Source: Pecten maximus
Lineage: Eukaryota
Assembly: GCF_902652985.1 (NCBI RefSeq)
Contig: NC_047028.1
Span: 23,870,001 to 23,934,000, forward strand
DNA length: 64,000 nt
Direction: 5' to 3'
A program made the position numbers and the translations under genes. The notes beneath the pieces were generated by a model that was not told where the DNA came from, searched no databases, and saw only the letters and a list, made by a program, of their open reading frames with translations. Below, piece by piece: positions 1 to 64,000 of the stretch. The number at the start of each line of letters is the position of its first letter. The first letter of the stretch is position 1.

Positions 1-2020
1 TGTACATCTGTATTGGATGCCCAGTGTACTTTTGCAATATTTCACAATTAGGTGAACCAATTCAGTAGTTAGAAATCCAAAATGTGTTTATTTCTCTTTA
101 AATATAGATACTATACATATCTGACACTAGTAAAATTATGATAAATTGAAAACAAACATGCTGTTGTATATTTTTTGACGAGCGGGTAAATCATTTATTG
201 CATTTTGAATAAACTACCATGCTCTGCTTTTATGTTTTTTTATGTAACTTCTGGTCTTATCATCAATTATCATTAGAATAATGCTACTACCTGTATTTTT
301 TTTTCATTATTTGTTAATTAAATATTATTTTTTATACTACCGGTGCCATTTTATGCATTTTCATGATAACCAGTGTATGTACTCTGGTAGTGTTTTTGTA
401 TACATAGTAAACTTTTATTTGTTCATGAATGTCATCCTACACATGCAGTTTGCAGTGAATCTTCTGGTGGTGTTTTTGACTTATGATTTTTTGAAGAGTT
501 ATTACCCTTTGTTTGCATCTATTTTTATTTTGACTGGAAAGCCTCTCCCACTGTGTGCAAGTTCTATTCAACAGATTTGTTCAAACATAATGATAAAATT
601 AATCATAATATGACATGAAATTATGCGTTCTCAGTGTCATTCTGATTTAGATGATTCTTGTTTCACTTCCATTTGATAGGCACAATACAATCCTCTTTAG
701 TTTGCATGTTACTGTTCTATATTGTTTCACCATCAAAACTTGTTTTATATTTGTTTTATGAAATAATTGATAATTTCTGTATCACTACAATTGTATAGAA
801 TGTAGTGTTACTCTAACGAAACTTGTATTCTACCATATTTTTGAGGTGGGCATTCAGATAGTGTTGTCAATGCCCTGCTTGTTATCACTCTTAGCAACTT
901 CATTGTTTTCTTTTACAAAGGTTAACTTAAACATTTTCCACAAATTAGTATATTCATTTATAGGAAAAAAAGTTAAATAATACTGTTTTGCTAAAGTGCA
1001 TGGTCATGTATTCCTTACATATGTTTAATTTTATTATTTGTTATGTTAATGAACAATTCATTGAAAGAACTTTTTTTTTTTTTTGCTTCAAAGTATAAAC
1101 TGGTGATTTTTTTTACCATATGTTATCTGATTTCTTAATACTTATTGTTATTACATGTAGTTTCATGCATCATTTACTTTGTTTCTAGTCTGAATTTTCC
1201 CAGCAATTGAAAGCACTTATTATCACAATAAATATCTAACTTGTATACTTTGTTACTTTCATTATTCATTTTGCTCACAGAAACCATGAAATTCTCAATC
1301 TTTCATGCTATATCATTTGTTATTTGAATACATAACTAAAAGTAATTAATAAAGTACCAGAAAATATGTATATACATAATAAGTAATAATTTTACTCTGA
1401 ATGACTTAAGATAAGTAATTTAGTTCAAGTAATTCAAATAGTGGAAAATCAGTAATTAAAATACTAGAAAATAAGTAATTCAGTTACTTATTATATAAGT
1501 AAGAATTTTACTAGAACTTACTTAAAATAAGTAATTGAATTAAGTAATTGAAATACCAGAAAATGAGTAAATTATTTGCTTAAACAAGCAAATCATTTAC
1601 TTATTTAACATGTAAGAATTTTACTATGAATTACTTGCAATTAGTAATTGAATTACACATATATGAGTAATTGAATTACACATATATGAGTAATTGAATT
1701 ACACATATATGAGTAATTGAATTACTTATGAATTACTTTAAACCGGAAAAAATATTACTTACAAATGCAACAGAATTATCGAAAAATAAGTAATACGATT
1801 ACCTAATTTCTATCTCATTTACATATTTCTAGTAATTTGAACAAGTATTTCTTTTACTCATATTTACTTAAAAATTACTTAAAATCAAATTACTTGCAAT
1901 TACTTGGGATTATTGCAAATTACTAGCAATTACTTACCCATTGAATAAATCAATTACTTGAAAAATTACTTATTCCAAGTAAAAACTTTACTTATTTTAA
2001 GTAATTTTTTTTTTTGAGTG
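1..2020. mobile_element. Right end of a probable CACT-terminus (CMC/EnSpm-like) non-autonomous DNA element with subterminal AAGTAA/TTACTT repeats
   Basis: 1330-2005 is packed with AAGTAA/TTACTT motifs in both orientations, including 3x gaattacacatatatgagtaatt near 1650-1720. It ends in T(n)GAGTG at 2020 (reverse complement CACTC-A(n)), just before homology to the repeated unit starts at 2024. The other end is outside the window. Confidence 0.4.
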
Positions 2021-2125
2021 TTAATGTATACAAAATAACAACATTAAAACGAAACCGTAATTATAAATAAAACTCAATACATCAAGGACATAAAACGAAC
2101 TTCGTACATTAACTATATACATGAA

Positions 2126-2293
2126 GTTTTGCCTTTCTCTAGTGTGTAGCGATATTGTTAGAGTGTTATTTGGCAGAAGATTCAAAACTTGCTGAGATAT
2201 TGATGTAATGCTAGGGATAAAACGTTAGGAATTCAACAGTAACAAAGAGAGACAATGATGTCAAGAAATGATTGGACCTCTGGGGAAATGGTA
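2126..2293 (+). pseudogene. Peptide-precursor family pseudogene remnant D0
   Basis: Reads VLPF-(frameshift)-CVAILLECYLAEDSKLAEILM* and later VTKRD..GPLGK, a decayed match to the family signal peptide and tail. Acceptor and ATG are deleted. Confidence 0.7.
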
Positions 2294-3791
2294 TATACCG
2301 CATTTAATAATGAAAAATGTCTGTGAAAAAGAAAGCATAATGACTTGTTACTGGACAACTGTATCCAAATAACCATTCTGAAGAAATACAAGCGTGCCGC
2401 ACGATTTGTCCTGTTATTATTCATTAAATAAATATTTTGATCATGTAAGATTGATTCTATTACCAAAAAATGCCTGATGTTGTCTCCTGATTCCTACGAA
2501 AATTCGATTGAATTATTTGATATAGCTCCTGAAGAATATGATTGAAGTCAAATGTTATAATTTTGATTTCAAATAATATACATATTTACATGTAATTTTA
2601 CAATGTAGATACTATGAACACATAATGGGTTGTCCTCAGAATCAGAGCTTGGGTAACGACAAACAACTAGAAGGCAACTCAGCCGACATCGACATACCAA
2701 AATAGAATTAGTAATTCCAATTAGAAAGCCATACAACTTTTTTCAATTCGTCGTCATCAACTTGTATCTTTCGAAACCTGGTGTCATTAATTTTGCTTTC
2801 GTAAGCTCCTGACATCTATCTATTGAAAATAGGTAAGGACATATTCAACGACCACGTATTGGGAAAGTAGAGAGTTTGCTTACTTTGAAATTGATAATTC
2901 ATAATAAGAAAGTAGATACCATCGGTTTTAAGCTATTCTTGTTGGCAACACTGTAAAAGTGCGTTCTACGATAACACAGATATGATTGACTTTAAACGGG
3001 AATAATAGCTTAGAAATACTATTCATACATTAAAAAACCGGTTTGGAATCCAGAGGAGTGACGGAATATTGTGTATTAAGTCTCCTTTTTAGACAGCTAA
3101 AGATTATTCATGTTTTAAGTTTTTTAGCTTATTAATCTTTTTAGAGTCCCTCCCGTCGGAACTTGACATCAATTACGGCCAAAATTTGGAACAAGTTTTT
3201 AGATATCAAATCAGCTGTGACATGTTACCGTCATATGCTGGTGAAGCGAGGGCCTTATTTATTTAGAGATCAACAATCAACAATAAGGAAACCGACATCT
3301 TCACGCTACCGTACAGATTTGTTTTAAGTTGTGTATGTCAATGGTTCTTTGTTTACATTATATGGACATTCCTACAAGTGACCAAATGTTATTTATTTAG
3401 CCTTTATTCCATAGAGATGGAGAAACATACAACAAAGACTAATTTTTGACATAGTTGATCCGTTAAAAGCATTGAACACGCCTTTGTTCTGTTAGATATT
3501 TGATTATGAAATGCTTATAGTACAAATCCATTTTTGGAAAACATCACCATATCTGTTTTTTGACATAGATAGGTTATTTGAAACAGCTGCAGACGCAGTA
3601 ACTATTACTTAATTTAAAATTAATAGATCTTCTAAAAGCAGGTAGCATGTCATAATGATTTACTATATATATTATTGTGTAATATCGATAATACGATTCT
3701 ATTTTTGGGAAACATTGACATTTTTGTGTTGTGATCAAAAGCAAATCATCGTATGCTAAAACCGAATTTTAGCAGACATGATCTGTAATTT

Positions 3792-3826
3792 ACTGCTGTA
3801 CCAGATGTGAATGTGAGCTTATATAA
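3792..3826 (+). promoter_or_regulatory. Gene A1 core promoter (E-box + TATA)
   Basis: actgctgtacCAGATGtgaatgtgagctTATATAA. Non-coding exon 1 follows at about 3847-3894, with GTAAGT donor at 3895. Confidence 0.75.
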
Positions 3827-4244
3827 TAGGAGTTATTGGTTCACCACATCTACTACTAATAGACGCCAGTGCAGACATTTACGGAATATACTGGGTAAGT
3901 AGCTTTGGTTCATTATCTTAATGAGTTGACATTTTTGGTAAAACGTTCTTCGTGTATTCAAACGATGTAGAAATTTAATACTTAAGTCTACATTTATGTT
4001 TTAATTACATTCATGAACATGATAATATCTCGAACACTGATTCTCGATGAAGTATACGTTGCTATTTGGCAGTTAGTTCCTTCTATTTGATGTGGCTTTT
4101 ATTCATCCTATTCGCCAATGTTACACAGATTGAAAATAACAGATGCGTTTGTGTAAGAAAATAATAGATACAAAAGTATTTATAGTTGGACAGTATTCGT
4201 GTTCAAAACCCGATACCAGAACATTTTTATATTCTTCCAGGAAA

Positions 4245-4445
4245 ATGACATTAGTTCCTGTGTTTTTTACTTTCCTCCGGTGTGTAGCAATACTGTCTGG
4301 GGGATGTTTGACAGAAGTTTCAGGACTTGCTGATCTAAAAAGAGAGGACGTTAGTCATAGAGGGATAGTGTATCTCAAACTTCCCGATGCTAAAATCCTT
4401 AGGAAGAGGGCTGCTGGAGTATTTCCTCAACCACCCGGGAAGTGA
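4245..4445 (+). CDS. Secreted peptide precursor A1 (66 aa)
   Basis: Acceptor ttcttccag (4240) then gaaaATG. MTLVPVFFTFLRCVAILSGG-CLTEVSGLADL-KR-EDVSHRGIVYLKLPDAKIL-RKR-AAGVFPQPP-GK*. The ORF-track start at 4143 lies in the intron. Confidence 0.8.
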   Translation: MTLVPVFFTFLRCVAILSGGCLTEVSGLADLKREDVSHRGIVYLKLPDAKILRKRAAGVFPQPPGK

Positions 4446-5651
4446 AGACTTGTAACAAAAGGAATCAATGATATCATAACTGAAAATGTTTTATTGTATA
4501 TATCGAAACATATCTGATTTGGTTATATGATTGCTGTGTTATTGTTATTGTTTAAACACACCCATTACAAAATGTTCGCATGCATGGGTGTAATATCGCA
4601 TATACTGAAATCATTAAAGGCTAATAAATTGATTCACATACTTCCAGACATTGGCAAAATTGAAAAGAATTTTTCAAGTTAGATAAAGTAGAGCCAAAAT
4701 GAACTAAATCACATAACTCTAGGACTCGTCAGTGATGCTAGTTGTCTCAAATGAACATAGGACGCGACCAAAAGTGACATCAAAATTTTAAAGAGAGGCG
4801 AAGCAAATTTCAATATTTGAATTTTAACGAACCTTAATAAAATGGGTATGGATTAAAACTAGACAAACAACCAGGCTACTATAAAATGTGGATATAAACG
4901 TGTAGACGAAACCTTATATGTATCTCAAAATTAATAAGATATAGGCAAAATATAAAACCTAATGAATATCTGGCAGCCTTAACAATCACCTGACCAGCGC
5001 TATCTAAACAGACCAACAAGCAAACTTCCTGTTTTGATACCACGTTTTATGTTACAATATTAAACCACATTAGTTATTATGACAACGGGAATATCATGTA
5101 GCCCGCATTTGCCCTAGCTTTTTATGGCGGGTGCCGTCCATGAAGTAGTAGGCCCTTACTCTCTCTCTCTACTCCTGATCGTATTACCCTTGCACTTTTG
5201 CTAATCTATATATTTGTTTATATTTTGTCTTTGTTCAATCGATTTTGAATCATGGTTTGGTTTTGATGTCGGTATTCTTTGTTGCTTCTTCTCTGCGTCT
5301 CCTGCAGTAAGAAATTTTGTTTTTTGTTTGTTTTTTAACAGGAAAATTGATTCACGTTAAAAGGCAAACTATTCTATACAAATATAATTGAAAGTCATTT
5401 TTCTAGTCTATACCGTTATGAAGGAAAACTATTTAAATGTATATATAAAAAGAGGTGTTCGCAATTAGTGTAATTGTACAACTAGGAATATAAACAATTA
5501 CAAAAGTTGTGGTCTGACGATCAAAGCATAAGTATAGCAAAATATTGATGGCGTGATATTTTGGAAACAAATTCTATATGTATATGGCGATCAAAGACAA
5601 ATAATTGTATGTTGATCCAAACTGAAAATAAGGCGACAATCATGAACTTTT

Positions 5652-5920
5652 ACGGCCGTACCAGATGTGAATCTGGGATTATATAATAACAGGTGTCACA
5701 AGATTATCACATCTACGACCCTTAGACTGCCGTATGAACGTTTTCCGGAATACACCGAGTAAGTAGTTTTATATATCATACATATACCCTGACGTTAAGG
5801 TAAAATACTGAACTCTTATAACATTTTCAATAATTCTGAAAAAAATAATTGATATGCTTCGCATTTAAATGTTTTCCCGAAATATATGTAATATGTAAGG
5901 TCCGTTATGATAATACAAAT
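5652..5920 (+). pseudogene. Gene B1 remnant: promoter, exon 1 and start of intron; coding exon deleted
   Basis: Nearly identical to the B2/B3 promoter (TATA 5680-5686) and donor (GT 5759). Homology stops at 5920 and no B coding exon occurs in this unit. Confidence 0.8.
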
Positions 5921-7009
5921 GTTAAATGTATACCGGTCAACGCTAGTGTTAAACGTATACCGGTCAACGCTAGTATTAAATGTATACCGGTCAACGATAG
6001 TGTTATATGTATACCGGTCAACGCTAGTGTTTAATGTATACCGGTCAACGGTAGTGTTTAATGTATACCGGTCAACGCTAGTGTTTAATGTATACCGGTC
6101 AACACTAGTATTAAATGTGTACCGGTCAACGCTAGTGTTTAATGTATACCGGTCAACGCTAGTATTAAATGTATACCGGTCAACGGTAGTGTTAAATGTA
6201 TACCGGTCAACGCTAGCGTTAAATGTATACCGGTCAACGCTAGTGTTTAATGTATACCGGTCAACGCTAGTATTAAATGTATACCGGTCAACGGTAGTGT
6301 TAAATGTATACCCGTCAACCCCAGCGTTAAATGTATACCGGTCAACGCTAGTGTTTAATGTATACCGGTCAACGCTAGTATTAAATGTATACAGGTCAAC
6401 GCTAGTGTTTAATGTATACCGGTCAACGCTACTATTAAATGTGTACCGGTCAACGCTAGTGTTTAATGTATACCGGTCAACGCTAGTATTAAATGTGAAC
6501 CGGTCAACGCTAGTGTTTAATGTATACCGGTCAACGCTAGTGTTAAACGTATACCTGTCAACGCTAGTATTAAATGTGTACCGGTCAACGATAGTGTTAT
6601 AGGTATACCGGTCAACGCTAGTGTTTAATGTATACCGGTCAACGCTAGTATTAAATGTGTACCGGTCAACGCTAGTGTTTAATGTATACCGGTCAACGCT
6701 AGTGTTAAACGTATACCTGGCAACGCTAGTATTAAATGTGTACCGGTCAACGCTAGTGTTAAATGTATACTGGTCAACGCTAGTATTAAATGTGTACCGG
6801 TCAACGCTAGTGTTTAATGTATACCGGTCAACGCTAGTGTTAAACGTATACCGGTCAACGCTAGTATTAAATGTATACCGGTCAACGATAGTGTTTTATG
6901 TATACCAGTCAACGCTGGTGTTTAATGTTTACCGGTCAACGCTAGTGTTAAATGTATACCGGTCAACGCCAGTGTAAATTGTTTACCGGTCAACGCCAAT
7001 GTTAAATAC
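5921..7009. repeat. 27-bp minisatellite, about 40 copies (gttaaatgtataccggtcaacgctagt and variants)
   Basis: Directly visible tandem array; it explains the 9-aa LNVYRSTLV periodicity in ORFs 5907..6602 and 6621..6977. Confidence 0.95.
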
Positions 7010-7742
7010 ATATCCCGTTTTTGCCACTCACTGCACTTAAGCTGGTTCCGGAATTTCAATTTCCGGATTTCTTGAAATTTTGATTATCAACTCGTGCAAC
7101 CCGATCGGCCAATTAGCCGGTGTTTCACGTGAACCAAGTCCCTGTGTAGAATGCGTTTCTGTGGTTTGTATCTGTTTTCCCGAGTAAATACATGCAAGAC
7201 ATGAAACGGGTACTTTATATATGATACGAGGACAAAGAGTAGTGTGTTCAGATTTAGAAAATCACAAATACACACTGTAACTGAGAAAATAGAATGACGT
7301 AAGATTCTGGTGTAAAAAGGCGGGAATTCCCCAGGCGCGGGTTCCCAAGTGCAGTGTAAATGTCGGAGTTACTGTCTTTCGATTATCGTACCCGTGTGAC
7401 CTTAGCGGAAACTGTTGCATCCAGGACACGACAGGAAAAAGAACATAATGTACCACATATGTAGAAACATGATTAATTATGTATTTTGGATATAGATGTT
7501 TGTGATAAATATATAAAAAAAAAAAAAAAATTGTAGAGAATTGTGTCTCTTGTTTTTTCTCTGATATTGCAAAATTGTAAGAAATACTGGCAGTGACAGT
7601 AAAATTACAAGCAGCTCACCGAGCGCTACAAGTTCAATCAGACAAACAGAACAGACTTAGTAACGTCACTCCTGACGTACGTCCGTACATGTAATAGACT
7701 CTCCGGAATGTGTGACCTCGCGGTACACAGTACCTATGTTTA

Positions 7743-8154
7743 AAACCCTATTGTGACCGTTCTGTGATAGATATAGAAAAACAAAAGATACGCTTTTCTT
7801 CAGAACTATCTCTTCTTGTTATGTTTGGAGCTTCAGATTTTTGGATTGAAACGCTGACATACATGTAGATCACACCGAGTCTTATAAGTGTGCTTTTCAG
7901 TTAGCTCCAGAAAGTGGTCTGAATTAGCCGCATGTACATTACGTTCCGTCCTTCAATACACTACATTCCACACATTCTTGTGACGTAACACTCGTGACGT
8001 AACATCCGCCACCTCTCGATAAAATACGACCCTTTTTCAAAACCCTATTGTGGCCGTTCTATGAAAGATATAGAAAAACTAAAGATACGCTTTTCTTCAG
8101 AACTATCTCTTCTTGTTATGTTTGGAGCTTCAGATTTTTGGATTGAAACGCTGA
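7743..8154. repeat. ~113-bp direct repeat (7743-7857 and 8039-8154) inside the insertion that replaced B1
   Basis: aaaccctattgtg(a/g)ccgttct...gatttttggattgaaacgctga occurs twice. Confidence 0.85.
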
Positions 8155-8791
8155 TTTTTAAGGACCGGTTAAACAGAAGCTACCGGTCAAAGTGACGATT
8201 TTGGCATGTTTGACCCAAAATATCTCATAAATACGAATTTCCACAGGGATACCAAATACATCCAGACCTAGATCAAGCCAAGTTTTACAATGGTTCAAAA
8301 GACCATCAACATTGTATGTGCCATTTTTTCCGCTCCCAAATCGCTACAATAGCCGGCAAAATAGGCGAATTAGCTCATACTATCATTACGTTCCGTAAGG
8401 AACGATAACGAGTTATCGTCCCTTACTACACTTCATTCTTTACTAGAGGGTGACACCTGAAGGATGTCACAGATGGAATGAAGTGTAGTAAGGGGCGATA
8501 ACTTTGTGTGAGCATGTTTTGTCAAAATCGCTCAATATCTAATTTTCGACCAATACAAAGAATGTGTTGTTCGTAAAGGCAACAAAACTCATGAAATTGA
8601 ATTTGCAGTCCCCTAATACCCTCATATATCAAATCGAATTAAAACTGAACATTATCTACATTTCGACTAATCACAGGCCGGGAATTGGCGGCCATTTTGT
8701 TTAAATGTGAAAGTGAGGCTACGAGAGCGACCGGTGTTCAATGATGTACCTATATATACCAAATTTCATCAAAATCAGACGATATCGGAAT

Positions 8792-9546
8792 CTGCATATT
8801 CTGAAAAATCAAAAACAATTTATTCATATCAAAATATTTCATCAAATTGTACATGAATATTCTTTGATAGCAAATAAATATCAAATCTAATTATTTTCCC
8901 GAGAATGTCATCGCAATTTTCATCACATGGTCTACAGTAATCGCAACATGATTTTCAATGCTACCTATTTTAACTGTGTGCATGTTCTACCGGGCGCCGA
9001 AAAATATGAAATGTCGATTGTTTTGCCTTCGACTGACAAACTGGCAAAAGAAACTGTTGAAGAGATAACCGTTTCTGAATGTCTGATTCAGCTGTAGAAT
9101 GCCCGTGTTCTTTGAAATTTGACAACGGTTCATCATGAACTCGCGCCAGTAATTTTTTTAGATCTGTGTCCGGGGTTTCCGATATTGTTAACGTTGCGTC
9201 ATCACGTGGTACGAGACCACAAAGCACTAGCCATAGTTCATTGATTTTATGTGTGTACACGCGCTCACAGTGTGTAAGCTTATTATCTGTCAGTCGGCAG
9301 TCAGTCACGTAACAATAAACACATGTCCTTCTGGGCTCAATTTGGCGATAATAACGAGGTCACGATGACGTTTTTTTACCATTTGTTCTCGAAATATGAC
9401 GGCTGATGGCGGTATGCAAATTTGGCGGTAAAACGGGTGTATTAGCGTAGGAGGAAATCCGTTCTGAATAGGTACATGGCGTTAAGCGAGTTTGGCGGTA
9501 TAACCGGTGGCGATATAACGGGTCGCGATATAACGGGGTTTAACTG
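8792..9546. mobile_element. Left-truncated copy of pogo/Tigger-like MITE
   Basis: Colinear with 23780-24525; right TIR gcgatataacggggtttaactg followed by TA. Confidence 0.75.
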
Positions 9547-12500
9547 TATATAAAACGGCATTTTACGTACAAAATAGTGAAGAAAACTTTCATATTTGAT
9601 CACTTTTCGATAAATGAATAATTCCATTATATATATGTATATGTTATCTAATTAACTTGTGCATCGCAGAGTAGGCATATTGCCTTGTTTTGTTCAGGGG
9701 CTTGTTTGTAGTGTAGCACCACTTTCGATTTTGTTTTTTCCAGACACACCCCTGGTAAACGTTGGCCTTTCCTCTGTCACCGGCCGCCTATAACTGCTTT
9801 CACTTTCATAAGCTGGGTTCTCTATTAAAGTATCCAATAGGATGAACAACACAAAATATAGAAACAATCAATCGAAATGTAAAGTATTCCAAAAGATAGA
9901 TTCAAAAACGGAGACACCTGAAAATGTTAAAAGGAAAAAGACCATGTGTTCGGAAAGGGTAAACGCCCTTTTCTTCGTTGAACCAGCCGCTATCCGAATC
10001 TAGATCAAATCAGTAAGTGACATGTTTTCATATTCAGAACTTGAGTAACGACAAACAGTAGACAATCCAATCAAAGGCGTCATCGAACATACTGCAAAAG
10101 TAAACATATCCCATTGATAGCGAATTCGATAATACAACCATTTCAATTTGTCATCAACTTGCGTCTTTCGAAACCCTGTGCTTCAATTTTTGTTTTCGTC
10201 AGCTGCCGATATCGTTTAATTGAAACTAAGTTTGGACATATAACGGTTATATGTGGGAAAACCCAGAAGTTTGTTTACTTGGAACTGGAAAATTAATAAA
10301 AATTGATATAATTAGTTGTAAGCTGCTCCCGTCGGTAACAGTAAAAGTCGGCATTGTGATGATATGGATATGATTGATGTGTCTTAAAATGGGTATTAAA
10401 GCTTAAAAATACCCTTTATATATTAAAAACGGGTATCGAATTCAAAGGAACGACAAACTATTATGTATTGTATCCCCATTTAAGACAGCTAAAGAAGAAA
10501 TAAAAATTATATACTAGTTTTTAGTAGTTAATTGGTATCTAAATTCACTTGACATCAATCACGGCAATGGTAATATTCGGAACAAGTCCTCAGATATCAG
10601 CGGGTACTTGTTACCGCCATTTGCTAGGGAACCAGGAACCCTTATTTATAAGAAAGTAAAAATAAACAATAGGGAATTTGACATATTTACGCTACCGTAC
10701 AGCTTTGTTGTCAGCTGTCAATAAAATGAAGTATTGGGTCTGTTGTATATCTATCGTTCTTTGGTTACATTATTGAATATCAATTGAATACATAAGATAC
10801 GTACCTGGACATTACTACGACTGGCCAAATATTCATTTAGCCTTCATTTCAGACAGCTGTTGATACATTGAACAATGAACTATTTTGGACTTAATTGAAC
10901 CGATTAAAGTAGGTAACACATCTCCTGTCCTTTTAGATTTTTGATAATGCTATACTAAAAATACAAACCACATTTAGGAAAATCACCATTGATTCCATAA
11001 AAATGAATCAACACGTAGAGCATATGATAATTTGGACTTATCATAGAATCTCATTAAAACAGATACTGCCCATCAAATATTATTCCAGAAATGTCATTGT
11101 AATATCAATGGTCTACATAATGACATGTTTTCAACTACCAATTCCACTATGTGATGTTTCCAACGGGCGCCGAAAAATATGAAATGTCGATTGCTTTGCC
11201 TTCGACTGACAAACTGGCAAAAGAAACTGTTGAAGAGATAACCATTTCTGAATGTCTGATTCAGCTGTAGAATGCCTGTGTTCTTGAAATTTGACAACGG
11301 TTCATCATGAACTCGCGCCAGTAATGTTTTTAGATCTGTGTCCAGGGTTTCCGATATTGTTAACGTTGCGTCATCACGTGGTACGAGACTACAAAGCACT
11401 AGCCATAGTTCATTGATTTTATGTGTGTACACGCGCTCACGGTGTGTAAGCTTATTATCTGTCAGTCAGCAGTCAGTCACGTAACAATAAACACATGTCC
11501 TTCTGGGCTTAATTTGGCGATAATAACGAGGTCAAGATGACGTTTTTTTACCATTTGTTCTCGAAATATGACGGCGGGTGGTGGTATGCAAATTTGGCGG
11601 TAAAACGGGTGTATTAGCGTGGGAGGAAATCCGTTCTGAATAGGTGCATGGCGTTAAGCGAGGTTGGCGGTAAAACCGGTGGCGATATAACGGGTCGCGA
11701 TATAACGGGGTTTTACTGTATATAAAACGGCGTTTTACGTACAAAATAGTGAAGAAAACTTTCATATTCGATGACTTTTCGATAAATGTTAACAATTCCA
11801 TTTATTCAAGTATATGTTATCTAATTAACTTGTGCATCGCAGAGTAGGCATATTGCCTTGTTTTGTTCAGGGGCTTGTTTGAAGTGCAGCACCACTTTCG
11901 ATTTTGTTTTTTCCAGACACACCCCTGGTAAACGTTGGCCTTTCCTCTGTCACCGGCCGCCTATAACTGCTTTCACTTTCATAAGCTGGGTTCTCTATTC
12001 AATTATCCAATAGGATAAACAACACAAAATATAGAAACAATCAATCGAAATGTAAAGTATTCCAAAAGATAGATTCAAAAACGGAGACACCTGAAAATGT
12101 TAAAAGGAAAAAGACCATGTGTTCGGAAAGGGTAAACGCCCTTTTCTTCGTTGAACCAACCGCTATCCAAATCTAGATCAAATCAGTAAGTGACATGTTT
12201 TCACAATCAGAACTTAGGTAACGACAAACAGCCAGTAGACAATCCAACCGAAGACGTCATCGAACATACTGCAAAAGTAAACATATCCCATTGATAGCGA
12301 ATTCGATAATACAACTTTTTTCAATTTGTCATCAACTTGCGTCTTTCGAAACCTTGTGCTTCAATTTTTGTTTTCGTCAGCTGCCGATATCGTTTTATTG
12401 AAACCAAGTTTGGACATATAACGGTGATATGTGGGAAAACCCAGAAGTTTGTTTACTTGGAACTGGAAAATTAATAAAAATTGATATCATTAGTTGTAAG

Positions 12501-13159
12501 CTGCTCCTGTCGTTAACACAGTAAAAGTGGCAACGTGATGATATGGATATAATTGATGTGTCTTAAAATGGGTATTAAAGCTTAAAAATACCCTTTATAT
12601 ATTAAAAACGGGTATCGAATTCAAAGGAACGACAAACTATTATGTATTGTATCCCCATTTAAGACAGCTAAAGAAGAAATAAAAATTATATACTAGTTTT
12701 TAGTAGTTAATTGGTATCTAAATTCACTTGACATCAATCACGGCAATGGTAATATTCGGAACAAGTCCTCAGATATCAGCGGGTACTTGTTACCGCCATT
12801 TGCTAGGGAACCAGGAACCCTTATTTATAAGAAAGTAAAAATAAACAATAGGGAATTTGACATATTTACGCTACCGTACAGCTTTGTTGTCAGCTGTCAA
12901 TAAAATGAAGTATTGGGTCTGTTGTATATCTATCGTTCTTTGGTTACATTATTGAATATCAATTGAATACATAAGATACGTACCTGGACATTACTACGAC
13001 TGGCCAAATATTCATTTAGCCTTCATTTCAGACAGCTGTTGATACATTGAACAATGAACTATTTTGGACTTAATTGAACCGATTAAAGTAGGTAACACAT
13101 CTCCTGTCCTTTTAGATTTTTGATAATGCTATACTAAAAATACAAACCACATTTAGGAA
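8990..13159 (+). repeat. ~2.17-kb local tandem duplication (about 8990-10980 and 11165-13159)
   Basis: Same MITE end plus upstream region of gene C repeated at an offset of 2172-2179 bp; 10400-10980 appears identical to 12580-13159. Confidence 0.85.
11165..11718. mobile_element. Second truncated copy of pogo/Tigger-like MITE
   Basis: Right TIR gcgatataacggggttttactg then TA; part of the local duplication. Confidence 0.7.
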
Positions 13160-13419
13160 AACATCACCATATTTCTGACATGACCATATATAAATGATTT
13201 CAAACAGCTGTAGAAGCAGTAACGATGACTAAATTTGGACTTAATCATAGATCTCATTAAAACAGGTAGCATGCCATCATATTGTTTTAGATGTACGAGG
13301 TGTAATATCAATAACACTAATCCATTTTTGGAAAGCATCACAATATTTATGTTGTGATCAAAGGCAAATTAGCGGTTGTTAAATAAAGTTAGATTTTATC
13401 AGACATGATTTATAGTTTA

Positions 13420-13454
13420 ACTGCCGTACCAGATGTGGATCGGAGCTCATATAA
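13420..13454 (+). promoter_or_regulatory. Gene C1 core promoter (E-box + CATATAA TATA variant)
   Basis: actgccgtacCAGATGtggatcggagctCATATAA; exon 1 ends 13526, GTAAGT donor at 13527. Confidence 0.7.
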
Positions 13455-13807
13455 TGACAGTTGTCAGAAGCTCACCACATCCACCACGTTTAGACCCCTG
13501 AGCGAACGTTTTCCGGAATACATTGGGTAAGTAGATATTTTCCAATGCATGTATGACTTATCTATTATTTCTTCACGTTTCCAAACAATGCAGGTATAAG
13601 GTTTACATTTCTTTCAACTTGTTTCACTTATTGTTTCTTTTATTTAAAACGTTGGATTATTCTCCAAGATAAAACGGATAAGAGTTCATATTTGTGTTTA
13701 TATCAGAAGTAAATAAATACCAAAAAAAAGGAAAGTTATAGCGGGGCAGTTTTAATGTTCAAAAATGTATACCAGACCAATGTTTTGTGTTGTATTCTTT
13801 CAGGAAA

Positions 13808-14017
13808 ATGGCATTGTTTGCTTTTGTTTGGCCTATCCTCTTGTGTGTAGCGATATTGCCAGAGGGATATTCGACATATAGGATGGGCTTTTTTTGTCCA
13901 CTAGGGAATGGAATATTGGGAGGTAAAAGAGACGTACACACCAAACCTCTCGCTGACAAAATTACCAGCATGAGCGGGATTGCTGAAGAATTGCATCCAT
14001 ATCCAAAAGAGAGTTAA
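13808..14017 (+). CDS. Secreted peptide precursor C1 (69 aa)
   Basis: Acceptor ttctttcag (13803). MALFAFVWPILLCVAILPEG-YSTYRMGFFCPLGNGILG-GKR-DVHTKPLADKITSMSGIAEELHPYPKES*. AATAAA near 14061. Confidence 0.85.
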   Translation: MALFAFVWPILLCVAILPEGYSTYRMGFFCPLGNGILGGKRDVHTKPLADKITSMSGIAEELHPYPKES

Positions 14018-14359
14018 TGATTTTCAACATCACGTGTAACATATGAAAATAACAAAAAGAAATAAACAATTTCATATCTGATAATGATATTTTGTTTGAT
14101 ATGTTTAAATCTTTATAAATTCATCACATGATTACTGCGTTATTGAATGAACACACCGATAGCAAAAGTTTTCTTGTATGCAAAACGTCATTAAACTCTA
14201 AGGAATTTTCTTCACATACTTGCAGATAACCATATGAAGTAGCATTGGACACTGGCTAATGAATCGTAATTCGGGTCCATTTCATATGAATTAAAAAAAA
14301 ACCTTATTCATGTAAACTGTAATGTTACTGATGGTAAATGGGAATCTAACCTTGCAATG

Positions 14360-14699
14360 TTGTCCTTCGGAATGGACGTTGATCCGGGGTCAGGTGTTCG
14401 GTAAGCTCGCCGTTCACGTTAAAGATCCTCTTCTGTATTCGTAGGCTAATTGCTAGCCGCCACAAAGTCTAGTTTTATATAGGTCTAGATTAGGTTTATG
14501 TACGTATTAAGGCAATTCAGTGACACTCCTAAATTACTTCCCACTTTTTTTAGACACACAGATAATAGTCTGCTCCTATCACATAAGATCCTTTGGTGAT
14601 AATAAAATGCGGAATTGCTCCCCAGTTGTGCCCCGAACTACCCCATTCCCCCTCATTGTCCTAGGATCAGTTATAACCGGAACAAGGACGTTAAGCCCC

Positions 14700-14741
<42 letters not shown>

Positions 14742-14742
14742 T
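14360..14742 (+). mobile_element. 5'-truncated SINE-like element (Deu/Nin-domain-like core) with (ATCA)n tail
   Basis: Core tccttcggaatggacgttgatccgggg...cacgttaaagatcct and tail ggacgttaagcccct(tcaa)n at 14701-14740. The unit-2 copy (about 27215-27388) lacks the tail. Family assignment is from recalled motif similarity. Confidence 0.55.
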
Positions 14743-16517
14743 AAACCTCTTCCAATGTAAATAGATAAACATGAACTCTTCATCAAATACTGCTAATCAA
14801 GATCAGGAGAGAATCGACTGCCAAACATTTTCATAATACGAATATAAAAGTTTTGAAACAAGAAGAAAAGAGAATGAAAGAACCTCAGGGTGAAAAAAGA
14901 AATCATGTTTAATGTGTAAGCATCTTCCGCTGTTTTGTCGATACCGCCACGTTGGTTTCCAAGATGCTAACGGGCTTTATTATTTTTTACAACAGGGCCA
15001 AACTATGATCATAAGACTCAAATCTCATGCCCTTGTTCCAACATGATACAATAGCTTTAACAATATCAATTACATGATCCAGTTATTTCGAATATTTTAT
15101 TGATAAAATAAACGCCAAAGTGTTATTTCTCTATCTCTCTCTCTATTTCTCTATATTTCAATTTATTCCTTCCTTGTAGCGAATACTTGACCCTGGTGTT
15201 ATGAAATCAACAACTTTTTAGGAAGCAAATGGTGTTCTTTATATCGAAGAAGAGTCTTTGATTGTACGTTTCTACTTTTCGACGCCTACCTGCAATAGGG
15301 CAGATATGTTTCTATGAAAAACGTTGTATTATGTATGTCTACATAACATATCTGAAGATAATCATTGTGGTTTAAGAAAGCTTTGACAGAGATAATCACA
15401 TGCCTGCCAGGGAAAATCAAACATGATGACGACATACGGGAAAATGTTCATAAACTCTAGATCACATGTGTATAACTAGTAATTGGCATTTCAAAAGATC
15501 AAATGAGCATCTCAAAAGCAACAGAGAACATCAATATTATAATGGAAACGTAATTTGAACTAAAAAAGAAGGACGAAGATCTGAAAACGATTGTACTGTC
15601 ATTTCTTTTCAAACTTCCCCCAATAAAAGGATAGAAAAACTTATAAAAAGACAGTATGAAATCAAAAACAAAGTCAAATATATTTAGGAAATCGAGCTTA
15701 ACGAATCCCCCCTCCCCCGATAACAGTAAATAATGACGATAATGATATAAACAACTTCTTAAAAACACGGTGCTAATCGTATTTTATGAACACATGTCAA
15801 AATTTGGAAAAAATACTCTAACCTTTCAAGTTCTAGTGCACAGTTTCGGTATTTGACCCCAAAACGGAAATTCACTCAAAATGTTATCCTGTCACTAATA
15901 TTTGCCGTTTACATATAAATGGCTGGATAAAGAGGAAAAGGAGATGATTATATCAATGCATCTTGATAAGAATTCAAGAACTGAAATACAGTGCCCTAAA
16001 TCGACCGGAAGCTATATACTAACGATAGAGGCAGAGCACGTTCGAATTTCTTAGGAATGCAATTGATGCAATCGATTTTATTTCATTTTGAATTTAAAAG
16101 AAGATGGCGGATGTCGTCGATGAAGCAGAAGACGCCTACTCTCGCTCCGAACACGACCAAGTGCTCCCTCGTTAAATTAATTTTGAGTTTGAATTATTGT
16201 TCGATTATTATGTTCGCTTTGTTTGTTGTTTTTGTTCTGAAACAAGAAAATGATTAAAAACAGTGAAATATAGCCTATATACGTTGAACGGCAAAATACG
16301 TTACACAAATGTAATTGAAAGACGTTTCTTTCTTTATTCCATACCATTATGAGGGGAACTTTTGTTTAATACACATAATATCATGTAGTCTTTGGAAATT
16401 GTGCAATTAAGTAACTGGAAAGGTTAGCAATTAAAGTTTTTGTAGTCTAATGAGCAAAGTAGTGATAAATCAGGTGATCAAACCAAACCAAATATAATGC
16501 GACTGTATTGAACTTTA

Positions 16518-17690
16518 ACTGCCGTAACAGATATGAATCTTGGATTATATAATAGTATATGTCATAAGCCCATCACATCTACGACTTATAGACTCCTGTC
16601 TATATATCCTATAAGTTAATATTAAAGTAAAATGTAATATTACCTGTACGAATCAATTCATGGTTACGTGAAGTTAAAGGTAGACGGCTGCTGACTCGAA
16701 ACAATTTCCCAAAATAACATGTATGTAATATGTAAATTTATTTATAATAATGGAAATAGAACAGCTTTTCCAGTTGTGATCCAACCGTCTCAAGCTCGTG
16801 ATAACAAACACATTCTAGAGAAGAGCGACTCTTTTGTAAAACAGGACGAATTGTGCGAGGATATCACATATCATGGAAACCATTCCTGTGAACGTAACTT
16901 CATATATGTACTTCAGTTATACTGTTTTGTTTGATGTGTGTGATTTACCTGAATTTCTACCACAATACCCTGTGTTATTCAACTCTCTGACCATCAGTTA
17001 ATCATTACAGCAGTTGATTAACAATCTGTTTATACCACACGTGGTATAAACTATGTACGCATTTTGATTGGCTAACACGGTGAACTTTGACCTAGGCTGC
17101 AATTGTTATTGACGTCATCAATAATCTAATGACGTCACATCACCGGGTCCCGGACGTCACCGGTACACTTTATTTGCATACGCGAAATTATACTTTGCCA
17201 CGTTTCCCTTTGGTTCAAGCCGATATTATTCTGGTAGAAACAGGTCACACGACTCGAAATTGGTGGATGTTGGATATGGAATTTATTTCACACGAGTAAG
17301 TTATTTTTTTAAAGTTACAAAAGACAAGAGCTTTAGCGAGTGTTTCTTTTAAACTTTTAAAAAAAACTTACGAGTGTGAAATAAATTCCATATCCAACAT
17401 CCACTCGTTGTGTAACCTCTATGTATACAAAATAACAACATTTAAACGAAACCTTAATTATAAATAAAACTCAATACAACAAGGACATAATACTAACTTC
17501 GTACATTAACTATATACATGAAGTTTTGCCTTTCTCTAGTGTGTAGCGATATTGTTAGAGTGTTATTTAGCAGAAGATTCAAGACTTGCTGAGATATTGA
17601 TGTATTGCTAGGGATAAAACGTTAGGAATTCAACAGTAACAAAGAGAGACAAGGCTGTCAAGAAATGGTTGGACCTCTGGGGAAATGGTA
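16518..17690 (+). pseudogene. Peptide-precursor pseudogene D1
   Basis: Promoter remnant (TATA 16546-16552, E-box mutated to CAGATA), donor lost, intron interrupted by an insertion, decayed coding remnant at 17523-17690. Confidence 0.7.
16950..17420. mobile_element. Non-autonomous element with long subterminal palindrome (second copy at about 42527-42996)
   Basis: Absent from the homologous intron of B2/B3. Palindrome at 17263-17404 (gtggatgttggatatggaatttatttcacac...gtgtgaaataaattccatatccaacatccac); ends aacctct. Confidence 0.65.
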
Positions 17691-19292
17691 TATACCGCAT
17701 TTAATAATGAAAAATGTCTGTCTGAAAAAGAAAGCATAATGACTTGTTACTGGACAATTGTATCCAAATAACCAAACTGATATGTGTTATTGTTTTTTTT
17801 TTTTTGTTTTTTCTTTTAAATATTTCAATCATAACGTACACCAAGAAATCGGGCGACAACATTCTGAAGAAATACAAGCGTGCCGCACGATTTGTCCTGT
17901 TATGATTCATTAAATAAATATTTTGATCATGTAAGATTGATCCTATTACCAAAAAATGCCTTAAGGTGTCTCCTGATTCCTTCGATTGAATTATTTGATA
18001 TAGCTCTTGAAGAATATGATTGAAGTCAAATGCTATAATTTTGATTTCAAATAATATACACATTTACATGTAATTTTACAATGTAGATACTACGAACACA
18101 TAAGGGGTTGTCATCAGAATCAGAGCTTGGGTAACGACAAACAACTAGAAGGCAACCCAGCCGACATCGACATACCAACATAGAATTAGTAATTCCAATT
18201 AGAAAGCCATACAACTTTTTTCAATTCCTCGTCATCAACTTGTATCTTTCGAAACCTGGTGTCATTAGTTTTGCTTTCGTAAGCTTCTGACATCTATCTA
18301 TTGAAAATAGGTAAGGACATATTCCACGACCACGTATTGGGAAAGTAGAGAGTTTGCTTACTTTGAAATTGATAATTCATAATAAGAAAGTAGATACAGT
18401 CGGTTTTAACCTACTCTTGTTGGCAACACTGTAAAAGTGCGTTCTACGATAACACAGATATGATTGACTTTAAACGGGAATAAAAGCTTAAAAATACTAT
18501 TCATACATTAAATACCGGTTTGGAATTCAGAGGAGTGACGGAATATTGTGTATTAAGGCTCCTTTTTAGACAGCTAAATATTATTCATGTTTTAGGTTTT
18601 TTTAGCTTATTAATCTTTTTAGAGTCCCTAAAACTTGACATCAATCACGGCCAAAATTTGGAACAAGTTTTTAGATATCAAATCAGCCGTGACATGTTAC
18701 CGCCATGTGCTGGTGAAGCGGGGACCTTATTTATTTAGAGATCAACAATCAACAATAAGGAAACCGACATCTTCACGCCACCGTACATATTTGTTTTAAG
18801 CTGACGATGCTATGAAGGCATGGCGTATTGTGTATGTCAATAGTTCTTTGTTTACATTATATGGACATTCCTACAAGTGACCAAATGTTATTTATTTAGC
18901 CTTTATTCCATACAGATGGAGAAACATACAACAAAGACTAATTTTTGACATAGTTGATCCGTTAAAAGCATGGAACACGCCTTTGTTCTGTTAGATATTT
19001 GATTATGAAATGCTTATAGTACAAATTCATTTTTGGAAAACATCACCATATCTGTTTTTTGACATAGATAAGTTATTTGAAACAGCTGCAGACGCAGTAA
19101 CTATTACTTAATTTAAAATCAATATATCTTTTAAAAGCAGGTAGCATGTCATAATGATTAACTATATATATATTATTGTGTAATATCGATAATACGATTC
19201 TATTTTTGGGAAACATTGCCATTTTTGTGTTGTGATCAAAAACAAATCATCGTATGCTAAAACCGAATTTTAGCAGACATGATCAGTAATTT

Positions 19293-19327
19293 ACTGCTGT
19301 ACCAGATGTGAATGTGAGCTTATATAA
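19293..19327 (+). promoter_or_regulatory. Gene A2 core promoter
   Basis: Same E-box/TATA module; donor GT at 19396. Confidence 0.7.
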
Positions 19328-19752
19328 TAGGATTTACGGGTTCATCACATCTACTACTGATAGACGTCAGTGCAGACATTTACGGAATATACTGGGTAAG
19401 TAGCTTTGATTCATTATCTTAATGACTTTACATAACCCATTTTTGGTAAAACGTTCTTCGTGTATTCAAACGATGTAGGAATTTAATACTTAAGTCTACA
19501 TTTATGTTTTAATTACATTCATGAACATGATAATATCTCGAACACTGATTCTCGATCAAGTATACGTTGCTATTTGGCAGTTAGTTCCTTCTATTTGATG
19601 TGGCTTTTATTCATCCTATTCGCCAATGTTACACAGATTGAAAATAACAGATGCGTTTGTGTAAGAAAATAATAGATAGAAAAATATTGATAGTTGGACA
19701 GTATTCGTGTTCAAAACCCGATACCAGAACATTTTTATATTCTTCCAGGAAA

Positions 19753-19962
19753 ATGGCATTAGTTCCTGTGTTTTTAACTTTCCTCCGGTGTGTAACATTA
19801 CTGTCTGGGGGATGTTTGACAGAAGTTTCAGGACTTGCTGATCTAAAAAGAGAGGACGTTAGTCATAGAGGGATAGTGTATCTCAAACCTCCTGATGCTA
19901 AATCATTAGGAAGATGGCTGCTGAAGTATTTCCTCCAGCATCCGGGAAATGAAGACTTGTAA
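19753..19962 (+). CDS. Peptide precursor A2 with 1-nt frameshift near 19900 (altered C-terminus)
   Basis: gctaaatcattagg versus gctaaaatccttagg in A1. Reads ...PPDAKSLGRWLLKYFLQHPGNEDL*; the restored frame would read AKIIRKMAAEVFPPASGK*. Confidence 0.6.
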   Translation: MALVPVFLTFLRCVTLLSGGCLTEVSGLADLKREDVSHRGIVYLKPPDAKSLGRWLLKYFLQHPGNEDL

Positions 19963-21096
19963 CAAAAGGAATCAATGATATCATAACTGAAAATGTTTTA
20001 TTGTATATATCGAAACATATCTAATTTGGTCATATGATTGCTGTGTTATTTTTATTGTTTAAACACACCCATTACAAAATGTTCGCATGCATGTGTGTAA
20101 TATCGCATATACTGACATTATTAAAGGCTAATAAATTGATTCACATACTTCCAGACATTGGCAAAATTCAAAAGAAATTTTCAAGTTAGATAAAGAAGAG
20201 CCAAAATGAACTAAACCACATAACTCTAGGACTCGTCAGTGATACTAGTTGTCTCAAATGAACATAGGAGGCGACCAAAAGAGCCATCAAAATTTTAAAG
20301 ACAGGCGAAGCAAATTTTAATATTTGAATTTTAACGAACCTTAATAAAATGGGTATGAATTAAAACTAGACAAACAACCAGGTTACGATCAAATGTGGAT
20401 ATAAACGTGTAGACGAAACCTTATTTGTATCTCAAAATTAATAAGATATAGGCAAATTATAAAACCTAATGAATATCTGGCAGCCTTAACAATCAACTGA
20501 CCAGCGCTATCTACACACACCCACGAGCAAACTTCCTGTTTTGATACCATGTTTTATGTTACAATATTAAACCACATTAGTTACTATGACAACGGGAATA
20601 TCATGTAGCCCGCATTTGCCCTAGCTTTTTATGGCGGGTGCCGTCCATGAAGTAGTAGGCCCTTACTCTCTCTCTCTCTCTCTCTCTACTCCTGATCGTA
20701 TTACCCTTGTACTTTTGCTAATCTATATATTTGTTTATATTTTGTCGTTGTTCAATCGATTTTGAATCATGGTTTTGGTTTTGATGTCGGTATTCTTTGT
20801 TTTTTCTTCTCTGCGTCTCCTGCAGTAAAGAATTTTGTTTTTTGTTTGTTTTTTAACAGGAAAAAACGTTGAAAGGCAAACTATTCTATACAGGTATAAT
20901 TGAAAGTCATTTTCTAGTCTATACCGTTATGTTTTAAATGTATATATAAAAAGAGGTGTTCGCAATTAGTGTAATTGTACAACTAGGAATATAAAAAAAA
21001 ATATTTTGGAAACAAATTCTATATGTATATGGCGATCAAAGACAAATAATTGCATGTTGATCTAAACTGAAAATAAGGCGACGATCATGAACTTTT

Positions 21097-21131
21097 ACGG
21101 CCGTACCAGATGTGAATCTGGGATTATATAA
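21097..21131 (+). promoter_or_regulatory. Gene B2 core promoter
   Basis: acggccgtacCAGATGtgaatctgggatTATATAA; donor GT at 21204, acceptor AG at 21834-21835. Confidence 0.75.
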
Positions 21132-21840
21132 TAACAGGTGTCACAAGATTATCACATCTACGACCCTTAGACTGCCGTATGAACGTTTTCCGGAATACAC
21201 CGAGTAAGTAGTTTTATAAATCATACATATACCCTGACGTTAAGGTAAAATACTGAACTCTTATAACATTTTCAATAATTCTGAAAAAAATAATTGATAT
21301 GCTTCGCATTTAAATGTTTTCCCGAAATATATGTAATATGTAATATGATAATACGAACCATTTTTCGAGATACGATCACACCGTCTCGATCTAGATCAGG
21401 ATAACAAAACACATTCTAAAGAAGATTTTATATTGTAAACAGGATCATTTGTGTGAGGATATCAATTTATTATGAAAATGATTCCTATGAACTTAACATC
21501 ATATATATGTACTTCAGTAACACAGTTCTGTTCCACGTGAGTGGTTTACCTTTATGTATCAAAAATAATGACATTCAAACAAAACCGTTACTAAGTAAAC
21601 ATCAATAAAACAAGGGTGTAATAGAAAAATCGTACTTTAACTATGTTATGAGTAAGAAAATAATAAGAAATATATATCTATAGTTTTGTGACCTCATTAA
21701 CCTATTTTCATTTCAAACGAAATATTTATCTATCCTACATATTAGGAAAGTATGGAATGGAATTAATTAATATGTAATTGTAAGCTATATATAATCATAA
21801 GGTGATATCTATGCTTATGTTGATATTTTATTTAGAACAA

Positions 21841-22053
21841 ATGCCATTGGCTGGTGTAGTTTTGCCATTCCTTTTGTGTTTAGCAATATTGTCAGAGGGA
21901 TGTTTGACAGAGGCTTCAGGAATTCCTGATCATCTGCAATACAGTGGGGATGGATTTGGAGGGAAAGAACAAATCAAACCTACCAATGACAAAATCACAA
22001 GGAGGGACAGGGCTGCTGAGGAATTGGTTGCTCCTCCTATCCCAGGGGGATGA
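21841..22053 (+). CDS. Secreted peptide precursor B2 (70 aa)
   Basis: MPLAGVVLPFLLCLAILSEG-CLTEASGIPDHLQYSGDGFGGKEQIKPTNDKIT-RRDR-AAEELVAPPIPG-G*. Confidence 0.85.
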   Translation: MPLAGVVLPFLLCLAILSEGCLTEASGIPDHLQYSGDGFGGKEQIKPTNDKITRRDRAAEELVAPPIPGG

Positions 22054-22157
22054 TGACGTGTAGCATCAAGTGTAGCATATCAAAATAACAAGGAATATAT
22101 GGTTTCCTAACTGATCATGATGTTTTTGTTTGATGTTTTGTGTTAATTCTAAATACT

Positions 22158-22875
22158 ATAAGACTCTTTCATATGCGTATATGTAGGATAGGGATATTCT
22201 AGCCGAGGGGTCACAAAATGAGAATGAGGTGAAACCGGAGCCTTGCCGAGGGTTTTACCACATTTTGTGATCCCGAGGGTGGAATAATATCCCTATCCTA
22301 CATACACACATAATGAAAGAGTCTTTTTCTCTCATATCACTACCAAATGTCTGGCAAAAGTGTCCCTCAGCCATCCAGTTTCTTCATTTCTTTTTTTAAA
22401 TTTCCTTATTTGACGTTTTTACTAAAAATACTGAACTGGTATTCTGAAAGATCATACCCAATTTTGGCAAACTAAGTTCGCACACAAATTTCATTCCATT
22501 GATGGTTAAGTGATGAACGACCAAATAATTCGTCAATTGCCGTAACTTGATCGATCAAACTGTCGACACCCGATAAAGTTCTGTCAACAATACTTTGAAA
22601 AAATCAACGATGAAATGAAATTGATAATTTTACGGAACACACTGTACTTTTTATTGCCCGGTCACATTTTTATAAGATATAACTTAACTGTATGACGTCA
22701 CGACTGCCCATTTATAGTTCAATGCTATTTAAGCGATGTCGATCTCGATCGCTATGACGCGGCGATGTTTCTTAGGCGGTATTATCAAATTCACGGTTTT
22801 AGCAACTTCATGTATGAACCAGCGAACAGTGACTTGATACGAGTATTCGATCTTTTCTGTGACATAGGATTATAT
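22158..22875. mobile_element. Non-autonomous element starting with a ~165-bp palindrome (22160-22325)
   Basis: aagactctttcat..atgtaggatagggatatt..cacaaaatg pairs with cattttgtg..aatatccctatcctacat..atgaaagagtctt. Right boundary is approximate. Confidence 0.5.
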
Positions 22876-23646
22876 GTGTTTAACCGGCTTTCTTGATGGA
22901 ATGACAAAGGTAAGTCCGTCTATAACAATGACCATATTGGAAGGCTAGGATGACAGTTAGTTTTCCTGGTTACTCTACCAGAACATAGTCTCTGTTAAAA
23001 TTAAAATAAATATTTTCTTATATTAACATCGAGGGGCGTCATATTTACCGAATGTTCGTTAATCTAAGAGCCAGAAAATGTCTGAATAATTCCAAATACA
23101 CAGGCTACTGAGTAAGCCTAGTGTAAACCAATGTTCAGGCCACTGTGCTGTCGCAGACGGAACCATTTCATCGCTTGTGGTGTTTTACATTTCCTTTTTT
23201 TTTAAATTTTATTTGTGACTTTAATCAAATTTCCTATCATTGCCCGGTGACTGTGTGTGTTTGCATGTTTAAGTAGTTTAAATGTTTGCACTTGTGCGTT
23301 TAAAACCAACTTATACTAAATAGGCCTAGGTATTGGAAAGGTCAAAACTATATGATACGTATTGTGATACGCTAGAAAAATACATGATACGTATTGTTAA
23401 TACAGGAGTGTCTGCTACTTTTTGTTGAAAGTGTGTAATGTCTTTCAACATCAACGTTGCTTATTCCTTTCTATTTTGTGTGTTTTAGTTTTTTGATCTT
23501 AAAATAGTGAAATATTAAAATTCAGATTGAGCAATTAAAAAACATTTTTTTCAACAAATTTAAAATTAGATATCAATTCCATCTATTTTAATAGATTCTA
23601 TATTATTTAATTTACCACTAAGATGTAGATAATATCCTACTAGGTA

Positions 23647-24525
23647 CAGTAAACCTCACTATATCGCCACCTTCTGGTCTCCGCGATTTTGGCGATATAA
23701 CGAGTTTGGCGGTTTATCTGGTTTGCCGTTCAAACCCGAGTTTGCTGTCCAAACACTATACCTAGTGTTTCCGTAACAACTGCATATTCTGAAAAATCAA
23801 AACCAATTTATTCATATCAAAATATTTCAGCAAATTGTACATGAATATTCTTTGATAACATATAAATATCAAATCTAATTATTTTCCCGAGAATGTCATC
23901 GCAATTTTCATCACATGGTCTACAGTAATCGCAACATGATTTTCAATGCTACCTATTTTAACTGTGTGCATGTTCTACCGGGCGTTTGTCGTTTGTTGTG
24001 CCTTCTACTGACAAACTGGCAAAAGAAACTGTTGAAGAGATAACCATTTCTGAATGTCTGATTCAGCTGTAGAATGCCTGTGTTCTTGAAATTTGACAAC
24101 GGTTCATCATGAACTCGCGCCAGTAATGTTTTTAGATCTGTGTCCGGGGTTTCCGATATTGTTAACATTGCGTCATCACGTGGTACGAGACCACAAAGCA
24201 CTAGCCATAGTTCATTGATTTTGTACACGCGCTCACGGTGTGTAAGCTTATTATCTGTCAGTCGGCAGTCAGTCACGTAACAATAACATATAAACACATG
24301 TCCTTCTGGGCTCAATTTGGCGATAATAACGAGATCAAGATGACGGTTTTTTTTATACCATTTGTTCTCGAAATATGACGGCTGATGGCGGTATGCGAAT
24401 TTGGCGGTAAAACGGATGTATTAGCGTGGGAGGAAATCCGTTCTGAATAAATGAATGGCGTTAAGCGAGTTTGGCGGTAAAACCGGTGGCGATATAACGG
24501 GTCGCGATATAACGGGGTTTTACTG
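23647..24525. mobile_element. Complete pogo/Tigger-like (Tc1/mariner) MITE, 879 bp
   Basis: TA target duplication (23645-23646, 24526-24527); imperfect TIRs CAGTaaacctcactatatcgc and gcgatataacggggttttACTG; no transposase. Confidence 0.8.
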
Positions 24526-26217
24526 TATATGAAACGGCATTTTACGTACAAAATAGTGAAGGAAACTTTCATATTTGATCACTTTTCGATAAATGTTAAC
24601 AATTCCATTTATTCAAGTATATGTTATCTAATTAACTTGTGCATCGCAGAGTAGGCATATTGCCTTGTTTTGTTCAGGGGCTTGTTTGAAGTGCTACACC
24701 ACTTTCGATTTTGTTTTTTCCAGACACACCCCTGGTAAACGTTGGCCTTTCCTCTGTCACCGGCCGCCTATAACTGCTTTCACTTTCATAAGCTGGGTTC
24801 TCTATTCAATTATCCAATAGGATAAACAACACAAAATATAGAAACAATCAATCGAAATGTAAAGTATTCCAAAAGATAGATTCGGAAACGGAGACACCTG
24901 AAAATGTAAAAAGGAAAAAGACCATGTGTTCGGAAAGGGTAAACGCCCTTTTCTTCGTTGAACCAACCGCTATCCAAATCTAGATCAAATCAGTAAGTGA
25001 TATGTTTACACAATCAAAACTTGGGTAACGACAAACAGCCAGTAGACAATCCAATCGAAGGCGTCATCGAACATACTGCAAAATAAACATATCCCATTGA
25101 TAGCGAATTCGATCATACAACTTTTTCATTTTGTCATCAACTTGCGTCTCTCGAAACCTTGTGCTTCAATATTTGCTTTCATCAGCTGCCGACATTTGTA
25201 AAGATTATCGTTTTATTGAAACCAAGTTTGGACATATAACGGTTATATGTGGGAAAACCCAGAAGTTTGTTTACTTGGCACTGGGAAATTAATAAAAGAA
25301 AATTGATATAATTAGTTATAAGCTGCCCCTGTCGGTAACACAGTAAAAGTGGGCATCGTGATGATATGGATATGATTGATGTGTCTTAAAATGGGTATTG
25401 AAGCTTAAAAATACACTTTATATATAAATATCGGGTATCGAATTCCGAGGAACGACGAACTATCATCTATTGTATCCCTATTTCAGACAGCTGAAGAAGA
25501 AATAAGAATTATATACTATTTTTTTGTAGTTAATTGATCATGAATCACGGCAATGGTAATATTAGGAACAAGTCCGCGGATATCAAATCATCTGGTACTT
25601 GTTACCGCCATTTGCTAGGGAACCAGGAACCTTAAGTTATAAAAAACTAATAATAAACAATAGGGAAATCGACATATTCGCGCTACCGTACAGCTTTGTT
25701 GTCAGCTGTCAATGTAGTAATGGTGTCTGTTGTATTTCAATCATTCTTTGATTACATTATTGAATAAATAAGATACGTACAAGGACATTACTACGTGTGA
25801 CCAAATATTATTCATTAAGCCTTCATTTCAGACAGCTGTTGATACATTAACGATGAACTATTTCGGACTTAATTGAACCGATATATGCAAGTAACACACC
25901 TCCTGTTCTTTTAGATATTTGATAATGTTGTACTAAAATTCGAACCAAATTAAGGAAAACTTCACCATATTTGTGACGTGACCATAGATAAATGATCTGA
26001 AACAGCTGTGGAAGCAGTAACGATGACTACATTTGGACTTAATAATAGATATAATCAAAACAGGTAACATGCCACTGTGTTGTTTTAGATGTACGAGGTG
26101 TAATATCAATAACACTAATCCATTTTTGGAAAGCATCACAATATTTATGTTGTGATCAAAGGCAAATTATCGGTTGGTAAATAAAGCTGGATTTTATCAG
26201 ACATGATTTATAGTTTT

Positions 26218-26252
26218 ACTGCCGTACCAGATGTGGATCGGAGCTCATATAA
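26218..26252 (+). promoter_or_regulatory. Gene C2 core promoter
   Basis: Identical module to C1; donor GT at 26325. Confidence 0.7.
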
Positions 26253-26659
26253 TGACAGTTGTCAGAAGCTCACCACATCCACCACGTTTAGACCCCTGAG
26301 CGAACGTTTTCCGGAATACATTGGGTAAGTAGATATTTTCCAAAGCATGTATGACTTATTAACTATTTTTTCACGTTTCCAAACAATGCAGGTATAAGGT
26401 TTACATTTCTTTCAACTTGCATACTTTAGCATGAAAAAAACCGAACGCTAATTCTGAATTTATTATATGTTGCTATGTATCACTTTTATTTTTATTTAAA
26501 ACGTTGTGTTATTCTCCAAGATAAAACGGATAAGAGTTCACAGTTGTGTTTATGTCAGAAGTAAATGAATACAAAAAAAAAGGAAAGTTATAGCGGGCCA
26601 GTTTTAATGTTCAAAAATGTATACCAGACCAATGTTTTGTGTTGTATTCTTTCAGAAAA

Positions 26660-26875
26660 ATGGCATTGTTTGCTTTTGTTTGGCCTATCCTCTTGTGTGT
26701 AGCGATATTGTCAGAGGGATATCCGAGAGATGACATGAACTCTTGTTGGTGTCGTCATCCAGGGAATGGAATGGGAGGAGGTAAAAGAGACGTACACACC
26801 AAACTTCCCGATGACAAAATTACCAGCATGAGCGGGATTGCTGAAGAATTGCTTCCATATCCAAAAGAGAGTTAA
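26660..26875 (+). CDS. Secreted peptide precursor C2 (71 aa)
   Basis: MALFAFVWPILLCVAILSEG-YPRDDMNSCWCRHPGNGMGG-GKR-DVHTKLPDDKITSMSGIAEELLPYPKES*; acceptor AG at 26654-26655. Confidence 0.85.
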   Translation: MALFAFVWPILLCVAILSEGYPRDDMNSCWCRHPGNGMGGGKRDVHTKLPDDKITSMSGIAEELLPYPKES

Positions 26876-29269
26876 TGATTTGTGACATCACGTGTAACAT
26901 ATGAAAATAACAAAAAGAAATAAACAATTTCATGTCTGATAATGATAATTTGTTTGATATGTTTAAATCTTTATAAATTTATCACATGATTACTGCGTTA
27001 TTGAATGAACGCACCGATAGCAAAAGTTGTCTTGTATGCAAAAGCGTCATTAAACTGAAGGAATTTTCTTCACATACTTGCAGATAACCATATGAAGTAG
27101 CATTGGACACTGGCTAATGAATCGTAATTCGGGTTCATTTCATATGAATTAAAAAAAACTGATTCGTTTCAACTGTAATGTTATTGATGGTAAATGGGAA
27201 TCTAACCTCGAATGTTGTCCTTCGGAATGTACGTTGATCCGGGGTCAGGTGTTCGGTAAGCTCGCCGTGCACGTTAAAGATCCTCTTCTGTATTCGTAGG
27301 CTTATTGCTAGCCGCCACAAAGTCTAGTTATATATAGGTCTAGATTAGGTTTATGCACGTATTAAGGCAATTCAGTGACACTCCTAAATCATGGACTCTT
27401 CATCAAGTACTGTTAATCAAGATCGGGGGAAAATCGACGTCCAAACATGTTCGTAATATGAATATAAAAAAATTGAAACAAGAAGAAAAGAGAATGAAAG
27501 AACCTCAGGATGAAAAAAGAAATAATGTTTAATGTGTAAGCATCTTCCGCTATTTTGTCGATACCGCCACGTTGATCTAATTGGTTTCCAAGATGCTAAT
27601 GTGCCTTATTATGTTTTACAACAGGGCCAAACTATGAGCATAAGACTCAAATTGCATTCCCTTGTTCCAACATGATACAATAGCTTTAAAAATAGCAATT
27701 ACATGATCCTGTTATTTCGAATATTTTACTGATAAAATAAACGCCAAAGTGTTATTTCTCTATCTCTCTCTCTATTTCTCTATATTTCAATTTATTCCTT
27801 CCTTGTAGCGAATACTTGACCCTGGTGTTATGAAATCAACAACTTTTTAGGAAGCAAATGGTGTTCTTTATATCGAAGAAGAGTCTTTGATTGTACGTTT
27901 CTACTTTTCGACGCCTACCTGCAATAGGGCAGATATGTTTCCATGAAAAACGTTGTATTATGTATGTCTACATGACATATCTGAAGATAATCATTGTGGT
28001 TTAAGAAAGCCTTGACAGAGATAATCACATGCCTGCAGGGAAAAATCAAACATGATGACGACATACGGGAAAATGTTCATAAACTCTAGATCACATGTGT
28101 ATAACTAGTAATTGGCATTTCAAAAGATCAAATGAGCATCTCAAAAGCAACAGAGAACATCAATATTATAATGGAAACGTAATTTGAACTAAAAAAGAAG
28201 GACGAAGATCTGATAACGATTGTACTGTCATTTCTTTTCAAACTTCCCCCAATAAAAGGATAGAAAAACTTATAAAAAGATAGTAGGAAATCAAAAACAA
28301 AGTCAAATACATTTAGGAAATCGAGCTTAACGAATCCCCCCTCCCCCGATAACAGTAAATAATGACGATAATGATATAAACAACTTCTTAAAAACACGGT
28401 GCTAATCGTATTTTATGAACACATGTTAAAATTTGGAAAAAATACTCTAACCTTTCAAGTTCTAGTGCACGGTTTCGGTATTTGACCCCAAAACGGAAAT
28501 TCACTCAAAATGTTATCCTGTCACTAATATTTGCCGTTTACATATAAATGGCTGGATAAAGAGGAAAAGGAGATGATGATATCAATGCATCTTGATAAAA
28601 ATTCAAGAACTGAAATACAGTGCCCTAAATCGACCGGAAGCTTCATTTGTACAGACTAACGATACAGGCAGGTCACGGTCGAGTTTCTTAGGAATGCAAT
28701 CGATGCAATCGATTTTATTTCATTTTGAATTTAAAAGAAGATGGCGGATGTCGTCGATGAAGCAGAAGACGCCTACTCTCGCTCCGAACACGACCAAGTG
28801 CTCCCTCGTTAAATTAATTTTGAGTTTGAATTATTGTTCGATTATTATGTTCGCTTTGTTTATTGTTTTTGTTCTGAAACAAGAAAAATGATTAAAAACA
28901 GTGAAATATAGCCTATATACGTTGAACGGCAAAATACGTTACACAAATGTAATTGAAAGACGTTTGTCACGTGACTGAGGTAATGGCTACACGCACCTGA
29001 GAGAGCTCCTCGACGAAATGTGGTGTTTCTAATTATTTCTGAGTAACCTACAACGGGAAAGTTGACAAACCACGCACAAAAACATGACTATGTTTTAGTG
29101 TTGTATTCAACTGACAACATATTTGTGATATATGCTGGAAATACGAGTTTAACAACAACGGCCACAGCTGGAATGTGAGTACTATTTCACCTGTACTATC
29201 GTACCTGTATACCTTTGTACGTGTGCATGTTCATCTACACACACACATATTAGCCGTCCGCTATAGCCC

Positions 29270-30130
29270 ATGGCCAGCTCTTCTGCCACCCCTGTAGTAT
29301 CGAAACGCAAAATTGAAGACATTATCAGTCCAGAGTCATATAACGCCACTTTACCTTTATCTTCACGTAGAAGGTCTCTACCAGATATACCAAAAATGGA
29401 CACCCTAACCACTACCCAAGGCGAACCCATCAATCTGTCTCAACCAATTCATGACGTTGTATCTTCATCTGACTTTATCAGTGAATTGGTTCCCAAATTA
29501 GCTAAAGAGTTAGGGTCTACCATTAGGAAACAGATAACTGAAGCAATGTCTCCCTTCACCGAACAAATTCAAACTTTAACTGACAAACTTGAAACTGTCA
29601 CAAAATCCAACGATTTCCTACAGGGGAAAGTTACAGTCCTTGAAAATACAGTGAGAGATCTCGAGTCCTCACTGGAGAACTTAGAGCAATATGGTAGGCG
29701 CACCAGTCTCAGATTCCACGGAGTAACCCTGGCTGATAGTGAAAAACAAGTCACCGACGACAAAGTTGTTGAAATCTGTAGGAAAATTGGCGTTAATTTA
29801 TCTAAAGATGACATTAACAGGTCACACACAATTGGTGAAATCCGTCACGGGAAGGCCCAAATCATTTGCCGATTCCGCAACTGGAAATTAAAAAACCAGG
29901 TATACCAAGCGAGAACCCAATTAAAAAATCTGCAGTCAAACAGTGCGCGTGTATTCGTAACGGAAGATCTGACCCGAATTCGTCAAAAAATCATCAGTGG
30001 CCTGGCGAGAGCAAAGCGAGAGCGAAAGATCCACTCATTCTGGACCAACGACGGTCGGATATTTTACAGAACCCAGCACGACTCCCCAAAAGTACTAGTC
30101 AAACAGTACGACGACATCGCCAACCTGTAA
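29270..30130 (+). CDS. LINE ORF1 protein (coiled coil + RRM-like + C-terminal domain)
   Basis: Heptad-rich segment followed by LEQYGRRTSLRFHGV, IICRF, VFVTEDLT and WTNDGRIFY motifs typical of L1-type ORF1p found in CR1/L2 elements. Confidence 0.85.
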   Translation: MASSSATPVVSKRKIEDIISPESYNATLPLSSRRRSLPDIPKMDTLTTTQGEPINLSQPIHDVVSSSDFISELVPKLAKELGSTIRKQITEAMSPFTEQIQTLTDKLETVTKSNDFLQGKVTVLENTVRDLESSLENLEQYGRRTSLRFHGVTLADSEKQVTDDKVVEICRKIGVNLSKDDINRSHTIGEIRHGKAQIICRFRNWKLKNQVYQARTQLKNLQSNSARVFVTEDLTRIRQKIISGLARAKRERKIHSFWTNDGRIFYRTQHDSPKVLVKQYDDIANL

Positions 30131-32373
30131 CTTTTAACTCTAAACTGTAAAACTCCAAAAACTGAACTTGTATATAATATTAAACCATGTACTATGTTTA
30201 CTATGTGTACTATTTAAACTTATAAGTGTATTGCCTAGTAACTACAGATATAACTCACAAAATACTGTCATACACTAACGAGCATTACCATTATATGTTC
30301 TTAGGATTTTTTACAGATGACATGTAAAAACAGTTTTTTTATCACCTGTAAATTGTTAATAACAACGTAATAGGGTAAAAAGTGCGTGAATCATTATTTT
30401 TACACAACTATACTTTTCTTTTGTAGTCAAATTACACATTATACCATGCTAACGAGGTTATTCTGTTTGATATTTGTTACCAATTAACAACAATTATACC
30501 TAAACCAGTAATATAATTTCAAACGCCGAATGCCTATTTGAATTACTGAAATGATGCTAATGTGTTTATAAGTATACACCTGAATATGATGTTATGAACA
30601 TGTACAAGCATATAATATAGTATACTTTGAATACTGAATATGAGGTCAAAATGAATATGTACATTTGTACAATGTTTGATAGTATATATACAAACATATA
30701 ATATAGTCTACTTGGACTGCTGAATACGATGTTAAAATGAATATGTACACTGAACAGTAGTATATATGCGTATCATATATAATTATATATGATTTATAAT
30801 TTATATTGTATATCAAAATACGGTGTATGTCACCGGTGCTTAATTTTTGTACACTATAATAGGTGATATCTATATACCCAAGGTAACACATTTTACTTCT
30901 GTACTCTAAGTACGTATTTTATCATGCAGGACATAAATGTTCCCCTTACAAAATTACAGGTAAAAAAACTACAAGTATACGCACATAGCACACGACACAA
31001 CGCACAGCTAATCGCTATTTTGAGTTTGTGTAATAAACTGATCGCGAATGGAATGTACACGTGCAATGTATGTTCGGTAGTCATGGTTGACTTGCGCTGT
31101 GTCGTAGAAATGTGTGTGACTTTAGCAGGTGTTGTCAACGATACTTGCTTGCAAATATACAGTTCATATTATTACAAAGTGATTATATATGAAGACTACA
31201 TGTTATTGCAGAAAACATACAAATAAAATGGACAAATGTAAAATAGTCCACTGATTATACTGAATAATGTATAAAAATGTACATGTATACGCATGTATAA
31301 TACATGTATAAAGTAATAATGACATATGTAACATGTGTAGAAGGATGTTCACCCAGTTTGTCACAGGTTTGTTCTTAGAACGCATGCTATATAAAAGGTA
31401 ATTACTATACCAATATATGATATACGATATGTTACATATGTATATACCAGCACATATTATGTAGTACTTATATAAGAACCTACAGTTTATATTTATGTGC
31501 GTATGTTCCATCTACGAAGTAGCTGTATACTGGAATGGTAAATAAAAGTCAAATTCGTATAGTGATACTTTACGATTTAACAAGTTATATATTATCCGAA
31601 CATAATCAGAATGTGACAAACTGTGAACATTAAAAATAAGTTAATATCAAATATAATATAGATAACAGTTATTATATACTAATAGGCACAACATTTTATT
31701 TTTCAATAGCAGTCTCTAAATTTGATAGTCATGGTAGCCTTACGATTTGTTGGGAAAATGTCCTGGATGTATACGCAATGCTTATATTCTTATTATGTTT
31801 ATAAACTACAGGCTGTTATTCACACACACACAAAAAACGTGACAGTACCGGCCAATTAAATAATAGTAATAAAATAAGACATGCTGTTACTGTGTTTTAA
31901 CATTTGCTTTTGGAATCTTAAACATACGTGTATAGTTGTATGAACCATCAAGTCTGAGAAGGTAACCATGGTTAACTTGAGTTATGATGTAAATTATGAT
32001 TTGTATTTGTGAAGTTGTTTGTAAATTAGAATGCTCACACTATTATTATGCACTTCTTCATAAATTTATATTGAACTTTGATGTCCCGATTGTAAGTATA
32101 TGTATGAACCACATGTAACATTTTGATAATTTTTGTTGCTTCAACGTTATTCTCCTCCTCTTATGTCTCTTTAGTTTGCTGTAAATACGTCTGTATGTTA
32201 TTTTCCTTGAATTCTCTGTCCCCAATCAACATTCTTCTATTCATTTCTATCTATAATCCGCCTTCTCACAAGTATACTCTGCAACCTGGCCATTTGAAAA
32301 TTGATATCGCTTTATTTCTTATGGAGTCCATTAGCAATCTCCTTGTCAAAACTCTATACTATTTCTATCCTCC

Positions 32374-35300
32374 ATGACAGGATGCTCTTTGTCTGCATGG
32401 AGATGTGCTATTGGACTACATTATTTTAAACAGTCTAGTTTAAAGTTAACCTACAGACTTAGCAACGATACATACTCATATCACGATCTTATTTATCTAA
32501 ACTTTACACTTTTGCCTATTTTTTTTACCCTTTTCATTTTTCTACATATTCATAAAAACCTTAACAATATTGCTACTGTACTGATTCTAATTCTACTCCT
32601 GTCTGGTGATATACATACAAACCCAGGACCAGCGGCTAGCTCATCCTCATCTAATACATCTGACACTGAATCGTTTTCTCACCCTGACAATTCACTTCAT
32701 ATAATGCATTTGAATATACGCAGTGTTAGAAATAAAATTGATTTCCTTGATAGCTTTACTGATGACATTAATATCTTGTGTTTAACAGAGACACATTTAG
32801 ATCCTTCAGTCCCTGATTCTGACCTTTCACTTGCAAACTTCACAACCATATTCAGAAAAGATAGGAACGCTTTTGGTGGTGGAATAATGATCTACACAAC
32901 TAATGAAGTGCTACCCAAACGCAGATTTGACCTTGAAGCCCAAAATGATGAAATAATGTGGATTGAATTTCAAATTGACAATAATAAATATCTCCTTTGT
33001 GTACTTTACAAACCCCCCTGGCAACATTCAAATTCAGGCATCTGGACAAGACTTAAACACTCCCTTGATCTAGCTTTTAATTACACTCCACATGTTCTAC
33101 TGACAGGCGATACTAACACTGATCTACTACTAGGTAATAACAACGATCTTAGCATACTTACCCAACTATATAATCTAACTAACATTGTCACCAGCCCAAC
33201 ACGGGTAACTAATACAAGTCAATCCCTAATCGACCCATTTTTCACTAGTGACTCTATCAGAACCGATCTATCCATGGTTATACCTGTTTTAGAAACCATA
33301 AGTGATCATAGAGCAGTTCTTGTCTCTATATCATCCCTTTGCTCAAACAAAATTCTTTTAAGCGAAAAATTTGGCTTTTTAACAGAGCAGATATTCTGAA
33401 CCTTAAAACTGAAGTTGCTCACGTAAACTGGAATAACCCTTTTTCCAATGTTGAAAATGTAAGTGAAAAAACTGATATCTTTACTAATACCCTTACTAGA
33501 ATTTTGGAAAAGCATATTCCTAAAAAAACTATTACTGTGAATAAAAATGACAAGCCATGGATGAACGGAGATCTACGAAAGGCAATAAAGCGTAGAAACA
33601 GACTAAGGAAACACTTTATAAGAGTTAAGTCACCACAATCTGAAATTAAATTCAAACGTGCAAGAAACAAAGTAAGTAACATGCTCAAACACGCTAAGGC
33701 TCTTTTCTACGAGAATACTGATGGACAAATAAATGATAAGTCAGCTAACCCTAGAACTTATTGGAAACTAATGCGCATGATGCTGAAAGGTAATACAATC
33801 TCTGATCTTCCTCCTTTGCTAAATCCAACAACTAACTGCCTTACTTCAGACAACTTTGAAAAATCAAATATTCTTAACAACTTTTTTCAATCTGTTTCTA
33901 ACCTGGACAACCCCGATGATGATACACCCTACTTTGAAACCCAGACTGACACATCCCTTTCCGAAATAATTATAACTGAACAAGAAGTGTCTGATACTAT
34001 CAATACTCTAGATACTAACAAAGCCGCTGGTCCCGACGGTATTAGCCATAAGATGTTAAAAATACTTACCCCGGAAATAGTTGCGCCGCTTACTCTTATA
34101 TTCAACGAATCTCTTCGTACTTCTGTATTTCCCGAATCATGGAAGCTTGCCTATGTCACTCCCATTTTCAAAAAAGGTGAACCTGAACTTGCTAATAACT
34201 ATAGACCCATCTCACTTCTTAGCTGTCTTGGAAAACTATTTGAACGCATTGTCCACAAGCACATCTACAACTATCTTTTTAGTAATGAACTTATCTATAA
34301 CTTACAGTCTGGCTTCCTACCTAACCACTCTACTACTCACCAACTAATCGAATTATATCACAACATACTTCTTGCCCTGGAGAATCATGAATATACTGCT
34401 ATTGTTTTTTGTGACTTTTCTAAAGCTTTCGACAGAGTTTGGCATAAGGGTCTCTTAATAAAACTAGAAAAATATGGGATAAAAGACAAACTTCTGGATT
34501 GGATAAAAAATTACTTAACAAACAGGCGTCAATCAGTTGTACTGCAAAATTCTATTTCTTCACAATTATCCATAAAAGCTGGAGTTCCTCAGGGATCAGT
34601 ATTAGGGCCACTTCTCTTCCTGGTTTATATTAATGATATCTCCAACACACTACTTTCTGTTACAAGACTATTTGCCGACGACACCGCACTAACACACTCT
34701 TCCAAAAATTTACTCGATGTTGAACAGGTAATAAACTTTGACATGGAACAAATGAATCTCTGGTCGAAAAAATGGTTAATGACTTTCAATCCCACTAAAA
34801 CGGAAATAATCATGATTCCTAATACCGCAATTCCTTCTAACCCTAAATTTCTTTTCGATAACACGCCGATCCCTATTGTAACCAGTCACAAACATCTAGG
34901 TGTAGTCCTTAACAGTGGCGGTACATGGAATACCCATATCGAAGACAATATAAACAGAACCATAAAATACATAGCAACTTTACGAAAATTAAAATACATT
35001 TTAAAAAGGAAAATTTAAGAAAAAATATACCTTGTTTTTATTAGACCACTTTTTGAGTATGCCTCTGAAGTATGGGACAACTGTAATGCCACTTTAACTA
35101 ACAAACTTGAGAATATGCAGTTCGAAGCTGGTCGAATCATAACCGGTTTACCTATCTTTACTAAGAAAGAGTTTATATATAGTGAACTAGGGTGGCAGTC
35201 ATTAGCTGATAGACGGAAAAATAGAAAATTGTGTATGTTTTATAATATTCGTAATGATAACTCTCCTTCTTTCCTAAAGTCCCTACTCCCACACACAGTG

Positions 35301-35837
35301 TCTAACTATACTAACTACAACCTAAGAAACAGAGATGACTATCAAAATCCTTACTATAGACTGCAAATTACAAAATCATCTTTTATCCCAAACACAACTA
35401 ATTCTTGGAACAACCTACCAACTGAAGCAAAATCATCGCAATCCATCAGACAATTTAAGACCTTTCTAACTCACCAAGATACTAATCCACCACAAATTCA
35501 ACAATTCCTTGAATATGGTTCAAGAAAAGCCAATATTTTACATTGTCAATTACGTAATCGCTGTAGTCCTTTAAAGCACGACCTTCATAAAGCCCATCTT
35601 TCAGAAAACGCTATCTGTGACTGTGGACACTATTGCGAAAAGTCTTCCCACTTCTTCCTACACTGTAAAAACCATGAACAGTCCCGTAACAAAATGATTG
35701 ATTCCTTGAACTGGTATAACAGAATCACCGTAGAACATCTTTTGTCTGGGGACCCAAATCTAGACACTAACCATAATATTCTTATCTGTAGGTCTGTACA
35801 AACGTTTATTCTAGATTCCAAAAGATTCAACATATAG
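32374..35837 (+). pseudogene. LINE ORF2 (APE endonuclease + reverse transcriptase + C-terminal zinc knuckle), disrupted
   Basis: APE motifs HLNIRS, LTETHL, GDTN, SDH; RT motifs YRPISLL, DFSKAFD, GVPQGSVLGP, LFADDT; C-terminal CDC..H...C. One frameshift near 33340 and an in-frame TAA at 35016-35018 (reads on as EKIYLVFIRPLFEYASEVW). Confidence 0.9.
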
Positions 35838-37537
35838 TATCTACTTGCTTGTTTCTACTAATAAGATATCTACCATTTGTATCAAAAGCCGGGTTGTTAG
35901 TGCTATTCTTATGTTTCTTCCTTTCTTTTTTCTCCTTACTGTTTTCTCCCTTTTCAATTATTTTTTTAATAAATCTAAACCTCTTTTTCGAACACCATAA
36001 GTATATCATAAGTATCCTAAAGTATCATTTAAATCATATTACTTTATCACGAAATTACATATATAGACTGCATCGTGTTTCAGTGGTCCTGCCGGCGAAG
36101 TAAGGTTAAGTAATTAGGTATTCCATGGAGTGATCAAAGATGGACAACGTCAGACTGGAGAAAGCTTCTAAGCACAGGATGTGACGAACTCTTAGAAAGT
36201 AGAAGGATCGGAGTGTATGAACAGTAGTGTTTTACTTGCGCCGTCAGGGCCACTGAAACCTCTTGCATGTATAAACGATAAACATTATATCATACTTGGT
36301 GTTCACAATCTATTTCGCTGCTTTACATTTTCCAACCTTTTGTTTAAAAGAAAGTTTAATAATTATGTCACGTGAAACATTGTATATACACATTTGTTAC
36401 GGAAAGGACGTTGGTAAGTTGCATAACTTTTGTCCAATCCATTTGCCATTATGCAATAAAATTGATTTAAACTAAACGTTTCTTTCTATACTCCATACCG
36501 TTATGAGGGGATCTTTTGTTTAATACACATATATCATGTAGTCTTTGGAAATTGTGCAATTAAGTAACTGGAAAGGTTAGCTATTAAAGTTTTTGTAGTC
36601 TAATGAGCAAAGCAGTGATAAAACAGGTGATCAAATCATACCATATAGTGTATCAAACCAAGCCAAATATAATGCGACTGCATTGAACTTTAACTGCCGA
36701 CCAGATATGAATCTTGGATTATATAATAGTATATGTCATAAGCCCATCACATCTACGACTTATAGACTCCTGTCTATATATCCTATAAGTTAATATTAAA
36801 GTAAAATATAATAGTACGTGTACGATTCAATTCATGGTTACGTGAAGTTAAAGGTAGAAGGCTGCTGGCTCGAAACAATTTCCCAAAATAACATGTATGT
36901 AATATGTAAATTTATTGATAATAATGCAAATAGAACAGCTTTTCCAGTTGTGATCCAACCGTCTCAAGCTCGTGATAACAAACACATTCTAGAGAAGAGC
37001 GACTCTTTTGTAAAACAGGACGAATTGTGCGAGGATATCACATATCATGGAAACCATTCCTGTGAACGTAACATCATATATGAGCCGCCGGCTGGCATTT
37101 AGGTCCTTAAGGCATAAAAAATCAAAATTGAGGTTTTGGTATTTTCATAATCTAGAGATAATGGCGGTTAAATTGGTGTAAAAATAGTTTTGGTGTGTCA
37201 ATAACGGACGATTTGACGCTACATTGAATATATGTCGCATTTGGTATGCTAGATGACGTTGGCGTTACTAACGACGTCATTTTACCAGTGCCATTTTTGA
37301 CGTCATTTTTTGCAACGTCATTTATCACAGACAGTTGCATAATGCTTTGCTGTTACAGGTCTTGAATTGAAGACTGTTATTTTGTAATTGTTATTATATC
37401 TATAGTCATTTAAAAAGAAAAAAGTCCTTTTTCAGTTGTCATGATTCATTTATTTACAAGGATAAAATTTGTGATTCACATATCAACTTGAACACAAACA
37501 TGTATCTTGCAATAAACAGGTAACATCCCTTGTAATT

Positions 37538-37734
37538 ACACACAAAAACAATCAGTCACATCCCTTACACACAAAAACAATCAGTCACATCCCTTACATA
37601 CAAAAACAATCAGTCACATCTCGTACATACAAAAACAATCAGTCACATCCCTTACATACAAAAACAATCAGTCACATCCCTTACCTAATACAAAAACAAT
37701 CAGTCACATCCCTTACCTAATACAAATAACAATC
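37538..37734. repeat. 29-bp minisatellite (~6.5 copies) inside the Sola2 element
   Basis: acacacaaaaacaatcagtcacatccctt repeated in tandem. Confidence 0.9.
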
Positions 37735-37960
37735 AATTTATATTTTATTTGGTAGAAACAGATTGCAAAGTGAACTCCAGGACTCCATCAGGATTATATT
37801 GTTACAATTAATTACATGTAGTGTAAGAAGATAAAACATTTATTTTGAAATTGTATTTAACTGTATCCTAACAAGCAATGCTCATTTCATAATATATAAA
37901 AAAAGCATGAGTACAGTATTTAAGATTTCATCAATAACAATTTTGATCTCAACTTTCAGT

Positions 37961-40900
37961 TCATTCTTCTGTGTGGGTGGGTCTAGAGGTGGGCTCTGGG
38001 ACAGTGGGCAGGGGACATAGAAGGTCCTTAGACGGATCCTTTACAAAAGGCCTGATATTTTTGTACAGGTACCATGCACGTTCTGCGGAAAAACCTTTTG
38101 CCTCCAGTCTCACTGGCAAACCCTGTGGAATAATCTTTCCCCTCTTCACAAGCCTCACTGGCGTTGTCTCCCCGTCAACACCTTTATTAACAGTAACCAT
38201 TCCTGAAAGAAAGAAACAGGAATGGCATGTTGTAATTGAACTTAGTTTTGAAAGGGATACACATAAAAATCAAAAAGAACCTGTACAAAACCATTTTATT
38301 TTTTAATCGGATAAAAATTCTGCATGCCCCACATACCAAATACATCATTAGAATCAGACTCATAAATCTAGTGGAATTACCCATGGAGGTAATTGATAAT
38401 GAAAGCGCAGTACATTATATAAATTAAATGGATTGAAATATGTAAATATAGCAGTACATGTACCTGAAGTGGTGGAAGCAAAGTGAAAGTGATGGTATTT
38501 CCCAATACCAGGAACCGCTCTAAATACAGGTTTGAAGAATTGTTTCCAGTCTCTCCAGATCCACGAATTTGGTGACATCTCACTGTATAAATCTGCCTGG
38601 TTATGTGTGGATGAAGCATGAATTGTCATCTTCAGGTCAGACAAACTATCCACATCATTGCGTCTGATTTTCCTTCGGGCAATACCAAACATCCCATCCA
38701 CAAGACAACGGGCATGATATGGCTTCATGAAATGTAAATGGATGTCATCATGACATCTTGTGACAACCTGAATCATAAAAAAATAAAATTAGGTTCATTG
38801 TATAAAGCAGTGTAAGAAGCTGTATTATTAAGTTTATTATATTACTGGCCTGCTTTCTACTAGCATGTCAAAAATAAGACACCTGTATAATAACACTATT
38901 GTGACTTCACAATTACAAAATTTTGGAGAAATCGGAGATGAGTGGGTATCAACATTCAACAGCTTCAAAAATATGTAACTTATGTCATAATGATTATGTA
39001 ATGTTGAATAATTGTTTCAGTACAAAGAAACATACAGCCTTCTCCTTATATTTGCATAACTACCAGTTTTGTGATAAACAGAAACTTACACTGCTGACTT
39101 TTTTGAATGAATTCAGTTCAACTTGGCAAATGATCTTAACTGATGTGCCACACTCCTTTAAGGTGTTTTCTTAACTCAACAACAAATATTCCATACCTGA
39201 TTCTTATTTTGGCCACCACAATTGTCTGCATTCAAGTACACAGTTTTTTCTCCTTCCCCATGGTATTCGAAGAAGTGGTGCAACATAGATACAACAGCAT
39301 TGGCCGAGTGGCTCTGGGCACCATCCAGACCAATGGACTGATCCTCGCCAAACAAATAATTTGTTTGCAGGGACCGACCATCATTGCAAATACCAAATAG
39401 ATTAGCTTTATATGGTGACCTGAAAGAAAAAGCTGTACAATATCAGAGAAGCATGGTGTTCAAGATCATTTCTTTTAATTTCAATCGGATATTTTTTTAT
39501 TCTGATATTCAAGATTGAAACTTTACATCTTTAATACATGAATTACATTTTATGAAATATGATCCAATACTACAGAGATTTAATGGTTTTAAATGTAACC
39601 TGTTTTACCTACTGCTTCTCCCTTTTAACAGACTTAAATTGTTTTTTACCTGAAGTACAAAGCTCCTTCCTGTCTGCAATGACTGGGCAGAAGTACACTT
39701 TGAGCATAATCAAATGTGTAGTGGACATCATTTAGGTCCATGGAAGTTGGAGGAACAGGAACAGTAGACTTTGGATGACCCTGAAGACCTGCAATAGCAG
39801 CATGACATTTTTGTCGATAGTGGTCTCTCTCCTTTTGGGCTGATGAAATGTGTTCTGCAAAGTCTGTGCTAGCCCCCATTTTATCTGCCTCAGTGATGGC
39901 CTAGATACAATATATGTACAAAAATTTTATCTTAACATGTCATCAAAATGTTCTATATACATTGTACATACAAAATGTATATAATGAACCTATAAAAATG
40001 TATAACAAGATGTTTAAAGCAATAAAAGTTTTCTTTGTAATTTTACTAATAAATTCATACCATTATTGTTATGAATGAATATGAATGTAGAATTATTACA
40101 ATATCACTATCTGTTTATCTAAAATTAGAACTCAAATATATTAAGATATTTTGGTTTTAATGTCCATGGATATTAAATTAGACTTGTTTTGATTAGGTTC
40201 TTACCTTCTGTATCCGATTCCTAAAGGATTCACATTTGTGACATACATCTGTCTTGCAGGACATGAACTGGATGTGTGGGAGACACTGGTGCTATATTCT
40301 TCTGAAAGTGGTCTCAGATAGGCATCGGTTTTCTGTTTCACTGTTGAAAATAGATATGTCACTAGATCATAAAATTGGAGTGTGACGATTATAAACAATA
40401 CTAAAACCAAATAATTCAATGTCATTTCCAAAGTTTGAAATATATTATTTTCATTTTAACAAATAATTTGGACAAATTCTAAGATATCTAGTGATGGAAG
40501 ATAATTTATTAGTAGCTTGTTTGTGTTTATAATTAAAGCATACATAGTTAAAAAAAAATATTCTTATAGCTAAACCAATTTATAAAGGCATTATTTCAAA
40601 TGTTTTATGATTATAAATTAAATGTATCTGAAGACAATATTTAATTCATAACAGTGAAAATTGACACTGGTTTATCATGGATTGCTGTATGAATTGATTA
40701 CCAAGTACTTTTTTCATTATGAGGATAATACTTACATACATACTTGGCTGTATTTCTTATGGACAGATAGATAGGTTTCACTTCCAGGTAAATATATTGG
40801 TGGAAAGCTGTCCCGTCCACGTGGTGCAGCAGGTTGGGGCAATCCCATCTCATCTGCATACCTAACATATAAATGTAACTGCATTAAAAAATAATTAACA

Positions 40901-42086
40901 TCAAAATTCATTTCCAAATATCTCATTGTGCTGATAGTATAATATGTATAATGGAAATTTGGAAACAGACAAGGTCTGTATCAAACTGTGACCTATTACA
41001 ATTGAATGTATGTAAATAAATAATATAGCTAGTATATTTCAAAATACATGTACCCGGTATGTTTATATTTATTCAAGGTGACTTGAGATGATTTTTTAAA
41101 ATTAAGTTTTGCACATGTTAAGTTAAATTACTAACAGTTGTATTATTTATTTATTTTTCCCCAGCAAAAGAGAACAAAATACAGACTGCACAGATAGTTT
41201 GATGTTAACCATGACATGCACGACAAGTATGAATATTCTACATACAGAACTATGGGTTTCATTTTTATTTTATTTTTAATGTTAAATACCTGTGTATAAG
41301 TACACATACGGCACAGCACTTACCTTGAAATAAACTGGACAACTTGTTGAACATTATCATAGGTCACTGCATTTTTGGGTTTTTTCCCTGTATTTCCATG
41401 TATCCGTGGAACAGCACCATTCTTGACGAAATGGGCCCTGATGTTTTTCAAGTAATGTGCATTTATGTTATTAACATAAAGGAACAAGCCTTGCAAACAC
41501 TTGTGTTCTGGAATTGGTAGTCAAAGCGATGCCGTTTGACGTTAGTTTGACCATGTATTCCCCTTGTCATGCCACATGCCTGGAGCTGTCCAATAATTAA
41601 CATGTCCCTGCCATCTCTCTCCATTCCCTGCACATTCAATCTGTTATCTTTGATATCCATATTGGGAAATTTGGACAGACACCCCTTCTTACATTTACGC
41701 TGTGCGTCACGTTCGTCAGAGTTATTTTCGTCATCATCATCATCATCAACCTCGTTGTCATCACTACGTAGTGTGTCTTGATCAGAATCATTTTCTGTGT
41801 CCCTTTCAACGTCATTTCTGATAAAAACTCTCATCCGAGTATGCAGAATCGGCGAATTAATAACGCTAATGCCGTTACTCACATCATCATCATCATTATC
41901 ACTCTCGATGTCATAGTCAAAATCAACATCTTCATCCTGATTACCGGAGACAGAACTCACCTCTTCAGCTGTACCACTGTTTACCCGACTTGTACACGGA
42001 AAGAAATGGCTAAAATCATCGCCTATCTCACTTGCTAAATCGCTATCACATCCGACTACGTTAAAATTTGGCGGAAGAGACATCAT
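37961..42086 (-). pseudogene. Sola2 DDD transposase, 7 exons, disabled
   Basis: Exons 42086-41324, 40861-40736, 40340-40205, 39900-39650, 39419-39197, 38767-38464, 38202-37961 with GT-AG introns of matching phase. Motifs PRIHGNTG, DVCHKC, TFDYAQ, ADNCGGQNKN, LVDGMFG, WYLYKNIRPF..CP.P. Frameshift near 41483 and TAG at 40292-40294 where Trp is expected. Confidence 0.85.
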
Positions 42087-44762
42087 ATACGATTTCTTGA
42101 TGCGTTAGACCTAAACACTCCCATCTGCCATCTTCGTAGCGAATGTAAACAACTACGTAAATACCGGAAGTGTGTTCGGCAGAAAACGGGGAAACCCCAT
42201 TCGTGTCGATATTTTTGTTGAATAAACACTTTTATTTACATTTACCGTTAATGTTATTGAATGGAAAATTAACCGACATATCTAAAGTTTAAGGACAGGT
42301 ATTTAAAGTTCATCTATAACAAAGTATATCAGTTGCATTTTGTGTTTTTGCAACGCAAGTGGGATTCCCGTTTTCGCGCGAAACGGAAATAGAATGGAAA
42401 TAATAACTCTGACGGAATTCCCTTTTTTCTCCGTTTTCATTGGATAGAACTTAAGGACCTAAATGCCAGCCGGCGGCTCATATGTACTTCAGTAATACTG
42501 TTTTGTTTGATGTGTGTAATTTACCTTAATTTCTACCACAATACCCTGTGTTATTCAACTCTCAGACCATCAGTTAATCATTACAGCTGTTGATTAACAA
42601 TCTGTTTATACCACACGTGGTATAAACTCTGTACGCATTTTGATTGGCTAATACGGTGAACTTTGACCTAGGCTGCAATTGTTATTGACGTCATCAATAA
42701 CCTAATGACGTCACATCACCGGGTCCCGGACGTCACCGGTACACTTTATTTGCATACGCGAAATTATACTTTGCCACGTTTCCCTTTGATTCAAGCCGAT
42801 ATTATTCTGGTAGAAACAGGTCACACTACTCGAAATTGTTGGATGTTGGATATGGAATTTATTTCACACGAGTAAGTTATTTTTTAAAAGTTACAAAAGA
42901 CAAGAGCTTTAGCGAGTGTTTCTTGCAACTTTTAAAAAATAACTTACGAGTGTGAAATCAATTCCATATCCAACATCCACTCGTTGTGTAACCTCTATGT
43001 ATACAAAATAACAACATTTAAACAAAACCGTAATTATGAATAAAACTCAATACAACAAGGACATAATACGAACTTCGTACATTAACTATATACATGAAGT
43101 TTTGCCTTTCTCTAGTGTGTAGCGATATTGTTAGAGTGTTATTTGGCAGAAGATTCAAGACTTGCTGAGATATTGATGTAAGGCTAGGGATAAAACGTTA
43201 GGAATTCAACAGTAACAAAGAGAGACAAGGCTGTCAAGAAATGATTGGACCTCTGGGGAAATGGTATATACCGCATTTAATAATGAAAAATGTCTGTGAA
43301 AAAGAAAGCATAATGATTTGTTACTGGACAACTCTATCCAAATAACCATTCTGAAGAAATACAAGCGTGCCGCACGATTTGTCCTGTTATTATTCATTAA
43401 ATAAATATTTTGATCATGTAAGATTGATTCTATTACCAAAAAATGCCTTATGTTGTCTCCTGATTCCTACGAAAATTCGATTGAATTATTTGATATAGCT
43501 CTTGAAGAATATGATTGAAGTCAAATGTTATAATTTTGATTTCAAATAATATACATATTTACATGTAATTTTACAATGTAGATACTACGAACACATAAGG
43601 GGTTGTCCTCAGAATCAGAGCTTGGGTAACGACAAACAACTAGAAGGCAACTTAGCCGACATCGACATACCAAAATAGAATTAGTAATTCCAATTAGAAA
43701 GCCATACAACTTTTTTCAATTCCTCGTCATCAACTTGTATCTTTCGAAACCTGGTGTCATTAATTTTGCTTTCGTAAGCTCCTGACATCTATCTATTGAA
43801 AATAAGTAAGGACATATTCAACGACTACGTAATGGGAAAGTAGAGAGTTTGCTTACTTTGAAATTGATAATTCATAATAAGAAAGTAGATACCATCGGTT
43901 TTAAGCTACTTTTGTTGGCAACACTGTAAAAGTGCGTTCTACGATAACACAGATATGACTTACTTTAAACGGGAATAACAGCTTAAAAATACTATTCATA
44001 CATTAAATACCGGTTTGGAATTCAGAGGAGTGACGGAATATTGTATATTAAGTCTCCTTTTTAGACAGCTAAAGATTATTCATGTTTTAAGTTTTTTAGC
44101 TTATTAATCTTTTTAGAGTCCCTCGCGTCGGAACTTGACATTAATCACTCCCAAAATTTGGAACAAGTTTTTAGATATCAAATCAGCTGTGACATGTTAC
44201 CGTCATATGCTGGTGAAGCGAGGACCTTATTTATTTAGAGATCAACAATCAACAATAAGGAAACCGACATCTTCACGCTACCGTACAGATTTGTTTTAAG
44301 TTGTGTATGTCAATGGTTCTTTGTTTACATTATATGGACATTCCTACAAGTGACCAAATGTTATTCATTTAGCCTTTATTCCATACAGATGGAGAAACAT
44401 ACAACAAAGAATAATTTTTGATATAATTGATCCGTTAAAAGCATGGAACACGCCTTTGTTCTGTTAGATATTTGATTATGAAATGCTTATAGTACAAATC
44501 CATTTTTGGAAAAACATCACCATATCTGCTTTTTGACATAGATAAGTTATTTGAAACAACTGCAGACGCAGTAACTATTACTTAATTTAAAATTAATAGA
44601 TCTTCTAAAAGCAGGTAGCATGTCATAATGATTTACTATATACATTATTGTGTAATATCGATAATACGATTCTATTTTTGGGAAACATTGCCATTTTTGT
44701 GTTGTGATAAAAAAAATCAGCGTATGCTAAAACCGAATTTTAGCAGACATGATCAGTAATTT

Positions 44763-44797
44763 ACTGCTGTACCAGATGTGAATGTGAGCTTATATAA
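44763..44797 (+). promoter_or_regulatory. Gene A3 core promoter
   Basis: E-box + TATATAA; donor GT at 44866. Confidence 0.7.
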
Positions 44798-45222
44798 TAG
44801 GAGTTACTGGTTCACCACATCTACTACTGATAGACGCCAGTGCAGACATTTACGGAATGTACTGGGTAAGTAGCTTTGATTCATTATCTTAATGAGTTGA
44901 CATAACCCATTTTTGGTAAAACGTTCTTCGTGTATTCAAACGATGTAGAAATTTAATACTTAAGTCTACATTTATGTTTTAATTACATTCACGAACATGA
45001 TAATATCTCGAACACTGATTCTCGATCAAGTATACATTGCTATTTGGCAGTTAGTTACTTCTATTTGATGTGGCTTTTATTCATCCTATTCGCCAATGTT
45101 ACACAGATTGAAAATAACAGATACGTTTGTGTAAGAAAATAATAGATACAAAAGTATTTATAGTTGGACAGGATTCGTGTTCAAAACCCGATACCAGAAC
45201 ATTTTTATATTCTTCCAGGAAA

Positions 45223-45423
45223 ATGGCATTAGTTCCTGTGTTTTTTACTTTCCTCCGGTGTTTAGCAATACTGTCTGGGGAAGGTTTGACAGAAGTTTCA
45301 GGACTTGCTGATCTAAAAAGAGAGGACGTTAGTCATAGAGGGATAGTGTATCTCAAACTTCCCGATGCTAAAATCCTTCGGAAGAGGGCTGCTGAAGTAT
45401 TTCCTTCACCACCCGGGAAGTGA
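45223..45423 (+). CDS. Secreted peptide precursor A3 (66 aa)
   Basis: MALVPVFFTFLRCLAILSGEGLTEVSGLADL-KR-EDVSHRGIVYLKLPDAKIL-RKR-AAEVFPSPP-GK*. Confidence 0.8.
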   Translation: MALVPVFFTFLRCLAILSGEGLTEVSGLADLKREDVSHRGIVYLKLPDAKILRKRAAEVFPSPPGK

Positions 45424-46640
45424 AGACTTGTAACAAAAGGAATCAATGATGTCATAACTGAAAATGTTTTATTGTATATATCGAAACATATCTGATTTGG
45501 TTATATGATTGCTGTGTTATTGTTATTGTTTAAACACACCCATTACAAAATGTTCGCATGCATGTGTGTAATATCACATATACTGACATCATTAAAGGCT
45601 AATAAATTGATTCACATACTTCCAGACATTTGCAAAATTCAAAAGAAATGTTCAAGTTAGATAAAGTAGAGCCAAAATGAACTAAACCACATAACTCTAG
45701 GACTCGTCAGTGATGCTAGTTGTCTCAAATGAACATAGGACGCGACCAAAAGTGCCATCAAAATTTTAAAGAGAGGCGAAGCAAATTTCAATATTTGAAT
45801 TTTAACGAACATTAATAAAATGGGAATGAATTAAAACTAGACAAACAACCAGGCTACTATAAAATGTGGATATAAATGTGTAGACGAAACCTTATATGTA
45901 TCTCAAAATTAATAAGATATAGGCAAAATATAAAACCTAATGAATATCTGGCAGCCTTAACAATCACCTGACCAGCGCTATCTAAACACACCCACGAGCA
46001 AACTTCCTGTTTTGATACCATGTTTTATGTTACAATATTAAATCACATTAGTCGCTATGATAACGGGAATATCATGTAGCCCGCATTTGCCCTAGCTTTT
46101 TATGGCGGGTGCCGTCCATGAAGTAGTAGGCCCTTACTCTCTTTCTCTCTCTACTCCTGATCGTATTGCCCTTGTACTTTTGCTAATCTATATATTTGTT
46201 TATATTTTGTCGTTGTTCAATCGATTTTGAATCATGGTTTGGTTTTGATGTCGGTATTCTTTGTTGCTTCTTCTCTGCGTCTCCTGCAGTAAGGAATTTT
46301 GTTTTTTGTTTGTTTTTTAACAGGAAAATTGATTCACGTTAAAAGGCAAACTATTCTATACAAATATAATTGAAAGTCATTTTTCTAGTCTATACCGTTA
46401 TGAAGGAAAACTATTTAAATGTATATATAAAAAGAGGTGTTCGCAATTAGTGTAATTGTACAACTAGGAATATAAACAATTACAAAAGTTGTGGTCTGAC
46501 GATCAAAGCATAAGTATAGCGGATAACAAAATATTGATTGCTTGATATTTTGGAAACAAATTCTATATGTATATGGCGATCAAAGACAAATAATTGTATG
46601 TTGATCCAAACTGAAAATAAGGCGACGATCATGAACTTTT

Positions 46641-46675
46641 ACGGCCGTACCAGATGTGAATCTGGGATTATATAA
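46641..46675 (+). promoter_or_regulatory. Gene B3 core promoter
   Basis: E-box + TATATAA; donor GT at 46748. Confidence 0.7.
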
Positions 46676-47393
46676 TAACAGGTGTCACAAGATTATCACA
46701 TCTACGACCCTTAGACTGCCGTATGAACGTTTTCCGGAATACACCGAGTAAGTAGTTTTATATATCATACATATACCCTGACGTTAAGGTAAAATACGGA
46801 TCTCTTATAACATTTTCAATAATTCTGAAAAAATAATTGATATGCTTCGCAGGTAAATGTTTTCCCGAAATATATGTAATATGTAAGGTCCGTTATGATA
46901 ATACAAATATAACCGGTTTTCGAGATACGATCGAACCGTCTCGATCTAGATCAGGATAACAAAACACATTCTAAAGAAGATTTTATATTGTAAACAGGAT
47001 CATTTGTGCGAGGATATCAATTTATTATGAAAATGATTCCTATGAACTTAACATCATATATATGTACTTCAGTAACACAGTTCTGTTCCACGTGAGTGGT
47101 TTACCTTTATGTATCAAAAATAATGACATTCAAACAAAACCGTTACTAAGTAAACATCAATAAAACAAGGGTGTAATAGAAAAATCGTACTTTAACTATG
47201 TAATGGGTAAGAAAATAATAAGAAATATATATCTATAGTTTTGTGACCTCATTAACCTATTTTCATTTCAAACGAAATATTTATCTATCCTACATATTAG
47301 GAAAGTATGGAATGGAATTAATTAATATGTAATTGTAAGCTATATATAATCATAAGGTGATATCTATTCTTATGTTGATATTTTTTAGAACAA

Positions 47394-47606
47394 ATGCCAT
47401 TGGCTGCTGTTGTTTTGCCATTCCTTTTGTGCATAGCAATATTGTCAGAGGGATGTTTGACAGAGGCTTCAGGAATTGCTGATCATCTGCAATACAGTGG
47501 GGATGGATTTGGAGGGAAAGAACAAATCAAACCTACCAATCACAATATCACAAGGAGGGACAGGGCTGCTGAGGAATTGGTTGCTCCTCCTATCCCAGGG
47601 GGATGA
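47394..47606 (+). CDS. Secreted peptide precursor B3 (70 aa)
   Basis: MPLAAVVLPFLLCIAILSEG-CLTEASGIADHLQYSGDGFGGKEQIKPTNHNIT-RRDR-AAEELVAPPIPG-G*. Confidence 0.85.
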   Translation: MPLAAVVLPFLLCIAILSEGCLTEASGIADHLQYSGDGFGGKEQIKPTNHNITRRDRAAEELVAPPIPGG

Positions 47607-47687
47607 TGTCGTGTAGCATCAAGTGTAGCATATCAAAATAACAAGAAATATATGGTTTCCTAACTGATCATGATGTTTTTTGTGTTT

Positions 47688-48187
47688 NNNNNNNNNNNNN
47701 NNNNNNNNNNNNNNNNNNNNNNNNNNNNNNNNNNNNNNNNNNNNNNNNNNNNNNNNNNNNNNNNNNNNNNNNNNNNNNNNNNNNNNNNNNNNNNNNNNNN
47801 NNNNNNNNNNNNNNNNNNNNNNNNNNNNNNNNNNNNNNNNNNNNNNNNNNNNNNNNNNNNNNNNNNNNNNNNNNNNNNNNNNNNNNNNNNNNNNNNNNNN
47901 NNNNNNNNNNNNNNNNNNNNNNNNNNNNNNNNNNNNNNNNNNNNNNNNNNNNNNNNNNNNNNNNNNNNNNNNNNNNNNNNNNNNNNNNNNNNNNNNNNNN
48001 NNNNNNNNNNNNNNNNNNNNNNNNNNNNNNNNNNNNNNNNNNNNNNNNNNNNNNNNNNNNNNNNNNNNNNNNNNNNNNNNNNNNNNNNNNNNNNNNNNNN
48101 NNNNNNNNNNNNNNNNNNNNNNNNNNNNNNNNNNNNNNNNNNNNNNNNNNNNNNNNNNNNNNNNNNNNNNNNNNNNNNNNNNNNNNN
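47688..48187. other. Assembly gap (500 N)
   Basis: Run of N; the round length suggests an arbitrary scaffolding gap. Confidence 0.99.
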
Positions 48188-48394
48188 AGCCGTTAGGACA
48201 GACACACCGGAACGATCCCCGGGTGTTGAGACAGCTAGCGTTGTGTTGACACATATTCAGCGTACACTCGTTAATATCTACGTCACAGAGGTCCCCTGTC
48301 CAGCCTCGGTCGCACGAGCAGTAGAAGGATCCAGGAATGTTGACACAATTTCCACCATTTTGACAGAGGCCAGTCTGTCTACACTCATTCACAT
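48188..48394 (-). CDS. EGF-repeat protein, internal exon (two Ca-binding EGF domains, cut by gap)
   Basis: DVNECRQTGLCQNGGNCVNIPGSFYCSCDRGWTGDLCDVDINECTLNMCQHNASCLNTRGSFRCVCPNG; acceptor ggacag at 48395. Confidence 0.9.
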
Positions 48395-48448
48395 CTGTCC
48401 AATCACAACGGTTAAAAATGTGACATAGTTAAATTTATTTCAATGGTG

Positions 48449-48553
48449 GACGGGACTTTAGGGTATAATTGACGGGACTAAAGAAGATAATTGACGGGAC
48501 TAAGGGGGATAATTGACGGGACTAGATGGGATAATTGACGGGACTAAGGGGGG
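48449..48553. repeat. 22-bp intronic minisatellite (~5 copies, gacgggactaagggggataatt)
   Basis: Directly visible. Confidence 0.85.
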
Positions 48554-48914
48554 AGGGTTAATTCTTTCAAAGTAGCAAAGAACTAAAAAGGGAAGCCATT
48601 TAATGTAGTTCACAACGACTCCAAAATATATATCAATGTAGTTCAAACTAATCTTAATTATAGCCTAAATATGTTTCATTATAGCTGATAACGACTGTCA
48701 AAATGAATGTAGATGCAGTATGTTTAGAACGTCTGCCTCAGCATTTCAAATGGATGTCTGTCAAATGATATGATAGTGACCGCGCCACGATGTGCTGATC
48801 AAGACAAGTAAGTTGCAATCAAGATGAATGTAAGTGAGACAACATTAGGTAGTATATGACCGACGCATTCCGTAAAAAGTGTATCAGTTCACTCTAGATA
48901 TGTAAACCTCTTAC

Positions 48915-49031
48915 CAAATTCACAGTTGGTGCCGATCCTGCCGGGTACACACATACAGATATAGGAGCCAGGTGTATTGACGCATGTACCGTCATACATA
49001 CATGGACTCATGCTCCTGCACTCGTTTTTGT
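48915..49031 (-). CDS. EGF-repeat protein, internal exon (cbEGF)
   Basis: 117-nt phase-1/1 exon DKNECRSMSPCMYDGTCVNTPGSYICMCVPGRIGTNCEF with AG/GT boundaries. Confidence 0.9.
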
Positions 49032-49288
49032 CTGAAATAAATATGAAAAACAGAAATTCATTGATAGACAAGAAAATGAGTCATTTGAAAACTCGATAGG
49101 ATTAATTGTGCTAGATGTCGAAGGCGATATCATACATGTTGATTTTTAACACTACGATGAAGATCATACATTAAAATGAAAAAAAAAATCACGGATTTTG
49201 TTATTGCAAACATTGGCATAAGAAAGGATTTACGGCCCATTTGTTGACAACATAAAGCAAAGATTACTTATAAGAAGGAATCACTCAC

Positions 49289-49402
49289 CGTCTTGACAAT
49301 GTTTGCCTGTCCAGCCCATAGGACACTTGCAGTAGTAAGATCCGGGGGTGTTCTCACATACACCTCCATTCTGACACATGTTCACCTCACACTCGTCCAC
49401 GT
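49289..49402 (-). CDS. EGF-repeat protein, internal exon (cbEGF)
   Basis: 114-nt phase-1/1 exon [38 protein letters not shown]. Confidence 0.9.
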
Positions 49403-49633
49403 CTTCAATAAGCAAAGTAGAAGTTAAACAGATGTAACATTTCAACAATTTCATATTCAGATTCATTAAATCGCAGTTCTACAAATTATAATATTTCCAT
49501 CGATGTCTACTTCTGAAGTTGATTTAATCTTACATATACTGAAGAACAGGAATTCTTAAATACCCATTAAGTCGAAGTAATTCAAGAAACTAAACAAAGA
49601 ACAATAATACCTTGGAAGTTGATAGCTACTCAC

Positions 49634-49753
49634 CGTATTCGCAGAAAGCGCCTTTCCATCCTGGAGGACAGATACAATTGCTCTTGCCTTGCTGTGTGGT
49701 CTGTATACAGGTGGAACCATGCTGACATCTATTCAGCAGGCATGGTATCATAG
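49634..49753 (-). CDS. EGF-repeat protein, internal exon (not in ORF track)
   Basis: 120-nt phase-1/1 exon MIPCLLNRCQHGSTCIQTTQQGKSNCICPPGWKGAFCEY; acceptor ccacag, donor gtgagt. Notch/fibropellin-like architecture, but the gene cannot be named. Confidence 0.88.
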
Positions 49754-50059
49754 CTGTGGACGAGTAAGGACATGGAAATACATTTATGTGTCATTGAATA
49801 AAAGACTTAAAACCAAAACTTATTTATAGTAGTGAAAAAGTACAAAAATGTCTAAGAAAGACACCTCAATTATCAATATATCAACACTTTGTCATACACC
49901 TGGACATATTTTCTTGTCAAGTATAAATGCAGGATGATGGGGTCATTTGATTACGCTTTTTATAGTTTTTAAACATATCAAACAAATTATCATTATCAGA
50001 TATGAAATTGTTTATTTCTTTTTGTTATTTTCATATGTTACACGTGATGTCACAAATCA

Positions 50060-50272
50060 TTAACTCTCTTTTGGAGATTGAGGCAATTCTTCAGCAATCC
50101 CGCTCATGCTGGTAATTTTGTCAGCGAGAGGTTTGGTGTGTACGTCTCTTTTACGTCCCATTTCATTCCCTGGATGACAACACCACTGGTGGTTCAGGTC
50201 ATCTATCGAACATCCCTCTGACAATATCGCTACACACAAGAGGATAGGCCAAACAAAAGCAAACAATGCCAT
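50060..50272 (-). CDS. Secreted peptide precursor C3 (70 aa)
   Basis: MALFAFVWPILLCVAILSEG-CSIDDLNHQWCCHPGNEM-GRKR-DVHTKPLADKITSMSGIAEELPQSPKES*. Exon-1 donor at 50548; promoter 50621-50655. Confidence 0.85.
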   Translation of the reverse strand: MALFAFVWPILLCVAILSEGCSIDDLNHQWCCHPGNEMGRKRDVHTKPLADKITSMSGIAEELPQSPKES

Positions 50273-51762
50273 TTTTCTGAAAGAATACAACACAAAACAT
50301 TGGTCTGGTATACATTTTTGAACATTAAAACTGGCCCGCTATAACTTTCCTTTTTTTGTATTCATTTACTTCTGACATAAACACAACTGTGAACTCTTAT
50401 CCGTTTTATCTTGGAGAATAACACAACGTTTTAAATAAAAAAAATAAGCGAAACAAGTTGAAAGAAATATAAACCTTATATCTGCATTGTTTGGAAACGT
50501 GAAGAAATAATAAATAAGTCATACATGCATTGGAAAATATCTACTTACCCAATGTATTCCGGAAAACGTTCGCTCAGGGGTCTAAACGTGGTGGATGTGG
50601 TGAGCTTCTGACAACTGTCACTATATGAGCTCCGATCTACATCTGGTACGGCAGTTAAACTATAAATCATGACTGATAAAATCTAGCTTTATTTAATAAC
50701 CGCTAATTTGCCTTTGATCACAAAATAAATATTGTGGTGCTTTCCAAAAATGGATTAGTGTTATTGATATTACACCTCGTACATCTAAAACAATATGATA
50801 GCATGCTACCTGTTTTAATGAGATATATTATTAAGTCCAAATTTAGTCATCGTTACTGCTTCTACAGCTGTTTTGAATCATTTATCTATGTTCACGTCAC
50901 AAATTTGGTGATGTTTTCCTAAATGTGGTTTGTATTTTTAGTATAACATTATCAAAAATCTAAAAGGACAGGAGATGTGTTACCTACTTTTATCGGTTCA
51001 ATCAAGTCCAAAATAGTTCATTGTTAATGTATCAACAGCTGTCTGAAATGAAGGCTAAATGGATAATATTTGGCCACTCGTAGTAATGTCCAGGTACGTA
51101 TCTTATGTATTCAATACATATTCAATAATGTTATTAAAGACTGATTGAAATACAACAGGCACAATTACTACATGTCATTGACAGCTGACAACAAAGCTGT
51201 ACGGTAGCGCGAATATGTCAATTTCCCTATTGTTTATTTTTACTTTCTTATTACAAATTAAGGTTCTGGTTCCCTTGTCAATGGCGGTTACAAGTACCAG
51301 GTGATTTGATATCCAAGGACTTGTTCCTTTTATTACCGTTGCCTTGATTCATGATCAATTAACAACAAAAAACTAGTATATAATTCTTATTGTTTCTTTA
51401 GCTGTCTAAAATGGGGATAAAATACATAATAGTTCGTCGTTCCTTGGAATTCGATACCAGTTTTTTTATATATGAAGTGTATTTTTAAGCTTTAATACCC
51501 ATTTTAAGACACATCAATCATATCCATATTATCATGATGCCCATTTTTACTGTATTATCGACAGGGACAGCTTACAACTATATCAATTTTCTTATTATTA
51601 ATTTTGGAGTTCCAAGTATTCAAATTTCCGGGTTTTCCCACATATGACCGTTACATGTCCTAACATGGTTTCAATAAAACGACAATCTTTACAAATGTCG
51701 GTAGCTGAGGAAAACAAAATTTGAAGCACTAGGTTTCGGAAGACGCAAGTTGATGACAAATT

Positions 51763-51893
51763 CGATATCGTCGGTCGGTTTTTCTACTGGTGGTCTTGAT
51801 TGGAGGAAAGCCGGAGTACCCGGAGAAAAATCGCTGGTTTACGGTCTGTACCACGCAACTGTCCCACGTGGGTTTCGAACCCGCAACCCAGAG
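51763..51893 (-). mobile_element. tRNA-derived SINE fragment (Meta-domain-like, bivalve type)
   Basis: B-box-like GGTTCGAAAC on the minus strand (51872-51881) and ggaggaaagccggagtacccggagaaaa core. Marks the end of C3 upstream homology. Confidence 0.65.
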
Positions 51894-52789
51894 AGATTGG
51901 TTGCTTCATAAAGGTTTGAAGAATTGAGGGTCACATGGTCGCCTCAAGAAAATTGTAATATAGGGAAATGACACTGCGGAGTTTATCTTCAATACAATTA
52001 CGTCGAAACTTATACGGTATAAATGACTAATGATGTGTATATTGCTGGAGCGAAAACAAGTTGAAACAAAGGTTTCATGTTAAGTCTCGGGATCAAACAT
52101 TGACCCTACCGTTAAAAAAACACGTTACAACAATGTATGGATAACAATCGCCACCAAAACAGGCTTTATTCGATTATATCAAATAGCCATCATCGACAAT
52201 TCAGCAGAAGATGCTTACACACCTGGAACATTATTTCTTATGCTTCCTGAATTTTCCTTCGTTTCGAAATTTTTGAATATAAATATACATTACCAAATTG
52301 TTAGGCCGTCCATTTCCTTTTGATTTTAATATTGTTTATTGAAGATTCCGTCATTATTTATATATTTTCCAATGATTTTTATTTTCCCATGATATCGTTA
52401 AATTTCATAGAGTCTGTTACATCAAATAAAAATATACAGTTTGTATATCGTCGTGGCAGTACATCAATGACATTTCAGTTTACATCAAATAATAAGTTAT
52501 GACAAGTTGCAAAAATTCTATATCAAATGATCGCGAATTACGATTCTTTAACCAGTGTCTAATATTTCTGTGTCTATGTCTAGTGTCTTTAAAGGATTAT
52601 CTGCGTGTATATGAAAGTAGGTTTTTTAGCCTTTTATGACGTCATTCAGCCATATTACATGCATTCATACGCGGACATGTAATTGGTGTGGTTGATTTAA
52701 TAAAACAGCAATACTGTCATGAAATTCTATGGCTTTAGACATATCAAACATAAATACACTTTAAGCTATGAAATCATTTATTCCTTTTT

Positions 52790-53025
52790 TATGTTTACAC
52801 GTGATGTTACAATTCTTCCATTTCCAAAAAGATTCTGGATTATTTCTTCAGCAATCTTGCTCCTCTTAGGCATTTTGTCAATGATATGTACGGTTTGTAC
52901 TCCCCCTGTATATCCACACCCATTTTGCAGTTGACCATTAAGTCCTTAAGGGTCTGCCAAATATATATATCTGGTAATATCGCTACACACAAGAGTACAG
53001 GCAAAACTACAGCAGCCAACACCAT
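52790..53025 (-). pseudogene. Peptide-precursor pseudogene E
   Basis: MVLAAVVLPVLLCVAILP, then a frameshift in an (AT)n run and a TAA. The restored frame gives ..GGVQTVHIIDKMPKRSKIAEEIIQ. Promoter 53406-53440 and donor 53334 are retained. Confidence 0.8.
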
Positions 53026-54401
53026 TATCCTGAAAGAAATACGCTTTTTAAATATGTATACTGCCCATTATTTACACTTTGCTATTTCTTAATTTCTTAA
53101 TTTCTTACATAGATATGACTGTTAATTCTTATTTTTGTTACCTTGGCGAATAAGAGTAATAAAACGTATTGAATAGAAGGAACTAACTGACACATATCAA
53201 CTTATACCAGATCCCGAGAATTAGCGCTTGAATATTTTCTTGTTGGAATCTGATCAATGCCTACATTGTTTTGAAGCATGAAGAAAGAAAACTTTACCAA
53301 ATATCGGTTATGGAAATGTTTCAAAACCACTAACCCAATGTACTCCGGAAAAGTCCGCACAGGAGTCTATAAGTTGTAGATGTGATTAACTTGTGAGACC
53401 CTCTATTATATAAGCCCTGATTCACATCTGGTACGGCAGTAAATCTAAAGACAATGTCTGATAAAATTCAGTTTGAATTAACATACGTTGATTTGTCTTT
53501 GATCACAACACAAATATGGCGATGATTTCCAGAAATAGATTCGTATTATCAGTATTACATAAACATATAACAGAACAAAGGCGTGTTTCTCTGCTTTTAA
53601 CAAATCAACTATGTCAACAAATGTTCTGTGTTATTGTTTCACCAGATGTCTGGAATGAGGGCTAAATACATAATATTTGGTCACTCATAGGTATGTTCAT
53701 ATACGTATTACATGTAAACAAAGATACATTGAAATACACGAGTCTTCGTTAAGTGTTCTAACTTATTTTCAATAGCATAATTTTCTTGATAGCTGTCAAG
53801 AGCTGAGGAAAACAAAACTTGTAACACAAGATTTCGATAGACGCCAGGTGATAACAACAAATGGAAAAAGTTGTATGATCGACATCGTTATCCATAGGGA
53901 ATCTTCTATTTCCTTTTGTCGGTTTGATTGTCTACTGGTTATTTGTTGTTACCCCAGTTCTGATTGCGAGAACATGCCATTTCCCAAAATAACCTAGAAT
54001 GTGGAAATACAATGGTTTTTTTCATTTTCCGTTTGAAAGTTATCTATCAAAATAAGAATGTTTGACTTCAATCACTTTCTACAAAGGCTATCTCTAAAAC
54101 AAAAGTGACTTGTTAATTGAATTTATAAACCAGGAAACAATTTAAGGCATTTTTTGTAAAAGAATCATTCTTTCACAATGAAAATGGTTAATAAATCATA
54201 ACAGGAGTTCCTGGGGATAGGTTTTAGATGGGGTTTGGTTTGGGGTAATTGTTGAACAGAAATCATGCGGGAGATTTTGCATTTCTTCAGATTGTTGACG
54301 CCCGATTTCGTGTTATTCGCTATGATTGAAATATTAAACAAATTATTAACACATACCATTTTGGTTATTTTGATCATTGTATTTGAATATTTTTCATAGA
54401 T

Positions 54402-54452
54402 AGGAGGAGCAGGGCTGCTGAAGAATTGCCTTCACATCAAATAGGGAACTAA
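54402..54452 (+). pseudogene. 3' fragment F of peptide-precursor family
   Basis: RRSRAAEELPSHQIGN* followed by family-type 3' UTR; 5' part absent. Confidence 0.7.
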
Positions 54453-54713
54453 TGATTTGTGACAAAAAAAGAATAACTTATTTCAAACCTGAAAATGATG
54501 TGTTGTTTGATATACCTAAACCTATATAATTTCATAAAATGATTGCTGAGTTATTGAATGAACACAGCTATAGCGAAAGTGTTCTTATGAATGCTTGTGT
54601 TATGACATGTAATGACGTCGTTTACCTTCATGTATACAAAATTACGACATCAAAACAAAACCGCAATTCTAAGTAAAGCTCAATACATTAAGGGCATTAA
54701 CTATATACATGAA

Positions 54714-54863
54714 GTTTTGCCTTTCCTTTTGTGTTTAGCGATATTATCAGTGGGACGTTTGCATCAAGACTGGCTGATCAAGCACGGGATGTTGGTGATG
54801 TTGGCATTCAGCAGTAATAAAGTCATTTTGAGAGACAGGGCTGCCGACGAAATACATAGACCT
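54714..54863 (+). pseudogene. D-like pseudogene remnant G
   Basis: VLPFLLCLAILSVG...VILRDRAADEIHRP, preceded by the same aactatatacatgaag deletion junction as the D copies. Confidence 0.7.
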
Positions 54864-55309
54864 TATAATCAGAGCTGGGGTAACGACAAACAACCAGTAG
54901 ACGACCCAACCGACATCGACATACCGAAATGGAATATTTCCCATACAGCTTTTTTCAATTCGTGTCATCAACTTGCATCTTTCCAAACCTTGTGTTAGAA
55001 ATTTTGCCCTCGTCAGGTTTTGACACCTATAAAAATGTGCTATTGAAAACAATTAGAGAGTTTACCTACTTAGAAAACGAAAATTAACAATAGGCGAGAA
55101 ATTGATATCATTGGTTGTAAGCTACACCTCTTGAAAAAAAGTTAGGGCATAGAGAGTTTAATTATTTATTGAAAATCAACAGTAGGCGAGAAATATATAT
55201 CATTGGTTATAATTAAGCGACTCCTGTTGGCAACCCTTTGAAAGTTGGTTTCATGATAAAATAGATATGATTGACTTGTCTTTAAACGGGATTAAATATT
55301 AAAATATAC

Positions 55310-57260
55310 ATACTGTGTATTATTGTTATTGTTTACACACCGCAGTGCGTAACCACTTTCTAAGCCTCAGATAAGCCTCAACAAATCTGATTGGCAAACT
55401 CTCGCCTTTGACCACGGACTATTTTTACTCCTCTCAATTATTTTTTTTGTCGCCTGTCTTCAAAACATGGACACGTTTTGTGGATTTTTCGATATTATCA
55501 ACATTAGCATAACTGGGTGAGAGGGGTGTCCTCATGGAAATGTCGATTAATCTGGATTTGAATCGTACGAAATATAATTTGATGTTGGTAAAATAGACGA
55601 CGCACGGAAGCTAGATATTGCATCGATTATAAGCCTAGCGAACCAAAACTGACAACCCACCTCCCCCTTGATTCTAGATATGCAGTTGACCCCGATAGCC
55701 ATGAATGAATTATCAAAACAATGAACAAATGTAATACAAAATGGTTAAATCGCTGTCTCTAATCGTCGTCATTTGAATGAAACGGCAGCGGCATCTAACG
55801 TAGGCCTAAGCCTAGAGCTTCCCTTTTAGTTCGGTGTCATTCGGCACCATCGTGTACCAACAAAAAAATCAGCCAATGAACACTTTCTTATCATTCCACT
55901 TACCTTTATTGCGAATATATCTGTTACAAACACAAAAGTGTAAAAATCATCTTGGAACATTTGTCTCATGTCAGTAAACTGATGAGATTTCGTGTAAACA
56001 CACTGACAAACGTAAAATACATATTGCTCAGCACTCCAGCTCGGTTTCCAAAATATTTGTTGAAATGCATAGTGTCTGCAATGAATAAATCTCAGAATGA
56101 GCATTTACCATCACAATAACCAGTAATAGCATACATACGAAATCCAGGAAAAGACCGATAATTGAATCTGACAATGATGAGTCTAATATTCAGTGGTGAC
56201 CTTCGACTTCGCGATGACGGTGTCGTCTTCGAATAGTTTGAGCGAAGTCATTTAAGCAAGTTACCTATTAATAAATCACACAGATACAAGGATTGTCAAA
56301 CTAATATTTCGTTTTGTAAAATAATATCATTAACAAATATAGTACAGAAGATATGAGTTGTGCATCTAAAATAGATGATAACCTTTCGTTCATAACGACC
56401 TATATTTTGTCGCGTAGTGATTTTGTTCACGAAATTTAGTTGCTACGTTGGGAGAATTTGAACTTGACAGGCTTACATTTGTAAGTAAAGAAGTTATGGG
56501 ATAAACAAGTTCCCCTACTCGTGACGATTATTTATCATTTTTATCCAAAGCTAAAGCTCGTGTCTTTTCAAAATTAGAAAATTAACTAACTCGAGTTGGA
56601 TAAAAATGATAAACAATCTCCACTTGTTGGGGAACCTCTATTTATATACCTAAGGAGACTTCCCAATATACAAAAATAGATAGGAAACTGTCCTTTATTA
56701 CTTACTATTTTATCGAGTAATGATTCGGCTTACATAATTTATTTGCTACGTTGGGGAAATTTGAACTCGACGTTTGTAAGTAAAGTAGTTATTGGATAAA
56801 CATGTTCCCCAACGAGTGACGGTTGTTAATCATGTTTATCTAACTATCATCAATTAATTTTCTAATTTAGAAAAGGCACTCGCTAAAGCTCGTTTCTTTT
56901 TTAAATTTGAAAATTAACTATCTCGAGTTAGATAAACATGATCAACAAGGATGGATAGTATTGCAACAGCAATACAAAGCCCCCTGCCTGAGCTAGAAGT
57001 GCACCTATTCATTTCCCATTTTTTGGTTGGGGTCGAAAAAATGGTTTTTCGAAAAAAACAAATGTGGGATGCACAACTACATGTTATACTAATCAGGTAT
57101 ACCAAGTTTCGTTAAGATCGGAGTAGTACTTTAGGAGGAGTTGTCCGGACAACTATTGTGTGACAGACAGACAGACGGACGGACGGACGGTAAACCTATA
57201 GTCCCCCCGTTTTTCAAACGGCAGGGGATTAATAACCGTCACTTGTTATGGAACCTCTTT
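55310..57260. mobile_element. Non-autonomous element with duplicated palindromic end, inserted in the upstream module of gene H
   Basis: Interrupts the family upstream homology. Two palindromic ends, each ending aacctct (56508-56640 and 56803-57260). A related inverted copy lies at about 63440-64000. Boundaries approximate. Confidence 0.55.
56944..57233. mobile_element. HINE/DINE-1-like non-autonomous Helentron element
   Basis: aacaag start with hairpin gtattgc-aaca-gcaatac, (GACA/GACG)n microsatellite and tatagtcccc..hairpin..ggggattaat end; inserted into the arm of a palindrome. Confidence 0.7.
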
Positions 57261-58162
57261 ATAAACAATAGGAAAATATTAACGCTACCGTACAGCTATA
57301 TTGTAAGCTATCAATTATATGAGGTAATGAAGTCTCTTGTATTTAAATATCTCTATGTATACATAAGATACGTACCTGGTCATTCCTATGAGTGGCCAAA
57401 TATTATTTATTTAACCTTTAATTCAGACATATATAGATACAATAACAATTAACAATTTTATAACTTGATTGATCTGATAAAAGCAGGTAACATGCCTCAT
57501 GTTCTGTAAGGTATTCGATTATGTAATAATGATAATAGTGTGAATCCATTTTTAGAAAACATCACTATATTTGTGTTGTGACCATAAACAAATAATTTTA
57601 AACAGCTATATACGCAGTAACAATTTCTAAATGTTGATTAAAAAATATCGAATCAAAGTAGGTAACATGCCATAATGTTGTTTTAGGTGTACGATATGTA
57701 ATATTAATAATACTAATCCATTTTTGGAAAGCGGTTGTTAAATATAGGTGAATTTTATCAGACATGAATTATAATTTAACTGCCCTACCATATGTAAATC
57801 GGAGCTTATATAATAGTAAGTGTCACAAACTAACAACATCTACGACTGATAGACTCCTGTGCAAACATATCGGTAATACACTTGCTAGATATATTATTCT
57901 TTTGCCTGTATGACCTGACAACCTATTTTTTTTTTTTTTTTTTTTATAAAGCTTTCTTCATGTAGGTATTCATAAAGTTTACATTTATTTCTACTTGCAT
58001 ACTTTAATAACTTTAAAATAACCGAACGCTGATTATCGATCATGTATCCGTTGTTATGTGCCTGCTATTTTTTATTCATTTTTTTCTATTTAATACATGA
58101 GCCAACAAAGATTTCAAAAACGTACAGCTGCACAATTTGTTTTGTTATATTCCTTCAGAAAA

Positions 58163-58360
58163 ATGACTTTGATAGCTGTAGGTTGGCCCTTCCTCTTGTG
58201 TGTAGCGATATTGTCAGAGGGATATTTGACAGAGGCGTCGCGACTACAGCGTGGGAAAGGAAAACTTAAAGGAATAGTACTTACCAAGCCTCTCACTGAC
58301 AAAATCATCAGGATGAGCAGGGCTGCTGAAGAATTGGTTTTACCCCCACACGGAAGATGA
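58163..58360 (+). CDS. Secreted peptide precursor H (65 aa)
   Basis: MTLIAVGWPFLLCVAILSEG-YLTEASRLQRGKGKLKGIVLTKPLTDKII-RMSR-AAEELVLPPH-GR*. Promoter 57779-57813 (CATATG + TATATAA); acceptor AG at 58157-58158. Confidence 0.8.
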   Translation: MTLIAVGWPFLLCVAILSEGYLTEASRLQRGKGKLKGIVLTKPLTDKIIRMSRAAEELVLPPHGR

Positions 58361-59747
58361 TGAATTGTAGTATGAGGTGTAAAATATCAAAAAAATCAAA
58401 AGGAATAAATGACTTCATAGCTGAAAGTTTTTTTATGTATTTCAACACATGGTCACGCACGGTCTTATTGAAATAACCACACCAATTACAAAAGTTTGCG
58501 TTTGAATAAGTGTAATATGGCATAATAGCGTAAAAGGAAACTAATGAATTGTCATCATATACTCGTAGATAATCAAATGAAAAAAGTATTAGACAGTGAC
58601 TAAAGAATGGTAATTCTGGTTCCTTTTATATGGATATCTGCAATTTGTCATGAATTATTAATTGATGTGAATTGGAATGTCATTTGATGATTAATAGCGT
58701 ACCTCTGATTTATTCACTGCCGAGATTAGAAATGAATTAAGCCAAACAACTCCTTTACCAACTGCTGTATATTTCTGTTTGATGTAGCGGGATGATTTAT
58801 GTAATCTAACGATATTATAGGGAGAATAAAATCATTGAAATAAAGATAACTTATTACGAAATCGTCATTAAACAATATCAAACTCATGAGAAAATTGATG
58901 TCTAAATAGTTTTGTAGTGTGTATTAAAGAATGTCAAAACGAGGAAAAAATAACAATGAAGTTCAAGAAGAAAAGTCATGTTCCATGTGTGCAAGTATCC
59001 TTTGCTGCATTTCCGATACCGGCTATATGATATAATTATTCATACATTATTCTAGCGTGTTTCTACAGTAGAAACAAACTATGACCTCAAGACTCAACTT
59101 AAAACCTTTTTTCCAACTTCTAGTTTGGATTCCATGGTGGATACAGGTATTCACATTAAAGAAAATAAATCGCCGAAGATACGGATACTTGTCCGATTTC
59201 AAGTATGTCAACGGAAACTTAATATCACAATGTTTTTGGAATGTCATGAAATAAATACATTTCATGTATTTTTTCAAATATTAACTTAAAAAGTTATTTT
59301 CTGATGCGAGCATTGACAACATTAATTTTGTCAACTTTATTTGACTTATTTTGCTTGGCTATTTTGAAAAATGGAAAAATGTTAATAGCTATATGGTAAC
59401 TTTACTCTAAGTTTAGCACGATTTTGTATTTTTAAAAGACGAAATCTTGTGATGTGTAAAGAAGGCCATGCAGATATTATCAAAATTATCAAGTTCACTT
59501 CAAGCATTTTATCAAGTATAGTTTAACCTGTTTTATTCATATACATCAAACTGCATTTTTCACCATTGATAATGATATAATCATATTAAGTGACTGTGGT
59601 ATATCAGGTGTGATATCAGGTTTTACATAAAAATAAAAATACAACAGGGTGTATAAAATACAATTGTAAATATGTGTTTATGCATTGTGAAGAACCACGG
59701 GGACCCAACCCACAGGGTCATTTTGTTATTTTTTGTTACACATGTTG

Positions 59748-59963
59748 CTACACTTTATCTTTTTTCGAAGGTACAACCTATTCTCCACCAGCCCAGCTCC
59801 TCCTAGTGCTTTTGTCATTGAAGGGTTTGATATGTTCAGCCATTGCACGTCCTCCTCTACCCTGCTTGAGTTCATCACAAAATTGTGATCATTTTACTTT
59901 ATATCCCTCTGACAATATCGCTACATACAAAAGGAGAGGCAAAACTACAGTAGCCAATGTCAT
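59748..59963 (-). pseudogene. Peptide-precursor pseudogene I
   Basis: MTLATVVLPLLLYVAILSEGYKVK*SQFCDELKQGRGGRAMAEHIKPFNDKSTRRSWAGGE*VVP. Two in-frame stops; exon 1 (about 60290-60339) is kept but the promoter is replaced. Confidence 0.8.
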
Positions 59964-61213
59964 TTTTCTGAAGAGAAAGGACATAATACATAAAAGGAAA
60001 TGTTGCAATTCGTTTTGTGAACATGTATGCAGCACCACTATCAATTCTTTGCTTTTTATTGCATATTAAAGCAAACGACTGTTAATACAAATCAGTGATT
60101 TTTGTTTGATAAATGAGAGAAATAGAACTCTCCAGTAATAACTTACTGGCACATACCAACGTTTGAGAATAAGAGTTCGATTATTATGGTGTAAAATATG
60201 CAATAATTTATAGTGATGGTACATGAAGAAAGCTTTACAAACAAATTGGTTATGTCAAGTCATATAGACAATGGATAAACACTTCTTACCAAGTATATTC
60301 TGAAAATGTTCACACAGGCGTCTATCAGTAGTAGATGTGATGAATATCTACTACTGATATTCTAACTAGTATATTATTTTGGGCATGTTATACAGATATA
60401 CGACAGTCCATTCATGTTTAAGTCTATCATAACTACCTTTGTCTGAGATGTAGTATCTTTAACGTCAGATTACATATATACTATATGAAATTACTTACTC
60501 AAGTTTCCTACATAAAGGCATGGCTTGTGAAAATGTCTTTCAATCACATTTGTATGGAGCATTTTGTCTTTAAACATACATCTGTTTGGCTGTTTGAATA
60601 AATGTTTCTGTTTTATTTCTGCTTCGCATTTTCATTTCTCCTTGTTTCGAAATGTTTGAATTTATATTACGAAATTGTTTAGATGTCCATTTTCTCCCGA
60701 TTTTAACAGTAATTAATAAAGGGTTCATGATTACCTATTTACATTGCATGGCTTTTAATCTTCATACCATATCGTTAGATTCCCTAAAAGAGCATGTTGC
60801 ATCGGACAGAAAAAGACAGCCGTTGGCAAAGGAGTTGTTTGATATCATATATACACCAGTTACCATCAATACCATTACAGTTTACATCAATAAGTAAGTT
60901 TTGATAATTTGTTTTATACGATATGAAATGAACCACAATTACGATTCATTAACCAGTATCTAATGTTTCTTCATATCATTATCTGCAAGTATTTAAAGTC
61001 GATTCTTCAGCCTTTAATGCCGTCATTATATGCCATATTACAAGCATTCATAGGTACACTTTTGCAATTGGTGTGTTAATTCAATAATGCACCAGGTGAT
61101 GAAATTATAAAGATTTAGATATATCAAACAAAATATGGTATATATCATATATCAGATATGAAATCGTTTTATCTTTTCGCTTCTGCACATGTTACACGTG
61201 ATATTACAAATCA

Positions 61214-62812
61214 TTACTTCCCCATTGGAAATGGAGGCAATTCTTCAGCAGCTCTGTTCCTGCTGGTGATTTTGTCCGTGAGAGGTTTGATGTGTATTAT
61301 TCCATTAACTCCTCCACTCCCAAACTGTTGTCCTGACGCGTCTGTCAAATATCTCTCTGGTACGATGGCCGACAAGAGCCTGGCAAAATGAAATGAAAAA
61401 ACTGTAACACTTTTTTTCATGGTACAGTTTTTTCATATCTTTTTGTACCATGGAAAAGTGTACCATGGTACAAAAAGATGTGAAAATTCAAATCATTTAC
61501 TTAGGAAAAAACACAGCTTACATTCACATGTTTATGTACCAATAGCCGGTATCAGCCGGCAAAATGATGTGAAAGGTTTTGTACCGCGTTACACTTTTTT
61601 CATTTCTTTTTGTACCATTTTTGGTACAAAAAGATATGAAAAAAGTTAACCAAGAAAAAAACGTTACAGTTTTTTCATATCTTTTTGTACCATTCGTGGT
61701 ACAAAAAGATGTGAAAAAACTGTACCATCAGAACATCGGGAATGTCGTCATCCAACACCATGACCAGGGCTGACCCCGAATAGCAAAGGTTTGATAACAC
61801 TGTCACAACAAGCCAAAAAGTGTATAAATCACTTCTGAGGACACAAATCGAGTCGAAACTATAGTGTATTGGGGTGTACCTTGGGGCTAAGAATTATTAA
61901 ATTAAACTTGTATAATGTCATCATTTCCATTTTAGAGATAAACAATTGAACGATTGAAAAAACATTACAGCATTTCTCTAATGGTCTTACAATATATATA
62001 TTCCTCGATGTCTTCAGTAAAACCAACTATATTTTACGAGTGGGGCTAATATTTCGATATTTGTGCATTCGTGAAAAATATTAAAATATTAGTTGCATGA
62101 GTGAAATACATTTGGTATTATTGAAGATGCTGTTAGATATGCTGTTTATTACATTTTCGTAGCAAAATATACCGGATCATCTTTTAACTTTTTCCATTTT
62201 CCACTTTTATAGAATGATTAATTTTCGATATTTCACTGCTAAAAGCGTAATAACGAAACCCATCGGTGTCTATAGTTTCTTTTACTCGAGAAGTTTTTAT
62301 TACGTAATAAAATTGACGGTCCCATTTCCCCAAAACGGACCCCATCGGTGATAATAGTTTCTTGTACTCGAGAAGTTGAGGCAGATTGGATACATTGACA
62401 ATGTAAGTACAGATAATTCCTCACTGGAAAAAAATATTAAACACGTTATTTTTAAAATGAAAAGTCATTTAAAAGTTAAAATAGACAATTGACTATGTGA
62501 TGACAGTTTTATCTGGGAGTCATTTGTCAAACTCAGTCACCCTTATGTCTGGCCGTTTCATATGTTTCTGTACCATGGCTGTTTTCGGCCGCTTTTTGGT
62601 ACAAAAAGATACAAAAGCGACTGACTCATTTCAACTTCGCTTTCACATCTTTCTGTACCATACAATGGTACAAAAAGATGTGAAAAAAATGTACCATGAA
62701 AAAAAGTGTTACAGTTTTTTCATTTCATTTTGCCAGGCTCTTGTCGGCCATCGTACTCTGGCAATATCGCTACACACAAGAGTAAAGGCCAAACTATAGC
62801 AATCAATGCCAT
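61214..62812 (-). pseudogene. Peptide precursor J split by a TIR element
   Basis: Removing 61361-62755 plus one TSD restores MALIAIVWPLLLCVAILPERYLTDASGQQFGSGGVNGIIHIKPLTDKITSRNRAAEELPPFPMGK* (65 aa). Donor at 62975; promoter 63034-63067 with TATA changed to TATGTAA. Confidence 0.8.
61361..62755. mobile_element. Non-autonomous TIR element (1395 bp), superfamily unassigned
   Basis: ~65-bp TIR tacgatggccgacaagagcctggcaaaatgaaatgaaaaaactgtaacac; subterminal tgtacca/tggtacaaaaagat repeats. TSD ctctgg (6 bp), or equivalently tctg (4 bp) with GTAC termini. Confidence 0.88.
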
Positions 62813-63439
62813 TTTTCTGAAAGAATATAAGATAAAAAATTGTGTTGGTATACATTTAACGATTGGTTATTTTCAGGTTAAAGAATGCAAGTAGAAATAC
62901 ATGTAAGCTTTTATTAAGAAATCTTTACCAAAACATGTTGTCAAGTCATAAAGGCATTAAGAAATATCTACTTACCCAGTGTACTCAGGAAAACGTTCGA
63001 AATGGGATATATCAGAGCTGGTGACACCTACTATTACATAAACTCCAATTACATCTGGTACGGCGGTAAAAATATAAATCATGTCTGAAAACATGGTAGC
63101 ATGCCACCTGCTTTGATGAGATCTATTAAGTCTAAATTTAGTAATCGTTACTGCATCCACAGCTGTTTAAATTTATTTTGTCTATGATCATAACACAAAT
63201 GTGATGATGTTTTCCAATGACGGATTCGAATCGTACTATCAGTATTACATTATCGAATATATAACAGAACATGAGGCGTGATGCCTGTTTTTATCAGATC
63301 AATTAAGTCCCAAATTGTTATTGTATTTACAGCTGTCTGAAATGAAGGACCAATGAATAATATTTGGTCACTCGTAGTAATGTCCAGGTACGTATCTTAT
63401 GTATACGAAAAGAGATTGAAATACAAGAGACTGACAAGA

Positions 63440-64000
63440 GCTTTTCCAATAACTTCTTTACCTACAAATGTCGAGTTCAAATTCTTCAAACATAATGATT
63501 GAATTTTTTGTAAACATATTCATTATGCGACAAAAGTTCGTATCAAAGGAAAGTTTAAATCTATTTTAACATATTGTGTTTGTGTGTTATATTGATAGAA
63601 AACTTCTTTAAATAACTCCGCTGAAATATGCACAAACGACGCCGCGAAGTTGAACATCACAGCTGATTATTACGCCAATCATACCGTCCGATTTAATTAT
63701 CAGTCCTTTCCTGGATTTCGTAGGTATGCTATTATTTCTCATGGTTATGTTAAATGTTCATTTTATTCATTTAAACATTCAGGTGAAAATGCATTCAAAC
63801 AAATATTTTGTGCTGATCACTGTGTATATTTTACGTTTGTCAGTATTTTTACGCGAACTCACGTCAATTGATGGACACAGAAGATTTTACATTTTTTGTG
63901 TTTGGGATATAAATTCACGATAAAAAGTACGTGGGAACGATAAGAAAGGTATTTTTCTGCTGGTACAACATTGGTACCGAATGTCACCGACCACTGTTTA
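63440..64000. mobile_element. Inverted relative of the 55310-57260 element, running off the window
   Basis: Reverse complement of 63445-63485 and 63880-63990 aligns by eye to 56455-56505 and 55830-55950. Confidence 0.55.

Follow-up and report, generated by a model that had tools for sequence, protein, structure and literature searches.

A gene cluster on C14 of Pecten maximus

The stretch of the Pecten maximus genome analysed here (C14:23,870,001-23,934,000; 64,000 nucleotides, in the following called the window) contains eight intact open reading frames of 65-71 aa of a single gene family, besides one copy with a frameshift and no fewer than nine decayed ones, which have in common a predicted signal peptide, a tail motif, the promoter and the division into two exons. 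Every element named in a preliminary description of this DNA was recovered by ORF listing, tblastn and a family HMM, and the intact copies match the HMM with E-values (1e-27 to 1e-34) far beyond chance. The cluster reported there is therefore real, but its extent was underestimated: according to the family HMM, the whole cluster is a single locus of 253 kb (C14:23,694,435-23,947,236), four times larger than the window, with 29 uninterrupted ORFs (65-107 aa, E 1e-22 to 1e-34) and about 57 profile matches, that is, about 30 small two-exon genes and about equally many dead copies. Elsewhere in the 918-Mb P. maximus genome the HMM found no family match (best value outside the locus E 0.19).

The genes share a simple layout. 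A module of a conserved CAGATG E-box adjoining a TATA box precedes exon 1, which is non-coding, measures about 40 nt and ends at a GTAAGT donor; the only intron (280-640 nt) sits in the 5' UTR and closes with a pyrimidine-AG acceptor 4-5 nt before the ATG; exon 2 comprises the entire CDS of about 200 nt and a short 3' UTR. The A and B genes are without a canonical poly(A) hexamer. The copies in the window are as follows (window positions).

2143-2205, +: D0, pseudogene fragment with signal-peptide end and mature N-terminus, in-frame stop; paralogous fragments are D1 (17540-17608) and D2 (43116-43178)
3799-4445, +: gene A1; E-box/TATA module 3799-3827, exon 1 end 3894, exon 2 start 4241, CDS 4245-4445 (66 aa), no AATAAA within 160 nt past the stop
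5635-5919, +: B1, truncated B-type copy (promoter, exon 1 and intron start only), 96% identical to B2, cut off by a minisatellite (5920-7007, 27-bp x 40)
13427-14100, +: gene C1; promoter module from 13427, exon 1 end 13526, exon 2 start 13804, CDS 13808-14017 (69 aa), AATAAA 43 nt past the stop
19300-19962, +: A2; promoter and exon 1 intact (exon 1 end 19395), CDS from 19753 frameshifted by the loss of 1 nt in an A-run near 19900
21104-22053, +: gene B2; module 21104-21143, exon 1 end 21203, intron of 632 nt, exon 2 start 21836, CDS 21841-22053 (70 aa), degenerate poly(A) hexamer AATATA
26225-26940, +: gene C2; TATAA 26248-26252, exon 1 end 26324, intron 26325-26655 (GT..AG), exon 2 from 26656, CDS 26660-26875 (71 aa) with hypervariable core at roughly 26720-26785, AATAAA 26919-26924
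44770-45423, +: gene A3; module 44770-44798, exon 1 end about 44865, CDS 45223-45423 (66 aa)
46648-47606, +: gene B3; module 46648-46687, exon 1 end about 46747, CDS 47394-47606 (70 aa)
47688-48187: assembly gap (500 N), starting 81 nt past the B3 stop
50060-50648, -: gene C3, in the opposite orientation to C1 and C2; promoter module 50648-50538 (TATA variant), exon 1 end about 50549, CDS 50272-50060 (70 aa)
52781-53067, -: E, decayed, signal recognisable and remainder frameshifted; promoter remnant 53323-53443, -
54387-54995, +: F, decayed copy or copies; tail fragment 54387-54449, signal-to-tail remnant 54606-54995
57798-58409, +: gene H; TATA module 57798-57814, CDS 58163-58360 (65 aa), AATAAA 58404-58409; splicing uncertain, since exon 1 is without the canonical GTAAGT donor
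59781-60065, -: G, pseudogene with in-frame stops; exon-1-like remnant 60275-60341
61217-61432, -: I, 5'-damaged; core, R-N-R site and AAEEL...Gly-Lys tail kept
62723-62866, -: J, signal-peptide exon remnant; promoter and exon-1 remnants 62968-63071

The assembly gap lies clear of every family CDS. The 3' flank of B3 aligns with B2 to 47680, 8 nt short of it, homology with duplication unit 2 extends no further than the left end of the gap, and from the right a minus-strand exon with an EGF domain runs into it; continuity and orientation of the flanks across the gap are not fixed by the assembly.

Segmental duplication, inversion and decay have shaped the family, with rapid diversification of the C core. 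Duplicated units are 89-98% identical, about half of all family copies are already dead, three "intact" ORFs outside the window have lost acceptor or promoter, and several "intact" ORFs are without promoter, donor, acceptor or poly(A) signal. Such a state would also suit young orphan genes without peptide function, whose ORFs persist through recent duplication and whose transcripts are by-products of duplicated promoters. Against this stands the observation that 29 ORFs are open in AT-rich DNA (33% GC), where stops arise easily.

Transcription, annotation and relatives

At least one gene of the cluster is transcribed and spliced. Contigs of the runs X1 and X12, from two independent studies, contain the C2 joint 26324/26656, which skips 331 nt with GT..AG ends, so that C2 is spliced as predicted; an adapter-flanked cDNA fragment of the same gene extends from 26286, which lies 34 nt downstream of the TATA box, as far as the AATAAA. 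Sequence words of exon 2 occur in 16 of the 24 listed runs (five studies). Direct RNA support is restricted to C2; for B2, no contigs were found in the four runs that were examined for both genes. The RefSeq model XP_033761233.1, representing the paralogue Cu1, uses the identical junction, and promoter module, GTAAGT donor and pyrimidine-AG acceptor are all present at the three junctions proposed beforehand for A1, C1 and B2 (3894/4241, 13526/13804 and 21203/21836).

The expectation that annotation would miss these genes has largely been borne out. None of the eight window proteins is present in a collection of 15 billion proteins, and RefSeq holds two members of the whole cluster, both as "uncharacterized" proteins; in one of these models the start codon lies upstream of the TATA box, so that the signal peptide would be buried. 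Both are among the only four true matches of a profile search of 1.84 billion protein representatives: three of the four belong to P. maximus or almost exactly match its assembly, the remaining one is a Logan sequence of A type that carries no species label, and mussel proteins are not among them. No match to the family was found in Pfam, PDB or the literature, a 5.8-billion word search and literal motif searches gave nothing outside P. maximus, and the family motifs are absent from the available part of the Yesso scallop neuropeptide supplements (PMC5996578), all of which agrees with the earlier view that no described family is concerned. Relatives were sought in protein collections, where small ORFs are under-annotated; among mollusc genomes, the search at the DNA level covered that of P. 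maximus. Overall, the peptide family is real, essentially undescribed and lineage-restricted, and its products are presumably secreted and processed.

Sequence conservation and predicted processing

As had been proposed, signal and tail are more conserved than expected under neutrality, and the core is hypervariable. Between subfamilies, nucleotide identity amounts to 77% in the signal region, 55% in the tail, 45% in the middle and 47% in the intron (shuffled control 40%), and pN/pS of the signal is 0.12-0.35 in the subfamilies C, L, M and B; middle and tail of young subfamilies are close to neutral (0.45-1.7, most 0.6-0.9). The C core, with a pN/pS of 1.54, diverges between paralogues by 14-29% as opposed to 1.6-5.5% in flanks of 600-670 nt comprising promoter, intron, signal, tail and UTR (Fisher p 3e-4 to 1e-9). 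All eight letters of C2 that vary between runs fall within 26747-26783, and each of them changes an amino acid (codons read by hand). Since synonymous divergence is also higher in the C core (0.18 vs 0.07-0.10), this contrast may partly reflect flank-homogenising gene conversion or local hypermutation. The pN/pS near 1 of middle and tail within subfamilies is what orphan genes without peptide function would display. However, introns are near-random between subfamilies while the signal region still is 77% identical, the RxxR-AAEEL-PP-Gly-basic motif persists between them, and a core diverging 4-9 times faster than flanking non-coding DNA is unlike neutral decay; we consider the absence of any peptide function very unlikely.

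Signal peptide and cleavage sites were called by rules applied by eye. Precursor residues 2-17 are hydrophobic, and Ser-Glu-Gly then puts small residues at -3 and -1; AlphaFold models the N-terminal residues 3-29 as the sole helix, followed by low-confidence coil, the picture to be expected of a linear precursor that is processed into peptides. Directly before the AAEEL-type or variant tail peptide, 21 of the 29 precursors have a basic site (R-x-x-R, RKR or RRR), and in 19 of these 21 the tail peptide ends with Gly followed by Lys, Arg, Gly or stop, motifs that suggest convertase cleavage and amidation. This C-terminal peptide is acidic, proline-rich and conserved. It had been described as a conserved pro-region, of which the conservation stands; its role is probably another one, because a furin-type site before it and Gly-Lys/Arg after it make the tail look like payload in most subfamilies. 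The C subfamily is without the furin-type site, and in C1, C2 and C3 the core is followed by G-K-R or G-R-K-R. C-type cores contain one, two, three or four Cys residues at varying spacing, A and B types one, H, K, L and N types none or one, and M- and P-type members a C-x9-C loop.

Could the family then serve host defence in the strict sense, comparable to myticalins, with the middle peptide as effector and the acidic tail as neutralising pro-piece? A tandem birth-and-death cluster with lineage restriction and many pseudogenes would fit, as would the core, which has a pN/pS above 1 and also varies between individuals, and the broken A2, to which a Logan assembly has an intact close relative with identical signal peptide; in addition, the order of signal, peptide, basic site and acidic C-terminus parallels that of mussel antimicrobial precursors (PMC12294457). 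The net charge of the predicted middle peptide, however, lies between -3 and +2 in almost every member, and clearly cationic values are confined to a single L-type middle peptide (+4) and an H fragment (+5). No amphipathic helix or stable fold is predicted by AlphaFold, the Cys number of one to four in C cores means that there is no disulfide framework, and a tail serving as a mere pro-piece would leave the conserved terminal Gly-Lys/Arg without a function. We regard this explanation as possible, though rather doubtful. Of the analogy with peptide families drawn in the preliminary description, the antimicrobial part is weak, as the predicted products are mostly anionic or neutral.

A neuro- or endocrine family, with the AAEEL-x-x-PP-amide as receptor ligand, the remainder as spacer and the copies providing dosage or cell-type diversity, would account for the conserved peptide bounded by a furin or dibasic site and Gly-Lys/Arg in 19 of 29 precursors, for the C-x9-C loop of M- and P-type members, and for XP_033761154.1 (107 aa), whose 2.5 internal repeats, each ending in RSRR, resemble a multi-copy neuropeptide precursor. 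The CAGATG E-box beside the TATA box might be added as a weak argument, E-boxes of this type being used by neuroendocrine bHLH factors. Molluscan neuropeptide genes, however, usually are single-copy and conserved across classes, whereas the scallop family comprises about 30 copies besides many pseudogenes, and no relative outside P. maximus was detected in the collections searched. Exon-2 words in 16 of 24 listed runs weakly suggest a commonly sampled tissue rather than ganglia, and the family is missing from the available part of the supplements to the 63-gene Yesso scallop survey (PMC5996578). A neuroendocrine family seems unlikely to us.

The probable explanation, in our opinion, is a set of taxon-restricted, tandemly amplified two-exon genes for small secreted prepropeptides at this one 253-kb locus of the chromosome-scale contig C14. 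The E-box/TATA promoter would drive the non-coding exon 1; the signal peptide of 20 residues, with its hydrophobic stretch and with Ser and Gly at -3 and -1, would be removed first, proprotein convertases would then cut the conserved R-x-x-R, RKR or RRR sites, and carboxypeptidase and amidating enzyme would act on the terminal Gly-Lys/Arg. In the subfamilies A, B, H, K, L and N an acidic, proline-rich C-terminal amide of 9-12 residues (AAEEL-x-x-PP-x-NH2) would be released, with variable N-terminal peptides alongside. The C subfamily has lost the tail site and gained Gly-Lys-Arg after the core, and we propose that here the amidated core becomes the product. As a best guess, we take the products for extracellular interaction peptides, in mucosal or haemolymph defence or in chemical communication, and not for conserved neuropeptides.

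Comparison with known peptide systems

In the scallop Patinopecten yessoensis, 63 neuropeptide genes have been catalogued (PMC5996578). Molluscan neuropeptide precursors have a signal peptide, mono-, di- or tribasic convertase sites and a C-terminal Gly for amidation, all of which are predicted for the present family as well, and in one P. maximus member peptide units are repeated internally. What sets the family apart is an array of about 30 paralogues, its rapid turnover and the lack of a detected orthologue in other species.

Myticalins, the gill antimicrobial peptides of Mytilus spp. (PMC5577615, PMC12294457), likewise form a bivalve family that is restricted to one lineage and arranged in tandem clusters rich in pseudogenes, with a purely 5' UTR exon 1 and a tripartite precursor of conserved signal (predicted in the scallop), variable peptide with basic site (often with an amidation Gly before it) and acidic C-terminus. 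Their genes have three exons and a CDS split by a phase-1 intron (PMC12294457), whereas the scallop CDS lies entirely in exon 2. Mature myticalins are strongly cationic and the scallop products predicted to be mostly anionic; the myticalin anionic extension measures 39-54 aa, the scallop tail after cleavage 9-13 aa, the latter being conserved and having an amidation signal at its end. No similarity to myticalin sequences emerged from the profile search of 1.84 billion representatives.

Conopeptide superfamilies and mussel CRP-I combine a conserved signal with a hypervariable mature region. No sequence match between them and the scallop family emerged from profile and database searches. Their pattern returns here in near-invariant signal and flanks against a hypervariable core in which non-synonymous and synonymous rates are both raised, with Cys in the variable part, amidation signals and tandem duplication. 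Unlike in these families, there is no conserved Cys framework in the scallop C cores (one to four Cys), and the variable core directly follows the signal instead of lying C-terminal behind a pro-region; the scallop, in contrast to conopeptide producers, is a filter feeder without venom apparatus.

Extent of the family and structure of its genes

Extending the six-frame ORF scan with the family HMM into 200 kb of flanking DNA, we obtained 29 ORFs of 65-107 aa that run uninterrupted from Met to stop, and about 57 matching pieces. All significant matches of a whole-genome profile search (918 Mb, 3,983 contigs) fall within one cluster, at C14:23,694,435-23,947,236 (C14 being the contig that carries the window), and the best match elsewhere in the genome has an E-value of 0.19. 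Within the window, ORF listing, tblastn and the family HMM together recovered every element of the preliminary description: eight intact ORFs of 65-71 aa (A1, A3, B2, B3, C1, C2, C3 and H); A2, whose reported frameshift traces to a single base lost from an A-run near 19900; the decayed copies D0-D2, E, F, G, I and J; and B1, left with promoter, exon 1 and the 5' part of the intron. Exactly at the B1 truncation point lies a 27-bp minisatellite of 40.3 copies (5920-7007, 88% matches), which gives spurious ORFs of 118-231 aa. Orphan B-type promoter and intron fragments without a coding exon, 71-81% identical to B2, are also found at 16509-16950 and 36684-37081. Further subfamilies (K, L, M, N and P) are located upstream and downstream of the window, and one outlying member of 107 aa contains 2.5 tandem internal repeats of about 31 residues, each with RSRR at its end:

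C14:23946892-23947236, minus strand: XP_033761154.1, multi-copy variant of the precursor, at the cluster's far end

The gene structure is common to all subfamilies. It begins with a CAGATG E-box about 15 nt upstream of a TATAA box and an exon 1 of about 40 nt, whose 3' end reads ...GGAATA(C/T)A-TGG and is followed by a GTAAGT donor. A single intron of 280-640 nt ends in a pyrimidine-rich acceptor 4-5 nt 5' of the ATG, and the junctions proposed earlier (3894/4241, 13526/13804 and 21203/21836) are correct, with donor and acceptor in place. The seemingly conserved in-frame residues 5' of each Met are the 3' splice site. Several copies depart from this scheme: H is without the canonical exon-1 donor, three open ORFs outside the window have lost acceptor or promoter, and neither AATAAA nor ATTAAA occurs within 160 nt past the stop in A1, A3, B2 and B3. 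The B genes have AATATA where the C genes have AATAAA (22040-22130, 47600-47680); in the C, H, K, L and M types the hexamer is retained 17-43 nt past the stop. Not every open ORF should therefore be taken for a working gene.

Construction of the array and the assembly gap

The array was made by direct and inverted segmental duplications, which are 91-99% identical. One segmentally duplicated unit occurs at 2024-16900, 16904-28965 and 42480-47680 (units 1-3, 89-97% identity), and C3 lies within an inverted segment. Large inverted duplications (94-96% identical) between C14:23765893-23774792 and 23872374-23916296 also pair the minus-strand left arm of the cluster with its plus-strand right arm, and a second assembly gap is present at C14:23842237-23842336. 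Units 2 and 3 are separated by transposon insertions, a LINE and a DUF7869 remnant:

29270-35837: non-LTR retrotransposon (LINE), inserted between duplication units 2 and 3
29270-30130: coiled-coil ORF1-like ORF of the LINE
32374-33399: endonuclease ORF of the LINE (Exo_endo_phos)
33339-35018: reverse-transcriptase ORF of the LINE (RVT_1, E 2e-35)
38360-42086, minus strand: disrupted ORFs, with DUF7869 similarity at E 2.6e-8, and an acidic ORF of 207 aa

The LINE has a further ORF of 240 aa, and the minus-strand element is probably a decayed DNA transposon or transposase-derived. A transposable element or satellite is rejected as the nature of the family copies themselves: a TATA promoter, an intron and a poly(A) signal come with each copy, and the window's real transposons are separate insertions.

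The N run at 47688-48187 begins 81 nt past the B3 stop codon and lies outside every family CDS; the alignment of B3 with B2 extends to 47680. To its right, exons of another kind are found inside the cluster, the first of which runs into the N run:

48188-49466, minus strand: three calcium-binding EGF-domain exons (EGF_CA, E 1e-17 to 1e-6)

Likeness to duplication unit 2 goes no further than the gap, on whose far side C3, the first family member, is inverted; the N run may therefore conceal the breakpoint of a rearrangement, or else reflect scaffolding uncertainty.

Transcription and predicted products

Exon 2 of C2 is present in 16 of the 24 listed P. maximus runs, from five studies, the contig sets of these runs being transcriptome-sized (23-177 million letters). 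When four runs from four studies were aligned to 21001-27000, two of them (coded X1 and X12) showed a GT..AG joint in C2 that skips 331 nt, from 26324 to 26656. A C2 cDNA fragment in X12, with Illumina adapters on both sides, starts at 26286, 34 nt downstream of TATAA, and ends at 26918, abutting AATAAA. A retrocopy could in principle give the same joint; the genome's CDS copies are all in the cluster, each with intron sequence 5' of it, so that the joined form must be RNA. None of the contigs from the four runs maps to B2, which does not imply silence of this gene. The equivalent exon junction is also crossed by the RefSeq model XP_033761233.1, which represents Cu1, a C-type paralogue outside the window (C14:23772575-23772781, minus strand). 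Its start ATG lies upstream of the TATA box and the model reads through exon 1, placing 42 residues before the signal peptide; the latter would hence be buried 43 residues in, and the start codon is probably mis-assigned. The family is also a concrete example of small single-CDS-exon genes being missed or mis-started by standard annotation.

Assuming signal cleavage after residue 20 and cuts at R-x-x-R, KR or RR, motif evidence places a basic site directly before a 9-12-residue peptide of the AAEEL-x-x-PP-x type in 21 of the 29 precursors; in 19 of those 21, this tail peptide has a terminal Gly with Lys, Arg, Gly or the stop after it, an amidation signal. In the C subfamily, Ser-Met-Ser-Gly replaces the basic site, the C-terminus reads ...PKES, and G-K-R or G-R-K-R follows the variable core instead (all three C copies of the window). 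The tail had been described earlier as a conserved pro-region: its conservation stands, whereas its role as a pro-region now looks less likely for most subfamilies. With a basic site before it and an amidation signal after it, both shifted in the C subfamily, the tail looks like the ancestral payload, and C-type precursors appear, judging from these motifs, to have moved the payload to the core. A bolder reading, which we put forward tentatively and consider rather doubtful, would see one scaffold whose subfamilies switched the amidated segment: the ancestral precursor would have released a conserved, acidic, Pro-rich C-terminal amide, the C subfamily a hypervariable core amide with cysteines, variable from one individual to another. 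This would amount to a conotoxin-style diversifying arsenal in a filter-feeding scallop, possibly a new anionic amidated class of defence or recognition peptides. The net charges of the predicted products are mostly between -3 and +2, and AlphaFold gives no structure past the signal helix.

Evolution, relatives and significance of the family

Between subfamilies, nucleotide identity amounts to 77% in the acceptor and signal region, 45% in the middle region and 55% in the tail, and the intron is near random (47% versus 40% in a shuffled control). In four subfamilies the signal peptide has a pN/pS of 0.12-0.35. Among the C paralogues, the core (about 63 nt, from the signal to Gly-Lys-Arg) diverges by 14-29%, whereas the flanks (promoter, exon 1, intron, signal, tail and UTR, together about 600-670 nt) diverge by only 1.6-5.5% (Fisher p 3e-4 to 1e-9); C1/Cu2 was left out of this comparison, as the paralogue Cu2 is without promoter and intron. 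The core has a pN/pS of 1.54 and its synonymous divergence is raised as well, so the data do not fully tell selection apart from flank homogenisation through gene conversion or from local hypermutation. Across the four runs the C2 exon shows eight variant letters, every one of them in 26747-26783 and amino-acid changing (codons read by eye); they could represent allelic diversity or unassembled paralogues.

Searching 1.84 billion representative proteins with a profile of 27 members gave four true hits. Two are 'uncharacterized' P. maximus RefSeq proteins (LOC117343017 and LOC117342956). The third, a 'hypothetical protein' of an invertebrate metagenome, is one residue off the cluster's frameshifted B-like copies, from which we infer that it derives from scallop host DNA. 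The fourth, a 66-aa A-type Logan protein, carries A2's distinctive signal peptide and an intact tail; as A2 itself (19753-19962) is frameshifted in the assembly and this A2-like protein is intact, the difference points to a null allele, to a related copy missing from the assembly or to an assembly error in the homopolymer. A word-indexed protein search with H alone gave no candidate, and exact look-up found none of the eight window proteins. Pfam returned nothing above noise for eight members, a PDB profile search one chance match (E 1.2), and the ESM Atlas, queried with H, only unnamed clusters at 0.92, under the recognition threshold and hence uninformative. Family motifs searched literally in 8.4 million papers hit only unrelated text strings and are absent from the Yesso scallop neuropeptide supplements; the LOC and XP identifiers are absent from paper texts and domoic-acid RNA-seq supplements, and the literature yielded no pectinid hypervariable peptide family. 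The profile, Pfam, PDB and literature searches thus agree with the preliminary description, which had recognised no named molluscan neuropeptide or antimicrobial peptide. Restriction to Pecten is the best current reading, bearing in mind that other molluscs were searched at the protein level and small ORFs often are uncalled.

Altogether, the data support well a real, transcribed, lineage-restricted birth-and-death family whose peptides are secreted, processed by convertases and probably amidated. We favour a role in defence or communication, given the rapid turnover, the pseudogenes, the individual-variable hypervariable core and the presence in many runs; the products, being anionic, speak against a cationic antimicrobial mechanism of the classical kind, and the conserved amidated C-terminal peptide together with the multi-repeat member keeps a hormone-like role alive. 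Bivalves rely on fast-evolving, lineage-specific secreted effectors, very few of which, to our knowledge, have been described in scallops. With some 30 genes and roughly 20 different predicted amidated peptides, synthesis and testing would be cheap, and the family may offer a clean natural case of a processing-site shift (a 'payload switch') inside one scaffold. The hypervariability of the C core and the broken/intact difference of the A2 type suggest between-individual diversity as in mussel immune genes, which bears on disease resistance in a species that is fished commercially. While falling outside the myticalins, the conopeptides and the known neuropeptide families by the diagnostic features compared, the family resembles them in several working features.

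Follow-up and report, generated by a model that had tools for sequence, protein, structure and literature searches.

A rapidly diverging cysteine-containing core in a family of predicted secreted-peptide genes of the scallop Pecten maximus

How can gene copies that are nearly identical in their flanking DNA and signal sequences encode predicted peptides that differ so sharply, and is selection responsible? The question is raised by three genes, C1, C2 and C3, within the window, by which we mean the whole stretch of 64,000 nucleotides analysed here (Pecten maximus contig NC_047028.1, positions 23,870,001 to 23,934,000). Each has two exons, of which exon 1 is 5'UTR and exon 2 carries the whole coding sequence as a single uninterrupted ORF (69, 71 and 70 amino acids in C1, C2 and C3, respectively), and each intron stops 4 nt 5' of the ATG. 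The predicted prepropeptide of about 70 amino acids begins with a 20-residue signal peptide, continues with a Cys-containing core of 17-20 residues and a basic site, and ends in an acidic tail of 28 residues. The signal peptide was predicted by eye from a hydrophobic stretch of 15 residues that leads into S-E-G, a pattern compatible with the (-3,-1) rule. The features of the window are as follows, with coordinates counted from its first nucleotide.

4245..4445, plus strand: A-type gene in repeat module 1, serving as internal control
19753-19962 and 45223-45423: further A copies
21841-22053 and 47394-47606: B copies
10022..10989, plus strand: orphan copy of the C-gene distal upstream region with no gene attached, 84.5 % identical to 25002-25968
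13450..13455, plus strand: C1 TATA box (TATAAT), in a promoter block shared almost unchanged by C1-C4
13480..13526, plus strand: C1 exon 1, non-coding 5'UTR; 3' end placed by comparison with the homologous C2 splice joint, 5' end predicted about 30 nt 3' of the TATA box
13527..13803, plus strand: C1 intron, 277 nt, GT..AG, homologous to the C2 intron seen spliced
13808..14017, plus strand: C1 coding sequence, located entirely in exon 2 (signal 13808-13867, core 13868-13921, G-KR 13922-13930, acidic tail 13931-14014, stop 14015-14017)
14061-14066, plus strand: C1 AATAAA
26248..26253, plus strand: C2 TATA box (TATAAT)
26278..26324, plus strand: C2 exon 1, 5'UTR; 3' end set by spliced contigs, 5' end predicted
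26325..26655, plus strand: C2 intron, 331 nt, GT..AG, absent from contigs of two independent studies
26660..26875, plus strand: C2 coding sequence (signal 26660-26719, core 26720-26779, G-KR 26780-26788, tail 26789-26872)
26919-26924, plus strand: C2 AATAAA
47688..48187, no strand: assembly gap of 500 N, flanked by a B-type gene and an EGF-repeat gene
50060..50272, minus strand: C3 coding sequence (signal 50213-50272, core 50159-50212, G-RKR 50147-50158, tail 50063-50146, stop 50060-50062)
50277..50548, minus strand: C3 intron, 272 nt, holding a mosaic breakpoint
50549..50595, minus strand: C3 exon 1, 5'UTR; 5' end predicted
50620..50625, minus strand: C3 TATA-like box (TATAGT, one A>G change)

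The assembly gap begins 82 nt past the stop of the B-type gene, and 1,872 nt separate it from the stop codon of C3. It overlaps no promoter, exon or intron of C1-C3 and bears only on how far C3 lies from C1 and C2 and on its orientation with respect to them. The likeness of C3 to the C1/C2 3' flank runs out at about 49968.

Among C1-C3 there are 1-3 differences per 122 nt in exon 1, 0-1 per 60 nt in the signal and 1-5 per 89 nt in the proximal 3'UTR; introns diverge by 4.4-7.9 % (that of C2 has an extra 54-nt insertion) and cores by 20-35 %. This confirms the preliminary description of near-identical flanks and signals around sharply different cores, and the three core peptides, located at 13868-13921 (+), 26720-26779 (+) and 50159-50212 (-), read exactly as it quoted them. 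Our recount of C2 against C3 agrees with it as well: nine codons plus one codon indel in the core, six codons in the tail and none in the signal, with no synonymous pair among them. The 1.2 "synonymous" steps that NG86 assigns to this comparison come solely from path-averaging two triple-hit codons. As internal control we took the A and B genes, which lie in the same duplicated modules: over the equivalent 69-nt segment they differ by only 0-1 nt, whereas the C genes differ by 17-21 nt, and the scatter in the C core therefore exceeds chance.

The 918 Mb genome holds six C copies. C4 lies about 97 kb upstream of the window and is identical to an independent RefSeq protein, and in C1-C4 the ORFs, splice sites and TATA boxes are all intact, a TATA box being kept in every subfamily. 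C5 and C6 have decayed, the former lacking exon 1 and promoter and the latter being frameshifted before its stop. The cores of C1, C2 and C3 do contain one, two and three Cys, as reported; there are four in C4 and one each in C5 and C6, at positions that are not conserved, and the cores are neutral to acidic rather than cationic. Indels had been described as in frame, which is true among C1-C3. The accompanying statement that a Gly is always kept before the basic site holds for these three genes and fails in C4: the site is G-KR, G-RKR or RRKR in the intact copies, C4 reading M-RRKR, and GNQR and GDKR in C5 and C6. Because C4 lacks the Gly, and because KR is changed to QR in two of four C2 transcripts, a single amidated 18-20-mer is not assured as the product.

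Codon-model tests argue for selection on the core. With a small sample of six paralogues and four contig-derived alleles over 20-24 codons, GY94 gave a core omega of 5.5-6.7, a statistic that recombination and multi-nucleotide changes can inflate, and omega=1 was rejected (LRT p 1e-3 to 1.4e-4); alternative alignments and subsets gave 3.1-8.6 (p 0.018-0.0003). In a parametric bootstrap, none of 160 null replicates with omega>1 attained the observed LRT, the largest null omega being 3.4. In seven pairs, core dN was 2-22x the divergence of intron, UTR or distal flank, above every non-coding baseline. The proposed diversifying selection on the core is thus borne out, on grounds that partly differ from those first offered. 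The zero silent differences between C2 and C3 were counted correctly but are not significant by themselves (pairwise Fisher p 0.07-0.26), so the case for selection rests on the added tests. The tail changes no longer count as evidence, since the tail has an omega of about 0.7, which is close to neutral and not significant, and their excess stems from segment exchange. The core evolves faster than neutral DNA, almost solely via amino-acid-changing substitutions and in-frame indels.

The same pattern is seen between paralogues and among C2 transcript alleles. Among C1-C4, transcription is shown for C2 only; the run evidence consists of assembled contigs, their metadata coded, rather than raw reads, and RNA status is proven for X1 and X12 only. 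C2 contigs of two studies contain the GT..AG joint (26323->26655, cut +1), exon 2 is present in four of four runs and the intron in none of them, and a transcript contig is colinear from 26655 to 26940. Contigs of four independent studies match the C2 core save 2-4 substitutions each and the C2-specific tail exactly. They hold eight variant sites, all non-synonymous and all in the core (span 26747-26783; position-only P = 1.5e-4 for the clustering), and none in signal, tail or 3'UTR. The reference genome contains no additional C2-like copy, so the variants are alleles or non-reference copies. Both marks of diversifying selection, a dN/dS above 1 and within-species variation that is non-synonymous in the same region, are therefore present.

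A pattern of this kind might also arise with no positive selection, if the C genes were old duplicates whose flanks had been homogenised by conversion while an over-diverged core drifted under relaxed constraint towards pseudogenes. Exchange of segments between copies is demonstrated. The C3 intron is C1-like in its 5' half and C2/C4-like in its 3' half (mosaic test p = 0.0005), and the C4 tail carries a C3-like segment (p = 0.004 for C4) that explains the C2-C4 tail excess; with flanks that are mosaic, we conclude that paralogues swap segments by gene conversion or unequal crossing-over. The decay of two of the six copies, the variable processing site, a tail omega not different from 1 and the non-significant codon-internal pairwise tests are all consistent with drift as well. 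We nevertheless consider this account unlikely, because LRT and bootstrap reject omega=1 for the core, the core indels are all in frame in a set with four structurally intact copies, and C2 is transcribed and spliced. Moreover, C2 variation stands at 8 non-synonymous to 0 synonymous, and drift would not spare the 3'UTR and tail.

Another possibility is that the true product is a 111-aa protein initiated at an upstream ATG (26214 in C2), in which the hydrophobic stretch would serve as an internal signal-anchor and the core would be displayed at the membrane. The upstream ORF is in frame and open in C1-C4, the RefSeq model of C4 uses it, and an X1 contig spanning 26107-26281 reaches upstream of the TATA box. 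About 1 kb upstream, however, X1 also has contigs of comparable depth from intergenic DNA, which suggests that this contig may be background, and the X12 contig begins at 26286, behind adapter sequence and about 35 nt after the C2 TATA box. Sequence context favours the downstream ATG (A at -3, G at +4), and on this model the TATA box would be part of the coding sequence. In the A and B subfamilies the DNA is conserved, this box included, yet the same upstream ATG meets a stop within 10-15 codons. Taken together, these points make the longer protein rather unlikely. Public annotation covers only two of the at least 26 family genes, and one of the two probably has the wrong start.

The reading that we favour, with moderate confidence, is that C1-C4 are secreted-prepropeptide genes in which the core is under diversifying selection and is the released peptide, with flanks homogenised by exchange. 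Signal peptidase, a proprotein convertase and a carboxypeptidase would free the core as a small extracellular peptide, PAM would amidate it where the Gly is present, and a changing external partner would drive its diversification. By analogy with the myticalins and myticins of mussels, the most likely setting would be host defence or microbe recognition, the main alternative being gamete or conspecific recognition. Against this explanation, the processing signal is variable, the cores are non-cationic, unlike typical antimicrobial peptides, two of six copies have decayed and the tail is close to neutral.

Several known systems share parts of this architecture. In the conotoxins of Conus, the signal and non-coding parts are highly conserved, the short Cys-containing mature peptide diverges non-synonymously, and C-terminal amidation through G-K/R is frequent. 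The C genes resemble them in their conserved signal and non-coding parts and in the accelerated non-synonymous change of a short Cys peptide. Conotoxins differ in that their Cys framework is fixed and a pro-region separates signal from toxin, whereas in C the core adjoins the signal and the Cys number varies; scallops, unlike Conus, have no venom apparatus, and the C family has no sequence similarity to conotoxins. We considered a conotoxin-type family and set it aside, the Cys counts of 1, 2, 3, 4, 1 and 1 showing no conserved framework. Frog skin antimicrobial precursors of the preprodermaseptin type consist of a signal, an acidic pro-piece and a C-terminal mature peptide that forms a cationic helix. 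A conserved signal and a hypervariable peptide under diversifying selection are common to these and the C genes, and amidation is frequent in the frog peptides, but the C precursors have the reverse order, with the variable peptide towards the N-terminus and the acidic piece at the C-terminus.

Also close are the myticalins, antimicrobial peptides of the Mytilus gill reported to be restricted to Mytiloida, with the signal consensus MKGxxLLLLTIxxALCMIxECEG (PMC5577615, PMC12294457). Like the C genes, they combine a conserved signal, a hypervariable central peptide, a K-R site that is often preceded by an amidation Gly (as the basic site is by G in C1-C3) and an acidic C-terminal extension; their first exon holds nothing but 5'UTR, a roughly 300-bp intron lies directly upstream of the ATG, and they form tandem subfamily clusters with inter-individual variation and pseudogenes (PMC5577615, PMC12294457). 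The C family has no detectable sequence similarity to them, protein profile searches giving scallop sequences only. Myticalins have three exons, with a phase-1 second intron in the C-terminal extension, and thus two coding exons versus one in C; they are linear, Cys-free peptides with a pI > 11 and more than 10 % Arg, whereas the C cores, neutral to acidic, contain 1-4 Cys. Membership in the myticalins was accordingly rejected on homology, on exon structure and on peptide type, the shared 5'UTR exon and intron notwithstanding. The cysteine-rich MgCRP-I peptides of Mytilus galloprovincialis have six invariant Cys in three disulfides (PMC4558851), whereas the C cores are much shorter and have 1-4 non-conserved Cys.

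A bolder version holds that each scallop carries a repertoire of small, mostly amidated Cys peptides forming a polymorphic recognition system, unlike a conventional family of antimicrobial peptides or neuropeptides. Combinatorial diversity directed at self versus non-self, at gametes in a broadcast spawner or at the animal's own microbiota would come from hypervariable alleles, from exchange between paralogues and from 1-4 Cys, which could permit mixed disulfide-linked dimers. We regard this as distinctly unlikely. Less probable still is that the C genes are classical neuropeptide or hormone precursors, each paralogue encoding a distinct amidated ligand with its own receptor. The order signal, peptide, G-K-R and associated peptide is that of GnRH, AKH and corazonin-type prohormones, the feature-based look-alikes are all such prohormones (every score < 0.9, which makes them a lead only), and subfamilies other than C have several dibasic sites and C-terminal G-K ends. 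Neuropeptides are strongly conserved within species and between paralogues, however, whereas the C peptide is the least conserved part of its precursor, varies among individuals and sometimes loses its processing site; no Pfam family, neuropeptide families included, was matched. An artefactual origin of the core differences, through errors of consensus or assembly in a repetitive, gap-containing region of a long-read assembly, is extremely improbable and already largely refuted, because the contigs of four independent studies reproduce the C2 core and tail, C4 equals an independent RefSeq protein, every difference keeps the reading frame, and such scatter is absent from the A and B genes that lie in the same repeats.

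Hypervariable secreted peptides with conserved signals are best known in cone snails, frogs and mussels. Judged by sequence, the C genes are part of a tandem, unnamed family without detectable relatives beyond scallop DNA (profile searches of 5.8e9 and 1.84e9 proteins gave scallop sequences only), and this family is a new example of the known pattern. The whole family comprises at least 26 ORFs over about 255 kb of one chromosome-scale contig, and the cluster illustrates how annotation misses small-peptide genes. The C peptides are short enough for synthesis and direct testing. An attractive aspect of the locus is the unusually clean natural experiment that it offers: A, B and C are sisters in the same modules and only the 60-nt core of C runs away, which suits it to separating selection from gene conversion and mutational hot spots.

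The C genes of the window encode small, predicted secreted peptides, and positive diversifying selection acts on the stretch that immediately follows the predicted signal peptide, both between gene copies and among individuals, while exchange of segments between the copies homogenises the rest of the gene. In this AT-rich animal DNA (GC content ~34%), reading the DNA and aligning the three units gives open reading frames of 69-71 aa each, built on one common gene plan:

C1, 13808-14017, plus strand, predicted small secreted-peptide gene; intron of 277 nt
C2, 26660-26875, plus strand, same plan; intron of 331 nt
C3, 50060-50272, minus strand, same plan; intron of 272 nt
All three, upstream: TATA box, then a short exon 1 that is non-coding and ends ...ACATTGG; intron with GT..AG ends
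All three, exon 2: starts 4 nt upstream of the ATG and contains the entire coding sequence, in the order 20-aa signal, 18-20-aa variable core, G-KR or G-RKR, 28-aa acidic tail, stop
All three, downstream: AATAAA ~45 nt past the stop

The three peptides read in the preliminary description were found exactly where it placed them, and its counts are correct: C2 and C3 differ in the core at nine codons and by one codon indel, in the tail at six codons and in the signal at none, with no synonymous pair among the differing codons; all indels among C1-C3 are in frame; and the Cys counts are 1, 2 and 3. Pairwise differences among these genes are 1-3/122 in exon 1, 0-1/60 in the signal and 1-5/89 in the proximal 3'UTR, rising to 4.4-7.9% in the intron, 9-11% in the distal upstream region and 20-35% in the core.

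A whole-genome search (918 Mb, 3,983 contigs) recovered six C-type copies, all on one contig and four of them intact. The copies outside the window are:

C4, L036:2572-2781, minus strand, intact; RefSeq locus LOC117343017
C5, L040:8319-8528, promoter and exon 1 missing, as is most of the intron; GNQR replaces GGKR
C6, L033:8687-8932, without exon-1 homology; one-base insertion just before the stop

Four Cys occur in the C4 core, and its end reads M-RRKR, so that the Gly said to be always kept before the basic site is present in C1, C2 and C3 and absent from C4.

The lack of silent changes between C2 and C3, from which selection had been argued, is not significant on its own (p 0.07-0.26) because the core has only ~12 synonymous sites. 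Fisher tests comparing pairwise NG86 dN and dS have too little power (p ≥ 0.05), and likelihood tests and non-coding baselines were used instead. When a Goldman-Yang codon model is fitted to each region separately, the core gives an omega of 5.5-6.7, significantly different from 1 (p 1e-3 to 1.4e-4); signal (0.35) and tail (0.7) do not differ from 1. Across alternative alignments and subsets (gap-free columns only, processing site removed, automatic MAFFT alignment, four intact genes only) core omega is 3.1-8.6 (p 0.018-0.0003), and in a parametric bootstrap under omega=1 none of 160 replicates had both omega>1 and a statistic at least as large as that observed, the largest null omega being 3.4. 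Core dN exceeds every non-coding class in 7/7 informative pairs, by 2-22 fold, and the comparison with the most diverged flank is significant in six of the seven. For C2-C4, core dN is 0.20, intron divergence 0.009 and distal-flank divergence 0.048. Sister subfamilies A and B, which lie in the same repeat modules, provide an internal control: over the 69 nt behind the signal their members differ by 0-1 nt and the C genes by 17-21 nt, and in the signal itself by 3-5 nt and 0-1 nt, respectively. The A and B genes showing this pattern, opposite to that of C, are:

4245-4445, A gene
19753-19962, A gene, tail frameshifted
45223-45423, A gene
21841-22053, B gene
47394-47606, B gene

Individuals vary in the same segment. 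Placed on window 21500-27400, contigs from four public runs, each of a different study, carry eight variant sites in C2 relative to the reference, all between 26747 and 26783 and all non-synonymous (W30R, R32H, H33R, H33Q, G35W, M38I, G41R, K42Q), and zero in its signal, tail and 3'UTR; the chance of such clustering by position alone is 1.5e-4. Since the tail in these contigs is that of C2 itself and the reference holds no other C2-like copy, the variants are alleles or non-reference copies. Codon model, baselines, internal control and individuals thus support diversifying selection on the core, and do so more firmly than the original count. One of the changes turns KR into QR in 2/4 C2 transcripts (AAA>CAA at codon 42, 26783, in runs X1 and X12) and is found also in the decayed C5, reflecting either a mutation that recurred or conversion over a short tract; loss of this Lys from the dibasic site would impair convertase cleavage.

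Paralogues also exchange segments, as seen from the mosaic structure of two copies. At sites where C1 differs from C2/C4, C3 matches C1 between the proximal promoter and the middle of the intron, and matches C2/C4 from there through exon 2 and the 3'UTR (maximum chi-square, permutation p = 0.0005). C4 is like C2 in almost all flanks and like C3 in one upstream block and the tail (p = 0.004). This exchange accounts for an intron and UTRs less diverged than the distal flank and for the seemingly fast C2-C4 tail, which we reject as a sign of selection given the C3-like segment in C4. It also means that flanks underestimate the age of the copies, and we therefore used the most diverged flank as baseline together with codon-internal tests.

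C2 is transcribed and spliced as predicted, since contigs of X1 and X12 contain the splice joint 26323->26655 (cut +1), skipping 331 nt with GT..AG ends, and exon 2 is covered in 4/4 runs and the intron in 0/4. Public contig L043 (SRR5586479) is unspliced genomic sequence and was discarded as expression evidence. Look-ups of the exact C1, C2 and C3 products gave no match, an uninformative result given short transcript contigs, and the B-type gene at 21841-22053 has no contig in the four runs, a hole that proves nothing. The RefSeq model of C4 (P0001, 111 aa) starts at an exon-1 ATG, placing 41 extra residues before the signal. We think that this start is probably an over-extension, because in subfamilies A and B a stop closes the frame of the same ATG within 10-15 codons, the TATATAAT box conserved in all subfamilies falls within the supposed coding stretch, one transcript fragment begins at 26286, ~35 nt past the TATA box, and the second ATG has the better context. 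In favour of the exon-1 ATG as the real start of a 111-aa form is a 175-nt X1 contig (26107-26281, plus strand, depth 5) that covers the promoter, from upstream of the TATA box to about the predicted start site. X1 also has contigs of similar depth ~1 kb upstream (25250-25627), and its upstream contigs could represent upstream transcription, unspliced background or DNA carry-over.

The family to which the C genes belong numbers at least 26 ORFs over ~255 kb, a lower bound in that half of the cluster outside the window was covered. Its consensus reads signal - YLTExSG - variable stretch - TKPxxDKIT - RRxR - AAEELxxPPxxGK, and in the window its genes sit as repeated A-B-C modules. Small single-coding-exon peptide genes of the cluster are largely without annotation; public protein models cover 2 of the at least 26 ORFs and none of C1-C3, and the related public proteins are two uncharacterised Pecten maximus models only. 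P0002 (LOC117342956; L008:1251-1571, minus strand) repeats the module '..ELQK..GGFSGRAGIAQPIDDKIARSRRAAD' ~2.5 times, making it a small polyprotein version of the precursor. Several members share an alternative tail (…NLPMTKS…GLLRNWL…; window 52840-53025, minus strand; L041:1109-1312, minus strand; P0004) that resembles the usual TKP..DKIT..AAEEL tail in another frame and is present also in another sample's DNA; they may represent a frameshift lineage that recurred or was inherited. Exon-1/promoter-like relics with a TATA box and no coding exon nearby (5648-5766, 16514-16598, 36689-36772) and an unattached copy of the distal region upstream of C genes (10022-10989) point to recurring partial duplication and decay.

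Pfam had no match for the six family members scanned. In 5.8e9 proteins, searched with single sequences and with profiles, and in 1.84e9 representatives, searched exhaustively with HMMER, the only matches were P0001-P0004, all scallop-derived. P0004, labelled 'invertebrate metagenome', was dismissed as a second lineage: its contig is 97.8% identical to window 42544-47044 and is therefore host DNA. Look-alikes in the ESM Atlas all scored < 0.9 and offer a layout lead only, and the literature searched does not mention the two annotated loci.

Other features of the window are:

47688-48187, assembly gap of 500 N, the only one in the window
48188-49751, minus strand, calcium-binding EGF-like repeat exons of an unrelated gene between gap and C3, the leftmost entering the gap
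32374-35018, plus strand, LINE-type retroelement between repeat modules 2 and 3

The gap starts 82 nt after the stop of the B-type gene at 47394-47606, its far end lies 1,872 nt from the C3 stop codon, and it touches no C-gene promoter, exon or intron; L044, a public contig, crosses its equivalent in another sample. The gap bears only on whether the minus-strand C3 beside the third A-B module reflects a true inversion or a scaffolding choice. Homology of C3 to the C1/C2 3' flank ends at ~49968, ~215 nt from the nearest EGF-like exon, and the 3' context of C3 is therefore different. ORFs of the LINE encode an endonuclease/exonuclease/phosphatase domain followed by a reverse transcriptase (RVT_1, E = 2e-35), and the element coincides with strong negative GC skew at 32-36 kb.

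Among known systems, the closest parallel is the mussel myticalin family, which shares with the C genes the precursor order, tandem subfamilies, variation between individuals, pseudogenes, a 5'UTR-only exon 1 and an intron of ~300 bp just before the ATG (PMC5577615, PMC12294457). The C genes nevertheless fail myticalin membership on several defining points: protein profile searches detect no sequence similarity, the C genes have one coding exon and myticalins two, C cores differ in containing Cys and in not being cationic, and myticalins are described as restricted to Mytiloida (PMC5577615, PMC12294457), whereas the C genes are from a scallop. The evolutionary pattern is shared with conotoxins and MgCRP-I, whose Cys frameworks are fixed, and with frog skin peptides, whose domain order differs. 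GnRH/AKH/corazonin-type prohormones are a weak match in generic layout only, and their peptides are conserved.

By established knowledge of secretory peptide processing, the signal would be cleaved after ...SEG, a convertase would cut at KR/RKR/RRKR and a carboxypeptidase would trim the product, with amidation where Gly is exposed, so as to release a peptide of 17-20 residues. The missing Gly of C4, the QR in place of KR in 2/4 C2 transcripts and C5, and the non-cationic cores all speak against a simple amidated ligand. Part of what the preliminary description says on amidation, dimers and the ligand is contradicted by the additional copies and alleles, and the rest remains inference. By analogy, a peptide under pressure to change its sequence may act on an extracellular partner that itself changes. 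In bivalves the most frequent setting for such peptides is host defence, which would be the probable one here, with gamete or conspecific recognition as the main alternative. The family is new, unnamed and seen only in scallop DNA, and it shows a well-known evolutionary pattern; what is unusual in its C genes is the variable number of Cys together with a very clean internal control.
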